From assembly GCA_038496445.1 (NCBI GenBank), contig JALMLS010000585.1, forward strand, positions 394,224 to 458,223: a DNA stretch of 64,000 bases, read 5' to 3'. The stretch is from Trichosphaerium sp. ATCC 40318. Taxonomy: Eukaryota > Protista > Tubulinea. The notes under the pieces were generated by a model. The model worked only from the letters and a program-made list of their open reading frames with translations. It made no database searches and had not been told where the DNA came from. Of this stretch, positions 1-64,000 are shown in pieces. The translations under genes were made by a program, and so were the position numbers. Within the stretch, counting starts at the first letter, position 1, and every line of letters starts with the position of its first letter.

Positions 1-41
1 TGTTTTGCGAAACAATACTCACAAAAACACTAGCGTTCGTC

Positions 42-2499
42 ATGGGAGATGCGTGGGAAGGATTCTGCTGAAAAACTAGATAAAGCAACGAAGCGAAGGT
101 CTTTTAAAGATTCTTCGGCTATTTCTGACTTCTTTAATCCTCCGGAGGAAGTACAGGACCCAATCGACGATAGGTAACGTTTTTTTTAGTCGTTTGTGTG
201 ATTGTGAACCAAAAAAATCTAAACGTGTTCATTTTGTTGTTTTTGTTCAAATGTCGCTGTGTGGCTTCCTTGCGGTGCTTGGTATTTTCTCAAGGACTAC
301 TAGGGAAACTAAAAAGCCACGGAACGAGCCTTACGATGAACCAGTCGGAAAGATTCAGCTCAAAAAGAAGGGTAGAGGCAATGTTATGTCTCTTTTCCAA
401 CCTGCAAAACCTGCTTCTCCTAAAACACGTGTACCAAGCTTTATGTCAATGTTTGACGCAAAGAAAGAACTTGCTGAACTCGATGATGTTCAATTCGAAA
501 CTGATGATTCGTATACATCCTCACAACCACAATTATCTCAAGAGGAGATGGATAAAGCCATAGGCGCTCTAGCAAATTTTGGTGCACCTCCTGAAGAAGA
601 AGACGAGGAAGAAGCTTCTGATAGTTACGAAGATGAAGATGAAGATGAGGATGAAGATGAAGATGAAGATGATGATGCGAAGAAGAAGACGATGAAGAAG
701 GCGATGAAGCCAGCAGTGAACAATTTGATGATTTGAGCTTACCTTCTCAAGATGACCTCGCTGCTCAAGTACGCCAACGAAATCAATTTTTTTGGTTTTT
801 TTTGAGGACACAGATACAATGGTTTTTGTCTATTTTCTTACTCGCTTTGTAGCTTGAAATGATGGACGCCCTAAAGGATTTACAAACACGTGTTATAGAG
901 GATACTGAAACTGTAGAATCTGAGGACTCTGAGGAGTATGAGTCAGGTGATGAAGACGAAGATGATTCTGAGGAAGAAGGAGAAGATAGTGAAGAAAACG
1001 ATGATGAATCTGAATCACAAAATGATGACGACTTGTTACAAAATGATATGGACTCACAAGACTTATTCAAAGCGTTGAATAGATTTACACATGAAGAACC
1101 TCCTTCAACACCTGAAGAGATAAGGCCAAGGAAGAAAAGTAAATCTGATCTTGGGATTAAACCTGAATTATTTGACCCAAGCTTACTTGATAGTTTACCT
1201 GAACTTACTGAGGTATCACAAGAAAAAGAAGGGGTACGTTACACAATAATTTTTTGATCAAAATGTCATTCTAACACTCTTAAATAGTCTCATAAGGAAC
1301 TTATTAAAGAGGTGCGTGTATTAGAATTAAGAACAAGCAAGGACATGACCCAAAAAAACGCGTTTATTTTTGAAATGAAAATATTCTTTTGAAAATGCAT
1401 TTTGCTAAAAAACGTTCTTAGATGGGCGGTTTTGGTAATATAAACAAAGCTGGTTTAAAACGCGGTAAGAAGTTTATGCAAATGGAGGACGCTCATACAC
1501 TTTGTTATCCATACTGTGGCGATAAGGTATTTTTTTTGACATCTATTTTTTTTTCTCTCTATACAAGAAGCTCATCATGATTAGTGTCTTGTTGTTGTTC
1601 TTGATGGTCACGCAGGAAAAGCGTGTGCTGAAGAGGCTGCTGTAATTATTCCTCCAGCGCTTGAAAACATCCTATCTAATACGCCACCAAATACAACAGA
1701 CTTGACAGAGGTTTGGCTACAGGTAATTAAAAAAAAAAAGCGAAACCTTACAAAAATTATTTATTTACTCTTTCTAGCTCTACAAAGAAGTCGATCAGAA
1801 ACTCATATCACACACATACGAGGGTGCTACATGCACTACTGTATTAATATGGCGTGTTGGAAATGATAGATACCTACAAGCAGCAAATGTCGGTGACTCA
1901 ACTGCATATCTCATGTACGTTTCATAAATGAGTTTTTATTCGCACTTGAACTCACACGTTTATATTTAGTCGCAATGGTAAAGCTGTATGTTTAACAATT
2001 GATCATAATCCAACCAAAGACTATGAAAGAAAGCGTATCGCTGTTGAGGTAAGTTAAAAAAAAAAAAAAACTGCGTCTACGCAAATTACTCTAAATCTGA
2101 CACGCTTTTAAGGGTGTTGAACTAAATCCAGGACAAACAAGGCTTAACGGTATTGCCGTTAGCAGAGCTCTTGGTGATCATTTCCCAAAGGAACTCAATA
2201 TTGGTCTTAGTGGAACACCTGACATTTCAGAAACTATCAAACTCGAACCTACTGATACTCATCTTATTGTTGCCAGTGACGGAGTACGTCATGATTGTTT
2301 TATACATTACATTTACCTACAACTTCTTCGTACTTACACGCAACTATAGCTATGGGACGTAATCAATTGTCAACGCGCATACGAAGTTATAAAGGAAATG
2401 GATGAATCAGCCGAAGAGCAAGCTACATACTTAGCTAAACAGGCTGCTAGATCTAGAAAATGCAATGACAACGTTACAGTGACTGTCACGCTGTTATAA
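42..2499 (+). CDS. Protein phosphatase 2C (PPM family) with long acidic N-terminal extension, multi-exon
   Basis: Spliced exons give the PPM motifs MQMEDAH (~1477), VLDGHAG (~1600), ANVGDSTAYL (~1885), DHNP...ERKRI, AVSRALGDH (~2155), VASDG/LWDV (~2270-2360) and C-terminal CNDNVTV...L*, with TAA at 2497-2499. N-terminal exons are Asp/Glu-rich and their boundaries are approximate. Confidence 0.9.
595..680 (+). repeat. Coding GAA/GAT low-complexity repeat (poly-Glu/Asp)
   Basis: (GAAGAT)n run encoding EDEDEDEDEDEDDD within the PP2C N-terminus. Confidence 0.8.
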
Positions 2500-2983
2500 A
2501 CGCGAGGTTATTAGCAAAAACCACGAAATGTAAAAAGGATAAAGAGAAATGACGATAGTACAACAACACGCGAGTGGCTGTTCGCGTGTTAACCTATCAC
2601 ACAGTGTACAATAAAAAAAGTAAAACAGGGAATCCGTTATCGTTTCGTGCAAAAACGTCACAAAGAGCGTTATGCCACTCACCTACGCCCAGGACTAACT
2701 CTACGCGTAGCACAGCAACTAAAGCTGCGTGACGAATTCTTGTTGCTCAACGTAGTCTACAATATACTACGGAGATAAAAGCGGTGTTATTAATTATACT
2801 CAGCATACCGACATTGAGTAAAGGGACTGAGGAAAGCTCTAACGAACAGCTACGAAAATGTAGCGAATTTTCATAAATAGAGTACTAAATTTTTGCACCA
2901 ATAACATTCGAGCATTTTGAAAAAAATGAAATTTCTGTAATTGTATCCTAGCAAAAGTTAACATAAAGTAAACAACAACCATC

Positions 2984-3406
2984 ATGTCTAAAAAATCATC
3001 TTCTGAAGCTCGCGCAGGAAAAGGCAGAAAGGCCGGTGACAAATCACGCTCATTCAAAGCCGGTTTGACTTTCCCAGTTGGCCGTCTCCACAGGCAACTC
3101 AAACAAGGTCAATTCGCCAAACGTGTAGGTATTGGTGCTCCAGTATACCTCGCCGCTGTTTTGGAATATTTGACCGCCGAAGTCCTCGAACTCGCTGGTA
3201 ACGCTGCTCGCGACAACAAGAAAGTCCGTATTGTGCCAAGACACATCATGCTTGCTGTCCGTAACGACGAAGAACTCAACAAGCTTCTCGGTAAAGTAAC
3301 GATCTCAAGCGGTGGTGTTATCCCTAACATTCACACCAACTTGTTGCCTGACAAACAAAAGAAGGCTGCTTTGTTGGAATCTGGCGGTGACTCCCAAGTT
3401 TACTAA
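2984..3406 (+). CDS. H2AX: Histone H2A, H2A.X-type (C-terminal SQxY), intronless
   Basis: Canonical H2A core ([13 protein letters not shown]...[48 protein letters not shown]) with C-terminus ...DSQVY*. Confidence 0.95.
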
Positions 3407-3427
3407 ACTATTACGAGTTTTCTAAAT

Positions 3428-3443
3428 GGCTTTTTTTAAAGCC
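3428..3443 (+). promoter_or_regulatory. Histone 3'UTR stem-loop
   Basis: GGCTTT-TTTT-AAAGCC forms a 6-bp stem and 4-nt U-rich loop about 20 nt after the H2A stop, matching the replication-dependent histone stem-loop geometry. Confidence 0.85.
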
Positions 3444-3774
3444 CCTTAAACTGCTGTTTAAACCACTTGTCTTATTTCCCAGTATTTAACGTTTTTTTAA
3501 CTCAGTACTATTTTTTCTATCTTGATCATTTTTTACCGCCAATTTTGATCCGTCCATGTTATTTCTTTGTCGCTATATTATTCAGTATGTAAATGTATGC
3601 GCTTATTGTGGTAGCTAGGTTGCTGTTGTTATTTACTATTGTGTAATCGCTTGTTTCAGATACACGTGTTTTGTTATCTGCACTTTTCTATATTCATCCA
3701 AACGTTATTGCAGAGCAAAATGTCGCTAAGTCGCCTTCACTTTTTTAGTGTCAGGTGATGGTAAGAGCTACTAT

Positions 3775-5884
3775 ATGCGCGTAGTTTGTTTAGGATACCG
3801 CAAGGGTTATTCCTCTACGCGTCAGCGTGTGCAGCAGCGTAGATACGTTTGGTGGAGTCCCAAAAAACCTGTAGAACAAAAAGATACCTCTGTTGGCCAA
3901 ACTGAGGTAGTTGTTGAAGAGCCAGAGTATAATTACTATGATCCAGTCACTATGGTACCCAAGGATATAGATATACTCAAGCAGTCGTTAAAAGGCGTCA
4001 GTGACCGAGATATACCAGCTAAAGGTTCTGACGCGCGAAATTTATTGCGTGGGCTTCGTGGCTTTATTAATTATCAGTATTGGTGCGTATACGCATAGAA
4101 AACATTTAGAAATGCTTTTTACGCGTTTTTATCTAATTTTGTGAAGGTACATACCATCACAACCAACACATGACGGACCGCCAGTAATATCATTCATAAA
4201 GTCAGAGCGGGGTACGGCGTCTTTTTTAGCGTTTTTATAAAAAAATGATTTCACGTTTTTCTGACGCACAAATGTCTCAACGTCTCTCGTTTGCAATGGG
4301 TTGCTATGGTATGTGCTAACTATTTGTAGATGCAAGCACTATACCCAGGAACCAAGACAACGCACCTTTTTGGAAACGCGCTGCTTCTTCTTTCACTGGC
4401 GCGTTAGCTGCTCAGTGGAACCGTTCTCCGCAGTTGACACTACCCATCTTTTCTACTATTGAGCATTTTGAGGCATACAAGCAGAGGTCTACTATTGATG
4501 TCATGCAGACTGCAACGCCTATGCGGATTGATGGTACTTTATTTTTTGATTTTTTGTTTTCCATCCTTTTTGCGCTTGAAAATGGCTTTTAAGAGCCTAT
4601 TGTTGTTGGATATTGTTGATTAGTAATGTGTATACTCATAGGTTCTCAGTTGGTTAATGTTATAGTTTCTGAAGTGCTTGGTGTTAGAGGCAACCGTGAA
4701 AAATTCAACAGATTTCAGATTAATCCTGTGGACATCAATGGAGGGACATCTGTTAATGTTGATCACGTTCCTTTAATGCTTCAACTACAGACAATACTCA
4801 CGACAGAGACATTGCTTAAAAAATTGTTCCAGTTCGAGGTTTGTGTTCACGTGTTCTGGTTTTGTTTTTTCTTTGCTTGAAGCTTACTTTTTGTTTTTAT
4901 TGTAGGGTGATTTAGGGCGATTGATTAAGAGTGATGCTGTTGAAATGATGGATCTTGTAAAGAGTTTGGAAGAACCTACTAAGCGTACAGCTCCTGGAAT
5001 ATTGACAAGCTCTAGTGTTCGGGAAATAATGAATAGTCCACAGACTAATAAGACGGTGTGTTTTTTTTTAACTCCTTTTTTTTTTTGGGTTTATTTCGCC
5101 TTCATGGATCTTTTGTACTGATTTATATTTGTCCTAGCTTAAGCATTTTTTAACTCTCATAAATAATGTAATCATTTCAACAAGTCGTAAAGGCAAGAGT
5201 ATCGGTATAGACAAAGATGGTAAGATTTCTTTCCGTGAAGTTGAAAAATTAAAAAAAAATTAAAGCTAGCGAATGTCACTTACTGACATCGTTGTTTAGG
5301 TAATCTTTTATGTTGGACTGATTTTATTGAGTATAAAGAGTTTACCTCAAATCAGAAGGGTATAAATCACAGTAGAGAGAAGGCTACTTTGGCCTTAGGA
5401 GAAGTTATCCGCTTGCATCGTCAGTTTGAATGTAAAGACCTGATAGTTAATCCTGGATCTCCATTAGAGGTACCTCTTTAAATGCAAACTTGCCTTAGCA
5501 ATGAAGAATTACTACATTACATTGTGTTGTTGAGTTTTCTTGATGAAAAAGAACAATGAAAAATGAGCAACTTGTGTTGCATTGAAACACTGTTTTTTCG
5601 TTTGTTTGACTTTTTTCCAGGTCCGATTTTTGCAGTCTCACGTGGATCTTACTCAAGAATATTTGGATGAATACGAGTGGTTACCAGATACTATAGAATT
5701 ATCAGAGCGAATAGGTGATCCACCACGTGTCAACCCTATTTTCAAAGTGAAAGAACAAGATCTTATTGATGTTGGATTTTTACCTAAAAAACCTAACCTC
5801 AACTTTAAAAAAGGAAAAAAGGAGGAACAGCAGAAATCGTCATCATCAAATAACGAGGGAAATACTGACTTCAAGGAACTGTAA
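3775..5884 (+). CDS. Hypothetical multi-exon protein, possibly mitochondrial
   Basis: A chain of open exons separated by GT-AG introns ends at TAA 5882-5884. The N-terminus MRVVCLGYRKGYSSTRQRVQQRRY is Arg/Ser-rich with no acidic residues, like a presequence. No recognisable domain. Confidence 0.55.
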
Positions 5885-6761
5885 AAAAAAATAAAATATC
5901 AATAATAAGTAGGGAGAAACCTCACTCACTGAGTTTTGGCTTGATAAGTACTTAACACTACCAAACATTGTAAATTATTTTCGTTGGAAAAAAAATCTTT
6001 TTTTTTTTCAGTTATTTAATAATCGTACAACTGTAGTGATGCTACACTGTAGGACAAAGATCTCAGGTGCTGACCCTGACGCCACAGTATTGAGTTTTTT
6101 TCCAAATCATTACAATTTTGTTACTGTCGTAATTTACATACATTGTACTGTGCTTCAAGAACTTAGAAGCCTGATTAAATAATCTAGTGGTATCCTAGAG
6201 GCACCTGGACGCAGTAAAATAGTCTGGTTGTTATAGAGACTCTGGAATTGACCTTGAATTACCTATCGATGATCGCGTTTCTCCAGTATTTTACTCTTAT
6301 TATCCACAAAGATATGTTTGTTGTTTGGTTTATTTTGATTAAGCAAAGCCTACTCTGGCGCATATTTCGTTACATTATATAGTACAACACAAGCTCTCCA
6401 TAGAACCTGGAATGCCCCTTACCACAACGATATGTGCTAACAATGAACAAGTATTGTTTTGTTGTAAATTTACTTTGTCAGTCAAAAATAGCGGTGATGG
6501 TCCAGCTCAGTGAGCTTGAAAATAAGATTAGCCGCACTATTTTTTGGTTTGTACAGATTAAATAGGCAAAATGGATGGTGGTATACACAAAGTGCTTTCA
6601 CCCATTCGAAAACCAAGTTTTGAAGAAAATAATGTCAAGTTAATAGTATTCACTGAAACACTTTAATGTTACAAAAACGTAATCAAGGCAAACATAACTT
6701 ACAAACCAAAACAACAACAAACGCAACTCATAAACATATTATACACGCAAAATAAACTAAT

Positions 6762-8187
6762 ATGCAGACATCTAAAGCAAATATACCTTTTACAATCGAA
6801 GATGTCGCTAAAGTAAATATATACTTGGCGGAGTACTTTAAACAACTAAACATGCATCCAACAAGAACATCTACCGGTAAAGAAAAGCAAACAGTAAGTC
6901 AACAACTGATAAAACTACAAAACTCTAATAATACACCAAGGATAGTGACGTTCGTCGTATGAACGAAATCGAAGGCGGTGTTGATGACATTGACATGCAC
7001 GGACATTTGGGCAAACAAAAAGGCTGGAAGGCTCCTATCTTACGTACTTTTTGCGATGTGGAAGCAAGAAAAGGTTACGACTCGATGAAAGCACATGAAT
7101 ACAGTGAAGACCCAGAAACTTTAAAAATCAAAGTGAAGGAACTTGCAAGACTCATTAAAGCTTCTAAGCATTGTGTCGCATACACAGGCGCTGGTATATC
7201 TACTGCAAGTGGTATAAACGACTATGCATCTCAATCAAAGGATTCTATGGCAACAGGAACTAAAGCAAAAGGACGTGCTAAGAAACGATCTGGTTTGGAT
7301 GCTGAACCTACGTTCTCGCATTATACACTTGCTGCTCTTTCAAAGGAAGGATATCTTAAGCACTGGATACAACAAAATCATGATGGCTTGCCACAAAAGG
7401 TAATTAATTTGTTCACAAACACGTGTTTTTTTTTGTTATCGTACTTGCTTTGATTTTCGTTTCTGACTGGTTTCTTCAGGCTGGGTTCCCACAAGAAGAC
7501 ATAAATGAGATACACGGCGCTTGGTTCAATCCATCAAATCCTGTAGTACCAATGTCTGGTAGTCTCAGAGACGACTTGTTTGACTGGATGTTGGAAGAAG
7601 AGCAAAAAGCTGACTTGGTTCTTACACTTGGAACAAGTCTGTGTGGTATGAACGCCGACCGTGTCGTCAAGACAGCTGGAAAGAAATATGTAAGAAAAGG
7701 AAAAGGTCTAGGATCTGTCATCATTGGTTTCCAAAGAACAATACTTGATCCTTTGGCTTCACTTCGCATTTTTGCAAGCATTGATGAAGTTATGCTTCAT
7801 CTGGCCATTGAGATGAAACTCCCATACAATCCAGTCCCATACACACCCTCAATCCCAGAAGAAGCGAAAACAAAGCGCAAAAATGTATACAGAGTACCTT
7901 ATGACCCAAAGACTGGGTTGAAAAGTGACACGAAAACAATGGAATGGGATTTGAGAAAAGGCTCATTGATAAAGTTGACAGGTGGCCCAGGTGTAGGATT
8001 TAGTGGAAAAGTACTACTTACGCCAGAGCATGCTAAGCGTAGAATAGCGTATAGAGTACAATTCCCATTCACAAGAGAAGGAAGCAAAGATTTTGGCAAA
8101 GTACTTAAATGTTACAGCCTTGGTACATGGTTTATTGAAGGCGCTTGCAAAGGCACTCTCAAGCAACTACCTTTTATTAATGAGTAG
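6762..8187 (+). CDS. Sir2-family (sirtuin) NAD-dependent deacylase, class IV-like, 3 exons
   Basis: Exons 6762-6893, 6941-~7399 and ~7480-8187. Motifs VAYTGAGISTASGINDY, AEPTFSH, QQNHDGL, EIHG and ADLVLTLGTSL. Confidence 0.9.
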
Positions 8188-8731
8188 AATGAATTCGTGT
8201 ATTTAAATTAAAACCATTTGTAAATAAAACATTGTGCATAATCTATCACGTGTTCATTGTACAACTTAATCATGTTTGAATGACAAAAAAAAACCAAAAT
8301 AAGTTCTTAGGAAACCTTCTCAACCCTCCTCTAGAATGCTCTTGAAAGAGACTCTTAGTAAGGGCTGCTGGCTATAGATATAAGGTAGTTACTTTCAAAG
8401 TTCTGTTAAAGATTGCAAGGACAAATGACATTACACAGTATATTGTATTAATACCATTTATTTTTTAGGCCGGAAAATGTACTTCAAAACACCACATGAT
8501 CTTTCGCCATAAAATGATCTTGCCAGCGTTAAAATACTGGAGGTTGTAAACAACAATAGCTCTAATTGCAAAGTACAACACGGCGAGTGTTTAGGTTAAG
8601 TTTCAGCTTTAGTTCAGTGATAGTAAAAAAAGTGGTAAACAATGGCGGAAGTACGTGTTTAAAGAATACCACAATGAGTGAGGTTGTCTAGGCACTACTT
8701 TTAGCGGTTTGAGGTATAACGTTTTCTTTAG

Positions 8732-10029
8732 ATGTTCCTGAGGTCCTCAGGGAAGCATGGGTTTAAACTGTTGTCTTCTGTGGAGACACACGAGTCAAAT
8801 CAGCGTATTCCTAAGGAAAAATTACTGGAGATGCTCAAAGCCGAGGTTACAATGCGTTGTTCCAAGGAAGTACGCGTATGGTACAGATAAACTAATTAAT
8901 AATTAAATTTAGTACCAAACGCTCTACACGCAGCAAGATACAGCTGAATGGTTGTTAGAAGTTGAAACTAAGCTCCAGAAGCAGTTGCTAATAGATTTCG
9001 ACATGACTGAATGCTCTGTTAGCAAGTACAGATCTCAACGCGGTTTGTATAAAGATGACAACGATATAAGAGGTACGCTTGAGTATCTTTGTCGATTTGT
9101 TATCTAACTGACGTCTTTAAAGACGCTGCTATATACATTAAATACGATAGAAGCTTCAGTGGAGTACTTAGTGTTGGCGACATAGCTCCTGATGTCGGTC
9201 TAGTTACCCTTGAAGAGAAAAAAGTACGAATAAAAAAACCAAATCCTGGCTTTAGTCAGCATCAATGTCAACCATCTGATCAACCTGTTAGGTTACCTTG
9301 TATGAGCTGATGCGCCTTGAGGAGGAAAAACCATGTGTTATTATTGCAGGTACAAGTGAATATAAAGAGAAAAGTAATAGTATGTTAGAAACGTTTAAAG
9401 CTTTTTTAGGCTCTCACACGTGACCCCCAATGAGAAACGCATTGCCTACTTTTATGAAGATGGCAGAGCGTTTTGCTGAGAAATGCAATTTTGTTATGGT
9501 GTATCTCATGGAAGCCCACGCAGCTGATGAATGGCCTCTTGGCACAAAAGTACATTATCTTATTCTGTAATGATTCTTACTTGTGCTAACAAATATAGGT
9601 GACAATAAACCAGCACAAGACTAATAAAGAAAGAATAGATGCAGCGACAGATCTCAAAGAAAAATACAAAATCAACTTTCCTTTAGTTGTACGCTCTCAA
9701 TTTTTTTGTGTACTGAACTTCCAAAGTCATTTTTTTTTATCTTTCTCGTTTTTTTCTTGGATTAGTAGCTATGTTGTACCATTTTTCCTCGTTTTGATTT
9801 AGTTAATTTTAGGTTGATGGTATTGAAAATACTTTCCATAAAACGTATGCAGCTTGGCCTGAGCGTTACTTTATTGTAGACAAAGCAGGAAAACTCGCAC
9901 ATATTGTACACAACAATACAATCATTTTTATTCTTATTCTTTTTAAAACAGGCTGTACCTGGTCCTATGGGATACACAAGCGCTCATATTGACCAAGTTC
10001 AAGAATGGTTAGAGAATAGATGCCTATAA
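8732..10029 (+). CDS. Iodothyronine-deiodinase-like (thioredoxin/Prx fold) selenoprotein; UGA 9421-9423 read as Sec
   Basis: The spliced frame reads ...GVLSVGDIAPDV.L...KPCVIIAGSHT-[TGA]-PPMRNALPTF...NFVMVYLMEAHAADEWPLG...NQHKT.KERI.AA...VVDGIENTFHKTYAAWPERYFIV...GPMGY...EWLENRCL*. All deiodinase motifs continue in frame past the UGA and a SECIS lies downstream. The start codon is uncertain (possible micro-exon at 8674). Confidence 0.9.
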
Positions 10030-10069
10030 TACAGTTCAAGAGGGCTGTGAAGATGTTGTTTCCGTCTGG

Positions 10070-10135
10070 TAAATCGAATGATAGTACAACAGTAAAACCT
10101 TGAAAGAAGCTTGTTGTAACTTGACAATACTCGTA
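10070..10135 (+). promoter_or_regulatory. SECIS element (eukaryotic type II)
   Basis: ATGAT (10078-10082), helix AGTACAACAG (10083-10092), unpaired TAAAA, mini-stem CTT-GAAAG-AAG, then CTTGTTGTAACT (10110-10121) and TGAC (10122-10125). It lies about 50 nt after the stop and upstream of AATAAA at ~10150. Confidence 0.88.
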
Positions 10136-10448
10136 TGTTTATCGGTGTAAATAAATGTATTAGGCTTTATTTAATCTACACTTCAAGATATGGATGTAAA
10201 CTAGTGAGTGCTCTTTAACATTGTTGTATATTGATAAATGAGTACACGTGCAATTCTTCAATACTTTTTTTTTCTATGATTATGCCTGCACTAGTGTGGC
10301 AGCGCAGTACATTGCCAACAAATAATAAGTAATTCGTACCTCTCTGATCTCATTCAGGTCCTACGGACGCTTCGTTGGCGAGTGTAGTATTTACAAGCGC
10401 TACTTGAAATACTGCAGTAGTCTTGATACCTGATGTGAAATAGCAATT

Positions 10449-10646
10449 TTATTCTTGCACAAGTAAGGTGCTTTCTCTCGTGTTGTGGAATGTGATATTT
10501 TCACTCCTTCCACGTTTTTGCAAGATCCTACACTTTGATACTTCGCCCAAACGTGTTGCAAACTTGAATGACACGGACAATATTGAGATTATTCTACGTA
10601 TATTTCGGTCGTTGAAAGCAACTATTAGGTGTTCGAGTTGAAACAA
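10449..10646 (-). pseudogene. Degenerate coding-like fragment homologous to 39990-40200
   Basis: 10517-10585 is the reverse-complement homolog of 40125-40195 (ILSVSFKFAT.L.EVSKC.ILQ). No intact gene structure. Confidence 0.45.
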
Positions 10647-10954
10647 CTAAGTTAATGCAAAAAAAACCGCTAAAAATTCAAAGGATCCTTAAACAAATGG
10701 TGTGTAGGCATCCTTTGTAGGTGGCTTGTTTACCTCACAATGCCGTTTTGAAACATGAGATTCCTCAATACACTCATCAATACTACCCGCAACAATGTTA
10801 TAGCACGTGCTTATTTATTAGGTCTCTTCCTCTGATCTTTGTTGTAAACGAGCTACAAAGTTATTTCGATAAACGTATAGCGTGCGATCTCATCTGGTTC
10901 ATATTTTTCATGGTGCATGAATGATAAACAAGGCATGGGAATATCTATTTGACA

Positions 10955-11015
10955 TAGAGATGGTTTTAAAATGGTGAGTGTTCCTCGTGTTCCTCGTGTA
11001 GTTTCGTGTCGTAGT
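10955..11015 (+). mobile_element. Putative hAT-type transposon terminus (TAGAGATGG plus TCGTGT subterminal repeats)
   Basis: TAGAGATGG is followed by several TCGTGT motifs. A homologous inverted copy sits at 63940-63997. No partner TIR or TSD was found. Confidence 0.35.
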
Positions 11016-11230
11016 TTGGGATTCATGCTCAAGATACAAGCATTGGATTAATCTCTATCCTGGAGCAATAGCCTACTTCACAACACTTACGCTCCGTGTA
11101 GTCATGTTTTAGTAGTACTAATAGTTACGTGAAATCGGATATTCATCGGACAAACTATAAGTATTGGACAAACAACACTATGAACAAAAATTTACGAGTT
11201 TTCATTTAGAAAATAAGGATTACACTCACA

Positions 11231-11628
11231 ATGAACGCCTTTTCTCCAACGACTATGATATCACTGACCACTATTTTTGTTGTCTTGATGTTTGTATGCT
11301 CAGTAACAGGACATGACGAAGAGGAAGAATCATGTGTTGGTAAATGGTGCTCAAGACTCTACACAAAGAAAAATGGTGACCCTGGAACTTTTTGTGCTGA
11401 TGTATGGGGTTCATGCCCAGATAACACTTATGATTATGTACGTGCTAGGAAGCAAGTTTACAACCTACGAATTCCACTTCTAATAGTGATTAGCACGTTC
11501 GAATTGAAAACAAAAAAAAGTGTAGACGATGCAATCAGAGAACACCTAGCGCTGGAAGATGTAACCATAATGCTGGTAACATGTGGTCAAAAGGCTTTAT
11601 TAGGCATTCCTGCTATGAATGCAAATAA
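11231..11628 (+). CDS. Small secreted cysteine-rich protein (113 aa), copy A
   Basis: Exon 1 is 11231-11437 (signal peptide, DEEEES, CVGKWC...FCADVWGSCP). Intron 11438-11493 is GTACGT...TAG. Exon 2 is 11494-11628 (HVRIENKKKCRRCNQRTPSAGRCNHN...HSCYECK*). The splice pattern is conserved in the paralog at 63340-63742. Confidence 0.75.
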
Positions 11629-12350
11629 GCGATGCGTGTTGGTATGTTATAGAAGAGGGAACCCCGGTGATATTTGTTCTCAGACAACTATAATAAAGTA
11701 TCTCTTTTCTATTCCAAACATCAGAAAAAATCACGTGGAGTTTTTTCAATTTAAGTACTGTCATTTATGCTTGTTTTTGTCAAGTTGTATGTGGTGTACT
11801 GCGCTTAGCCATGGTATTTTTTTCATTGACGGCATTGTGGTGCGGTAGTTTAGCGATGAACTATCACTTGGGTCTCTGAAAACAAAATTGAAAATGAACT
11901 AATTAGTTAGAAACGTTTTATTACACTGGCACTTCAATGATGTATGAAAGTCTTCAACTTTTCAGAGCACCAATACAATCACTTAAGCCTTTGTGGGTGA
12001 CCAAACATATTGGGTCGTTTGCGCTCCTATTACTCCGCATCTTTGCCGGCATTAGTATAAACCACTTTAGACATGTGGATCGCTTCCGATAAGTTTTTGC
12101 GATGTGCTCCGATGCCCACACAGAGACTGTGCTTGTGATGCATGTAGGCGACTTCCGAAGCTCTAGTGATCAGCGTGGCAGGTGAGCAAGAGCGTGGCAG
12201 TTTGTTGTAGCCCAAACGGTTAATGTTCACTGAAAAAATCTTATTTCACGTGTACTCGAGACAACACTGTCTCATTCTCAAATTACTCGTGAATACGTTT
12301 GTATCAACTTGCAAACATAATCTTTCACTCCAAAGACCAAAACAACAACA

Positions 12351-13016
12351 ATGGCATACAAAGCTGTAATCAAAACAATGCTAGTGTTACTCTGTATTCT
12401 TGCATGTGTGCATGGATCCGAGCAAGGATTAGGCACTTCACGTCCATCTATACCTGTGTGTGAAGGTGATACTATCGCTCACGAGATTTACACAGTGTCA
12501 AGAACTGGAGGAAATGGCAATGGTATTTCTGATACTATTGTGTATAACATGGGCTTCTACAATGACCCAAGGATCATTGGACGTCTTACTTTTGGTGATG
12601 CTAGTGCAGACTGTTCTTCATCCACTACCGATGTTTGTTGCAATGCTGAACAATCTATTTGTCTCAGACCTGTATGTAACTTGTTTAATTCGTAATTACA
12701 AACTCACTTTACAATAGCATGCCTCTGCACCTTATCTCGCCTTTGCCATTCCAACGAACACTACAACATGTACTGTTTACCATTACGAAACAGATTCATT
12801 CACAAGCACTCGTGGATTATTGTTTGCAACTGATGACGGTGTATGTCTTTGTTTTTCTTTAGACATTGCAATTTGATAACCTCTCTTTAGAATACTGGAT
12901 GTAATGTTAACGGTGGATGGCCCTGCTTCATGATTGGTAGTTCAGATATCCAACCGATACCTATGGGCACTTACAGTAACTACGTCATAGATTGCATCAA
13001 ACCGTGTGCTTCATAG
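12351..13016 (+). CDS. Secreted cysteine-containing hypothetical protein, 3 exons
   Basis: Signal peptide MAYKAVIKTMLVLLCILACVHG. GTATGT...TAG introns at ~12673-12717 and 12841-12890 keep the frame to ...DCIKPCAS*. Confidence 0.7.
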
Positions 13017-13509
13017 ATAAACAAAAATAAATTCCAAAAATATCGTTCCCTTAGTAGTATGTACATACTTACGTAATTTGAGATTTGAATAGTAAACTAA
13101 CGTTATGGAAATAGTAGTCACCATGTATGAGTTGCCTTCTTTTTTGAAGGGTTGTTAGTCCTGCCAACAATTGTAAATTTAGTGAAGTTGTTAGAGTAAT
13201 ACGAAAATATGTGGAAATACAAAAGACTCCTGAGCAACCGTAAGGTGATGTAAGCTACCAACGATATAATTTTTTTTTATTCAAATCATAAAGGTACTCC
13301 TCGATCTGTACCCATTACTTTAGAAAATATGATTGATGGAACAGGTAAGGATTCTAGTATTTCTTTAATTATGACGTATACGTGGCATGGTTTTAGTATA
13401 TGTTGACCATTATCGTGCTATATCATGAAATCAAGCCCTCACTAGAAAACATACCACAAGAAGAAGAGATTGAACATGTAACATAAATACAAAACATAGT
13501 CAGCTGGCT

Positions 13510-13645
13510 GTACATGTACCACGACAAGTGGTTTGACAAGAGCTGGGACTAAGGGCATGGATGCCAACTACGTTGCCTGCTTAAGCCAGACTGCAAATGG
13601 AGCTCAATGAAAACCCTTGAAACAAGACGACCACGAAAAGTAGGA
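13510..13645 (+). repeat. Dispersed ~130-bp repeat, copy 1 (copy 2 at 23440-23580)
   Basis: Shared blocks GACAAGTGGTTTGACAAG, GTTGCCTGCT(T)TAAGCCAGACT.CAAATGGAGCTCAATGAAA and GACCACGAAAA. Confidence 0.8.
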
Positions 13646-13658
13646 ATAAATCCCTAGA

Positions 13659-14987
13659 ATGGAAGCAGGTGTTGAAGAACTTGTTCAAGTGCTTAGAAAT
13701 GGTTGTGAGCATGATGGTAAGTTTTGCTTGTTTTAAGATTATCTTCATACGTATTAACACATTCGCACAGAAGCTATTAGAAAGCTAGACGAGCTTAACA
13801 GCATGGAAACAGTACGACAACCAATATCACGTGAATCAACCAAAAACATGTTTAACTTCACTGCGTACCCTCTAAGTCTACATTCTTTTGTTTATTTTGT
13901 CTTTTGTGGCGATAATGACGTTATTACTGCAAACGGCTTCATTTCTGTCTTTTAAAAAAATCACGTGATAGTTTTAAAATATTGTTACTTTGCTACACGT
14001 TGAACAATATGCCTTAGTTACCACGCCTTATAGGGAGTTGTTCTGAAAACTTTTCTACAGTTACGAAGGAATTTCGACTTACCTCTACAAGTATCTAAGG
14101 CTTGTTTAGTTCACTTCAAGAACGCTCTTGTACGATCTTCAAGTGTGTACTTTAAGGTTTAAACAACCATACTTAGATCAAATGGCACGAACTAGATCAG
14201 AGTGTCAAGGATGATATCAAAAAAACTGTACTTGTTTTGATTGTTTTCAAATACACAATCCACTAATTAGGTCATTCTCTAGGTGCTTGATCATTATAGA
14301 CTGTCTCCTTATAATTTTCTGAGGTCAAAATCAGAACCATTAGAAGCTGTTGCAAGGGTTGTATTCTCAAGTGGCAGCTGGCCAGAGTTTTTTGATGTTG
14401 TTCTAGCAGAGTTATATAAGTCATGTGATGAGGGTGCTTGCTCATATGAGCAAGAATCAGGAATGAGTTTACTTGATACTATTGTTGACGTATGTCCATA
14501 CCTTTGTAATACTGTTTGCAAAAGCTGTATTGTGCTGTAGTCCAATGATTTTTTGAGATTCTTTTAGTTGTATCAGACACTAGCTTTACAGTATGCTGGA
14601 AGAATTATGAGAGTTTCAAGATATATACTATCTCATGGTAGCGATGAACGTGCCAGATACTCTGCTTTAGTGATGATTAACAAGAAATGTTTCAGGCAAG
14701 TTTTTTCAAATTTTCTTTTTATTTTTGTCTACAAATGAGTTTGTATCTGTACTGCTTAATAATGTGGTTCAATAATCTAAGTGTTTTTAAGACCATATTT
14801 GAAAAAGGAAGCGAAACAACGGCGTTACATAAGGAACAGTATCGCTATGTATTGTCACGAGAAAAAAGAAGAAGAAGAGCGTGATTTTGGAGAAAAATAT
14901 GATGATGATTCTCCAACATTTGATTGTGATATTAGACATATCTATGCTAACCTACTATACGATTATCTTGAAGACATGAGTGTTTAA
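13659..14987 (+). CDS. Short importin-beta-like (IBN_N/HEAT) protein, multi-exon, copy A
   Basis: Exons MEAGVEELVQVL.. / EAIRKLDEL / ..LVHFKNAL / IKWHELDQSVKDDIKKT / VLDHY..LRSKS..AVARV..GSWPEFF resemble the importin-4/5 N-terminus. One intron has a GCAAGT donor (14696). Paralog at 38326-39870. Confidence 0.6.
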
Positions 14988-15392
14988 ATAAACAATTTCT
15001 CATTCACTTGAGCATATAAGCATCTTGGAAGCTCCAGCAATTTCATGTAATGTCGTAACCTGTTATGAATGAATATAGCATTGCAGGGGCGTGAACTAAG
15101 CGGACCGGCTCTATTCTATTCTCTCATCTACAACGATAGTAACACAATCAGTATAATGGCTAGCAGGATGAGGTGAAGGATATGTTCTAACTTAGTTTAC
15201 ACCTTGCTCAAGTAGATTCCAACGTAGAGTTGAGATATCCGTCATTTTGAACTGATTTTTTATGGTATGAAGGACAAACAAGAGAACCATTGCTATTTAA
15301 TATCTAGTTCTCTTGATTACAAGGATCAGTTATGGTTAGTTGTAATTTTGCTTTATTGCTTTCATGTTGTCACATTAGTAAGACACGTGAGT

Positions 15393-16369
15393 CTAGAAAA
15401 AGCCTAGCAAGTTTATGGCCAATTTACATGATAACACCAATAAACCTAGCATGGAAGGGGCTATAAATGCAACTCCTCTGAGCCTTTTTTTTGGATCTAC
15501 AAAAATGGTGTTAAAAATGGTTGGGGCTTTGTTCTTACCTCCTGATTGGTAACTTATAGCGTAAATAATACGTCCTAGACTCCACAAACCGCCGAGAGAT
15601 GCTGCCCACACCTGAAAAAAGAATGAGAAAAGTCTGTAAATCGATGCAAGGCGTACAGGGTGCTGTAAGCCTGCAAAACAAAGCAACGCAATAAATTGAT
15701 AATGTGATTCAAGCCTGTAGAAGTGGGTTAGCCAGATGAGGTATCATTAATATTTAGGCATTATACGATGTTTTTATGGGTAGCATTTTGCGAGCATACA
15801 ATTGCCAGAAAATAATGAGGGTGGCAGAAATTCCAAAAATTTCGCGAGAACAGGCTGGATCTCATGGCAATTTGAAAATCGTATTTTCTCATCAAGACAT
15901 AGCATTATGGCTAGCCATAAGCTTTAACACATGAACAGATTGTAGAGTGATAATGACGTTTAACAGAAATTTGAAGTAAACGATTTTTTGTGGCGCACGT
16001 GTTCTCGGTCATTTTCTTCATTTTTACTCGCTGGCACGCTCATAAATTGTTTAAAAGCGCGTGGCGATACGTACATGTTTTGATGACCACGCTGATAACA
16101 ATTAAATATCTCTTTGGTCTTATCGGTTGTGTAAAGCGTAGGATACTAGGATTAACGGTTAGAATGAGTTCATTAAATTTTTTGACATAAAATGACATAC
16201 AGCCACTCCAAACTTTTTTCTTGCGCCAGCTACCATACCTCCAATCACTGTGGCGGTTATAATCGAGCCTACTGCGCTCAAAATTACCTAAATTCACTTT
16301 AATACAGAAACACTGCTTGCAGTGTACCCATCCGTGTTCAGGTTGTATTGTGAATGCAACACCGCTCAT
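15393..16369 (-). CDS. MGST3: MAPEG-family microsomal glutathione S-transferase 3-like
   Basis: Spliced protein M..FTIQPEHGW / ...VAGARKKFGVA / YPTLY...FNCYQRGHQN / MLE...FIALL..AGLQHP / VWAASLG.LWSLGRIIYA.SYQSG / DPKKRLRG, which is the MGST3 signature. Confidence 0.9.
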
Positions 16370-16617
16370 GTTGTGTTTAGTGGTTTCAAAATTTTTTCTG
16401 TATTTGCTTTGACTTTTTGACACTTCCGCTGGTTTCCCCGACGCAATAATTAATTAGCCGCACGGCCAATTTATTGCGAAAAAATGCCCGTGCAATTAAA
16501 TCCAAAAATGACCCACGTCTAATAATCTTTTATGGATGCAATAAGTACAGCTGAAGGTACAAAAATCATAGCACTATTAGGTAGTTTTCAATTAGTTGTT
16601 TACAGAGTACATAGTAA

Positions 16618-18450
16618 TTAGTTTGTTTGTGGGCGATTTGATCGTTTCGAATTTGATATGGAACCTGAGCTAGTGCTTTTAGAACTCTTAATTGGTCGTA
16701 TTAGCCATAGCTGAACCTATATAACGTGCTTAGATCTACTAATGTTTAAAACTATTGAGTGAAGCGTACTGCATCAAGGCATGTGCTGAAGGTAAAGTAC
16801 AAGTACCAAAAAATCACATAGCCTTTAGGCTTTGTCAAAAGTGAAGTCCGACTTAATGCTGTGAACACCACAACAAAAAACAAGGCGAGTAAAAGCCCCA
16901 CCATTCGAACGAGAATCTATTCGGGTACTTGTGTTAGTACAAAGTCTATTACAGTATTATAAGTAAGAAGAACATGCCTTTTTAGTTATTTTTCGGTTTT
17001 CATCATCGTCACCTGAACCTCGTTGAACTCTTATCAATACGGTACATGTAATCACAATACTGTATACAAGGGTAACGCAAATTATAATTATCTGTTTCAA
17101 AGATAAGTAAGAGACCATAGCGATGAGTGAGCACCTGTAATGCCACTGAAAGATACTGTAATATCACGATTTCAGAAAGGAATCTTCCGAAAAGAACAAA
17201 TAGCAGTGATATCAAAAACAATACAATGTATATGTAGAATACATATTGAAGCTTCTCTAAACAGTTACGGACTTTTAAATCCTTCTTGGTTAGTGCTTGA
17301 TGCCAGAATAACGCAACAAGCAACGAACACGAAAAACTACGAAAAAAATAAGAAACTACTCAATTTCTGGTGTTTGTATGAACGCACGTGAAAGCGTTGC
17401 TAACAAATATAGCCATTCCAGTTATATAATATGGATAAACCTTCAAGTATCCAACAGGATCAATTGCTGTAAGTGAGTTCTAAGTCAGAATAGAGTATAA
17501 AACTTGATAGAACTCCGTACCATGAAACCCAAGTCTAGTCGTAATGGCCATAAACTCTAGCCACAATACCACATTTACTATATTCAAACCGCAAAGACTA
17601 CCATTTTCTAAGGCCACTGTGTATAACCTGCATAAAAATAATGTCAGCACATATAGTTACTTTAAACCCAAAACTGCACCTGTAAAGCGCGAATATCAGA
17701 ACAGCTATATTTAGTCCGAGTATTGATACTTGCCAAATAATCATCCAACTGCTTGAGAAAGTATCTCTCCACATATTCGAATCTGGTGACGCTATCACAT
17801 CAACAATTCCAGCTGAAACTAAGTCTTGATAATTAAAGTCGTCTTCGTCTATATCAGCGACTGGCACCTAATATTATAAGTACATGGCATGATGCTGTAG
17901 AACGAGCCACTTCTTTTATATCAACCACGTGTTGTAACGTTACTATCCAAAAAAGAAATAAAAAGCAAAAACTGCACCAAAAATAAACTCCTAAAACAAT
18001 AATCACGTGCCTTCACATTGCCTGTTAAACTATTCAAATATTCTTTACGTCCAGGAGAAGCTTCAATAAAAAACACGCCAATAGCTCCCATATCTTGAAA
18101 ATCGACGATTTGTTGCGAAACTCTAACACTGGCTTCTTCAACAAGCACAATATTACCTAATTTTGAGGTAAATTAACGATGCCAAACTTGGCTTTTTTTT
18201 CATAATTTGCGTCTGACGTAAATTCGTTCGAGGCTCAAAAAACCGTACCTGACACGTTTTTAGATGACTCTGGCACGAGTTTTACATTATGGAAATTCCA
18301 TGTTATAGTATTTACTCCAATTTTGATGCCTATTAGTGGTACTGATATTGTATTTCCATTCAAAGTTGTTTGAAGCGTTCCATGAGTTTGGGAAATACAC
18401 AACAAAAAACAAGCCAAAACTAGCAAAGTAGGAGTATTGTTGACTCTCAT
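16618..18450 (-). CDS. Signal peptide + PA-like ectodomain + multi-pass (about 6-7 TM) membrane protein
   Basis: N-terminal signal, PA-like GNIVLV..DFQDMGAIGVFF..VPVADI, then a series of hydrophobic exons (WQVSILGLNIAVLIFALY; LWLEFMAITTRLGF; IDPVG) and a Ser-rich tail. Confidence 0.65.
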
Positions 18451-18669
18451 GTAAGTCTCTGTAAGTTCCGGAGTTGCTGGATGTATTAGGAGCTTAATGT
18501 GTTAACAAACAACCACAAAGATTGCCTAAGTTATCCCTGAGATCCTCATATCCGGAGTGTGCGACTGTTGTTGACTAAGTGGCTTTTTTTATTGTTCAAC
18601 TCACGTGTTAGAAAACGCTTGCTCATTGAAACTCTGTATCAAAGTCGCTGCAAATGGATTACAAACTGT

Positions 18670-21090
18670 TTAACAAAGTTTTGCTTTTGCATCAAGCAGT
18701 ACAGCAAAACCGTAACTTGATGGATTCGCTACAATTGGTATGGCATCACTGCTTTTATGACCGGATAGATCAGGTAGTTTCCCATCTTTAAACTCAAGTA
18801 TTTTACCATTAAGCATTGTTTTCTTCGACCTTATGTTACCTCCAGGAGCGCCGAACCAATACTCCACACGTGGTGTAAAAGCTTAAAAAACAGTAAGCAA
18901 AGAAGAAGTTCTCTCTTCAAAGATTTTTTTTCGACTTTTTCTTCTCACCTTCTACGCCTTCAATGTGGAATTCAAAAGTTTCAGTTTCACTCAAATTAAT
19001 GATAGCCAGTGCTACCTAAAACAAGTATATGAGTTATATCAGAAGCGGAGGTTAAGGCTACAACGTACTTGACCATTTCCATCAGAAGAACAATGTGCGT
19101 ATATCCTAACATCTTGAGATGTATTGTATGTCACAGAGAGGACATTATCACCCATCAAATGCTTCCAAAGGTATGCCGTATAATAATCTATTATAAATTA
19201 ATTAACATACCAAATACATAATTCACAACTTACCTGGGTTGGGTTCAAACGTCGTTTTATTGAGAAGCTCATACCTTAACAAGGAAAAAACTTAACAAAC
19301 TTGTTTTTGGTTGTGTTCAGCGTACCATCCTCCAACAAGTGTCTGACGACAAAATCCTGTATGTCCATTACTCGCTAAAGCGCCAAGGGCATTCAGATAG
19401 TAGAATCCTGAAGAAAACGTGTTTGTTGTGTTATCTTGACCGCTTGAAAAAAAGGGTCAAATACAAAATATAAAGCTGAAGTTTTCTGGACACAAACATA
19501 TTCTGTGTACCTATCATATGCTGCAGCACCTTCTCCAAGCCAAACTTGTGCTTTTTTATCGTATTGGCGTATCAAAGAATATACTTGTTGAGCAGTATCA
19601 TTCGATTTGTCTACAAAACTGGCTGTATGAATTTCATTGTGCAAGTTTGGATTTCCACCAGCTCCCTTATTCAATTGTTATTTACAAGTTTGAGACTATA
19701 TTTACAATTGATTAAAGTGGTTCTTACGTTATATTTATGGTACGTGTAAACATCAGTGATACCGACAGTAAGTTTCACATACTCTTCCAACCTAGAAAAA
19801 ACAAAACAAATCAGAAGAAGGGAAACAAACTAAAACCAGTGAGAGTTTGCAACAGAATAGAAATCCTAGTGACGCCCTCCGTATGATGATGTAGTGTAAT
19901 CGTAGTGGTAAAATATTGCGTACCAAGGCTGGTCGAAACCATCATCGGGAGCAATGATCAATGGCCTAAAATAGTCAATCGGTTTGCTCTAAGAAATAAT
20001 GGTTCACCTTGTACTTTCTTCTGGCCAATACTTCGCAAGAAGACCTGATGTTTTTTATTAGTTTACTACTCTTTTCGAGAATAGTTTTTGAGCTTGCCTT
20101 TTAATGCTTTTGCGTCCGCGGCACAATCTTGTGGTGTCAGGTCATGGTTTAATTCGTTTCCAATCTCAAACCCTTGATAGTGTATCAACACTTTTGAGTT
20201 TTCTATTAAACCTTGTACCATAAATTGTATCGAAGTGTTGAGCTGCTGTGTAGTTAAGAAAAGCTTCAGCATTACTTGTATCCCAAGGTTCGCCAGATTT
20301 CCGATTGTTATACGCGACAAGCAGCTTTTGCAAAGTCATTCACTTGATGCCAACGCGTCATATTAAAGCAATGACCTTCGCAAGAAATCAACGAAGATAA
20401 CTCCAAACAGCATTCTCTTTGAGAAAAAAACAAAAACAAGAAACAATCACGTGATCGCCTTGTTTACAACTCACGAGGATAAAATACGTACCAGCTGTAC
20501 ATTTCTCGTGGTTATCACCTACTTCGTAGATAATAAAGTCGGAGAGACTTCCTCCTATGTAGACGCGCTGGGGATAGGTTTTTTGCTAAAAGATTCAAAT
20601 TTGGGTTGTTCAAGTCTATATTCAGCAATCCAGCGTTTCCCCATCCAGGCTACAAGCTTAGTGTTTTAGTGAAATGAACACGTGAGTAAGGGGGAAAAGC
20701 TTCTTTTAGTCACGTAAGGTTCGCTTTCGGCAGTGTTGTTTAATACGCGACAAGTGCTATGAAAAAAAAAAAGACGATTTGAGTTACAACACGTGTTTGA
20801 AAAGTTTTCGTGGTTTTCTTTTTTGTTTTGGCGTTACAACGCTTATTTGTGAAATAACAAGGAGCCTTTTACGTACGTCACCACGAGGCCACCAATCAAA
20901 GTTAAATGATAAGAAAGATTTTGATATCTGGTACGCTACACTACCTACTGTATCAATTTTGAGAACAACCTAATTTGAAACGTTAGTGAATGTGGTTTAA
21001 ATCGATTTAAAAAAAAGATGACACTCTTACTGGTGTATAACTGAGGACATATACACAAAAGCATAACAACAAGATGCTTCGCACAGTCAT
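18670..21090 (-). CDS. Glycoside hydrolase family 79 (heparanase-like beta-glucuronidase), secreted, many exons
   Basis: Signal peptide, FLSFNFDWW, LAKNLSPARLHIGGSLSD, C.NMTRW.QV.DFA, catalytic FEIGNE and VWLGE motifs, FCRQTLVGGWY, PNPDYY..LWKHLMG, RIYAHC. Confidence 0.92.
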
Positions 21091-21329
21091 TTTTCGAAAC
21101 CATGACAAAAAGTATCCAAAGTCAAGATAATTAAACAGTATCGAAGTTTTATTATGATCTTTGTGACTTAGACCTTGGACTATTTATATGTGATTTTACC
21201 GAGTGTTTAGTTAATAACCAACCAAACGCTCACTATGTACATTCCAGTGTACTTGTAAGACAGCTGAAGTACCTACAAAGACTTAACGAAGTTCCTCCAA
21301 GGAACACTTAATTTGTATTAACAATAGTA

Positions 21330-21916
21330 ATGGAACCACCACAACTACCAGAAGGTTGGAGAGTCATCTACAAAGAAGACGACCAAGCAGAAATAGCTGG
21401 CTACATGGATGAAAACAATGTTTTTAGAAAAACCTTACCAGAAATGCAAAGGCTACAGTATCGTGTTAAGTTACTGGAGGAAAGACTAAACAAGATAGAA
21501 CAACAAAACTTGTTATCATCGTGGAAAACTCACAAGCAGGACTTTCCTATACCTAATGGAACTACTGCAACATACGACATGTCAGGCACGTGATTTAGAT
21601 AGGCCATAAAACACCTTTCAAACTTATGATGTTAGGCATTCCAGAGCATGCCAAGGAAGTGCTAGTGTATATACGTTTCGTTTCTGGTAGTGCTGGGACT
21701 AACAATAACCCAACCTTTAAAGTGTATACTAAGCATGGAAATAAGGAATATTCGTTCACGATGGGTTGTAAATGCTACCCAAATCAAAACGCATGGTCCT
21801 TTAACAGCGAACATTTCTGGCTACCAATCACTCCAGATAAAAAATTGCTTATCCATTGCGACCAACCTTATTCAGGTAATTCAAGCGGTAGCGCTCATAT
21901 CACTGCATATAGATAG
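21330..21916 (+). CDS. Hypothetical protein: WW-like N-terminus, short coiled coil, beta-rich C-terminal domain; one GC-AG intron
   Basis: ORFs 21330 and 21626 join in frame only through GC-AG intron 21586-21635 (TCAG|GCACGTG...TTAG|GCATT), giving ...YDMSGIPEHAKEVLVY...AWSFNSEHFWLP...ITAYR*. Confidence 0.75.
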
Positions 21917-22074
21917 CTTCGATGTACGCGAAACTGTACAACTTTGAAAAAGTAAACAAGCTTTATTGAAAAATCCAATACTTTATGAATTATAACCAGC
22001 TACCTCATATGTATAATGTAGAAGTTTTATAAAATACAAGCTAATGCTATAACATTCTAGACTTTACTGCGCCA

Positions 22075-23185
22075 CTAAGTTCTTTTGGTAGTTTTTTTGG
22101 TTGCCTTTTTGGTCGTCTTTTTTGTTGTCTTTTTTTTCTTTGTTGACTTTTGACTTTCTTCCCATGCTTCAACATCATCCAAATCTTTGTCTAAAATTTT
22201 TACAGTTCCTTTGCATTGAGGATAATCTGAACAACCCCAAAACTTACCAAATTTACCATTGCGAAGCTTCATTGTCTCATCACAATTGGGACATTCAGGA
22301 GGAGAAAATCCTGTAGTTTTTGTTGTCTGTTTTTTTCTTTTCTTTTTCTTCGCTGGTTCTACATCATCTGAATTAACCTCCCGTTTCCTCTACAAAAAAT
22401 CAGTGATTACCATACAATTATAGAAGTTTGCAAACAGACCTTCGTCGTCTTTTTTTTCGCAACGGAAGATTTGTCTTGAGATGCATGAAAGTTACAGTAA
22501 TCTTTACCATCCGCAAGTCTTCTTGCTGCAAGTTGGAACTTTGTAGGTTCTTCTCCTCTCTTTTCCCAATCCATAGAAGTAATTTTACATTGTGAACCCG
22601 CTTTTGTGGTTCCTTTACACTGCTTCTTCTCGATAGCTTTCGTTGACTCTGAACCAAAAAATCAACAAAAAACTTGGAATAACAATAAAATATAAGAGAA
22701 AGTCTTGAAATCACGTGATAACCACTTTGAGTACACACCGACGCAACAAGACGCGCAATATACGTACTTTTTGCTTTTTCTACCTTTTCTTGTAAGCCAA
22801 CAGGCAAATCGTCCCAACCTTCAAAATCCTCAACGTCTATATCTTCGTGACCTTTATGCTGTTTTTGTTTTCGGGAAAAATCAGTAAACTTATCCTTAAC
22901 CATCTAAAAGTTAACGTACAAGCCAAAAACAGCGTGAATGGAACCATGCATATCCAGCAAAGTGATCTAGAATCGCTTTAATAAACAAACAGCTATTTTT
23001 TTTGTTTACATCACCTGAATCCCATCCCTTGCCTAATCTTACGCCTTTACAAACCTCTTTACATATTCTACACTTCGCTCTACCACCGCCACCCTCAATC
23101 TAAACGTTTGTTAGCCACGCAAGTCACTAGCGCATTTGACCTTAAGACTCTCTGCTTCATGTTCCCACCATGCAGTGTAGCTCAT
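22075..23185 (-). CDS. PARP-type zinc finger + Lys/Arg-rich linker + topoisomerase-I-type C4 zinc ribbon + Lys/Thr tail
   Basis: N-terminal IE...GRAKCRICK...RLG...WFHSRC...DFEGWDDL..Q (zf-PARP) and C-terminal CPNCDETMKLRNGKFGKFWGCSDYPQCKGT (zf-C4_Topoisom). Confidence 0.8.
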
Positions 23186-23209
23186 GATGTATTGTGTTTT
23201 GAATAAACA

Positions 23210-23219
23210 ACGCGGGAAA
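23210..23219 (-). promoter_or_regulatory. Candidate E2F site TTTCCCGCG
   Basis: Matches the TTTSSCGC consensus about 25 nt upstream of the ATG of a putative DNA-repair gene. Confidence 0.3.
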
Positions 23220-23439
23220 CTGACTTTTGTTGTACACTTTCATTGAATCTTCAAAATCTAGATGGCAAAGTCGAGTTTTTGACCAATAACACATGTAAAA
23301 ACAATCTGTTCCCACACTGTCTCTACTACAAATGTAGCTGTGTCACAAAGATCCATGAGCACTAGCAATTTCATTTCAATATGCAAATTGACAGAAAGAT
23401 TGTGCCGTAAAGTAATGGAATTCAATATTGATTACACAC

Positions 23440-23580
23440 TATGTACCAGACTGACAAGTGGTTTGACAAGGAGCTGGACCCAGGGCTTGGAGACAACTAT
23501 ATGTTGCCTGCTTTAAGCCAGACTACAAATGGAGCTCAATGAAACAAGACTGAAATATTAATTGACCACGAAAATAGAAT
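23440..23580 (+). repeat. Dispersed ~130-bp repeat, copy 2
   Basis: Direct-orientation homolog of 13510-13645. Confidence 0.8.
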
Positions 23581-23631
23581 TTGATAGATTACTTTTGTGA
23601 CTAAACTGTTTATTTGGTGTACTTGCGCTCA

Positions 23632-24386
23632 CTACAGTACTCTTTCCCATTTTAATCCCAATTGTTCAACATAGTCTTTCTGAATCTGATTAAATCCTCT
23701 AAACACTGTGATCATCACTGACGTAAGTGACGTCATGTGCTTCAAGCAATCACCTGTAAGCACTCCAGCACAAAATGTAAGTTCAAGAACCTCAAGATTT
23801 ACAAAGTGTTCTAAACTTGCATCAGTGATATCACTGCAAAAATTAAGGATAAGTTGTTTGATATTCGTCAGTGATTTGAGTCCAATAGCTTTGTAAAATA
23901 TAACAACAGTATGGACATTGCGAAGGTGTTTGAGAAATGATTCTGTTTCAGGGGTGATGGTGATTTTGTGAACATCTTTAAGAACTGCAGCCCATTCATC
24001 TGTTACATTACACCGAGTAATCCCAATAGTGTGTACATCTTTCAGTTCTTTTATTCCTTTAATAGTAACATGATAGCAGGAAGCAAGTTTGATTGTGAAC
24101 CCTTTAACGAAACATCTGTTATGTCCCACTAAATTACTAATGCACCTGAATCGATGTTGAACTTGCAAGCCAGTCAGGTGTCATGCCATACCGCCGAAGT
24201 TTATGACAATCTGATAGAGTAATTTAAATTACCACGAATGATGTCGTTGAAGAGAGGAGATACCGCCGAAGTGATTATACGGTCTTTTCTGCCTAAGTAA
24301 CGCAAAATATGCGTTAGCGTCTCCGCTGGTAACTCATATATGTCTTGTGTAACTCCGCGTATGTGGTTTAGATGCTTTGATGACAT
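23632..24386 (-). pseudogene. F-box/LRR gene, interrupted by stop/frameshift
   Basis: F-box ELPAETLTHILRYL..SAVSPLFN ends at a stop (24201). LRRs (LKDVHTI..T.C.VTD) continue in another frame (23632-24168) with no clear intron bridging them. Confidence 0.65.
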
Positions 24387-24683
24387 TAAATTCGCTTTAC
24401 TAGTTTACAATGGCTACACAATTATTTCTTTTACAATCAACTAAAGTCAAGATTTTGATACTGTGTTACAGTGACATCTTAAACGCGCCCGTAACAAGGA
24501 AAAGACGAACCAACAAGTTTGTACGGAGAGGTGGCTGTTAGAGGGTCGGTTTGGGATAAAGATAACAAGTCGTCAATTTGTAAGTCCACGTGATTTATTT
24601 ATTTAATTGGTTTGACCACTGTTACAGCAACAGTCAGGGCAACCATTGGCGCTCACAATCGCCTCTGAACTTTTTTACGCGCT

Positions 24684-24750
24684 GTTAGAGATGGCAGAAA
24701 TACCGGACCGAAACGCAAAAGACCGGTCCGTAAACGGTCCAAACGGTCCG
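24684..24750 (+). mobile_element. Putative hAT (Ac/Ds-like) terminus remnant
   Basis: TAGAGATGGCAG is followed by clustered CGGACC/CGGTCC and AAACGG repeats, reminiscent of Ac subterminal AAACGG motifs. Second end not seen. Confidence 0.4.
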
Positions 24751-24902
24751 CTGTCAAAGGGAGTACTTTTTTAAGGTTCCCCCGGTGTTGAAATGATGTG
24801 ACGTGAAAAATCGCTATTTTGTGTTAGCGATAGTTTTGAAGACCTCGTGCTACTCTGCTATATTAGTTTGTGTCGTATAAGGTTCCACCTCACTTTGACA
24901 GC
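24750..24902. repeat. 153-bp element bounded by 14-bp inverted repeats
   Basis: GCTGTCAAAGGGAG (24750-24763) and CTCACTTTGACAGC (24889-24902) match 13/14. Internal hairpin ATCGCTA-N8-TAGCGAT and direct repeat TAAGGTTCC. Confidence 0.5.
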
Positions 24903-25161
24903 AAGTGTGTTAATACCTTATAATCTGCAACATTTATGCTTATTGTAAGAACATTAAGTCACGTGTTTGCTACAAATCTGTAAAAATAAAGGGCTTCGAC
25001 CAAATGAGAGCTGCCAGTATTTTCTTAATGACAACGTAGTCCCATGTACCCTGGATGTAATTTATTTTGTTTTCGTGAGGTAGACGTTTATATATCAGTG
25101 CTCTTTTTTTTATTTACAAGTGAAAATCTTTACATGTTTTTTTGTTTCTTTTCCAAATCTA

Positions 25162-27545
25162 TCACAAAGGTTCTTGAAACTTACTATAATATTGGAACCC
25201 ATATAGTATAAGAAGCATTGGTTGGCCTTAATAAAAAAATTAACAAAAGCATTATTACTTTGTCCATACTACAGCTCAAAAAAAAAGTTTGTTTGACAAT
25301 TGAAGAATAAATCATTCATGTACAAAAAAAAGCATTATTGGGCTTACCAAATACACAAAATGTAAGCCAGAACATTATATTTCCTGTTTGAGATCCTTTA
25401 TAGTACATACTAAAGTTGTATGATAGTCAGGAGCAATAAAACTCTGAAAAGTAGAACAAAAAATGTAGGCCAAGTTTCAGACTTCGTACTCGCTAATGAT
25501 TATGAACGGCACTTGGAAGAGCATCCCCAAGAAGAACCATGTATTCATTTTACCTAAGGGTACACTAACAAGCAACTTGTTATCAAAAGAATTAGTATGA
25601 AGAATTGACAACAGTATAATAAAACTAGGATGGTACCTCATGGAAAATCGCCGAAATTAAAAAAACAGAAAGGCTCGCAACCAATCGACTGTACCTGAGC
25701 AATCATAAGTACGACTACTAAACAACCTTCAACAATACCCTTTTTTAAGCATCATTTTAAACACATGGCGTCTGAGCCAGTGATGAACTGGTAAGTTCCA
25801 TTTCTTCCTAAACGTGAAAAAAGTAAGAAAAATATCGAAAGGCAAACTCGTTTTGTCTGTGCGAATATGTTGATGAATAATTATCATACCAGTACTCCCC
25901 CATTGTTGTACTATTCCACCAATCGCTGTAAAACATTCTATCACCAAAAAAGAGTAACTCTCCGAGTACATTCGGTAATAAATGAAACAGGATATAAAAC
26001 ATCAGTAGCCAAGAGTAAACACTTGGAATCTTGAGAAAAAAAATAAGTCACGTGATCAACAACAATGAATGAAAGTAATTGAACGTTAATAGTACCACTA
26101 ATGTGAAGTAATCTTGTATGGCACTTGTATATTTTCTTTGATGTACGCTAGCAACACAATGTTCAATGGTTGGAAGCAAATATTGATGTGCCATAATCAC
26201 AAGAAGAATTAAAAAGAACACCTAGAGGTTGACATTAACACGTGTCATAATATACATTGCTTACCAATTGAGCAACCTTACCAAGAAGCCATGACCTACG
26301 TAGAAAAAATAATAAGCCTCTTAAATGTCATTTCAAAATAAGAAGCTGCGAAATGTCACAATGTGTCACTCGACATTTGACAATTTGGTTTATTTAGACG
26401 TACCATCGTCTTTTTTTAACCATAGGAAATTTTTCCTGGTAAGTGAGTGTAGGCACAAGAAGAAAGTAAGCCAGATCTTAAGCATGTCAGACAATAAGAA
26501 ACCAACAATTAAAAATAAAAAGACGTACTTTGCACAGTAATATTTTTGGGATATTCTGTAGGCTCATTCACAGGTTTCTTCTTATCTATCCAGTTAATTA
26601 AATATTTTCACAATACAAACACTTCCATACCTTGATACTCTCTCTTTAACCGTAGTTCACTATTAACCAAAACATAGCTACCAACAGATGTCAACAAAAA
26701 AGAAAGAAATTCAAAAAAACTCAAAAAAAGCAAAAGCTTTAAAGCCACGCGCTGCTACTATAACCGTTGTAAACAAACGTGACTTTGAACAAGTATTGAA
26801 AATCTCGTTATATTTGTTGACAACAAAATAATACACCACGTGTTCAGGATATACCACCAAATGAAGAAGTTTTTCTTTTTTTTTCGTACCTTACTAATTT
26901 CATTTGCAAGACAACACAGTTTGAAATACAAAGAAAACTCGACAGTGGTAAGCATTTAGGATCTGCTTGATTTGATGCAGGACAAGTACGGGTTAATATG
27001 AGAATAACACTTAACGCTAGAGTGCATATAAAGTTCGTATAGTGAAGAAACATCCCAAATCTAAGCGAAACGGTTATTTGTTAATTTTTGTCAAATTTCT
27101 CTTTTAAACGAACCCAGGATCGCATTGTTTTCGTGCCATAGCGCGTTCAATTGTATACGTAAGCACTAGACATACTGCAAGCACTATTTAAGTGAGATTG
27201 ATTGGAATTTTTATCAATAAAGTCAGGATGTACCTCCAAACCCTTTAGATAGAACCATAGTATCGAAATACTGAAGATAGTCGTTATTAATGAACACCAA
27301 GCCATATTTATCAATATTTTCAACTACCAACCGCATATTTGACCAAATCTACGCCAAACGTTAGCTTTCGCAAGGGTTAATGTCGTTCTGTAGCGTACGA
27401 GGATTATAGCGCATAGATTAATAAAACCTCTAAAGTTCTGTTTTTTAGAAGCGCTGGTGAGTAAGGAGGGGTCTGTCCGAGTATGAACAGGCTCGCTGTG
27501 TACCCATCGGTAAACTGACGTTTTAGAACTCTTTGTACTCTCCAT
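25162..27545 (-). CDS. DGAT1: Diacylglycerol/sterol O-acyltransferase (MBOAT, DGAT1/ACAT)
   Basis: HTRTDPSLL...NFRGFINL, Y.LLINND, YPKNIT, IPSVYSWLLMFY..FH...NVLGELL.FGDRMFYSDWWNS, WNLPVHHWL.RH, SAIFHE, GNIMFW, GQP. Stop TGA at 25162-25164. Confidence 0.9.
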
Positions 27546-27879
27546 TACACAAAATGCGCGTATAAATAGCGTAAATGAGTATTTACAGGATGATCGAACT
27601 AGAATTGCAGGTGCAAATAAGCAACCTTCGCTTAAACCAAGCTTAAAAGTACTTGAATATGCTCATGGTGGGTAACGCTGATAACGGTTTTTCGATCACA
27701 CTTCAGCCAACGCTTAAATAACTTAGAACTGAAGCTCTTATACACTATGCGTAAATAAAGTCATACAACTCCAATCGTAAGGCAATGTTAAAATTGTTTT
27801 ATGATACAAGATAAATACAACTATTTTTTTTACATTTCATAGTTTTGTAGTAGAACATATGTTCTATGACTGTTTCTTG

Positions 27880-30800
27880 TTAAACAAGAGAAGTTCTAGA
27901 AGTAGCGTTTAATGCTGCACGAACTATAGGCATCACGTGTTTTGGTTTAGGTCGATCACTAAGAAAATGAAGTCAGCAACAGGGTTTCTGAGGCAGAAAA
28001 AAAAAAAAGACGTACGTTGCACCAAAGCTGTTTTGGACTGAAGGTGCGTTTGCCCATCCATATAAAGGTACTCCATTTTTATCGATAACATATACACCAG
28101 GTTGAACAACGTATTTTTCTCCAATAGGGTTCTGTCCAGTAAGATTTTTCTGTAGAGAGAAACCTCTACTTATTTCATGACTATCATCACCAATCAAAGG
28201 AAAATTCAAGTTCCATTTCTCTTGTGTCTTTATCATCTTATTTGTAGATTGAGAGCTAATACCAACAATAGATCCTCCTTTAAATGCAACCTAATAACAC
28301 AATCAATAAAAATCACGTGCACAAAATGGAGCAGAAAAAACAAAAAATAATCATACCTCAGCCATATATTTTCTCCATGATCTTAGGTATCGTCTGCAAA
28401 ATACACACCACGACCCTCTGAAGAAAATAAGTATAGTAAAACTCTTTGTTTCCATCTCTTCATCTAGCCATTTTTTTGCATTTGACAAGTCAAGAGTGCG
28501 TGTATAAGTATCAGCATCAAAGCTAGTTCTCGAAGTTCTAAAAAACAACAATAAGAAAAACAAAAATCACCAATTTTTGTGACGTACTCGAATCCTGAAA
28601 TTCCTACTATACCATCCTCTATTACTACCTTTGAATGATCTATAGAATCAGAAGAAGACTCAGAAGATAGCATTGAGTTTGGTGCTACATCAAACTCTTG
28701 AAGTGCATGAAGGTTTATGCTACAAAACGAACTTAGAGTGCTCAACAGCTTGTCATGTTGTGGAGGAATATTAGCAGCAATAGCATCACTACATAGTACG
28801 TAAGTGTTAATACTCTATAGAGTGTTTGGCATTGTTTTAAAGCATACCTATTGTAAAGAACAAAGTTCCCTAGAGTCTGATTTGCTTGAACCAATTCTTT
28901 CTTTTTCAACTTTTTGGTTTTTTGCTCTACAGCTTGTGTGGATAAAACCTTTGCAACACCTGCCATTACACGTGATCTATGTTTTTGAACATAAATAGAT
29001 ACTTGCTCATTATCAAATTGTGCGCTATCTAGCTCCCCAGTAATTACACGCATAGCCATGCATATCGTTGAAATATGGCGACTTGTGTCCGTATTGAACG
29101 TTAACACTATCGAAAAATAAGCCAAAAACAAAAACGACAATGCCATCTTCAATACGTACTTGAAGAAGATCTACCCATGTTGCCACCACCAACGCACATT
29201 AGACACACAATTGGCTGTTTCAGGTAAGTTAACAAGCCACGATGAACTAAGAATGATGTTGCTGCTTTTACGAACAGACTTTTTGGAGCGCCTTGTTTAC
29301 CAAATCTTGCCATTCCTCGTTGAACAATGGCTTGAAGGCCTTCAACTACAGAAGCAGGAAGAATATCAAGGATTGCCATAAACTCGACAACAACTTCATC
29401 TAGCAAATCAACAAGCTCTCCTTTACCTTTTGAAATATGCTCTAAAGAAATGTTAAAAACAAGAATTTATTAAGAAAATAATCCAAATAAACAAACAACG
29501 CACCAAGTGGCTTTTTAAAGCGATGAGCGACGCTCATTAATGACAACTTTATAGAAGCACTAAGTATAAGAGATGTTGTAGATGTTTCCGTAAGTATTAA
29601 AGTCCACACATCAACAGGCGGTGAACTAAGAGGGTATTACAAAAAAAGCTGAATATTTATACAAAAAACGTACTTGTACACGTTCGTCAATACGTTGTTC
29701 ATTTGACTTGCTCGTTTTGGTGCCTTCACTTTGTACTCAAACTTTAGTAGATACTTGTACATACGACGAATTGATTTATCTCCACGAGAAGCAACAACTT
29801 TAACAAAACTGTCGATCATACTTTGAGAAGCATCAGGTGTAAATGAAAGAGCAACGCCTTTAATAAAATGACGATCAGACATAAGTCCATGTAATGCGCT
29901 AGCGCCCATTAAATGAGATCCTCTCCATTTATTTTTGTTTGGTTGCCTAAACATGTGTAAGTATTATTTTAATTACAGTCTCAAGCTTACCAAATAAATA
30001 GTCTGGAGGAATAGTCACCATCACCTTCTGTTACGAAGTAGACATATCCTCCGTCATCAATGTGAGTCCTTCTCACTCTTGCTTTTGTATGTATCATATC
30101 AAGAGGTTTCTTTGGTTCCTATAAGATGATTAGAGAAACAGTCTGGCGAGTGAAAGAACTCTCGCTTCAAAACAAAAAAATTCTAAGCAAAAAAAGCGAA
30201 CCTTGACAAGCAAGTTGTAAACAGCAAGTCCTTCCTGTGTACCAACGAAAACAAAATTATCCATTAATGCAACACTCGACACTCTTGTTGATAGCTGTTG
30301 AAAAATATTTTGAGATGAATCCCCAAGGTTAGATTGTATTCCAGAGGCGATTGAATATGCTTTTGTATCTCCAAGACCAAATACATGGATATTGCCATGT
30401 AAATCTCCAGCAATAACAACGCTCTTTAGTAAATGGACACTGGTGAGTGCTACTGGCGTTGGTTTACTGAAAATCAGTTTGGCAGTCTACAATAAAAGTA
30501 AACAAAACAATTCTCTGAATCATCAGTGTCGTTGACTCACGGTTTTGTCCCAACAATAAATTTCATCTCGAGTAACACCAACGACAAGATTATTATTTTG
30601 TTTTAATGATATCCATCCTTTTGATGCATTTTCTGTTTCACAACTAGATAATGTTAACTGGAGCAATAATCCAAAAAAAGGGAAAAAAAAACAATACGAT
30701 TTTCGTTTTGCGCTGGTTGAACAAGCTTACCTGAATAGCAAGTTATATGTCTTCACACAATAAGCTTCAATAATATTCATAGCAGATGAATAAGTTACAA

Positions 30801-31772
30801 GTGCATTTCCATTAACAACAGACGACAAATGACTGATAATTTTACCATGCTTGAAAATAGGTTCATTTTGTTCATCCTTTGAAACTTCGTTTCCTTTAAA
30901 ATCAAGATGGAACACACTCCTAGAACCAAACACACATACACCCTATAAACAAATACACATGTTAGTTTCAAAAAAAACCTTCACAGAATGAACTTACAGT
31001 CGGTTGAATGAAAACACCTTGAAGATAATCGTTTTCTCCAAAAATGGCATCGTAGCGGAATGTCTCATCTTCTTGAACATCATGGATTTGTACGTTATGT
31101 ATCAACGCATCGTCAGATCCATATGTATGGACAGATACAATATGAGTACCCTCAGCACGTATGATACGAACTTCGTGCTTGTTTTTAATATGACGTTGTT
31201 TCTTAAGCTGTGGGTGTGCTACTATTATATCCCTAAAGGTAAAAAGCGGACAATAAGAATCTAAGGATAGAAAACAGTTTTGGAGGTCAAGCCTCATTTA
31301 AACCTACCCAGTGTTCATATACGATGCAGCCATCCAACCTCGTGCACCAAATACTACTGTTTGGCGTTTGTTCGGTTTAGAATTGAGAAACGATGGAAGG
31401 ACATCATTAAGGCCAAAGCTGATAGAGTGTCGTTAGAGAAAGTGTATTGTAGCGTACAAGATTAAACAACGAACCTGAGAACGTTTTTGTGAGCACGATA
31501 GCTTTTTTTCTTTTTCGTTTGTCGCTTCGAGAGCTAATACGTATAGCGTTAGTTGATGAAAATGCGTTGTAGTTGCAAAAACTACGAGTTTTAAAAAACC
31601 GCCAATTATACGTTCGTTTGCATTAAAATTCAAATTAGGAGCGGCCCCGAAACCTCAGAGGCTGTTTTTCACTTTTTGCGTTAGAAATATTCCAATTTTG
31701 TCTGTACAATTATTTACGCACTGAATCTGTCCTAGACACCCTTGTACTTGTTTCGGGACCACCTCTTGGCAT
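27880..31772 (-). CDS. Multidomain protein: beta-propeller-like + degenerate RasGAP + AhpC/TSA (Prx-like) CxxC domain, paralog A
   Basis: Beta-rich repeats (VVIAGDLHGNIHVF; NFVFVGTQEGLAVYNL), a RasGAP-like helical region (YLLKFE..KRASQMNNVL; ILPASVVEGL..RF..AATSFLVHRG..LKQP; ISTICMAMR) and C-terminal FFRGSWCVFCRRYL..IVGISSQ..FPLIGD..QPGVYVID..DRP. Start approximate. Confidence 0.7.
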
Positions 31773-32517
31773 TTTTTCTTAAAGGTGCTTGCAATATAAA
31801 CAATAAACGTTGTGTAGGCGTTTTATAGCGTGATTTGTTACTTTTTGACAATAACTAATTTATAGGAGGCGTTGCCAATTAGAAATTGCAGAATTTACAC
31901 AAAGTGGACCAAATTGCGGAGGTGAAGTTTTTTTCCATCAATTCTATGTAGCATGCAAAGTATGAGCGTCTTAACATGAGACAGTAGGCACCTTTGAAAA
32001 GAAATACTTCCGAGGAATGTTGGCTTATTTTTCAGAAAAACGGTTTTCAGTGCCAAGTCTTAGTAACATCGTCTTTTATACACCATTATATTGTAGTACA
32101 TTGAAGTTGCGGTTAAAATAATTTGCACGAGTCTAAAAAGTGTTCTACAATCACTACTCATATAATTTATGGCGCATTGATCATAAATACAACTGAATTA
32201 CGATAAACCCAAATGACACCATTTCGGACAAACGATTGTCCACCCTTCCTCATTAACTGAACGCAATTACTTCAACTTCATGCAACGTTATGTCAACTTA
32301 TTGTTGTCACCTAAAAATATAGAACCATACTTTACCGTTAAGGATAAGTTTAAGAACTCTCAATCTTGTTTCAAGCTCACAACAAACGAAGAAAATTACA
32401 ACTCTTTTTTTTTTTTTTTTTTTTTTTTAATGTCAGGTATGTACAATACAAGGCTTGTTTTACATTTAATTTTTTTTCTTTCTTTTTTAAACTGGTGTAT
32501 CATGGTATATAGGCAAA

Positions 32518-33570
32518 TCACAACAAAGTTGTAGGAAGGAAACCATCGGAATCTTTAAATCAAAAGAAATGAGTTCAATTTTTTTCTTTCATTTGCAGTT
32601 CATTGCTACAATCAAATACCTCTCTGTATATTATTATTCGCATTTCCCATGGCATAAGGCTCCGCCTCTATTGTATGTACACTCATATTATCGCTATCAA
32701 AGGGATCTATTTGCATTGTACCGCTAAAACAAATCAACAAAGCAAAGCAAAGCAAAAAAAAATAAATTGAACGTGTCAACTGCAAATAAATTGATGACGA
32801 CTGTCACTATTAAAATACCACAACCAAATACCTCACTTTTCATAAAAGCACAGAGAATAAAAGATGATTTGAAGCTCACAAAAAATAAAAAGGGAAAAAC
32901 GTCATCATTTTCTTGAGTGGTTAACTGAATTTTAACGTTAACGTTCGTGAGCTACAGTGAAAACAAGACTGAAAAATATTACCTGTCAGCTGATGCTGCT
33001 AAGCCATCTGATGCTACTGTAGCTGCTGACGAACGTGCGCCAAGTCGCAGTCTGTCAACTCTTCCATCAGTGCGCGGATAGTCGCACATTACATTACTAT
33101 CTCTTAAATCGCTCTCGCGCAGGCTTTGAGTTCGGTATAATTCTACCAAGTACGTTAGTTACGAAACAACGTAAAAATGAGTTAAAACGCCTTTAATCGC
33201 GTAGAATTAAGCACCAAGCGGTACCTTGTTTTAATCCGTCACATTCAGTCTCAAGTCGATTACGTTCGCCTTCTAAGTCTTGTAGGGTATGTTCAAGCTG
33301 TTCAATTCTTAATTGATCGGTATGGGGGTCTCGTAGGACCTTTCCTGAAGCGATTATGCGTTGTAAAGTCTGTAACGCTAAAATTCCATTTTGGCTTTTT
33401 TCAACTGAGATAGCGTCTGCCAAGGTTCGTAGCCATGTGTCACGAAATACACCATCAACGTAGCATTGACGCAAGAATGGCTCAAATTGAGATGTATCTA
33501 CTGACGTAGCTTGGTAATACTGCCCTGGTAGGTTATTTGGCGTTGGCTGCTTCGCCTGTTGCTGACCCAT
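32518..33570 (-). CDS. Hypothetical protein with possible N-myristoylation site and coiled coil
   Basis: MGQQQAK start, coiled coil IEQLEHTLQDLEGERNRLE, further short exons at ~33146-32983 and ~32723-32620. The 3' end is approximate. Confidence 0.55.
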
Positions 33571-34573
33571 ATTTTTGTTTCTATACCCTTAAATAATTAT
33601 TAACTTGCGCGTGGGTTGCGTTGCCAGGTAGTTTTAATCAAATTTTCTACATATATTTTACCAAACCAGAACTTTTCGTGCGTTAAAATGTAGTCTAGAA
33701 AAAAAAAGCAGTAAACACGCTTATAATATCGTTCATTGGTTCGGTTTTGTACCAGGTAAATTGGTAATTGTGATAAGAGCACGACGTTCAAAAAAAGAGT
33801 CTAATTTTACTCAACCAGACGAGGAATGTGTCATGCCTGATCAAAAGAAGGCTGTGAAACCTTTGAGTCACGATTTGCTTTGTTCTTCGGCAGCCTGCGC
33901 TTGCTGTCCCCAATCTCTCCCAATGACCCGAAGGAATGCATGCCTGAAGCAATCATTTCAATCTTGCTTCTATGTAAGCCTCTACACTGTCAACTCATTC
34001 AAGGGCTTTCACATGAATCAACAAGTTCACAGAAAAAGAAAAGTACATATCGACCTTGCAAATCCTCATAGTAATTACGTTGACATTGCTTGTAGGCTAA
34101 ACTTCATGACTACAAGTGCAAGTGTGTCTTGACTTTGAAATATTATGTGAATAAGGCGCGTGCCTTGTTGCATGTTACCCGATTCACTCGTCTCGTCAGA
34201 AGTTTATTACTTCTTTTGCCCAGATCTTGAGCGCCTTGGTACATTAAATCGCTTTAGTGAGCTTTGTCATTCATGTTTGTAAAAGACACGTTTTGGGTTT
34301 GAGGATGGTGAGTGTTGGATAATTACGCAGCTCTGAAATTTTATTTCAGTAAGGTCCATTCTCCGAATATTTGTCGCAAGCTGTCGAAATGCACAAAAGA
34401 CTTACACTACTTATTCTTTAGAAAACAACAAAGCAGCTTTATTTCCTACTCATTATTAATAACACGGTGATACTAGCAAGTAGAAGATGTTTCACGTGAC
34501 ATATTTTTGCTGAAAATAGAAAATTATTAATTTTTCATCTTCTCATAAAAGATAGCTTCACACCGAGGATACA

Positions 34574-35285
34574 ATGCGTCTTACACTTGTTTTCATCTTC
34601 TGTCTCTTTTATACTACACTTTTTGCTTGCGTTTGCCTTCGCAGAAGCGACGAGCAAAGGTTCTGCGATGCTGATGCTGTACTCAGAGTAAAGATTATTG
34701 TTAATTGGCGAACAACTGAAGACAGAAGAGTATTTCTAGCCGAAGTAAAGAGAGTTTATAAATACCCAACAGAGGAACATGACCCATGGGTTAACATTGT
34801 CACAGGGTATCCGACTATTATCGTATTTCAAAAGCAGCTGTGTTCTTTCTAACAAACAATCACAGGAGAAGTTGGCTTACAGACTGCGGCTTTTACTTCG
34901 AAGAGCAAAAAGTTCGAATGAACAAAACCAAAATAGTTTTCTTACATGTCTTTAGGAGTATCTAATAGCTGGACGTTCTGATGCCTCTGAACAAGTTGCT
35001 TTCTATGTGAACAGATGCGATATGGACAATTTTTGTTCACCTCCTGCACCCAATGTTATTCGCCTCTGTGATAGGCCAGCTGGACCACCGCCATGTGTTG
35101 ATTCTTGTCCAAACCAACTAATGTGCTCGTTTCCAACTTGCACATCTTGTTTGTTTATTCCAGGATCTTGTAATACATGTGCTTCATCTAAATGCTGCAC
35201 GAATGTCTTTTGTCCAGAAGTTGATACTTGTACCGAAGGCTGTGTTCCATCTAATTGTTGCGGAACGCAATGTGTACCTGCTTGA
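34574..35285 (+). CDS. Secreted TIMP/NTR-domain protein with Cys-rich C-terminus
   Basis: Signal peptide ends LFA, then mature CVC..SDEQRFCDADAVLRVKI (TIMP C-x-C...FC.AD.V), ..VKRVYK.., CGF, EYLIAG and a Cys-rich tail. Two GT-AG introns. Confidence 0.8.
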
Positions 35286-35507
35286 AATAAATATGACCAC
35301 GTCATTCCCTTATTCTCTGTAGTAACCAGTTTTTTACAATTTCACCAGCCTAGCGCTATTTTTCCGCCACAAGTCAAACATAGTCGAATTGCGTTAAAAG
35401 CGAAAACAAAGCAGCAATTACTTTGTAGCTCTAACAAAAAGTATTCTACGCACATCACACTCATTTTTTATATTTCAGTGGTATTCTACAAACACGTGTA
35501 CACAAAA

Positions 35508-36620
35508 ATGAACTCAAACAGCGCATTCTTTGATGAGATCCCTGTGGAAATCATTCTTCACATTCTACAGTATGTTTCTGTTTTATCTATGCCCGCAGTA
35601 GTGTATACATCCAAGATATTACGCAATGTCGCCGTACAGCTTTTGAAGTACGTCGACAGGAGAACTATAACAATAAGAACAAGGAAAGAACTAAAAAAAC
35701 TATTCAAGAAAGCTCCACATCTAATATCGATACATACTATTAACCTTTGCTTTGTCATCACACAGAAAGACTTAAAGTATCTACAATGGGCTTACGCACT
35801 AATTCTGAAGGGAATAAAGCGAGTTGATTTTACAGGTTTTTTTGTAATTAATGGTATTGACTTTAGTAACTGTCACAAGACAACAACCGTGACTGATGAT
35901 CATCTTAAACAACTTGCTGGCATTCACAATATTAATTTAACAAGCTGTCATCTTGTTACAGATGATGGTGTTAAGTCATTGGCTGGTATTCATACAATTG
36001 CTTTACTCTATTGTGATACTATAACTGACAAAGGTGTGAAGGCTTTAGCAGGAGTTCATACTATTAGTTTATACTATTGTGATAGAGTAACAAATTATGG
36101 TGTTAAAGCACTTGCTGGCGTTCATAAGATTGACTTAACCGGGTGTAACAAAATTGATGATGAGGGAATTAAGGCATTGGCTGGTGTACATACCATTAAT
36201 ATTAATCACTTTTGTAAAGTTACAGATGATGCTATTAAAGCACTAGCAGGTGTTCATACTATTGACATAAGTAATTGTTATGCAATAACAGATGATGGTA
36301 TTAAAGCATTAGCTGGAGTTTATAAAATTAACTTAAGCTTTTGTAATGTTACAGACGATGGTATTAAAGCACTTGCTGGAGTTCATACAATTGATTTAAG
36401 CTTTTGTGAAGGTGTAACAGATGATGGCGTTAAAGCACTTGCTGGAGTTCATGCGATTAACTTAGCTAATTGTAAAGGTGTAACAAGTGAAGGAATATTA
36501 GCTTTGGTTGGTGTGTTACACATCATCACATCTGTTACAAAAAACGGCCTTGAAGCTTTAGGTGATGTGTATATCGACAACTGCCATTATGATCCTACCT
36601 TTTTGATATCTCACTACTGA
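35508..36620 (+). CDS. Intronless F-box/LRR protein (about 9 LAGVHTI.L..C..VTDDG.KA repeats)
   Basis: F-box FDEIPVEIILHILQYV followed by tandem 23-aa cysteine-containing LRRs in an intact 370-aa ORF. Confidence 0.9.
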   Translation: MNSNSAFFDEIPVEIILHILQYVSVLSMPAVVYTSKILRNVAVQLLKYVDRRTITIRTRKELKKLFKKAPHLISIHTINLCFVITQKDLKYLQWAYALILKGIKRVDFTGFFVINGIDFSNCHKTTTVTDDHLKQLAGIHNINLTSCHLVTDDGVKSLAGIHTIALLYCDTITDKGVKALAGVHTISLYYCDRVTNYGVKALAGVHKIDLTGCNKIDDEGIKALAGVHTININHFCKVTDDAIKALAGVHTIDISNCYAITDDGIKALAGVYKINLSFCNVTDDGIKALAGVHTIDLSFCEGVTDDGVKALAGVHAINLANCKGVTSEGILALVGVLHIITSVTKNGLEALGDVYIDNCHYDPTFLISHY

Positions 36621-36976
36621 AAAAAAAACAATGTGTTTCATTGTGTTGACCTGTTTTATCAATAAAAAGACTAATAATAATTCCATTTCTTTGTGTTATT
36701 ACTCATTACCCAAGCAATCCTTTGTTTACCATGACTATACAAGGAAACGCTAGAAAGATATTTGTGTATCGTTCATTGGCTCCTACCAATAACAACAATC
36801 TGATTGAACGAGAACATATCTCTAGGCTTGACCAAACAGCCAGCGCAGATAAGAGTTAAGCAAGGCAATCCAGAGATTTTTTTTCAGAGAAATAGTTGGT
36901 CAATCTATTTATTTTTTGGTAGGACGACTTTTTAAGTAATTGTCTTGTACTAAAAACAGCAACACAAACAACACAA

Positions 36977-37684
36977 ATGTCACTTGTAAGCTTACCAACT
37001 GAGCTATTAGTAGACATACTTAGCCGTGTCAAAAAAAGGGGTCCTGTAACACAATCGTGTGTAGCCTTGGCAAATATCGTCCAGCAACTCTCGTAGGATT
37101 TACATCACTTTAATTAACCATATCGTGTACATTCAAACGAGGATATGCCGTTACATCTGGCCTAATTTTATAGGCATTTTGCGGAAGTACGCGCATAGAA
37201 GTCGGTTATAAGGTTACAGACGTTAAGGTATTAAGCATTTGGTCAGGTAACGATCTCAGCATATTATTCTAGTCTGCACGGAAAGTTTTATAGACGTTTT
37301 GGCGTCAGTAGCTCGTTGCAGGAGTAAAACAAATCAAACTTAAATTGGTGCGAAAAGGTTTTCACATTGATGATAGGATTAAAGAGTTATAAGCAGGTGT
37401 ACAATCTGATTTTTAGTTTTGTGTATGCAAACAGACAATTTACAGACGAAGGCATCAAAGCTTTAGTAGGAGTTAGTACCATTTGTTTATCGTGTACATC
37501 CGCTGGAGATGACAGTGTCGTGCCTCTAATCGAAGCAGGAGCGAGAGATATTGATTTGAGCTGGACGAAGATTACTGATCTTACAATAAATGCGCTTATG
37601 GCTAGCAAAGTGCATAGCGCTAAAATATCTGGTTGTCAAGGTGTATCTGAAAACGGCATAAAAACTTTTAACTTGTACTCGTGA
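36977..37684 (+). pseudogene. F-box/LRR pseudogene
   Basis: F-box MSLVSLPTELLVDILS with a premature TAG at ~37094, scrambled LRRs and a final open LRR segment (FTDEGIKALVGV..). Confidence 0.75.
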
Positions 37685-38019
37685 TTAGTCCGTATTTGTG
37701 CCGGGATTATCGATCAATAAGAAAAGCGATCATTTCTTATTTTTTACTTATAACTTAAACTTTTTCCATGCACCTTATATTCTGTATAGCACGTGCTAGC
37801 ATGTTAATAAAATATTTAAGATTGCAAATTACACATTTTAAGGTTCATCACTATGATCACTAACATATGTAACACATAAAGATCTTGTGGGACTATTTAG
37901 AAATGTGACAGTAAGTTTGGCTTTATTCTTATTACATCAATATCATTAGTCTGATGAAGGACACTAGATGAAGTCTCGGGGTTGAGAGTTTTATACTTCC
38001 TTTGTACCAGGGAGTATTT

Positions 38020-38210
38020 TGTGAACCTTACATGAAGCTCTAGTAGCTATCGTCAACATACGCACCAACAAGCTCTTTAATACCTTCATCTGTTACTTGC
38101 ATAACCCACCACTTAAATGTATTGCATGAACACCATCAAGGTATTTAATACCATCATTCGTTATCTTCGCATGGCCCAAACAAATCTAATGAACGCTTTT
38201 CAGTGGCTGT
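38020..38210 (-). pseudogene. LRR remnant of the same F-box/LRR family
   Basis: Minus strand reads LKSVH*ICL..KITNDGIKYLDGVHAIHLS...VTDEGIKELVG, with a stop and a frameshift. Confidence 0.65.
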
Positions 38211-38325
38211 TGCTATTGACCTTGATACGGTTCAATAATATTGAGTTATTTCAAGGAAAGCCAAAGAGATAAGGCGTACCCACACTTAACTTTAAACTGA
38301 CATTTTTTAGTTTTGTGTACAAGAA

Positions 38326-39870
38326 TGGAAGTACGCGATGAACAGCTTATTAATATACTTGATGGTTGTATGAAAGCAGGTACATGGCATTGCCGGATGT
38401 TTTAGATGATAATCTTGTAATAAGAACCCTACATACGTGAACAGGCAATGAGAGAGCTGAAAGAGTTCCAAAACAAAGAATTGGTACGATTAAAACCGCT
38501 AAAAGTTGAAAGTAACCTATAAACTGTCTGTGACGCCGTTTTGTTGCTTCAACAAGTCGCACATATCTTTCATTTGTACTAAAGTGTTTGTGACCATAAC
38601 ATGACTCAAGTTCTCTTATTGTGGTTGGATCCTTGTCTTTGTAGAAATCACGTGTTTTGCTGCAGTGTTTCAAGACGAAGCAATTTTTTATCGACAAAAC
38701 AAAGATGCTTTTTGAACTCGTTCATTCGATTGCTTTGCTTACTTCTTTGTCCAAGGGAATGGGTTTAACAGCGCTTCTACGCTTAGCAATGAACAACAGT
38801 TTACCCCAACAAATTTGTGTGATGTCCTCTATCGCTTTCAAGACTACTATTATGCAAGCTGCGGTACACTTTAAAAATTACAACACATGTTGGTCGGATT
38901 AAGGAAAGTTAAATAGATCAAATGGCACATGCTTGATCAGGAGGTCAGGGAAGATATTAAAAAAAAGTAAACGTTTGCTTCTTTTCCTTTTATCAACATG
39001 CAATGCTGACACTCCAATTAAAAGACTGTTGATCTATACTTATGGAATTACGATAAAAATTATATGAGATCAAAATCTATGCCATTACTAGCTGTTGCAA
39101 GTGTTGAATTAGCAAATGGAAAATGGCCAGAGTTCTTTGGTATAGTTATCCCAGAGTGTTTTAAGACATGCATGAACAAGGACACTCGAGGACAACAACA
39201 AGCTATCGATTTAATACAATGTGGTGTTGAGGTACATTCTTCATACAGCAGAATATTAGACGCTAGTTAACCATTTATGGTGGTGTTAAAATTTTGTCTT
39301 TAGGCATCCCAAACGCTGGCAATTAAGCATGCAAGCAGTATTATCTGTGTCATAAAATATGTACTATCGAATAGTGATCACGATATAGTTAGCCTTACTG
39401 CTCTAGAAACATTACTGTCCATAGACTGTTTCAGGCAAGTGCTTTTTTGGAGCAAAACAGTTTCTGTCGTTTTTACATTGAGACGTTCACACTAGCATTG
39501 TGAAAACTCATATACCTTTGAAAAGATAATTACAACATGTGAACCCTGAACATGTTTTTAAAGTTACAAATCCGCTTCTTCTTGGGGACATTCCTGACGT
39601 TTTTTTGACAAATACTTCATCCCATTGTTGGTTAGATAGCTAATCTCACTGGTTTTTTACAGATCATATTTGAAAGAGCAACCAAAGCAAAGGCGTTACA
39701 TATCAAATAGTATTGTTATCTTGCTAGAAGAAAAAAAAAGACAGAAAGAACTTGAGTGTGCTGAAACAAATGGTTATGTTTTGGATAGTGATTCTTTTGG
39801 TGTTCAGCATTACATTAACGTTGCACAGAAAGTATACAATTGTCTACAAAGTATGAATGTAGGATGGTGA
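38326..39870 (+). CDS. Short importin-beta-like protein, copy B (possibly frameshifted pseudogene)
   Basis: Same exon series as 13659-14987 (IKWHMLDQEVREDIKK; RSKS..AVASV..GKWPEFF; GCAAGT donor at ~39435; YLKEQPKQRRYISNSI). The frame across the A8 run at ~38960 appears broken. Confidence 0.5.
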
Positions 39871-40128
39871 TTGCAATGGCTTTTTAATAAGCCAGACAAG
39901 AATGATAGATGGCTATAGGGTTCACACAAATAAAGTAATAAAACTAAAGTGTACATGTACTACAAGCCATCGTTCACTTCAAAAATTTGACAATGCTGCT
40001 GAACTTCTATTGTTTCAACCTGAAGGATACCTTCCAGAGTTGCACTTCACAAACCATCCTGAAATATCAGGCTCAGCGCTAATAAAATAGCGTTATTTCA
40101 GGCCAAATCTGCGCAGAAATACTTGGCA

Positions 40129-40245
40129 TATTGTCTGTATCATTCAAGTTTGCAACAGGTTTGGCAGAAGTATCAAAGTGTAAGATCTTGCAAGAACTAA
40201 CAATATCTTTCAGAAGTTGCGCAAACTTGAATGATACGGACAATA
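40129..40245. repeat. 25-bp inverted repeat (24/25) with 67-nt spacer
   Basis: TATTGTCTGTATCATTCAAGTTTGC (40129-40153) pairs with GCAAACTTGAATGATACGGACAATA (40221-40245). Confidence 0.85.
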
Positions 40246-40407
40246 GCCATTACACGAAAAGGGTTATAACACCACAATTGAAGTGGAAGTAAGGACATAA
40301 GGAGCTTAACTACTTTGGACTATAAACTGTATTTATTTCTGTAGTTGTCAACTACAAGCGATCACACTAGTTTTCACTTGTTTTTAACATTGGGCTGATA
40401 TTACCGT

Positions 40408-42252
40408 TTACAATATACCACCGTCAATAACATGATGTTTTGGTGTGCCACTCCATTTGAATTGTGAATACTTGAACTCTGTCGAAAAAATATCTGTAAC
40501 AATATAATCTGTCCATATACCTTCAATAATACCCTCTCCGTTCATACCAGGGTTATCTATTACTAACACAGGCTTTCCAGCAGTTTGTCCAAGAACACCT
40601 AAGATCATAACATTAGGCTTTTAACAGTTATTTGTTGGCAAAACAAAGTGCATGTTTTTAACTTCCAGTGCATGTTTTGTCGTACCGTGTGGTTGTGTTT
40701 CTACAACCATACCGTGGCTGGCAGGCGATGTATATTTTGTACGCATGTTAAGGTGACACGTGCTATGTCTTGATGAAGAAAATCGTACAGACAAGCGATA
40801 ATTATCTGTCAATACAACAAGCCTTGTTTTGTTTGATCTTGATACTTTAACAACTCCAAAAGGAAGTCTATGAACATCTCCAGGATTTAATGGTGCGTAA
40901 TTAAGTTCCATGCGATGAGTTAAGTTATTTCTATCACATGATATGAATATACGATCATTACCTAAGGAGAGATGTGAGCGCTTTGCTTTGTTTTCTTGAG
41001 CTTGTATGTTTTCAAAAAGTCAGTACCAAGAAGAATTCCTACTTGTCCCAGGTATGTCTTTCCTCCTTTGTACCGGAGATCAGCATCAACAAATAAAGCA
41101 TTTATCTCAATCTTTTCATCGCTTACTAGAGCATAATATTTATCAGCTTCGCCATGAAAATCTACATACAAGATTAGAACCAACACGTTTTTTCATCTAG
41201 AAATCTCACCAAACTTTTGGCTGTTTAGACCTATGAAGTGTGGGTCTCCTGATATCCCAGATTGCCTTTGAAAGCTTATAGCTGCGACTCCAAATGGTAG
41301 GATAGGTAATGATAGTAGAACTCCTGTACTCATAGCAGTTGGAATATCGATTGTTATGAATTGAGTTTGTAAGCAACTTGCCACTAGCGTTGAACTAGAA
41401 ATAGACGATAAACCTATTCAACGATTACAATACAGTGCATTTAATGTTGTAAAAAGCCGGAGAATCAGAACAACAAGAGAAATGTACTGTTGTATTGTCT
41501 ATTAGTAGAAAACGCACTTGCCTGATACAGTGCAACCTGGTACGGCCAAAAAAGTGGATGACATACAACCACCAGCAAGGAAGTTTGGTATTTGTACTAT
41601 TTGACTTGGTGTCCTTTGGTTATAGTACATTGTTCCATCCAAGAAATGAACTGAAAGAACAAGTCAAACAAAAATAAACAACCTATTTCTTACGTCCTGC
41701 TGCTGAAGTTACAGTACATATTGGAGCGCTCTGTGCGCAAGTATCAAGGTTTATCTCAACAATGTCTCTATTTAAATTAACAATGTATGTTATGTTCGTG
41801 TTAGCGTCGTATGTGATGCCGAAGCGTGCGAATCCGTTTACTGCAGTACAACTCGAAATCTAAAATAGTATTTTGTCAATAGAAAAAACACGTGTGCAAG
41901 TCAACGTACGACATTACATGTCTGTGGATCAACGATAAACAAATCATGGATACCAGGCATAATTTGAGCGCCAATAGCAAGAAGACCATCGTTAACTTGA
42001 GTTACACCGACAACATAAATTGTAACGTTCTCATTAGGAGGCAAAGTACAAGCTAAACAACGTTAGGATATTAAGCCTTTTTGAAGCAAAGTATCACGTG
42101 CACTGAAGAATATTTGTCACATCAGAGAGCTGTAGGATGTCGAAACCAAGAGAATCATTTCTTGACACTAGTAGAGCATCTGGTTGAGCCGCTACGGAGA
42201 GAATCCCATAAGACGAGATAATGAACACAAATATTATAAAGAGATTAGACAT
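40408..42252 (-). CDS. Secreted protein with GDPHF (VWD/root-cap-like) C-terminal domain
   Basis: Signal peptide MSNLFIIFVFIISSYGILSVAA, then ISGDPHFIGLNSQKF/DFHGEADKYYALVSD...INALF...TYLGQVGIL...PHGVLGQTA...IEGIWTDY.V.DIF.T.F.YSQF. Confidence 0.8.
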
Positions 42253-42655
42253 CGGTGGCTTTCGTTTTCTTGACCCACGTGCTTGTAATCTGTACGCGCG
42301 GAGAATAAATTAAAGTCTATAAGCACGTTTGATCGCGTACTGTGTTGTTTAACAAAGCGGAGTGACTACAAGCCGCTACGTACTTGCTGTGATCCTAAAT
42401 TTGACTCAAATGGTGCTTTTTTTTTCTGGTAGAAGTCGGCACAACTAAGTTACGGTAAGAGGTCACCTCAAAAGATACCAACTTGTCACTAATATACGAA
42501 TACGCAGTGCGTTCAACAATATCCAAGGCACATAGCTTATTCTAAAATAGGCTAAAGGTCTCGAGCTACAATTTAGAAATTGGCTGTTGAAAAACCGTTG
42601 ACGATTTTGACATCGTTTCTCCAGTTTTCTAAATGCTCCAAAGGGTTTATTATTT

Positions 42656-45600
42656 ATGACTGAGCAGACTCGTTACGGTAAAGTTATAAGAGACTACGCT
42701 TCCACCAGGCGAGAAGAGCTTAGTTTAAAAAAAGACGACTATCTTCGCGTCGAAGCGACTGATAGGGAGTCTGGATGGAGCACAGGATACACTCAGGTAA
42801 TTAAAACAATAAGAACGACACTGTGGACGTTTTTCATAAATCACGTGATTTTAATTTGTTTTTTTTTAATTAGCATGATGGACGTGTTGGTATATTCCCA
42901 TCGATTTACGTTAAGATACTAGAAGATGATCAAGTTAACGGTAGGTTTTTTATGTCTTATTAATTATTTTGGCCGACTTCCTTTCAATCAGCATTTTTGA
43001 GCGCTGACACGCCTGTTAGAGTCTGTGCTTAGTTTGTTTAAACGTGGTATGTCTTTATTAGCTTTTTAAGCATTCATATGTTTATATCGGTGCTAATACA
43101 AGATGTAGGTACACAGAACTTGAAAGCATCCATAGAAGAGGCTTTGGGTACTGGCTCAAAATCGGTGAGATTGCGCTTGTGTACCAACGTTAGATGATTT
43201 TTTAACGCTTCTCTGTACTAGTTAGAGTGCAGTGGAGTTGATATTAAAGAAATACCGCCAAGACTCTATGCGGATATTAGTCAATTTCAATCGGTGACCC
43301 TTGGTACGCCAATAATACATCACGTGATTACGAAGCGTTGTTACTGATGTTTTTTTCAAACGAGTTTTTACAACGCCATTAGTTATCGGCTATGAGTTAT
43401 AACTCCTAATTATAACGCTGGTATTAACCTATTGTTGTTTATTTAGAGACTGCTGGTCTTGTTTCTCTTACTGCTGATGTATCATTGTGGTCTAACCTAA
43501 CAAACTTGAATTTGCATAATAATCGATTAAAATCCTTTCCTGAAGAGTTTAAGCATTTAAAACAACTAAGAACGCTTGATGTGTCTAATAACGATTGCGA
43601 TAGAGCACCTAATATATACACATGCACATCTATGGTTCTTCTAAACCTTGCTGTAAGCAATATTGATTTAAAACAATTTTGTTTATAATTGCTTACCCTT
43701 TTTCTTAGTCTAACAGTCTTTCTAATCTTCCTCACGCTTACGCCCATCTAAATTCTCTTCGTGTATTAAATTTAAACAAAAATAATCTGAAAGAAATACC
43801 AGTGTGCGTTATATATCTACCAAACTTGGAGGAACTGAACATGCGAGATAACAAGTATGTAAAAAATTCTTTTTTTCTTCTCATTTTTTCATGAAGGATT
43901 ACGTCTATACCTGAACGTGTATCAAAGTTGGAGAATCTAGTAAAATTCTCTATATCCTCGAATCAATTAAACAGGATTCCAGGGGAACTTGGAAAGCTTA
44001 CAAATCTCAAATTCCTTAAACTTGGAAACAACAACCTTCGGTACTTTCAAAAAAAAAAATGTTGAGAAAGACTCACGTGTTTTTTGTAGCCGTTTGCCTC
44101 TCGAGTTTTCTCGATTAAGATCACTAGAAGTACTTGAGTTAGAAGGGAATAACCTAGTTTCGCCTTATTCGCATTTACTTACAAAACCTGATGCGGCTGC
44201 AAAGACGAAATGGCTTCGTGGAATGCATAGTAAGCGTACTTTAAAAAATCGAGTTAAATGTTTGAAGGAAGAAAGATGCAAACTTTGGCCACTCATGAAG
44301 GTATTGCTCTATATAAATTACTTGGTGATCCAACTACTCTTGCGTCATTCAGTTGCTTTCTTAAAGGTAATAGTTATCAGAAAGCAATGCGTTATTCTAA
44401 CCGCGTTTAAACAGAACATGATAAAGATAAGTACAATTTACTTCTATTCTGGAAAGATGTACACAAGTAAGATATACACTTTACAACATCACCCTTAATC
44501 CTTTTGAACTCATTCTTTGATTACTTCAACGTTGTATTCATTGTTGTTATTTATAATCCCGGTTTAGGTGGAGCCGTGTTGATAAAAAAATAAGAAGAGA
44601 GACAATGAAGGAGATCTACGAACAATACTTAGAGGTACCGCTCCAAATAAATACCTTTATAAACAGGTCTAGCTACGCTATTCCAAAAAGCACTCACGAC
44701 CTTTCCTTTCGAGAAATGTTATTATATTTTGAAGTGATTCATTGTTTGGTGTTTTAATCCACTATTTGGTTTCTTCTTTTGACTTTGCTTCTAGTCTGGT
44801 CGTGTTAAGATTCCTGGAGCTATGACTCAAAGAATACATGTTATAATAGAAGGTGACGGATACCCTGATAGAATGCTATTCAAGCAAGCTCAGGTAAGAA
44901 TACAACGCGTTCTCTTTTCTCCTTTTTTTCTTATTTCTCGATAGGAAAAAGTTGAAGCAGTTTTGGGAAAGAATTCTTTAAAGGCATACATAGCTCAGGG
45001 CAAAAAAGATAGTGAGAGACCAAAACCAAAGCCTAAACCAGCGAAACCTAAGAGACCATTAATAAGTACACCAAAAGAATCTAGAACTCAGCCAATGAGT
45101 AGAAAAAGACATTTCCAACATAGAAGGAACAAATCAGCAAATGTTATGAGACCTTTACCTAAAACGCCTGTAAAAGCAAAAACAGGCGCGCTAAGCGCTG
45201 CGCGTGTAGCTCTTCCTAAAAGAAATCATTCACACAAACGTCATAAATCAGATGTCATAAGACGAGGAGAAAATCCGATATATCAAGGTTTGTAAAATTT
45301 TTCGCTTAACTGACTGTAACTTAAGTTCTGAGTTTCTTTCTGTAGAGCCTGGTCCTGGATATGCAAAGCCAAAAAGAGATCTTGCAGCTTCAGAAACAGC
45401 TATGAAAAAGAATTCTATGACAACACAAACAACCAAGAAAGAAAGTTCTAGTACCAAGAGCTCATCTAGAAATCAAAGAATTATTGCTACTAATAATGGA
45501 GTTAAAACGTCTCCTAGCCAAATGAGACTAAAGGTAAGAAAATATTGTTGATGATGACACATTACGGTTTTGAAGTAATTTGGTTTTTTTCGATTAAAGT

Positions 45601-46474
45601 CAAGAGATAAAGAAGATGCAGTACATTCATGGATAATGAAATGTCTTGGTGAGAAAAAAGAAGGAGCATTTTTTCCAAAACTTGCTGATGGAAAGGCACG
45701 TGATATTTATCGCTTATACTTCTCTGATAAGTTATTGATGTTTTAACTGTATAATGTAGATATTTATAAATCTACTTAATGCTGTGACAAGCGGTAATTT
45801 AGTCGTTTCTGATGAGCCTGGTCAAAATCTTCTAAACTTTTTATCTGTTTGTATAAAAGAGTTTCATATGGATAAGGATAAGTTGTTTACTATACAACAA
45901 TTTAAAGATGTTAGAAGAGGTAGAATATTAAGTGGATTAATATACTTTGCAAATTATCTTCATGTACGTCATGGAACACGTGTCACGTTCACAAAAAGTT
46001 TTATTAAAAACTCACATTGACATTTTGTATTCTAGCAACACCTTCACCTGGTTCCGTTCCCTCTTCATCCAAATACTCGTAAAAACTTAAGCCAAGCTAC
46101 TACTGCAAGATTAAAGGATTTATCAACAAAGACATCAACACGAAAGAGCTATCGTGGGCCAATCAAGCTTGAACTTTCAGACTCTGATGACGTACAAATC
46201 TTTTTTTTAGTAAACTTTGTTTCAGTCGTTTAACATTTTTTTAAGGATCATGAGTTGACTGAGACATATGGAGGTAGTGATGAAAAGGTGCTTAATAATT
46301 CAATTAATGTTATAGTGCATGCTGAATAAACTCCACATTTTATTCATCATCCTGCTACTAAGTTTATTGGAACAAAGAAAAGTTTGTTGTGTTATTTTTT
46401 TTTTACTTTGTTCTCAATTTTTCTAGAGTGAGCTTGCAATACTATCATCTTGGCGACCAACACATTATTCATAA
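42656..46474 (+). CDS. SH3 - LRR - RGS - basic/Pro-rich - calponin-homology multidomain protein
   Basis: SH3 (VIRDY...EELSLKKDD..SGWSTG..GRVGIFPSIYV), LRRs (LTNLNLHNNRLKSFP..), RGS (LLGDP..LASF..FLK..NLLLFWKDV..IYEQYL..VKIP..LFKQAQEKV..L), CH (VHSWIMKCL..LADGKIFINLLNAV..NLLNFL..C..LF). GC-AG intron at 45696-45759. Confidence 0.8.
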
Positions 46475-46933
46475 AATATTTCAAAGGGTCGCTTACATGG
46501 AAAATAAAAAACACTGAAAGAAAAGAAACCAAAAGAAGATACATCTCGCTGTATTTTTAGCTTCAAAAAAAAAAATCCAAAACAAAACATAAATAAAGAT
46601 ACAAAAAATATCCAACTCTTACTTGACTTAACACATTGTTCACGTTGCAACAATAATGGATATAGTATTAATGTTTGTTAATAATGATTTAAAACGTCTT
46701 AATGAGGACATCCACATCTAATGGTATTTCGTGAATATAAACTCTTCAACTGCTTTTGTTGATTTATCAAAGACAATAACAACTTGTATTTACGAGTGAC
46801 GACCATCCTGTCACATTCATTTGACAATGCCAAGGTGGTGTTGCTATGGGTATGTACAATTGTTGTTTCTAATCACAGAACAAAGAAAAAACAAAGAAGG
46901 CAAGAGAAGAAGTGAGAAAGAAAATTATTACTT

Positions 46934-47917
46934 TTATAACAATAAGACTAATACAACTACGATCAATGCCATTGTAACTTTTAAAACAAGCGAAGAAGAA
47001 GGTGGAGCAACAGTAGTAGGTGGTGGGGTAGGCATAATTGGGGCCTCTGTAGTTGGCGGTGGAGTGGGCATAATTGGGGCTGCTGTAGTTGGCGGTTCTG
47101 TAGTTGGTGGTGGGGTAGGCATAATGGGGGCCGCTGTAGTTGCTTCAGTTGGTGCTTCAGTAGTTGGAGGTGGGGTAGGCATAATTGGCGCCTCTGTAGT
47201 TGGCGGTGGAGTGGGCATAATTGGCGCTGCTGTAGGTGGGTCAGTTGGTTCTACTTCAGTGATATTAGTAGTGCTTCCTGAAACCCACTGGCACTGATTG
47301 GCTGCATCACGTTCTACAACAAGCCACCACTAAAAAAATACGATTGAGTATGAAGATATTTTACCAGTTCGGGAATACAATAAGTTAACGTACACCCATG
47401 GTTACTGCACCGGTTCCATTTTCTGGAGCTGTCCACGTGAATGTTATGTCACTGTCCTTTGATGATGCATTCACGTGACGAAGACTACCATAGCATCTAA
47501 CAGCAGAAAAGAGGTTTGTGTCAGTTGAAAGAATAGTAGGTTCAGAAGAATCTATTGTTCCAACAATCTCACCAAATGGTGCACTATTAATGTAGAAAGA
47601 AATTGCTGCTCCCTACGAACAAAGTGACATGAGTAACAGAGAAAACAGGCAACAAGTGTTCGGAGCTAGCGAAAAAAAAGACGCACTGTGTAAGAGACAT
47701 TGGCGCTAGCTGTAATAGTGAAAGTGTAATTGGCTTCTGGGACGTATTCTGATATTTGTGGTGTAATTGAAAGCTCATCTATTAGTGCAGGGCTTGTTGA
47801 GCACATTTCCATGCATATATCTTCACTATTCGCTGGACAGACAACTATTGCTCTGGTACTATAGGCGAGAGATGCTGCAAATAAGCATGAGAGAAGAATA
47901 ATAAGTCTAAAGTTCAT
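46934..47917 (-). CDS. Reeler-domain surface protein with Pro/Thr-rich stalk and C-terminal hydrophobic (GPI/TM) signal
   Basis: Signal peptide, AYST...EYVPEANYTFTIT...LRHVNASSK..ITFTWTAPENGTGAVT, APIMPTPPPTTE repeats and a C-terminal SSS followed by a hydrophobic tail. Confidence 0.82.
47005..47240 (-). repeat. Coding tandem repeat (about 36-nt unit, APIMPTPPPTTE x5)
   Basis: Repeated GGCATAAT(T/G)GG and GG(T/C)GG(G/A)GT(A/G)GG blocks on the + strand. Confidence 0.9.
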
Positions 47918-47971
47918 TTGGTTTGTTTGAGGAAGCGTTGCGTTGTTGGTAGCTCAAAATTGTCCTCCAGT

Positions 47972-48115
47972 TATATCTTGTGTGAACGACCAGTTCGTTT
48001 TATCTTGTGTGAACGAACCGTTCGCGAAATCTGTGTGTGAACTACCCATTCGTTTTATCTTGTGTGAACGACCAGTTCGTTTGGGTATGGGCATATCACG
48101 AACAGGGATACCCAA
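47972..48115. repeat. Non-coding 27-bp tandem repeat x4 plus terminal hairpin (possible transposon-end remnant)
   Basis: Unit TATCTTGTGTGAACGACCAGTTCGTTT occurs about 4 times (2 identical, 2 variant), followed by a TTGGGTAT...ATACCCAA stem. Confidence 0.8.
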
Positions 48116-49019
48116 GCAGAAATACCATTTCCCAATTCTCCCCTAAAAAGGGTAACGGGTTATCAAGTATGGATAAAATCAAAGCTGTTACCGATACCAT
48201 ACACCCCAAACAGTTCTGACAAAAAACACAACTGTTTTGATCTTTTCCCGTAAGATTCTTTCGAAGGTGGACTCTCCCAGGTAAACGATGTTCCTAAAAG
48301 AGATGTACTTCTTAGACGACTTTTGGTTCACGTGTTTTCTCGGTGATTTTTTGTGTAGTATCCCTAATCTATCCATAAAGAATATTCAAACTACGAAAAA
48401 CTTTTTGTTCAAATAAATCGTATTAATAAACATACCCAACATGATGCGAAACTCTAGCTAACAAAGAAAACCATTCGTTCCATAAATCTATACGAAAGTT
48501 CTTTTGATTTTCGTTGTATTGCGCGACAAGTGGGTTTGCACTACTTTTCGCGAAATTGATTAGAGCCACGATTGACTAAAAAATGTGCTGTTTTCTGCAA
48601 AAATGTTGTACAAAAGGCCGCCAAAAGAACAGATTTCGAAGAATACAACATGCTGCCAAATTTCGCGAAATGTAGTCCATGATGGCACCATGGTTTAAGA
48701 AAATAATTTCAGAACAAAATAATGCTAATGCCACAGGCATCACTGGATTAGTTGTGAGTGGTGGGATGAAGTATTATCTTTTTCCATCAAGACATAACAG
48801 CTTGTTATACAAAAAGTTTTGCTTTAAAAATCAACGTACGTGAATATAACTTACAACCGCTAAGCTAGCGCCTACTCCACGCTAACAGAAGCGCTCTCGC
48901 AGTATTCAAACAACAATGCAGGTGATTGACATAACCTTTACCAACGTTGCTGTAGGCTTTGTAAACGCTACCAGGGTCAAATGTTAGTAAAATTTCTGGT
49001 CTGTTAAATCACGTAAAAC

Positions 49020-49790
49020 GGTTGGATTGGCAATAAATTTTCCGCTTGGCAATGTGAGGGCATCACATTTTAAATCATCCACCAAGTCTTTATATCCTCT
49101 ATTTAGTAACTTAAATACACTATATGGAACCCATGACAGATCCAAAACCTAAGAAACAACTAAGAAACGCAGTTTTCAAAACAAAAACAACTAGTGCCTC
49201 GGAATACTCGTGTAACCTTGTAGGTGTTCCTAATATAACATGTCGTGGTTTTTTAAGCGTTGTTAATTCATCCACTTGTGCACCATTTGGATATACCAAG
49301 CGTCTCCAAAATTAATGAAGCTTTTTTGTATGGTAACTTGTTGGACCAATATTATTGCTTGCACGTGACTTTTATCAGTATCAATTCTGTTTAAAACACC
49401 AATTAGGTATGCAGCTACGCCATCATTTGACATGGTGTTGTCTTCAAAAACCACATCTGAGCCTATTCGAAGCAATCAGCATTGAAACACATAAGAGATA
49501 TTTTATTATTTTCACTTTTGCTATGGTTTTTGTGCAAGAAATTTTTTACACAGAAACAACTCAACTGTAAGAGTGTAAAAATCTGATTGCAGCTTGTGCT
49601 TTACTAAAAACATAAAGCTTAATGCGTACCAGAGCTCACAGGAATGATGACTTGCTGTTGAATATCACTAGGCTTCTTGTAACCTCTATAACTGTAAGTT
49701 ATTATGCGCTATGAATTATTTTCAATACTGGCTCTTTTAGCTTGAAATCATCAAAACAGTCGTAGATAGTCTGTATCCATGGTGTCCTAC
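49020..49790 (-). pseudogene. Degenerate eIF4A-like DEAD-box helicase fragment
   Basis: Q-motif DCFDDFKLKEPVLKII..RGYKKPSDIQQQVI, GSDVV, AAYLIGVLNRID...VQAIIL, HVILGTP and LLNRGYKDLV. Walker A GKT and DEAD are not recognisable and frames shift. Confidence 0.55.
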
Positions 49791-50182
49791 TGCATGATGC
49801 ATAATAAATGCACTTTAAGCCACTTAATATTTCCCTCACGTGTAGAACTCAACAAAATGGAATGTGCTGTTCAATGGGTGATGTAACTGCTGGAATTCCT
49901 GTCGAAAACCTCTTTGCCTTTTAAAACTACATGCTGTACTGCAACATGAACAAAAACAAGCGCAAAAGTTGGCTTGTTGCAAAACTTGTATAGAATTCTC
50001 TGAGCAACTCCTTTGATGGTTGTTGACCTATATCCTTTGTTGCGTTTTTATTAAGGCTACAACAAGCGAAACACAAACAACACGTACATCAATAGTATCA
50101 TATGACTTTATTATTTATTGTACAAGTTTGTTGTTTGATGTTATTTTTTTTTCTTTCTTTTTTCTGAGTTTTTTGGGGTTTT

Positions 50183-53116
50183 TTACTTTACACATTGAAG
50201 AAACGGATGAGTAGCAAGCTGTTCTGTTGTAGGTCTTAAGTTAGGATCACGACGAAGGCATGCTTTAAGAACATTGATAACATGAGCATCAGGTACAGCA
50301 GAAAAAGCTATTTTATACCGAGGATTTGTAATAGCATGCATTTTCTGTAGTATTTTTCCAAGATGAGCAAAAGGTGTTGTACCGTAAACCATTTGGTACA
50401 GTATACAACCCAAAGACCATATATCACTTTTTCTGCTCATTTTATGTGTTTCACCACCTGTTGTACTCTCAGCAGTATCAATAAATGACTAGTAAAGCGT
50501 TAGCAATGGCAACAAGAAAAGAGCAAAAGAAATATGCGACTTAATTCCGAAAAAAGAAAAAAAGTTCAAGTCGCTCACGTGTTTTGACCTCCATAAAAGG
50601 AATTGATTTTTCCGTGTAAACGTACCTCTGGTGCCATATAATTCATTGTACCAACTTTGGTATCTTTGATAATATTTGTGGTGTCAATACACTCGATCTT
50701 GTTGGCGATTCCAAAATCAATTAATTTTAGACAACCTTTGACAAGAACAAAATTTGCTGGTTTCAAGTCAGAGTGAATGATCCTCTTATCATGAACAACT
50801 TGTACAGCAGCTATAATCTGTTGCCAATATAATCTAACGTAATTATTCTTCTCAGCCCAAGGTTTATCCCGAAATCGTGTTAAAATTCTGTGAAAATCGG
50901 ATTCACCACATTCGAGTACCTTTTTGTTAAAGTCAGTATTATAAACAAATTTATACTCAAATACTTACGATGTGTATGTATCCACGAGAACGCTCTATTT
51001 GTGAATCGATGAGGCTAGATAAAAAGTTAGTCGGAACATAACTAAACGGTAAAACAAGGCAGGAAACTATCGAATGTACAAAAAAAAAGTTGGTTTTGTA
51101 TTTCGTACCGTATTACGTTCGGACTCTTTCTTAGAGTTTCAAGCAGCGTGATCTCGTTTAAGTAACTCTTGACAGTACGTTCATCCGCTGTTTTGATATT
51201 TACACGTTTGATAGCGACGATATTGAGGTCCATACCTGTAAAAAACAAAACGAGTCAACTCTTAATATCGATGACACGTGTGACAGTTTGAAGTATCGTA
51301 CCTATCGCTTTAAATACGACACTACTACCACCTTTTCCAAGTGGAGCTTTATCAAGCTTTACATACGGGTTACCATTAACTTCGATGTAATTTCCAGACC
51401 ACTCCAAGAGTTGTTGCAAAACTCCTCGTTTGATTTGGTTTTCTGTAGGCTCTGGTGCTTGTTTTGGCATTTCTCTTCCAGCTGTTGTAGGTGTTGCCAT
51501 CGCTGCAACAACAGAATGTACAGGTGTTGAGCACCATGGTTCTAATGGAATTGTAAGAAAGAAACAGTAAACGTAATCCAATGGAAGAAGTATAAAAAGA
51601 AAGAAACGTACTTTGTGAAATTGATACAGGTGTTGGTGGTGACACAATAGGTGCCTCTTGTGAGTCTATAGCCATAGGACTTGTTTCTGATTCCGTAGGC
51701 ACATCAGCCATGATTTCATCACGTTGATGTGATGATGGTGTATGATGATCCATGGGCCCAATAGAATGCTTGTCCAAAACTGTTTTTGCTTCTACAAAAA
51801 ATATTAGAAAGATTGGCGCTGAGGTGAAGCATGAGGCGCTCAAACGTGTTTTCTTTAAAAAACGCCTCGCCAAAAGAAAAGTGACAAAGAGCTACGTACT
51901 CGGTGTTGTGGAAGCAACAAGTTTTTCAGGCTCTTTTTCTGTTTCCGGTTTAGGTTCTTGAGTTAACCGTCTAGCACCTCCAGAAAATGCGCCTGTGCCT
52001 AAATAAAGCCATTTAGTACGTAATCGAGACGTGTTTATTATTTTGGTAATGCAAATACTACACCCACGTGGCTTGTCAACAAAGAAAAAGAAGAAAAAAA
52101 CAGGAATCGTAAATAACTAAAAAGGTTGTCGTACCAAAAGTGTTCACACGTAATCTACTTCGTTTTACGTAACCACGAGAGGAGGAAGATGGAGCGAGCG
52201 GGTTATGACCTGCTGGAAGCACTGGAGTGCTACTTTGTCTAGGTTTGAAAGTGTACTGCTTTGGTGCATACTTTGACCTTAAACTGCTTGTTGAAGGTCT
52301 CCCTGGCTTCCTCGGCGCATGTGAAGAGCCTTGACCTGCTCCTGCTCCATTTGATACATCTTGGAGAGCAGCACGGTGTTTTTGAGCATTCTTTTTCGCC
52401 ATTTGCGCTCGTGTTTTCTTAGGCATTCTTACTGCTTCAGTTATTAATTTATAGCGTTCAGGTAGGTATGGAAGAAGTCCTGGATCCTTTGTCTTGCATA
52501 TTGATCGGAGTGTTTCGGCAAAATGCTTATCTGATCCAGAAGCTTTTTTAGTGCCTGCTACGAGGACCTTTCGCGCCTCTTCAACGTTTCCTAAGTATTA
52601 TAGTAAGATTTGGAGACTTTAAAAACGAGCAAGTCGAAAAAAAACAAAAAGGTTTTTAAAAAACCCGCCAACTGTTGTATTTATTTTTTGTTCCAGTTCT
52701 AGTACCTTCAAGGTAGTGAAACTTGCCAAAGTTCACGTAAAAAAAAGTTGAGGAAGGTTGGTGTTTTTCTATCATTTTGTACGTCTGCATTGCGAGATCT
52801 CTGTAGTTTAGCCTATAAAACGGCGTTAAAGGACAGTTTTAAATACAATATCCAATAAAACCGTTGCGTACTCAATCTGGCACTTCGCAAGCATAAGCAT
52901 AATGCGCATAAAGCTAGAGTTCTCGTAATCGCGCACTTTAATGTGCTCTAAGGCCTCTTCAATTTTTTTTATAGCGGCATTGAAATCTATGCGTGTCTTG
53001 TTTACTAGCATCTCTCGCACTTGTAGCCACCAAAATTGCGCATCTTGTTTTGATAGCTTCTTTTTTCTTCTTACGTTTGGGTTGTTCTCCTTATCTACAG
53101 CAGCCACAGAAGTCAT
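50183..53116 (-). CDS. MPS1: Mps1/TTK dual-specificity spindle-checkpoint kinase
   Basis: LGKGGSSVVFK, VAIKRV..SYLNEITLL, IHSDLKPANFVLVKGCLKLIDFGIA..DTTNI..VGTMNYMAPE, SRKSDIWSLGCILYQMVYG.TPF, plus an N-terminal KEN box and TPR-like region. Confidence 0.95.
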
Positions 53117-53586
53117 TTCGCATCCCAAACAAATAAAGTCTAACGGTAAAAATTTGAAAAAAAAAAGGCGCTTAATTTTGGAGACATGTTAAGTTATCTC
53201 ATTTCATTACGCTCAGAATAACATTATGAGTATGTGCTAAGTTATTACCGTTGAACTGAGTGCTAAAGTGATGTTCGGCCGTTAAAATCGTTTGAAACTG
53301 GCAGTAACGTTACAAAATTTGTTCTTCGCGGTTATTTTGTTCCCTACGTAGGTTCAAAGGCAGATGATATCGAAACTAGGAGACTTTATCACAATTTTTT
53401 GTCTATATCTCTTCATGGTGTTGCCTCGTGAGTGTCAACTCTACTATTTCATTTTGACCTTATTGGGTCTTTTATCTCAAAAAAAAAAGGTTTTAGCTCA
53501 AAAGACACTGCAAGTACGCCAGGTTACGTTAATACTAATACAATACACTATTTTGACACTTTTTTTTGGTTCTTCTTTTTTGTAGT

Positions 53587-54930
53587 CTACTGAGCCTTCT
53601 TCCCCTTCTTACTACTTGGCTTCTCGTTGGCGTTTGGAGGACCTTTTTTACTCCAAATGCGACGTCGAGCGTTTGTAAACCAATAATTAACTTGTTTGCT
53701 TGTAAGACCAGTATCGCTTGCTAGCTGGTGTTTTTCATTCGTTGTAGGGTAAGGAAAGTCCGAATGTGTATAAAACCACAGACGAAGTTTTTCAACGGCG
53801 GCTTTTGGTAGTGAGTTTCGCTTAGGCCTTGACGATTCTATACAAAGGTTAGTGAGAGCATGGTAAAATATGTGACATGTCAAAACCGTTTTTTTTAACT
53901 AACTTTTTTTTTTTTTTCGAAAACTCAGGTTATTTTTGTGTCTGTTTTTAGTTCGTTCACGTGACTACTAATGTCAAACGGAATGAACGGAAAAAACTGA
54001 ACTAATAACAAAAATTATTTTCGGGTGTACGTACGCGCGGAGTTGGTTTTTGGTGGTTTGTAGTCATCTGGTTTGATTCTTCTTGGTCCTAGCACCAACC
54101 GTCTGCATCTTTTTCTAGGTGGTTCCTCCGTTGTTGTGTCTTCTTTATCACTACCTTCTTTTTCGCTTTCACTGGCTTCTTCTGTTGACTCTGTACATGT
54201 TTTTCGCTTCCTGCTATCTGAAAGTGCAGTTAAAGCAAAAGAAAGCGAAAGAGAATACAAAGAATAAAAAACTTTACCAAACAGTTGAGTTTTGCTGTTT
54301 TGAAGAAATATTTAATTGAATAACAGCCATCACGTGATCAAAAAAAAATTTCTTTAAAAGGTACCTTTGCTCGTTGAGACTTGCATATGGAACATATAAA
54401 GTACTTGAGATGCAAGTATATCCATGTAACATTCTTCAGAAGGAAGACAGGATTGATCTGTGCGATTTGAGGTTGTTTGTTTGACATGACACTTTATACT
54501 TTGACACCCGTTGTTAAACTTTGTAAGCGCATGCGCTGTTGATACTTTTGTTTTAAAATCGTTTGCTGAAGCCTAAAAAAAAGTTGTATTAATTTTGAGG
54601 CTTGCTCGTTTAAGTATAAGGTGCTCAGACGTTATTTAATTACATCCTTGCTATCCTCATCGCACCTCGCTTACGTCCCCTGTCAAAAAATTTGACACGA
54701 CTTCTAATTTGCGCGCAAGGCTCTCCGGACACTCACTGAGAGGTCTAATACTCCGCATGAATTCTTCCATTGCTTTAGCCTGAAAACGAAGGCAAATTAT
54801 TAATAAAATATAACACAATCTCCTCCGTCTTAACGGGTCTTTACGTGTGTATTAAGGTCCTTGACTCTTTTTGCTTTTTGTAGAGTAATGTCATCAACAC
54901 AATTTTTTTTCATACCGTTTTGTAACATCT
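53587..54930 (-). CDS. TALE-class (KN-type) homeodomain transcription factor
   Basis: Last exon RPKRNSLPKAAVEKLRLWFYTHSDFPYPTTNEKHQLASDTGLTSKQVNYWFTNARRR (PYP loop, WF.N.R). Upstream exons are open to ~54930 and the 5' end is uncertain. Confidence 0.85.
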
Positions 54931-55778
54931 AAGATTTTAGAGGTTTAATTAACTTGTCATGTAATATAACTTGCTAAAATGTACCTGTATATGGTTAGAT
55001 GCTTTTATTTTGACACTTGACAGTTAATAGACAGGAGCGTTAAGGAAGAAAATTGACTGTGAATCAATTAATGTCTTAGGGCTTTTGAGGCAAGTACAAC
55101 CGTTGACGAGAATTACATTTCTTGCTTTGACCTTAAGCTGTAGTAATCTGTTGCTGGAGATTCCGAGATGCCAGGGTTTTTTTATCTGTCACTAGAAAAA
55201 GTCTTGGCGGGTAGTAAAGTGTAAAAATAAAATAAGAAGGAAGACACTCTGGTGCTGCTATTAGTAATCCTTTTGAGATAAATACATCATTTTATTTTTG
55301 TCGCACCTGCCTAATAATAGCGAAAACCGACGTCGGTTTCAAGTGTGGAGCTGGGTTCAGGATGTGTATTAACCTTGGATTCGCGTGTTAACAAAGTAGG
55401 AATAGCCCTTTTTGTACATTTATTAATTGTCATCACGTGATGTTAATCACTCTTAAAAAAACCAATAAATTATTCTATCTCCCTTATTATTTTCAAAACT
55501 TACGGAGTTGCTCGGCAGAACGCCCTTGTTAATTAGCACCCAAAATTGTAAGTTTGCTTGTAGAGCTAGTAGACTGCGTACACTGCAACAAACTTCCGTG
55601 GAAGCTTGCAAGAATTTGTAAATTTAGCACGATACTATACCACGTGGCTGTGTGCAGTAACTGTTGAATTGTGTCCGAAATAAGCAAAATAACAACTTCA
55701 AGAAAACAGTTCTCATTTCAATCAACATCCTTTCAATTGACCAAAACTCCACTCTAGTACCACAAACGCAACGATAGG

Positions 55779-58700
55779 ATGCTATCTCCACGAAGCCCTA
55801 GAAAACCTAGGCACGGTATTGTAAGCGAAGAAAAGGAAAGCAATTCTGGACTTACAAACGGCTTTTCGGTTTGTCTTCAGCGTTGTTCATTTGATTGAAT
55901 ATGCAGTTTATTGTGATAAACTTGCGGAAGATTTTTTTCTCCCGTTTTATCGCTGTAGCTCGAAAATAATACTTGAACTTGTTCATTAACAACGTTTAGG
56001 GTGGTAAGAGACAACAGAAAAAAAAATGGCCAACACCGAAAAATGTCGCAAGGTAAACGTGGTTTATACCGTTAAGTACTCCTTATCAATATCTAGCTAT
56101 GAGTTAAACAGTGTATTACCGCCTTATATTAATAGTAAAGTATACAAGCGAACGAAAGTTGTATTCGCTAGTGATGGCTGGATGGCAGCGTCGTATGATA
56201 AAGTTGGGTAAACTAGAACTAAAATTTTATTCTTACTGTTTTTGGCTTCAACTCTCTTTGATATCTCTCTAGGGACATTATAGTATCACATGCCCAGCTT
56301 GGGAAGAAAATCCACGTTAAGAACAGTCACGTGACTATTATGCTTAGTGCTGTTGGGAGTCATATCATTTCGACGCATGAAAAAATACTAGACAATGATG
56401 ACGTGGCTAGAACAGTTCAAATGTATAATATAAATCAAGATTCTACTTTTTCTTATCGGATTGGTCTCCAAAAATCTGAGTACCTTCAAGGTGTTTTTGC
56501 TGATACCACTGTACGTAACAAATAAGAATTTTATCGTTTAGTGCTTCTTGATATTAAACTACAATAGGGTATCTGTATCATAGGTTCGATGAGTATCACC
56601 AGGGTTGATTTCGAAGGAAAAGCGATACTTCAAAATAAGGCAAAGTCAGACATTTTTAGTCACGGAAAAATCATTCGTGCATTGTCTTCTGTTGTTGATG
56701 GAAGTGCACTTGTTACTTATAAAAATGCATTGAATATCATAGAAGTGTATTGCATAGAATCACTTACCCTCCAGTTCAGGTACGTAATTTAAAACATACG
56801 AAAACAATTTTCGAAGTTTTTTCTAAAAAAGGGTTTGCAAGTTGTGAGTCACTTCTTCGGATTGGCTTGAGTTACTCACAATTTTAGCTGTAAAACCGAC
56901 AATGCCTCCAAAGGTTGGATATCCTTACATCAAAATAATCACATAGTTGTGGGTGTAACGAGGGATGACATTTACTGTTGGAACAGAAATGTACGAATAG
57001 TAAAGTTATCGCTTTTTTTTTTACTTTTTGTAGACACAAGAAGTAATTTTCTGCAGACCTACCAATATACCTTTATCCAGCGTACATTTGTTAAAAAACG
57101 TGGTAATAGCGGGAGACTTTAGTGGGAATATTCACGTATTTGGATTAGGTACAAACTCTTTGCAGATGCGAAAAAACGCGAATTTTACGCGAAACCATAA
57201 TTTTTTTTTCTTTCTAGTTTGATAGAATGAAATGGTTACCTTGTACCACCATAAACCAGATCCATTAGTAAACATACAATTAACAGCTGGTTTCTGCAGG
57301 GGATCGTAAAATATTTACGAAGGTACCCATGCATGGGTCTCCTTCTTCTTTTTTTTTTTACTCTTTTTTTTAAGGCGTTCTAACACTGTGAAAGGTGATG
57401 CTAAAGCTTATACAATTGCCATTGGTACAGGTTCTGAGCTACGAGAGTCTCAAAGCATACTTGACAATTTACAAACAAGAGTGTCAAGTATAGACTTGGT
57501 CGATAACTTCGTTTTCATCGGAACTCAAGAAGGACTTGCAGTATACAATTTGTTGATAAAGGTGCGTTTTTGTGTAGAAATATAAATGAGTCACGTGCTC
57601 CCAGTTTTGGTTAATTCTTTGATCAGGAGCCTGTAAAACCATTGCAAATGGTCTCAACTACAGATCGTGTGAGTCGCATTCATATACGATCAGAGTTTGT
57701 TTACTTTGTTACGGATGGAAACGAAACAGAATCGAAATTGTTTGTGTGGTAAGTTATTTTTTATCGGTGAAGATGATCGTTTTCTTTTGAGCCAATAACT
57801 TTCTTATTGTTCCGTTGAATCACCTAACAAACATAATTTTAGGAAACCTAATAAGAGGCGTTGGAGAGGATCTCACTTAGAAGATAGCCAAATTCTCAAG
57901 AATCTAATGTCATCGAAGCTATTTCTCAAAGCGCTCACTCTTGCTTTGACTCCAGATGCACCTCAATCAGTTATAGACAGCATTATAACAGTTGCTTCAT
58001 TCAGGGGATCTTCTGTTACTCTTAACTTACTACGTTATATTCTTGACTACGAATACAACGTTCTTGTACACAAGAGAGCAAAGAGGACAAACTATGTTCT
58101 CATCAACTTTTGCCTGTAAGTTTGTTACATTTTTGTTCAATCTAGTTTTTAATCTGTTCTCTCTTAGAGTAAACCCTCAACAAGATTGGACTTTTATTCT
58201 TACTGAAACATCATTGGCTTCTTTAATTTTCAGTTCTCTTGTAAGATTTCGTCTTAGAGGACATGTTTCACGGTTCAGAAAAGTGCTGGGTAAAAAAGAA
58301 TTACTTCAGTGAATATAACTCTAACTTTTGTTCAAGAACGCATTACAAAAGATAAAGGGTCTCTTTTAGAGTGGCTCGATGATATAGTTTATGATTTTAT
58401 GGAGATTTTAGAAGAGTTACCAAGTATTATTGTCAGAGGTCTTCAAGAAATTGTATCAAAAGGAAGAGCCAAGTTTTTAAAAAGAGGTGCTTCCGATAGA
58501 GTGTTTATTCAAGCTGCAACAGCCGTTCTTGTTGGTCGTGGTATTTGTACCTTTATACAAAGACCTAATGAATCATTTGCTTTAACAGGATCAAGTCTTA
58601 GTACATCCAAACGTGCGTAGTATCCGTCTAAGTGATACTATTTTTTCTTATTATTTTCTTAGATGGTAATCATACCAACACAAGCCGGAGTATTTCAACA

Positions 58701-59919
58701 ATTTGTATGGCATTACGTGTCCTTTCTGGTGAAATTGACTATGCTGAGTTCGATGAAGAAGGTATAGGATACTATGTAGAGAATAATAAGGAAAGAGTAA
58801 AAGGCGCTATTGAGACAATGTTAAACGGAACGGTACAGCTGAAAAAACCAAGAAAGTTGAAAGTTAAGAAAAGTGAAGTTGTTCAAGCAAATCAAACACT
58901 TGGCAACTTTGTTCTTCACAACAGGTCCAAGAACGTACCTTTGCAATATTAACCTTAATTGTAGTGATGCTATTGACGTCAATATCTCTGAGAAAGAGAT
59001 AAAAGCACAACTGAAATCGTTTTGTAGTTCAAACTTAGAACAACTTCATAATTTCGAATCAACATATGAATTCAAACTTGAAAGGCACTCTTCTTTAGAC
59101 TCAGGCGGAGTAGCCACACCACATGCCGAACAAGCTTCCATACAAGGAAAAGACGTGATATGGGAAGAAGAAATTGTGAGGGTAGCAGGCGAGAGTACTG
59201 TACAGTAAGTCAACAATATGAGATCACGATCTCTAATCGTCTTACCCTTAGCGGAAAGTACTACAGTACAGCCAAAACACTATCTCTTGGATCACTTTCC
59301 CCAAAAGAGTGGCTTGATTCAGAGATAAACGAGAATTCATATACAGTTCTCATATTCTTCAGAGGGTCATGGTGTTTCTTTTGTAGTAAATATCTTCGTT
59401 CATGGAGAAAATATGTTGATGAGGTACGTTCGAGAAACATTCATTAGAGCGATGTTTAAATGGTTTCTAGATCACGTTTTCTGGAGGATCTATTGTTGGT
59501 ATCAGCTCTCAATCTACAAATAAGATGATAAAGACACAAGAGAAATGGAACTTGAATTTTCCTTTGATTGGTGATGATAGTCACGAAATAAGTAGAGGTT
59601 TCTCTTTGCAAAAAAACAGAAGTGGTGCCAACCCTTCTAAAGATAAGAAGGTATTTCAACCTGGTGTATATGTCGTTAAAAGTAATGGAACACCTTTATA
59701 CTGTTGGACAAATGCTCCAGCGGGATATAATAACTTTGGAGGAAGGTAACAAACAAAAAGAAACAAAATACCATGTTTTTTTTACTAACATTTGATTCTT
59801 CTTTTAGCGATCGTCCAAAATCCAAACATGTCATGTCAATTATTCGTCAATCTACCAGTATAGAAAGTACTAATTCAGACACGGATGATGAGTACCTGTC
59901 TGTTCGTACTATTGTATAA
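55779..59919 (+). CDS. Multidomain beta-propeller-like + degenerate RasGAP + AhpC/TSA CxxC protein, paralog B
   Basis: Exon-for-exon homolog of 27880-31772 (HGKII..LSSVV.G.ALVTY; ASKGWISL.Q; WTFILTETS; QANQTLGNFVL; FFRGSWCFFCSKYLRSWRKY). TAA at 59917-59919. Confidence 0.72.
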
Positions 59920-60271
59920 AATACCTTTTATTAAATAAAGCAAAATTCAAAAGACTATTATGTAAGCAAGTCATCCTTTCACTTCGAAAGTGAGAAACCT
60001 TATTATTAGTACATATCCTGGAAGCACAGAGCAGCCTATGGTGAAAAGAAAGTCATTGATAGTGGCAGTGCTGCAGTGCGAGCATGAGAGATACGACAGT
60101 ATCACTGTGCAAGATTTTCTTGAAGAAAGACAATTTTCTCCGGAAAAAAGTCAACTTCATTCATTGCAGAATGCTGCGTATTTATAGATCAAAAAGTTTC
60201 TAATATACCAATCCTGCTACGCTTTCTTCATTCTAATCATTGCACACTTTAAAATACTCTCGAAGACAAAT

Positions 60272-61090
60272 ATGAACCAAACCAGCGCATTCTTTGACAA
60301 GATACCTACTGAAGTAACTGTTATTATTCTAGAGTTTGTTTCCGTATTATCTATGCATTCTGTTGTACGTACATCTAAACAACTATCCAATATCGCAATA
60401 AATCACTTGAATTATGAAGAAAAGAGAAAAGACATCTGTCTTTACAATACAGTAAAACTCAAAAAACTATTCAAAGAAGTACCTTCTCTTATAACAAAAA
60501 GCAACTTAATCATAAGATTCAAACTTAAACAAAAGCACTTGGAGTACTTACAGGGAGCTTACCGCCTTAAAGTACAATACAAGATTTCAAAGAGTGTTGA
60601 CTTTACAAACTTCAAAATAAGGGGTATTAACATTGGATCTTGTGATGTACTTACTAATGCACATATAAAACAACTATCACGTGCTAGTATCCAAAACATT
60701 TCTCTAAATTGCACAAATTGTAAAAAAGTCCATTCATGGGAGTCCTTGCAACAACGGATTAAATGATGTAACAAAGACCATGTAATTTGTGTACACTATC
60801 AATAGAATACTATATAAAGACTTCGTATTATAGTCAAACAAGAGTCGCCACTACTCTATTGTAAACATAAGGAAAATATACTGGCCAGCACATCCTTACA
60901 AAATTGAAAGATGAGGAACCAAGGTGCTAGCCTGTATTCATATAATTAATTTAGCATTTTGTCGATATGTGATAGTGATGATATGCATGTTGAATGGTAA
61001 TAGACACATTACATACAATTGTATTTTAGCAATTAATGGCGTTCATACAATTAAGCTTTGGCATTGTGATGGTTTACAAATGGATGCATT
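60272..61090 (+). pseudogene. Truncated/decayed F-box/LRR paralog of 35508-36620
   Basis: MNQTSAFFDKIPTEV..ILEFVSVLSM..VVRTSK is closely similar to 35508. The ORF stops at 60766 and degenerate LRR remnants (GVHTIKL.HC) follow. Confidence 0.75.
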
Positions 61091-61153
61091 GAACCGATTA
61101 CTTGTATTGTATCAGAATCTACATCAACCTTTGAATAGCTATTGCTACGAAAA

Positions 61154-61493
61154 TCATTGTTTGTATAGATCAACAACATTATTATCATTCCCGCTAAGTC
61201 TTAATACAAGGTGTAGCATTGAACCATCTTGTACTTTATAGTGTGCTAAAGTTCTATAATCCTCCAGTCTCTTCCCAGCGTAAATGAGTCTCTGTTTATC
61301 TACAGGAAAACCTACAAATGCCGTTACTCAATTGAATCAATTTGAATGTAACAATGGGCAGGTTTGCAGAAAATACATATTTTTTTGCACCTTCTTGGTG
61401 TTCTATTTTTACTTTAACGTTTTCTATGGTATCAGTATGCTCCAGTTCAATCGTGATTGTTTTTCCAAATAGTGGTTTAACTGTTATTTGCAT
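61154..61493 (-). CDS. Divergent ubiquitin-like protein lacking the C-terminal di-Gly, one intron
   Basis: [85 protein letters not shown], with intron GTGCAA...TGTAG at ~61390-61313. Confidence 0.8.
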
Positions 61494-61599
61494 TAGTGGC
61501 TTTCTTTGTATACTACTCTTTAAATCAACTTTTTTTTTGACAGAATTCTATTCACAGATTGCAGTGTTAGTCTTTGGTGTGATATTTATGGCTAGTATC

Positions 61600-62860
61600 C
61601 GTTTGTTATTCTATTTTAGTCGTGACCTTCGTAAACTTTTACAGCCAATAGAGCGATTTCCAACTCCGCTATTGTCTATTTGTATGTCAGACGTTCCCAT
61701 GAGTCTTGTGGGACATCCTGACAAGCTCATGCCACTTGACTTTTTTATTACAGCCACTCCGATTTGTAGCACGCACATGACTGTCTGTTCTTAAGCACAC
61801 GGAAAGTACTCCATAAGCATGTGCTAGTGGTATAGAGCTTGCAAAGTAGCACAAGCTCTCGTCTATCGTGGAGGACTTGACAATAGTAAATTCCATTTCT
61901 TGAGGCACGTCCATGTTTAAGGGTTAATAACAAAGGGAGCAGTTCTCAAACTTATTGTAGAGTACGCAAATAATTCTGTGGTCTTTCGTGATTCCTTTGT
62001 GTTTATTAACATCCAGGAGTAGAGGTTACAACTTTGGTTTCTGCTTTGTATTGTGCTCTTCCAACAAAGTAATACCTTGTTGAAATTTACTTTTCTTAGC
62101 CCACTCAAGGGCGTCGTCATTCAGATCTATAATTACATCACCCCAGACTTCTACATAGCATTTTCTTTTCGCACAACAATTAACTCCTGATTCCTACAGT
62201 ACCCTGTTAGACAATAGGTCGTCTACAAAGAACATAGAAAAACCAAGTTAAAATCACGTGCAAGTAGAAAGCGTATAAGTTCTATATTTTTTTCTTTTAT
62301 TGCTTCATGTATCAGAGGTGATACTTCAATTTCTTCTGCTTCTTGTGTGGAATAGTATCTTGAATGACTTTCTTCTTTTATTATTGTCTTCTTCCAGTTT
62401 ATCTAACAGAACAGTGTGAGTACGTTCTACAACAAGCATCGCCTATACAGCCACAAGAAAACTACAGCAGTGCTTTAATAATTGCATACACATAGCTGAA
62501 GTATTGTGCTAGCAACGGTGTGAAAAATATTAGTAAGAAAATATGAAGAACAAAGCCTAAACTTTGACAGTCATTGTCGTTTCTCTAGCTGGTTTTTATG
62601 GCTCTTTAGTTTCATTATGTAGTACGTACAATAGAGGTACCATATTGATTACATAGAAAGCGTAATCTGTCAACGTTGGAGTTCTTTACATGAACAAATA
62701 CAAACGGCTCAATAGTCTTTGTTTTTCTCACATTATGAGTGTTTTCTATTTTTGGCACGCTTAGATTCGACTCAAATATGACTATATTCCAATACACACT
62801 AACACAGCTAGCTGCTTGTATTGTTTTATTGTCCATTCCATGGAATATAATCACTAAAAT
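61600..62860 (-). pseudogene. Decayed F-box-containing gene
   Basis: F-box-like LVIIFHGMDNKTIQAASCVSVYWNIV at ~62860-62780, then fragmented ORFs with stops. Confidence 0.4.
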
Positions 62861-63059
62861 CTAAAATAACTGTTAAAGACGAAAAGAGGTTATAATACTG
62901 TATATTGCCTCAGGAAGCTTTAACGGATTTAATGTTGTCATCAAAAGGTATGCTTGCTGTATACGTTGAATAATATGAGCACATTTAAGTCTATTAGACT
63001 ATTTCCAGTTATCTGTAAACCGTTCAATGAATGTATTCTTAAGACCTTTGAGAAAACGA

Positions 63060-64000
63060 TTTGTTCATTTTGAATTTTGTTATCAGACCACAAAGTGATA
63101 GTCAACAATAGTGCATCAGTAAACAAACTGCTGCATTCGAATACCGTCAATGTAACAAAAGTTCTCTAGCTAAGCGCAGTATACACATGACAACGACAAA
63201 AACAAGCATAGACGACAGTACTTGAATCGAAAAAAAACTCCACGTGTTTTTTATGATGTTTGGAATAGAAAAGAGATACTTTATTATAGTTGTCTGAGAA
63301 CAAATATCACTGGTCCCTCTTCTGTAACATACATATCGCTTATTTGCATTCATAACGGGAAACCTTAGCAACGCCTTTTGACCACATAGCACCATCATAA
63401 TGGTTACATCTTCCAGCGCTAGGTGTTCTCTGATTGCATCGTCTACCACAATTTCTTTTGTTTTCAATTCGAATGTACTAATCACTATTATAAGTGCAAT
63501 TCATAGCTTGTAAAATTGCTGCCTAGTATACGTACACCATTATAAGAGGTAACTGGGCATGAACCCCATCTATCAGCACAAAAAGTTCCAGCGCCATCGT
63601 CAGTACGTTTGTAGAGTTTTGAGCACCATTTACCAGCACATGATTCTTCCTCTTCGGCATGTCCTGCTACTGGACATACAAACATCAAGACAACAAAAAT
63701 AGTGGTCAGTGATAACATAGTCGTTGGAGAAAAGGTGTTCATTGTGAGTGTAATCTTTATTTTTAGATTAATACCTCGTCAACTTTTTGTTTGTAGTCCA
63801 GATAGTTTGTCCGATGAATACCCGATTTCACTTAATTGCCAATGCTCCTGGCACATGACTACACGGCAAGAAAATGTAGTAAAGTGGGCTATTGCGATTA
63901 ATCCAATGCTTGCGTACTTGAGTACTGCCCGTTGAATCCCAGTGTCACGAAACTACACGATGAACACGAGGAACACCCTATTTTAAAACATCTCCATCAT
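63060..64000 (-). repeat. About 950-bp inverted segmental duplicate of 10950-11900
   Basis: Continuous reverse-complement similarity across promoter, exons, intron and 3' flank, running to the window edge. Confidence 0.9.
63340..63742 (-). CDS. Small secreted cysteine-rich protein, copy B (inverted paralog of 11231-11628)
   Basis: Same signal peptide and EEEES propiece, same intron (GTACGT...ATTAG), exon 2 YIRIENKRNCGRRCNQRTPSAGRCNHYDGAMWSKGVAKVSRYECK*. Confidence 0.75.

Follow-up and report, generated by a model that had tools for sequence, protein, structure and literature searches.

Selenocysteine (Sec)-containing homologs of the deiodinases occur outside the vertebrates. One was reported in 2007 from the amoeba Dictyostelium (PMC2375036), and "DI-like" selenoproteins are on record (bioRxiv 10.1101/314781) for invertebrates, protists, bacteria, and a fungus. 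A Dictyostelium mutant null for didA keeps normal DIF dechlorinase activity, which rules didA out as the DIF dechlorinase (PMC3205185) and leaves a dehalogenase role in amoebae unproven. The gene described here lies on the + strand of a 64-kb stretch of Trichosphaerium DNA, the whole of which was analyzed and is called the window below. Trichosphaerium, a marine discosean, carries such genes in at least three paralogous copies (L001 to L003), and the cluster of one paralogous protein, P0001, includes an MMETSP0405 peptide with taxid 498012 (Trichosphaerium sp. ATCC 40318; Amoebozoa, Discosea). A literature search found no paper linking Trichosphaerium with selenoproteins. A preliminary description had presented the gene product as a new kind of enzyme, which it is not, since Sec-containing deiodinase-like proteins of protists and amoebae have been described since 2007 (PMC2375036; bioRxiv 10.1101/314781). 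The explanation that best covers the whole of the evidence, and which we consider highly probable, is that this is an expressed, Sec-decoding DI-like (PF00837) gene whose product would combine a deiodinase core with a soluble N-terminal domain and act on a substrate other than an iodothyronine.

A genuine gene with nine exons, expressed in this marine amoeba, occupies the region. Spliced transcript contigs were present in all four public runs compared (X1 to X4, from two studies; a 1,901-base stretch was compared), and they place the junctions at 8682/8732, 8869/8913, 9072/9123, 9223/9292, 9349/9410, 9549/9599, 9688/9813, and 9905/9952. The first of these was found in X2 to X4 and the second in all four runs. 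Seven of the eight introns are short, with GTAC at the 5′ end. The mRNA extends from about 8625/8637, where template-switch adaptor tails on two contigs (at 8625 and 8637) mark its 5′ end, to about 10146 to 10162, where the contigs terminate; an AATAAA signal lies at 10151 to 10156, and the longest contig ends at 10162. The same exon structure is seen in L002, a public cDNA contig from JGI sample 3300016894, which differs at 4 of 1,000 nt (counted on the concatenated exons); the spliced contigs of the four runs and this cDNA together fix the gene model. The TGA at 9421 to 9423 showed zero base differences in the transcript contigs.

Within this model, the 5′ exon (8625 to 8682) carries the 5′ UTR, a short upstream open reading frame at 8642 to 8662 (MAEVRV and a stop), and the main ATG at 8674, which opens MSE. 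This exon is supported by its junction, the adaptor tails, L002, and the public protein P0002, and the N terminus of both L002 and P0002 is MSEMFLRSS. The coding sequence had been thought to start at 8732, which the transcripts show to be wrong, as the start codon lies in a separate 5′ exon and the protein reads MSE|MFLRSS across the junction. The transcripts also place the acceptor of the exon after the 8732 exon at 8913 rather than 8934, adding YQTLYTQ. Coding exon 2 (8732 to 8869; MFLRSSGKHGF...CSKE) opens a helical N-terminal region, the core of which is encoded by exon 3 (8913 to 9072; YQTLYTQQDTAEWLLEVETKLQKQLL...DDNDIR, with junction 8869/8913). Exon 4 (9123 to 9223) encodes DAAIYIKYDRSFSGVL, followed by the first beta-hairpin of the thioredoxin-like core, and exon 5 (9292 to 9349) encodes VTLYELMRLEEEKPCVIIAG. 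The active site S-H-T-U-P-P-M and VYLMEAHAADEWPLGTK, along with the PF00837 and Dio2/Dio3 matches, fall in exon 6 (9410 to 9549). Exon 7 (9599 to 9688; VTINQHKTNKERIDAATDLKEKYKINFPLV) contains the conserved relay His, exon 8 (9813 to 9905) encodes VDGIENTFHKTYAAWPERYFIVDKAGKLAHI, and the last coding exon (9952 to 10029) encodes AVPGPMGYTSAHIDQVQEWLENRCL and ends with the stop TAA at 10027 to 10029. All nine are on the + strand. The coding sequence is 867 nt, giving a protein of 288 aa (159 residues, Sec160, and 128 residues). Three-frame translation follows the frame as ...VIIAG SHT TGA PPMRNALPTF...VYLMEAHAADEWPLGTK, NQHKT, VDGIENTFHKTYAAWPERYFIV, and AVPGPMGY...NRCL before the stop. The multi-exon gene with an in-frame TGA that had first been read from the letters (GGC TCT CAC ACG TGA CCC CCA ATG) is thus real, and every motif quoted for it is present. 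An upstream open reading frame at 7423 to 8187 looked sirtuin-like by eye and was set aside, having no Pfam match.

The TGA at 9421 to 9423 lies between GSHT and PPM, the catalytic Sec position of Dio2, Dio3, and PF00837. Standard annotation had been expected to split the gene here, and it does: the public gene calls on L002 are P0002 (159 aa, last residues GSHT) together with a PF00837-bearing product of 126 aa, a family also found in P0003, which is identical to the post-UGA product. Exactly these two pieces would result if the UGA were a true stop, leaving a 159-residue N-terminal protein and a downstream frame that is untranslated or re-initiated at the ATG at 9430, and UGA does serve as an ordinary stop in the paralog L001 and the relative L006. 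However, a stop at this codon would cut the thioredoxin-like core midway through the active-site motif, with neither half a folding unit, and the downstream frame continues in phase, without a gap, and under purifying selection. For instance, the identity between L002 and L001 is 67% after the UGA and 57% before it, and the dN/dS between L002 and L003 is ∼0.14 after the UGA and ∼0.10 before it. Judged from these values, the post-UGA part is under purifying selection. A SECIS-like hairpin is, moreover, conserved in the 3′ UTR of five family cDNAs, and termination at this UGA is very improbable.

The alignment of homologs, which had been proposed as a check on this codon, came out in favor of Sec. 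The same TGA is found at this position on five further cDNA contigs, namely L001, L003, L004, L005, and L006/L007 (five JGI samples in all; L003 shares one sample with P0001 and P0002), and family members have either Sec or Cys in the aligned column. The contexts in these relatives are GSHT-U-PPM, GSYT-U-PPF, or GSVS-U-PPF. Nine further clusters, found with a profile of the N-terminal region, almost all end in GS-x-[TS], which means that they were cut at the same codon. In a relative, P0032, the PF00837 match (profile positions 99 to 236) runs contiguously across the UGA position. In that record as deposited, the UGA is translated as W, and the JGI translation of the P0023/P0032 cluster likewise has W at this codon, as would be expected if near-cognate reading or a variant code inserted Trp or Cys, both standard amino acids, at the UGA and no selenium were involved. 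Against this, the second TGA "W" in the P0023/P0032 records marks where the protein naturally ends and the other Trp codons are all TGG: in L006 and L007, five of five other Trp codons are TGG and the sole other TGA ends the protein. The aligned family residue is never Trp, and a SECIS element would be superfluous. Such decoding is, if anything, slightly less probable than termination. No tRNA was found in the 64-kb window. Taken together, the family, recoding, and hairpin evidence favors the earlier reading, in which the locus encodes a selenoprotein of the deiodinase family, the catalytic residue being Sec and the 3′ UTR carrying a SECIS. By the present sequence comparisons, this reading is very probably correct.

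A candidate type II SECIS element was identified at 10071 to 10138 on the + strand by Rfam alignment, a pattern scan, and the hairpins of homologs. The hairpin proper (10078 to 10125) begins ∼50 nt 3′ of the stop codon, within the transcript. It starts with AUGA at 10078 to 10081 and a U-U pair, followed by helix II (10083 to 10092 paired with 10111 to 10121; 10 bp, one bulged A), an unpaired AAAA at 10094 to 10097, a 3-bp mini-stem (10099 to 10101 paired with 10107 to 10109), and UGA at 10122 to 10124. It therefore has the AUGA...AA...GA core, a helix II within the 9 to 12 bp used to recognize SECIS elements, and the 3′ UTR location. Over the two strands of the 64-kb window, a pattern scan for ATGA, a helix of 10 bp or more containing no more than one bulge, an unpaired AA, and GA found this single site, compared to 0.23 per 128 kb in shuffled sequences. 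Statistical scores were lower than the preliminary description, which had called the element a textbook one, would suggest. First, the Rfam model SECIS_1 (RF00031) aligned over its full length to 10071 to 10138 with 16.2 bits, compared to a gathering score of 35, and the whole window gave zero Rfam matches at the gathering threshold. The printed E value of 0.61 spans 4,227 families on 182 nt and thus corresponds to ∼1e-4 for SECIS_1 alone; the match was listed only in a 91-nt search and was absent from a 500-nt search. Second, the minimum free energy (MFE) of the hairpin was no better than that of shuffles (z = +1). The hairpin itself stands, but "textbook" was somewhat generous. An MFE-based SECIS scan was discarded, as it missed the element and gave 5 matches compared to 3.4 in shuffles.

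Equivalent hairpins were found 30 to 52 nt past the stop in L001, L003, L004, and L006. Examined by hand and by MFE folding, they keep the core, helix II, AA(A), and the mini-stem, while the helix sequences differ. A single-sequence covariance model built from the hairpin found that of L003 with an E value of 4e-6 and those of L001 and L004 at chance level, in the right place; MAFFT did not align the SECIS set in a structure-consistent way. Rfam did not list the L001 hairpin, so that the SECIS_1 model looks insensitive to amoebozoan elements of this kind. In the strain cDNA L002, the hairpin is unchanged and two UTR bases just upstream differ. The Dictyostelium type II SECIS elements, including that of the deiodinase-like gene, have AAA and U-U mismatches (Lobanov et al., PMC2375036), and the hairpin here and that of L001 share with them the type II form, the unpaired AAA, and the U-U mismatch near the core.

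The protein was searched exon by exon or via pieces of the public cDNAs, and single short exons (30 to 46 aa), owing to their length, mostly returned nothing from the PDB and Pfam. The 42 residues after the UGA nevertheless matched PF00837 at 27.6 bits (cutoff, 27) over profile positions 115 to 152. The post-UGA piece of exon 6 had mouse Dio2 (9h48) and Dio3 (4tr3) as its only PDB sequence matches, and both alignments begin one residue after the catalytic Sec. The corresponding 130-aa piece of L001 reached 83.9 bits against PF00837 and E values of 6e-14 and 3e-12 against Dio2 and Dio3, respectively. The full-length fold was modeled on the relative P0032, which is a different protein with ∼30% identity to this one, trimmed to residues 1 to 294 and folded with alignment A5, from which short fragments were left out; the MAFFT alignments A3 and A4 had misplaced these fragments. 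The model (pLDDT, 80.8; pTM, 0.79) had 9h48 and 4tr3 as its top Foldseek matches (E value of 1e-8, TM by target of 0.76), followed by ResA-type thiol-disulfide oxidoreductases and peroxiredoxins.

The residues of the active site can be compared with those of the vertebrate enzymes one by one. The proton relay of Dio2 consists of Ser127, Thr129, Tyr157, Glu160, His162, and His182, with Trp167 (PMC11592359). It is fully conserved here, as S157 and T159, VYLMEAH (Tyr, Glu, and His), DEW (Trp), and NQHKT (His). The basic residue that clamps the thyronine carboxylate (Arg275 of Dio3, Lys241 of Dio2) is non-basic in both the gene and its paralog: it is Pro in the Dio2 alignment and Leu in the Dio3 alignment, where Pro is obtained only after manual re-alignment of GPMGY with GPDGY. 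The replacement of the Cys of S-C-T-U by His had been singled out, and the His is indeed present, but the position is not a conserved one, being H, Y, V, I, or A in the relatives. Vertebrate DIO2 has Ala at the position before T-U. Phe or Met occupies the position of Dio3 Cys239, the two cysteines implicated in Dio3 regeneration are both absent, and no resolving Cys lies near the Sec.

Some of these features also suit a different activity. With the same gene and the same recoding, the product could be a peroxiredoxin-like or thiol:selenol oxidoreductase rather than a dehalogenase, active for example in the reduction of peroxides or of a disulfide in a protein or small molecule, with the deiodinase-type relay serving that chemistry. 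The rank of the ResA-type and peroxiredoxin structures directly after Dio2 and Dio3, a weak AhpC-TSA Pfam signal, the absence of the thyronine clamp residue, and the normal DIF dechlorination of the Dictyostelium didA null (PMC3205185) all agree with such an enzyme. However, the gene retains the deiodinase-specific insertion and all relay residues, which are not typical of peroxiredoxins in general (PMC11592359); the lack of a resolving Cys near the Sec also speaks against it. We consider the oxidoreductase a credible though doubtful alternative. The preferred reading, from which we infer selenolate-based, deiodinase-type catalysis on a non-thyronine substrate, would be as follows. The UGA at 9421 to 9423 would be read as Sec160 with the help of the type II SECIS ∼50 nt past the stop. 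The C-terminal ∼180 residues would form a peroxiredoxin-like deiodinase core that presents the selenolate in S-H-T-U-P-P, with the Ser/Thr/Tyr/Glu/His/His/Trp proton relay of Dio2 and Dio3 intact. By the alignments, the selenolate may attack a halogen or another electrophile of a small molecule other than an iodothyronine.

The N-terminal region differs from that of the vertebrate enzymes. The first 110 residues are charged and helical, and five helices are predicted with pLDDT values of 80 to 93. No membrane helix was found, the highest 19-residue Kyte-Doolittle mean (1.33) falling in a beta-hairpin. A hydropathy scan and fold prediction thus bore out the earlier description of a helical region of ∼110 residues in a protein with no membrane anchor. 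The region has no Pfam family. Weak Pfam matches (HEPN_AbiV and others) were rejected, each being confined to one member, and an F-box or ubiquitin domain in the N terminus of this gene was unsupported by Pfam searches. A Foldseek search of the domain against the PDB gave no match with an E value of ≤0.001, a VIA-wide fold search peaked at a Z of 6.2, which does not reach the noise level of helical bundles, and a search of the ESM Atlas by features was blank.

Even so, the domain is not unique to this gene, as had been supposed. An exhaustive phmmer search with exon 3 (8913 to 9072) against 1.8 billion representatives returned one match only, the paralog P0001. A profile of five N-terminal pieces, in turn, found no fewer than 13 protein clusters, drawn from Amoebozoa and from soil metatranscriptomes, one of them from Ceratiomyxa fruticulosa; Parvamoeba rugata has a relative of the C-terminal piece. 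The conserved motifs of the region are SGKxG near the N terminus, E..R.S.E.Q, LQK..L, and IY(I/Q)(K/R)xDRS..G. The soil relatives begin with MGM[YF]HSTSGK, an N-myristoylation-type signal, and the three Trichosphaerium paralogs are without Gly2. The P0032 model superposes on that of an ESM Atlas cluster of Mucoromycota proteins with ubiquitin and T4_deiodinase domains over 275 of 294 residues (TM, 0.81; rmsd, 2.9), the same predicted shape occurring in these fungal fusions, and the helical domain therefore appears to accompany the core well beyond this gene. The N-terminal ∼110 residues would then be a soluble five-helix domain conserved with the core across the Amoebozoa, which probably packs against the core and takes the place of the vertebrate membrane anchor. 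A bolder and more tentative proposal, which we rate as rather unlikely, is that domain and core together define an old, undescribed, soluble DI-like subfamily of Amoebozoa and early-branching fungi, some members N-myristoylated and some fused to ubiquitin or F-box domains. Its members would have lost the thyronine clamp and resolving cysteines and would act on a non-thyronine target, such as a halogenated metabolite or a protein-linked substrate, with the helical domain forming part of the substrate site.

The gene is a well-supported addition to the DI-like selenoproteins of protists, and the present model corrects its public mis-annotation as 159-aa and 126-aa products. It does not overturn current views, and apart from the helical domain the find is correct but fairly ordinary; this conserved, unnamed domain is the only moderately new element. 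The helical N-terminal domain, the variability of the residue preceding T-U, and the absence of the clamp offer handles on the roles that deiodinase-type enzymes had before thyroid hormones.

Among known systems, the D. discoideum DI protein (didA, DDB_G0275741) resembles the gene here in being an amoebozoan Sec-containing deiodinase homolog in an organism without thyroid hormones. With the vertebrate DIO1 to DIO3 (4tr3 and 9h48), the gene shares Sec in S-x-T-U-P-P, the peroxiredoxin-like core, the SECIS in the 3′ UTR, the Dio-specific insertion (E-A-H...W and the second relay His), and the W-P-E-R/F-E-R motif. Unlike them, it has no N-terminal transmembrane helix, the ∼110-residue helical domain standing in place of anchor and linker, and it has Pro for the clamp Arg275/Lys241, His for the Cys or Ala before T-U, and no equivalent of Cys239. 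The peroxiredoxin and ResA-type oxidoreductases have the same core fold with the nucleophile at the N terminus of helix alpha-1, but they use Cys and are without the deiodinase insertion, the relay, and the helical N-terminal domain. Finally, the Mucoromycota fusions of ubiquitin-like and T4_deiodinase domains (52 members, 619 aa) appear to contain the same unit of helical domain and core, as compared by predicted shape via P0032, and differ from the gene here in carrying additional ubiquitin-like domains.

All seven introns that lie within the coding exons of the selenoprotein gene begin with GTAC (forward strand; window positions 8870, 9073, 9224, 9350, 9550, 9689, and 9906). They range in size from 43 to 124 nt, and their 5′ hexamers are GTACGC, GTACGA, GTACAA, GTACAT, or GTACAC. 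The intron in the 5′ untranslated region (UTR) (8683-8731) instead opens with GTTG. Upstream of the main ATG, by 12 nt, is a six-codon upstream open reading frame (uORF), MAEVRV* (8642-8662, forward strand). MEVCRL* occupies the equivalent place in the paralogous cDNA L001 (positions 6-26), and the string GGACGTACGTGTAG is also found at the truncated 5′ end of paralog L003 (positions 1-16). The uORF may thus be conserved and serve to regulate translation of this group of selenoprotein mRNAs. Farther upstream, 540 nt from the gene, a 254-codon open frame on the same strand (7423-8187) includes GTSLCGMNADRVV; it had no Pfam match at E ≤ 0.01 and is probably an exon belonging to a neighboring gene.

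Relatives from soil or forest metatranscriptomes start with MGM[YF]HSTSGK, which fits an MGxxxS N-myristoylation-type signal (cDNA contigs L005, L006, and L007 from positions 85, 97, and 106, respectively; protein records P0020, P0021, P0027, and P0032). The three Trichosphaerium paralogs start with MSEMF, MSAMF, and MDMF and lack Gly2. Some members may carry a lipid anchor in place of the vertebrate membrane helix. No canonical AUGA SECIS was found in the 3′ UTR of L005 (positions 964-1100), where the best candidate hairpin carries AUGU at the core position. In the public JGI gene calls for L006 (97-1011) and L007 (106-1020) (the P0032 and P0023 cluster), W is written for two TGA codons: codon 162, where Sec is expected, and codon 295, which is the true terminator. 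Reading the stop as W gives the JGI proteins a false 10-residue tail.

When the model of P0032 (residues 1-294) was compared with the ESM Atlas, the top shape match was a 52-member Mucoromycota cluster (TM 0.81), and the match spans both the core and the helical N-domain of the predicted structure. The proteins of this cluster are 619-aa fusions of ubiquitin and T4_deiodinase.

Follow-up and report, generated by a model that had tools for sequence, protein, structure and literature searches.

Genes A and B and their transcripts

Two genes with collinear products lie in the window, i.e., the whole stretch of 64 kb that was analysed, gene A on the minus strand and gene B on the plus strand (Table 1), at the coordinates first proposed for them. 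The original prediction also quoted several motifs, all of which are present, namely FFRGSWC(F/V)FC, HKRAKR/PKRASQ, VLVGRG/FLVHRG and MA(L/M)RV(L/I)(S/T)G, and gave each gene about 15 exons and about 800 residues, figures that both curated models exceed. The models were curated by hand, with forced junctions, after automatic splice modelling. That of gene B is a single open frame with one terminal stop, and that of gene A is based as a whole on paralog conservation and splice signals only, its exons 1 and 2 being tentative. Database searches, family scans and fold models used single exons or exon alignments, the spliced proteins being assembled for the A/B alignment, the coordinates and dN/dS.

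The two proteins are 52% identical and collinear, and when the reading-frame pieces of B are searched against A with tblastn, the matches follow one another in order, with 42-76% identity per exon. The matching exon structure proposed earlier holds for intron positions and phases, which are identical between the copies, except for one intron present in B only. GT..AG joints in spliced public contigs confirm seven of the 16 introns of B, the remaining nine being based on paralog conservation and GT..AG signals. As their synonymous sites are saturated, A and B are judged to be ancient paralogs. No third copy was found in the 64-kb window; a third family member is visible in two public transcriptome runs.

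The joining of the RasGAP-like and peroxiredoxin-like parts on one transcript is shown for gene B by spliced contigs. One contig of 526 nt runs in frame through the linker, joining exon 13 (the last RasGAP-like one), exon 14 (that of the linker) and exons 15 and 16 (both redox exons); of the further public contigs, one joins exons 12 and 13, one exons 13 and 14 and one exons 16 and 17. Thus, the redox exons of B are not a separate gene, because the contigs lead from the FLR-like exon via the linker to the CxxC exons. It could be argued that the fusion is an artefact of the gene models and that the peroxiredoxin-like exons form a separate downstream gene, as contigs cannot prove single molecules, no one contig covers the propeller-like region through to the redox domain and the transcript data concern gene B. 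However, such an artefact is extremely improbable in view of the 526-nt contig, the overlapping contigs that reach exons 12 and 17, and the frame, which is free of stops across the linker in both copies, with equal intron phases.

Table 1. Positions of genes A and B and of their features in the window.
Gene	Feature	Coordinates	Strand	Remarks
A	Gene	27880-31772	minus	16 exons, 948 aa; modelled on B, with splice signals
A	Exons 1-8 (5' to 3')	31772-31748, 31533-31458, 31418-31308, 31232-30998, 30942-30731, 30643-30541, 30486-30202, 30118-29991	minus	
A	Exons 9-16 (5' to 3')	29946-29674, 29625-29504, 29441-29160, 29106-28848, 28788-28588, 28537-28357, 28290-28016, 27958-27880	minus	
A	N-terminal repeat region	31418-29991	minus	equivalent of B 56097-57748
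A	Predicted RasGAP-related domain	29946 to about 28720	minus	equivalent of B 57843-59030
A	Gln473, aligned with the finger position	29705-29703	minus	PKRAS-Q-MN; low-confidence alignment
A	Arg591, FLR-arginine equivalent	29241-29239	minus	V-H-R...P; invariant with B
A	AhpC/TSA-type domain	about 28490-27910	minus	equivalent of B 59300-59860
A	CxxC: Cys815, Cys818	28407-28405, 28398-28396	minus	W-C-V-F-C
A	Gene-conversion-like block	28278-28144	minus	in redox domain
B	Gene	55779-59919	+	17 exons, 964 aa
B	Exons 1-9	55779-55820, 56000-56052, 56097-56207, 56273-56510, 56568-56779, 56888-56990, 57034-57148, 57395-57561, 57627-57748	+	
B	Exons 10-17	57843-58115, 58168-58289, 58337-58612, 58663-58924, 58965-59204, 59252-59423, 59471-59745, 59808-59919	+	
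B	RNA-confirmed introns	55821-55999, 56053-56096, 58613-58662, 58925-58964, 59205-59251, 59424-59470, 59746-59807	+	
B	B-only intron	57149-57394	+	
B	N-terminal repeat region	56097-57748	+	about aa 41-387; 56% identity to A
B	Predicted RasGAP-related domain	57843-59030	+	about aa 388-720; exons 10-13 and start of 14
B	Arg469, candidate arginine finger	58084-58086	+	K-R-T-N on F-R-G-N; extended hhalign alignment, low posterior confidence
B	Arg587, FLR-arginine equivalent	58537-58539	+	V-G-R...P; hhalign
B	Linker	59030-59300	+	about aa 720-795; poorly conserved
B	AhpC/TSA-type thioredoxin-fold domain	59300-59860	+	about aa 795-945; PF00578 matches per exon
B	CxxC: Cys820, Cys823	59373-59375, 59382-59384	+	W-C-F-F-C
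B	Gene-conversion-like block	59483-59617	+	aa 841-885, in redox domain

N-terminal repeats and the central domain

The N-terminal region contains weak, exon-sized internal repeats, as seen by hhalign (P 0.0019 for exons 7 and 8, P 0.011 for exons 8 and 9). Its best Pfam match is the WDR19 propeller (A exon 7, 30202-30486, E 0.0047), with 16.6 bits against a cut-off of 27, and when every exon of both copies was searched, none in this region reached the cut-off of any Pfam family, and WD40 gave no match. A WD40 profile obtained from viral contigs gave no signal with the N-terminal exons (hhalign, P 0.08-0.96), nor did a PDB profile search with the repeat alignment return a match. The weak repeats and sub-threshold matches are what speaks for the β-propeller originally assigned here. 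This region of about 350 residues is probably a β-propeller serving as a docking platform.

Regarding the central region, the template was a profile of nine metagenomic RasGAP domains, each matching PF00616 at E 1e-29 to 1e-71. In hhalign, exons 10, 12 and 13 (P 0.06, 0.037 and 0.24, respectively) fall in order on profile columns 48-90, 161-226 and 268-288, with offsets of 370, 368 and 376. The P-values of eight control exons range over 0.39-0.73 and their offsets are scattered; for exons 11 and 14, nothing collinear appears with this profile. Column shuffles reproduce concordant offsets with a probability of 7.9e-4, a summed score equal to or above the observed one with 9.2e-3, and the two jointly with 1.8e-6, and a natural-sequence null agrees with the P-values of the hhalign scores. 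Single RasGAP sequences proved too noisy as hhalign templates, the collinear triple appearing only with the nine-sequence profile. In addition, 29 of the 30 matches to the protein-language-model features of the FLR-like exon are RasGAP clusters; for the finger exon, the same kind of search yielded nothing usable. Weak support comes from a fold-model fragment of exon 12, whose alignment to residues 839-917 of p120RasGAP leads the list in both aligned length and identity, and this range includes the FLRXXXPAXXXP motif, starting at F901 of p120RasGAP/RASA1 (PMC12871552). Foldseek PDB and shape searches with the exon-12 model were uninformative because the model is a three-helix fragment, and the exon-13 model was too poor for use. 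PF00616 matches no single exon of A or B, even at E up to 10, and PDB profile searches with three exon alignments gave no sequence match.

The degenerate RasGAP-related domain expected in the centre is supported by the collinear profile similarity and the language-model features, and weakly by the fold fragment, and these roughly 320 residues are taken to be a strongly diverged RasGAP-related domain; the original interpretation as a whole is partly supported. Here, collinear profile comparison recovers a RasGAP-related domain whose divergence hides it from Pfam when the exons are scanned one by one. A layout in which the middle is not RasGAP-related, i.e., a β-propeller and α-solenoid of the Utp13, ELP1 or WDR19 kind with an appended redox domain, would fit the absence of a Pfam RasGAP match and three sub-threshold ones: the Utp13 WD40-associated domain (E 1.1e-3, B exon 10), the ELP1 α-solenoid (E 0.043, A exon 12) and the WDR19 match cited above, which is to the second propeller. 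Nevertheless, these are three different families, each under its cut-off and each in one paralog only, and the RasGAP signal keeps its collinear order through three exons, at the joint shuffle probability given above, with independent support from the language model; we consider this layout very unlikely.

Both catalytic arginines of RasGAPs were thought to be retained. This holds for the FLR arginine in both copies, where hhalign sets L-V-G-R-G on F-L-R-F and the proline nine residues on corresponds to the last proline of the motif. In B the motif FLRXXXPAXXXP has become V-G-R-x-x-x-T-F-x-x-x-P, and in A it has become V-H-R-x-x-x-T-Y-x-x-x-P, so that of its residues the arginine and final proline alone are kept, at the right spacing. 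In the helix that follows (K-x-L-Q-x-L-A-N) Lys and Asn, both invariant in the nine-RasGAP alignment, are replaced by Met and Gly, respectively. The arginine finger of the F-R-G-N-S loop, R789 in RASA1 (PMC13311836), aligns with the second arginine of the motif in B (HKRAK-R-TN) and with glutamine in A, in a low-confidence, extended alignment anchored by an invariant Asn two residues after the finger position. The Lys-Arg three residues upstream of this position is invariant in A and B.

The linker and the redox domain

The linker that follows the central domain shows 33% A/B identity and a dN/dS of about 0.63 (aa 706-790), compared to about 0.17, 0.21 and 0.25 for the three modules, all of which are under purifying selection. 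Conservation is highest in the redox domain, which is 69% identical between A and B and includes a gene-conversion-like block with 95.6% nucleotide identity, dN 0 and dS 0.27, dS being 0.9 to over 2 elsewhere.

As originally proposed, the C-terminus carries an AhpC/TSA-like CxxC domain, both halves of which are matched by PF00578 in both copies, on the collinear profile parts 21-60 and 75-120, with E 3.9e-5 (24 bits) and 2e-3 (18.5 bits) in B and E 0.054 (13.9 bits) and 7.4e-5 (23.1 bits) in A. Each exon lies below the gathering score of 26 bits, and the simple sums of 42.5 (B) and 37 (A) lie above it. Weak PDB matches of the domain are to PDI/thioredoxin CxxC proteins and Bcp, and a word search with the redox-domain exon found no close relative.

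The CxxC pair is invariant in both copies and located at the N-terminus of helix 1, as expected of redox-active cysteines. The motif FFRGSWCxFC, in which each protein was said to end, occurs in both, but from its CxxC to the C-terminus there are about 140 further residues. Like AhpC/TSA proteins, A and B have their W-C-x-x-C at the position of the peroxidatic cysteine and a cis-Pro-like Q-P-G-V-Y-V strand. However, in place of the typical peroxiredoxin motif P-x-x-x-T/S-x-x-C they read F-F-R-G-S-W-C-x-x-C, with another spacing and no proline four residues before Ser/Thr, the Thr of P-x-x-x-T-x-x-C not being evident, and in appearance the CxxC is closer to a dithiol of the thioredoxin/TlpA type than to a peroxidase site. 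The nearest type is presumably that of the CxxC 'PRX-like' thioredoxin-fold proteins, the PRX_like2 group of CDD. PRX-like AhpC/TSA proteins normally stand alone, with about 150-220 aa, whereas A and B, proteins of 950 aa, carry the domain as their C-terminal module.

Relatives, known systems and possible function

With the best conserved central exon (86 columns), HMMER found no match at E up to 1e-3 among 1.84 billion representative proteins, a library without the window's own protein; as this short query needs an estimated 41 bits or so for E 1e-3, distant kin may escape it. Word searches with two exon alignments, which see only proteins 0.55-1.75 times the exon length, found no relatives, nor were any found among metagenome contigs with the central-exon profile or genome contigs with the redox-exon profile. 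A RasGAP fold and a thioredoxin-fold dithiol domain in one protein were not found in the literature or databases searched, and we regard A and B as a real, lineage-restricted new domain combination.

Canonical RasGAPs (p120RasGAP/RASA1, neurofibromin, GAP1 and SynGAP) are collinear with A and B over about 240 columns and share with them the FLR Arg, the Pro nine residues later, the upstream L-P, the Arg of R-T-L-T-L and the Asn of F-R-G-N. Meanwhile, G-F-x-F-L, P-A, the Lys of A-K-x-L-Q and the Asn of L-A-N, invariant in the nine-sequence alignment, are replaced, and copy A is without the finger Arg of these proteins at the aligned position. IQGAPs, in which the finger Arg is changed to Thr and FLR to YYR, are GTPase binders and not GAPs, and IqgC from Dictyostelium, which keeps the finger and LLR, is a GAP for RasG at macropinocytic cups (PMC12871552). 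The IQGAP GRDs are similar to A and B in having a RasGAP fold with altered signature residues; copy A resembles them, and copy B may be nearer to IqgC than to the IQGAP binders. CH, IQ and RasGAP_C domains are absent from A and B, which are far more diverged, with no PF00616 match per exon. Neither an N-terminal repeat region nor a thioredoxin-fold domain is known to us from any IQGAP. The Dictyostelium protein RGBARG, composed of RCC1, RhoGEF, BAR and a canonical, highly active RasGAP with an essential Arg (PMC7416115), is likewise an amoebozoan multidomain protein with a propeller-type RCC1 and a RasGAP among its modules; it differs in being without a redox domain and has no sequence relation to A and B outside the GAP fold.

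We give roughly an even chance to A and B being lineage-restricted cytosolic three-module proteins, in which the RasGAP-related domain docks on a GTPase and the CxxC domain senses or acts in redox reactions. From the N-terminus, the order is the repeats as putative docking platform, the RasGAP-related domain, the loose linker and the CxxC thioredoxin-fold domain. The central domain may still dock on a GTP-bound Ras-superfamily GTPase, a binding that is putative because several RasGAP-invariant residues are replaced, and would be an IQGAP-like binder more than an efficient GAP, since FL of FLR, PA and the Lys and Asn of K-x-L-Q-x-L-A-N are replaced and Gln occupies the finger position of A. Copy B may keep some GAP activity via Arg469. 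The CxxC domain could either sense peroxide or disulfide stress and alter GTPase binding, or be recruited to the GTPase and its neighbours and work there locally as a thiol-disulfide oxidoreductase. Phagocytic or macropinocytic cups, at which Ras signalling takes place in amoebae, would be one possible site.

It is unlikely, though it deserves weight, that the RasGAP-like region is a structural relic without a GTPase partner, the protein being a thiol-disulfide oxidoreductase or peroxiredoxin-like enzyme that uses its N-terminal repeats and helical middle to recruit substrates or as an anchor. The residue changes just listed are consistent with such a relic, as are the position of the redox domain as best conserved module and the fact that IQGAP GRDs altered to a similar degree show no binding to Ras (PMC12871552). 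Against it stand the purifying selection on the central domain (dN/dS about 0.21) and the FLR Arg, R-T-L-T-L Arg, L-P and terminal Pro kept at RasGAP spacing. IQGAP GRDs, moreover, still bind Rho-family GTPases.

A stronger form of the docking reading, which we hold to be improbable, is a covalent redox-GTPase coupler, where the oxidation state of the CxxC gates GTPase binding or GAP activity, or the domain is delivered to an active GTPase to reduce or oxidise it, with copy B catalytic and copy A finger-less; redox control of GAP activity is purely inferential. Redox control of Ras is usually described via oxidation of GTPase cysteines or via separate enzymes, and a coupler of this kind would give peroxide signals a direct, single-polypeptide input into small-GTPase signalling. 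By its putative function, the domain pairing could tie Ras-type signalling to oxidation state and, if the modules communicate, would be a compact system provided by nature for studying how redox state gates a small-GTPase regulator. The paralog pair would make the coupling directly testable, because a candidate arginine finger is present in B and missing from the aligned position of A.

Gene models and the transcript of gene B

Genes A and B are a paralog pair that combines domains in a new way around a strongly diverged RasGAP-related domain, having, from the N- to the C-terminus, a repeat region, the RasGAP-like helical middle, a linker and an AhpC/TSA-type redox domain. No fusion of a RasGAP and a thioredoxin-fold domain was found in literature searches. 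The window, eukaryotic DNA, is rich in AT (GC about 0.37). Among its ORFs, F-F-R-G-S-W-C-V-F-C occurs in gene A (minus strand, near 28.4 kb) and F-F-R-G-S-W-C-F-F-C in gene B (plus strand, near 59.4 kb). Using tblastn with the stop-to-stop pieces of gene B against the gene A region, a collinear chain of matches was obtained (B 56017-59877 and A 31510-27889, 42-76% identity), and no further copy lies within the window. The copies are 52% identical overall: 56% in the repeat region, 47% in the helical middle, 33% in the linker and 69% in the redox domain.

Seven GT..AG joints of gene B are seen in spliced contigs of public runs; the remaining introns of both genes were placed by paralog conservation, frame and splice signals, and exons 1 and 2 of gene A are tentative. 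Intron positions and phases are common to both copies, except for one 246-nt intron of gene B. Of the 31 introns (median about 55 nt), three have 179-246 nt and the others 39-108 nt; the acceptor is TAG in 27 of them and the donor mostly GTAAG or GTACG. The joined models served to align A with B, to obtain coordinates and to calculate dN/dS, and single exons were the queries in database searches, family scans, and fold and Atlas queries.

Features of the paralog pair and of neighbouring sequence (exons numbered as in gene B)
Feature	Position	Strand	Remark
Gene A	27880-31772	-	16 exons, 948 aa, single open frame
Gene B	55779-59919	+	17 exons, 964 aa, single open frame
Gene B introns with spliced-contig support	55821-55999, 56053-56096, 58613-58662, 58925-58964, 59205-59251, 59424-59470, 59746-59807	+	
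Intron in B only	57149-57394	+	acceptor AAG, atypical
Exon 12 of gene B	58339-58611	+	FLR-like exon
135-nt block, B	59483-59617	+	redox-domain exon
135-nt block, A	28278-28144	-	redox-domain exon
Polybasic stretch, B	58816-58854	+	K-K-P-R-K-L-K-V-K-K
F-box/LRR family members	60272-60763, 35286-36617, 37328-37681	+	
F-box/LRR family member	23635-24180	-	
Similar encoded pieces	11064-11845, 63169-63932		about 52 kb apart

Regarding the transcript, contigs of run X2 show exon 12 spliced to exon 13 (record 7) and exon 13 to exon 14 (record 8), while a 526-nt contig of run X1 (record 2) holds the end of exon 13, the whole linker exon 14, the whole CxxC exon 15 and the start of exon 16, which is spliced to exon 17 in X1 record 5. 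Since these contigs join exons 12-17 and the frame is open throughout, the redox exons of gene B belong to a single mRNA and are not a separate gene, the case that would have refuted the original prediction; this splice evidence concerns gene B only and consists of contigs, not single molecules, with exons 4-11 being without it. A contig of run X3 starts at 57258, inside the B-only intron, and continues unspliced across the next introns. The sequence just before this start is presumably a SMART template-switch oligo, and the contig may derive from pre-mRNA, from DNA carry-over or from an RNA with an internal 5' end.

The central domain and its catalytic residues

The original prediction of a degenerate RasGAP-related middle is supported by profile comparison, even with no match of any single exon to Pfam RasGAP. 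Likewise, no single central-domain exon matched PDB sequences, HMMER gave 0 relatives for the best conserved central exon among 1.84 billion representative proteins, and word searches and contig scans for relatives gave none. By language-model features, 29 of the 30 named Atlas matches of exon 12 were PF00616 clusters (score 0.94, 200/256 features in common), and the finger exon had no usable match in this search.

For the profile, metagenome contigs were searched with a degenerate DNA pattern for G-F-x-F-L-R-[FL]-x-x-P-A-I-x-x-P, giving 120 loci, and nine diverse 380-aa pieces, each matching PF00616 at E 1e-29 to 1e-71, were aligned (A4). Two-sequence (A and B) exon alignments were then compared with A4 by hhalign. 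Exon 10 matched columns 48-90 (P 0.06), stopping at the conserved Glu ahead of the finger loop; exon 12 matched columns 161-226 (P 0.037), with L-V-G-R aligned to F-L-R-F and the Pro nine residues further to the Pro of the motif; and exon 13 matched columns 268-288 (P 0.24), the helix after K-E-P-x-M. Subtracting the A4 column from the B residue gives offsets of 370, 368 and 376, respectively, which places the three matches collinearly at the spacing of RasGAP. For eight control exons, comprising exons 11 and 14, the linker/CxxC exon 15 and five from outside the central domain, P ranged from 0.39 to 0.73 and the offsets were scattered. Each exon was shuffled by column 150 times, and the observed score was reached or exceeded in 8, 2 and 45 of the shuffles for exons 10, 12 and 13; among all 3.4 million shuffle combinations, the frequency was 7.9e-4 for the offset concordance, 9.2e-3 for a summed score equal to or above the observed one and 1.8e-6 for both. 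A null of 81 natural windows of 90 aa, drawn from outside the GAP portions of the same long proteins, put the scores of exons 10, 12 and 13 at 0.025, 0.049 and 0.25, indicating that the hhalign P-values are calibrated. The relation of the central domain to RasGAP is, then, very probably real.

The FLR Arg is kept in both copies (B Arg587, A Arg591), together with the Pro nine residues past it, the upstream L-P, the Arg of R-T-L-T-L and the Asn of F-R-G-N. Other motif residues are replaced in both: V-G or V-H stands for F-L and T-F or T-Y for P-A, with Met for the Lys of A-K-x-L-Q and Gly for the Asn of L-A-N. The finger position is covered solely by a low-confidence extension of the alignment. 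On this best available alignment, the claim that both catalytic arginines are retained is only half right, the position reading Arg469 in B (K-R-T-N) but Gln473 in A (S-Q-M-N); both copies have an unchanged K-R pair three residues before it. This pattern is closer to the IQGAP GRDs, which have Thr at the finger and YYR for FLR and lack GAP activity (PMC12871552), than to the active GAPs IqgC (PMC12871552) and RGBARG (PMC7416115).

Between the last core helix of the RasGAP-like domain and V-Q-A-N-Q-T-L-G-N-F-V-L, a 12-residue block invariant in both copies, lies a conserved polybasic stretch (K-T-K-K-L-K-K-K in A), which could serve in membrane binding or nuclear localisation.

The flanking modules

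The AhpC/TSA-like CxxC domain expected at the C-terminus is supported, as Pfam AhpC/TSA (PF00578) matches both of its halves in both copies through collinear profile parts (21-60 and 75-120), with E 3.9e-5 and 2e-3 in B and 0.054 and 7.4e-5 in A. Each half is just below the 26-bit cut-off, the sum of the two being 42.5 bits in B and 37 bits in A. The domain has W-C-x-x-C as its active-site motif, and weak matches in PDB sequences were to PDI/thioredoxin CxxC sites and Bcp. The peroxiredoxin motif P-x-x-x-T-x-x-C is not evident in the domain, so it is probably a dithiol oxidoreductase or sensor rather than a peroxidase. The diverged RasGAP-like domain could act as a module that binds Ras-superfamily GTPases, with weak GAP activity or as a pseudo-GAP, and is joined to a dithiol redox module. 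The redox state would gate the GTPase interaction, or else the redox enzyme would be delivered to the GTPase.

At the N-terminus, the proposed beta-propeller is plausible but not shown. The region has many short hydrophobic stretches. In favor of a propeller, it has a similar unit of ~40 aa in each of exons 6-9 (alignment A5; hhalign P 0.0019 for exon 7 against 8 and 0.011 for 8 against 9), and one gene A exon weakly matches the second propeller of WDR19 in Pfam (E 0.0047). However, the region has no Pfam match at any family cut-off, WD40 included, no signal against a WD40 profile and no match in PDB. The first helical stretch past the repeats weakly matches the Utp13 WD40-associated domain (Pfam, E 1.1e-3).

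Divergence of the copies and neighbouring genes

Synonymous sites are saturated in the first two modules (dS above 2), so the duplication is old. The dN/dS is about 0.17 in the repeats, 0.21 in the RasGAP-like domain and 0.25 in the redox domain, compared to 0.63 in the linker, which shows constraint on each of the three modules in both copies. Within a redox-domain exon, a 135-nt block has 95.6% nucleotide identity, dN 0 and dS 0.27, while outside it the copies are 45-70% identical with saturated dS. This resembles the outcome of gene conversion between the inverted copies, which lie 24 kb from each other, or else of unusual constraint on synonymous sites. A third family member, not encoded in the window, appears in the loose ends of contigs of runs X1 and X3 that touch 57484-57523; on a 1803-nt contig, these ends translate to ...N-L-I-E-Q-L-N-T-R-V... 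and ...R-N-G-L-A-V-F-N-L....

Both paralogs are flanked by a small local family of F-box/leucine-rich-repeat genes, 34-47% identical among members, where 35286-36617 matches LRR_6 at E 1e-23 and the F-box matches are weak (Pfam). The two similar pieces, 71-86% identical as encoded and matching no Pfam family, may be a duplicated gene or repeat element.
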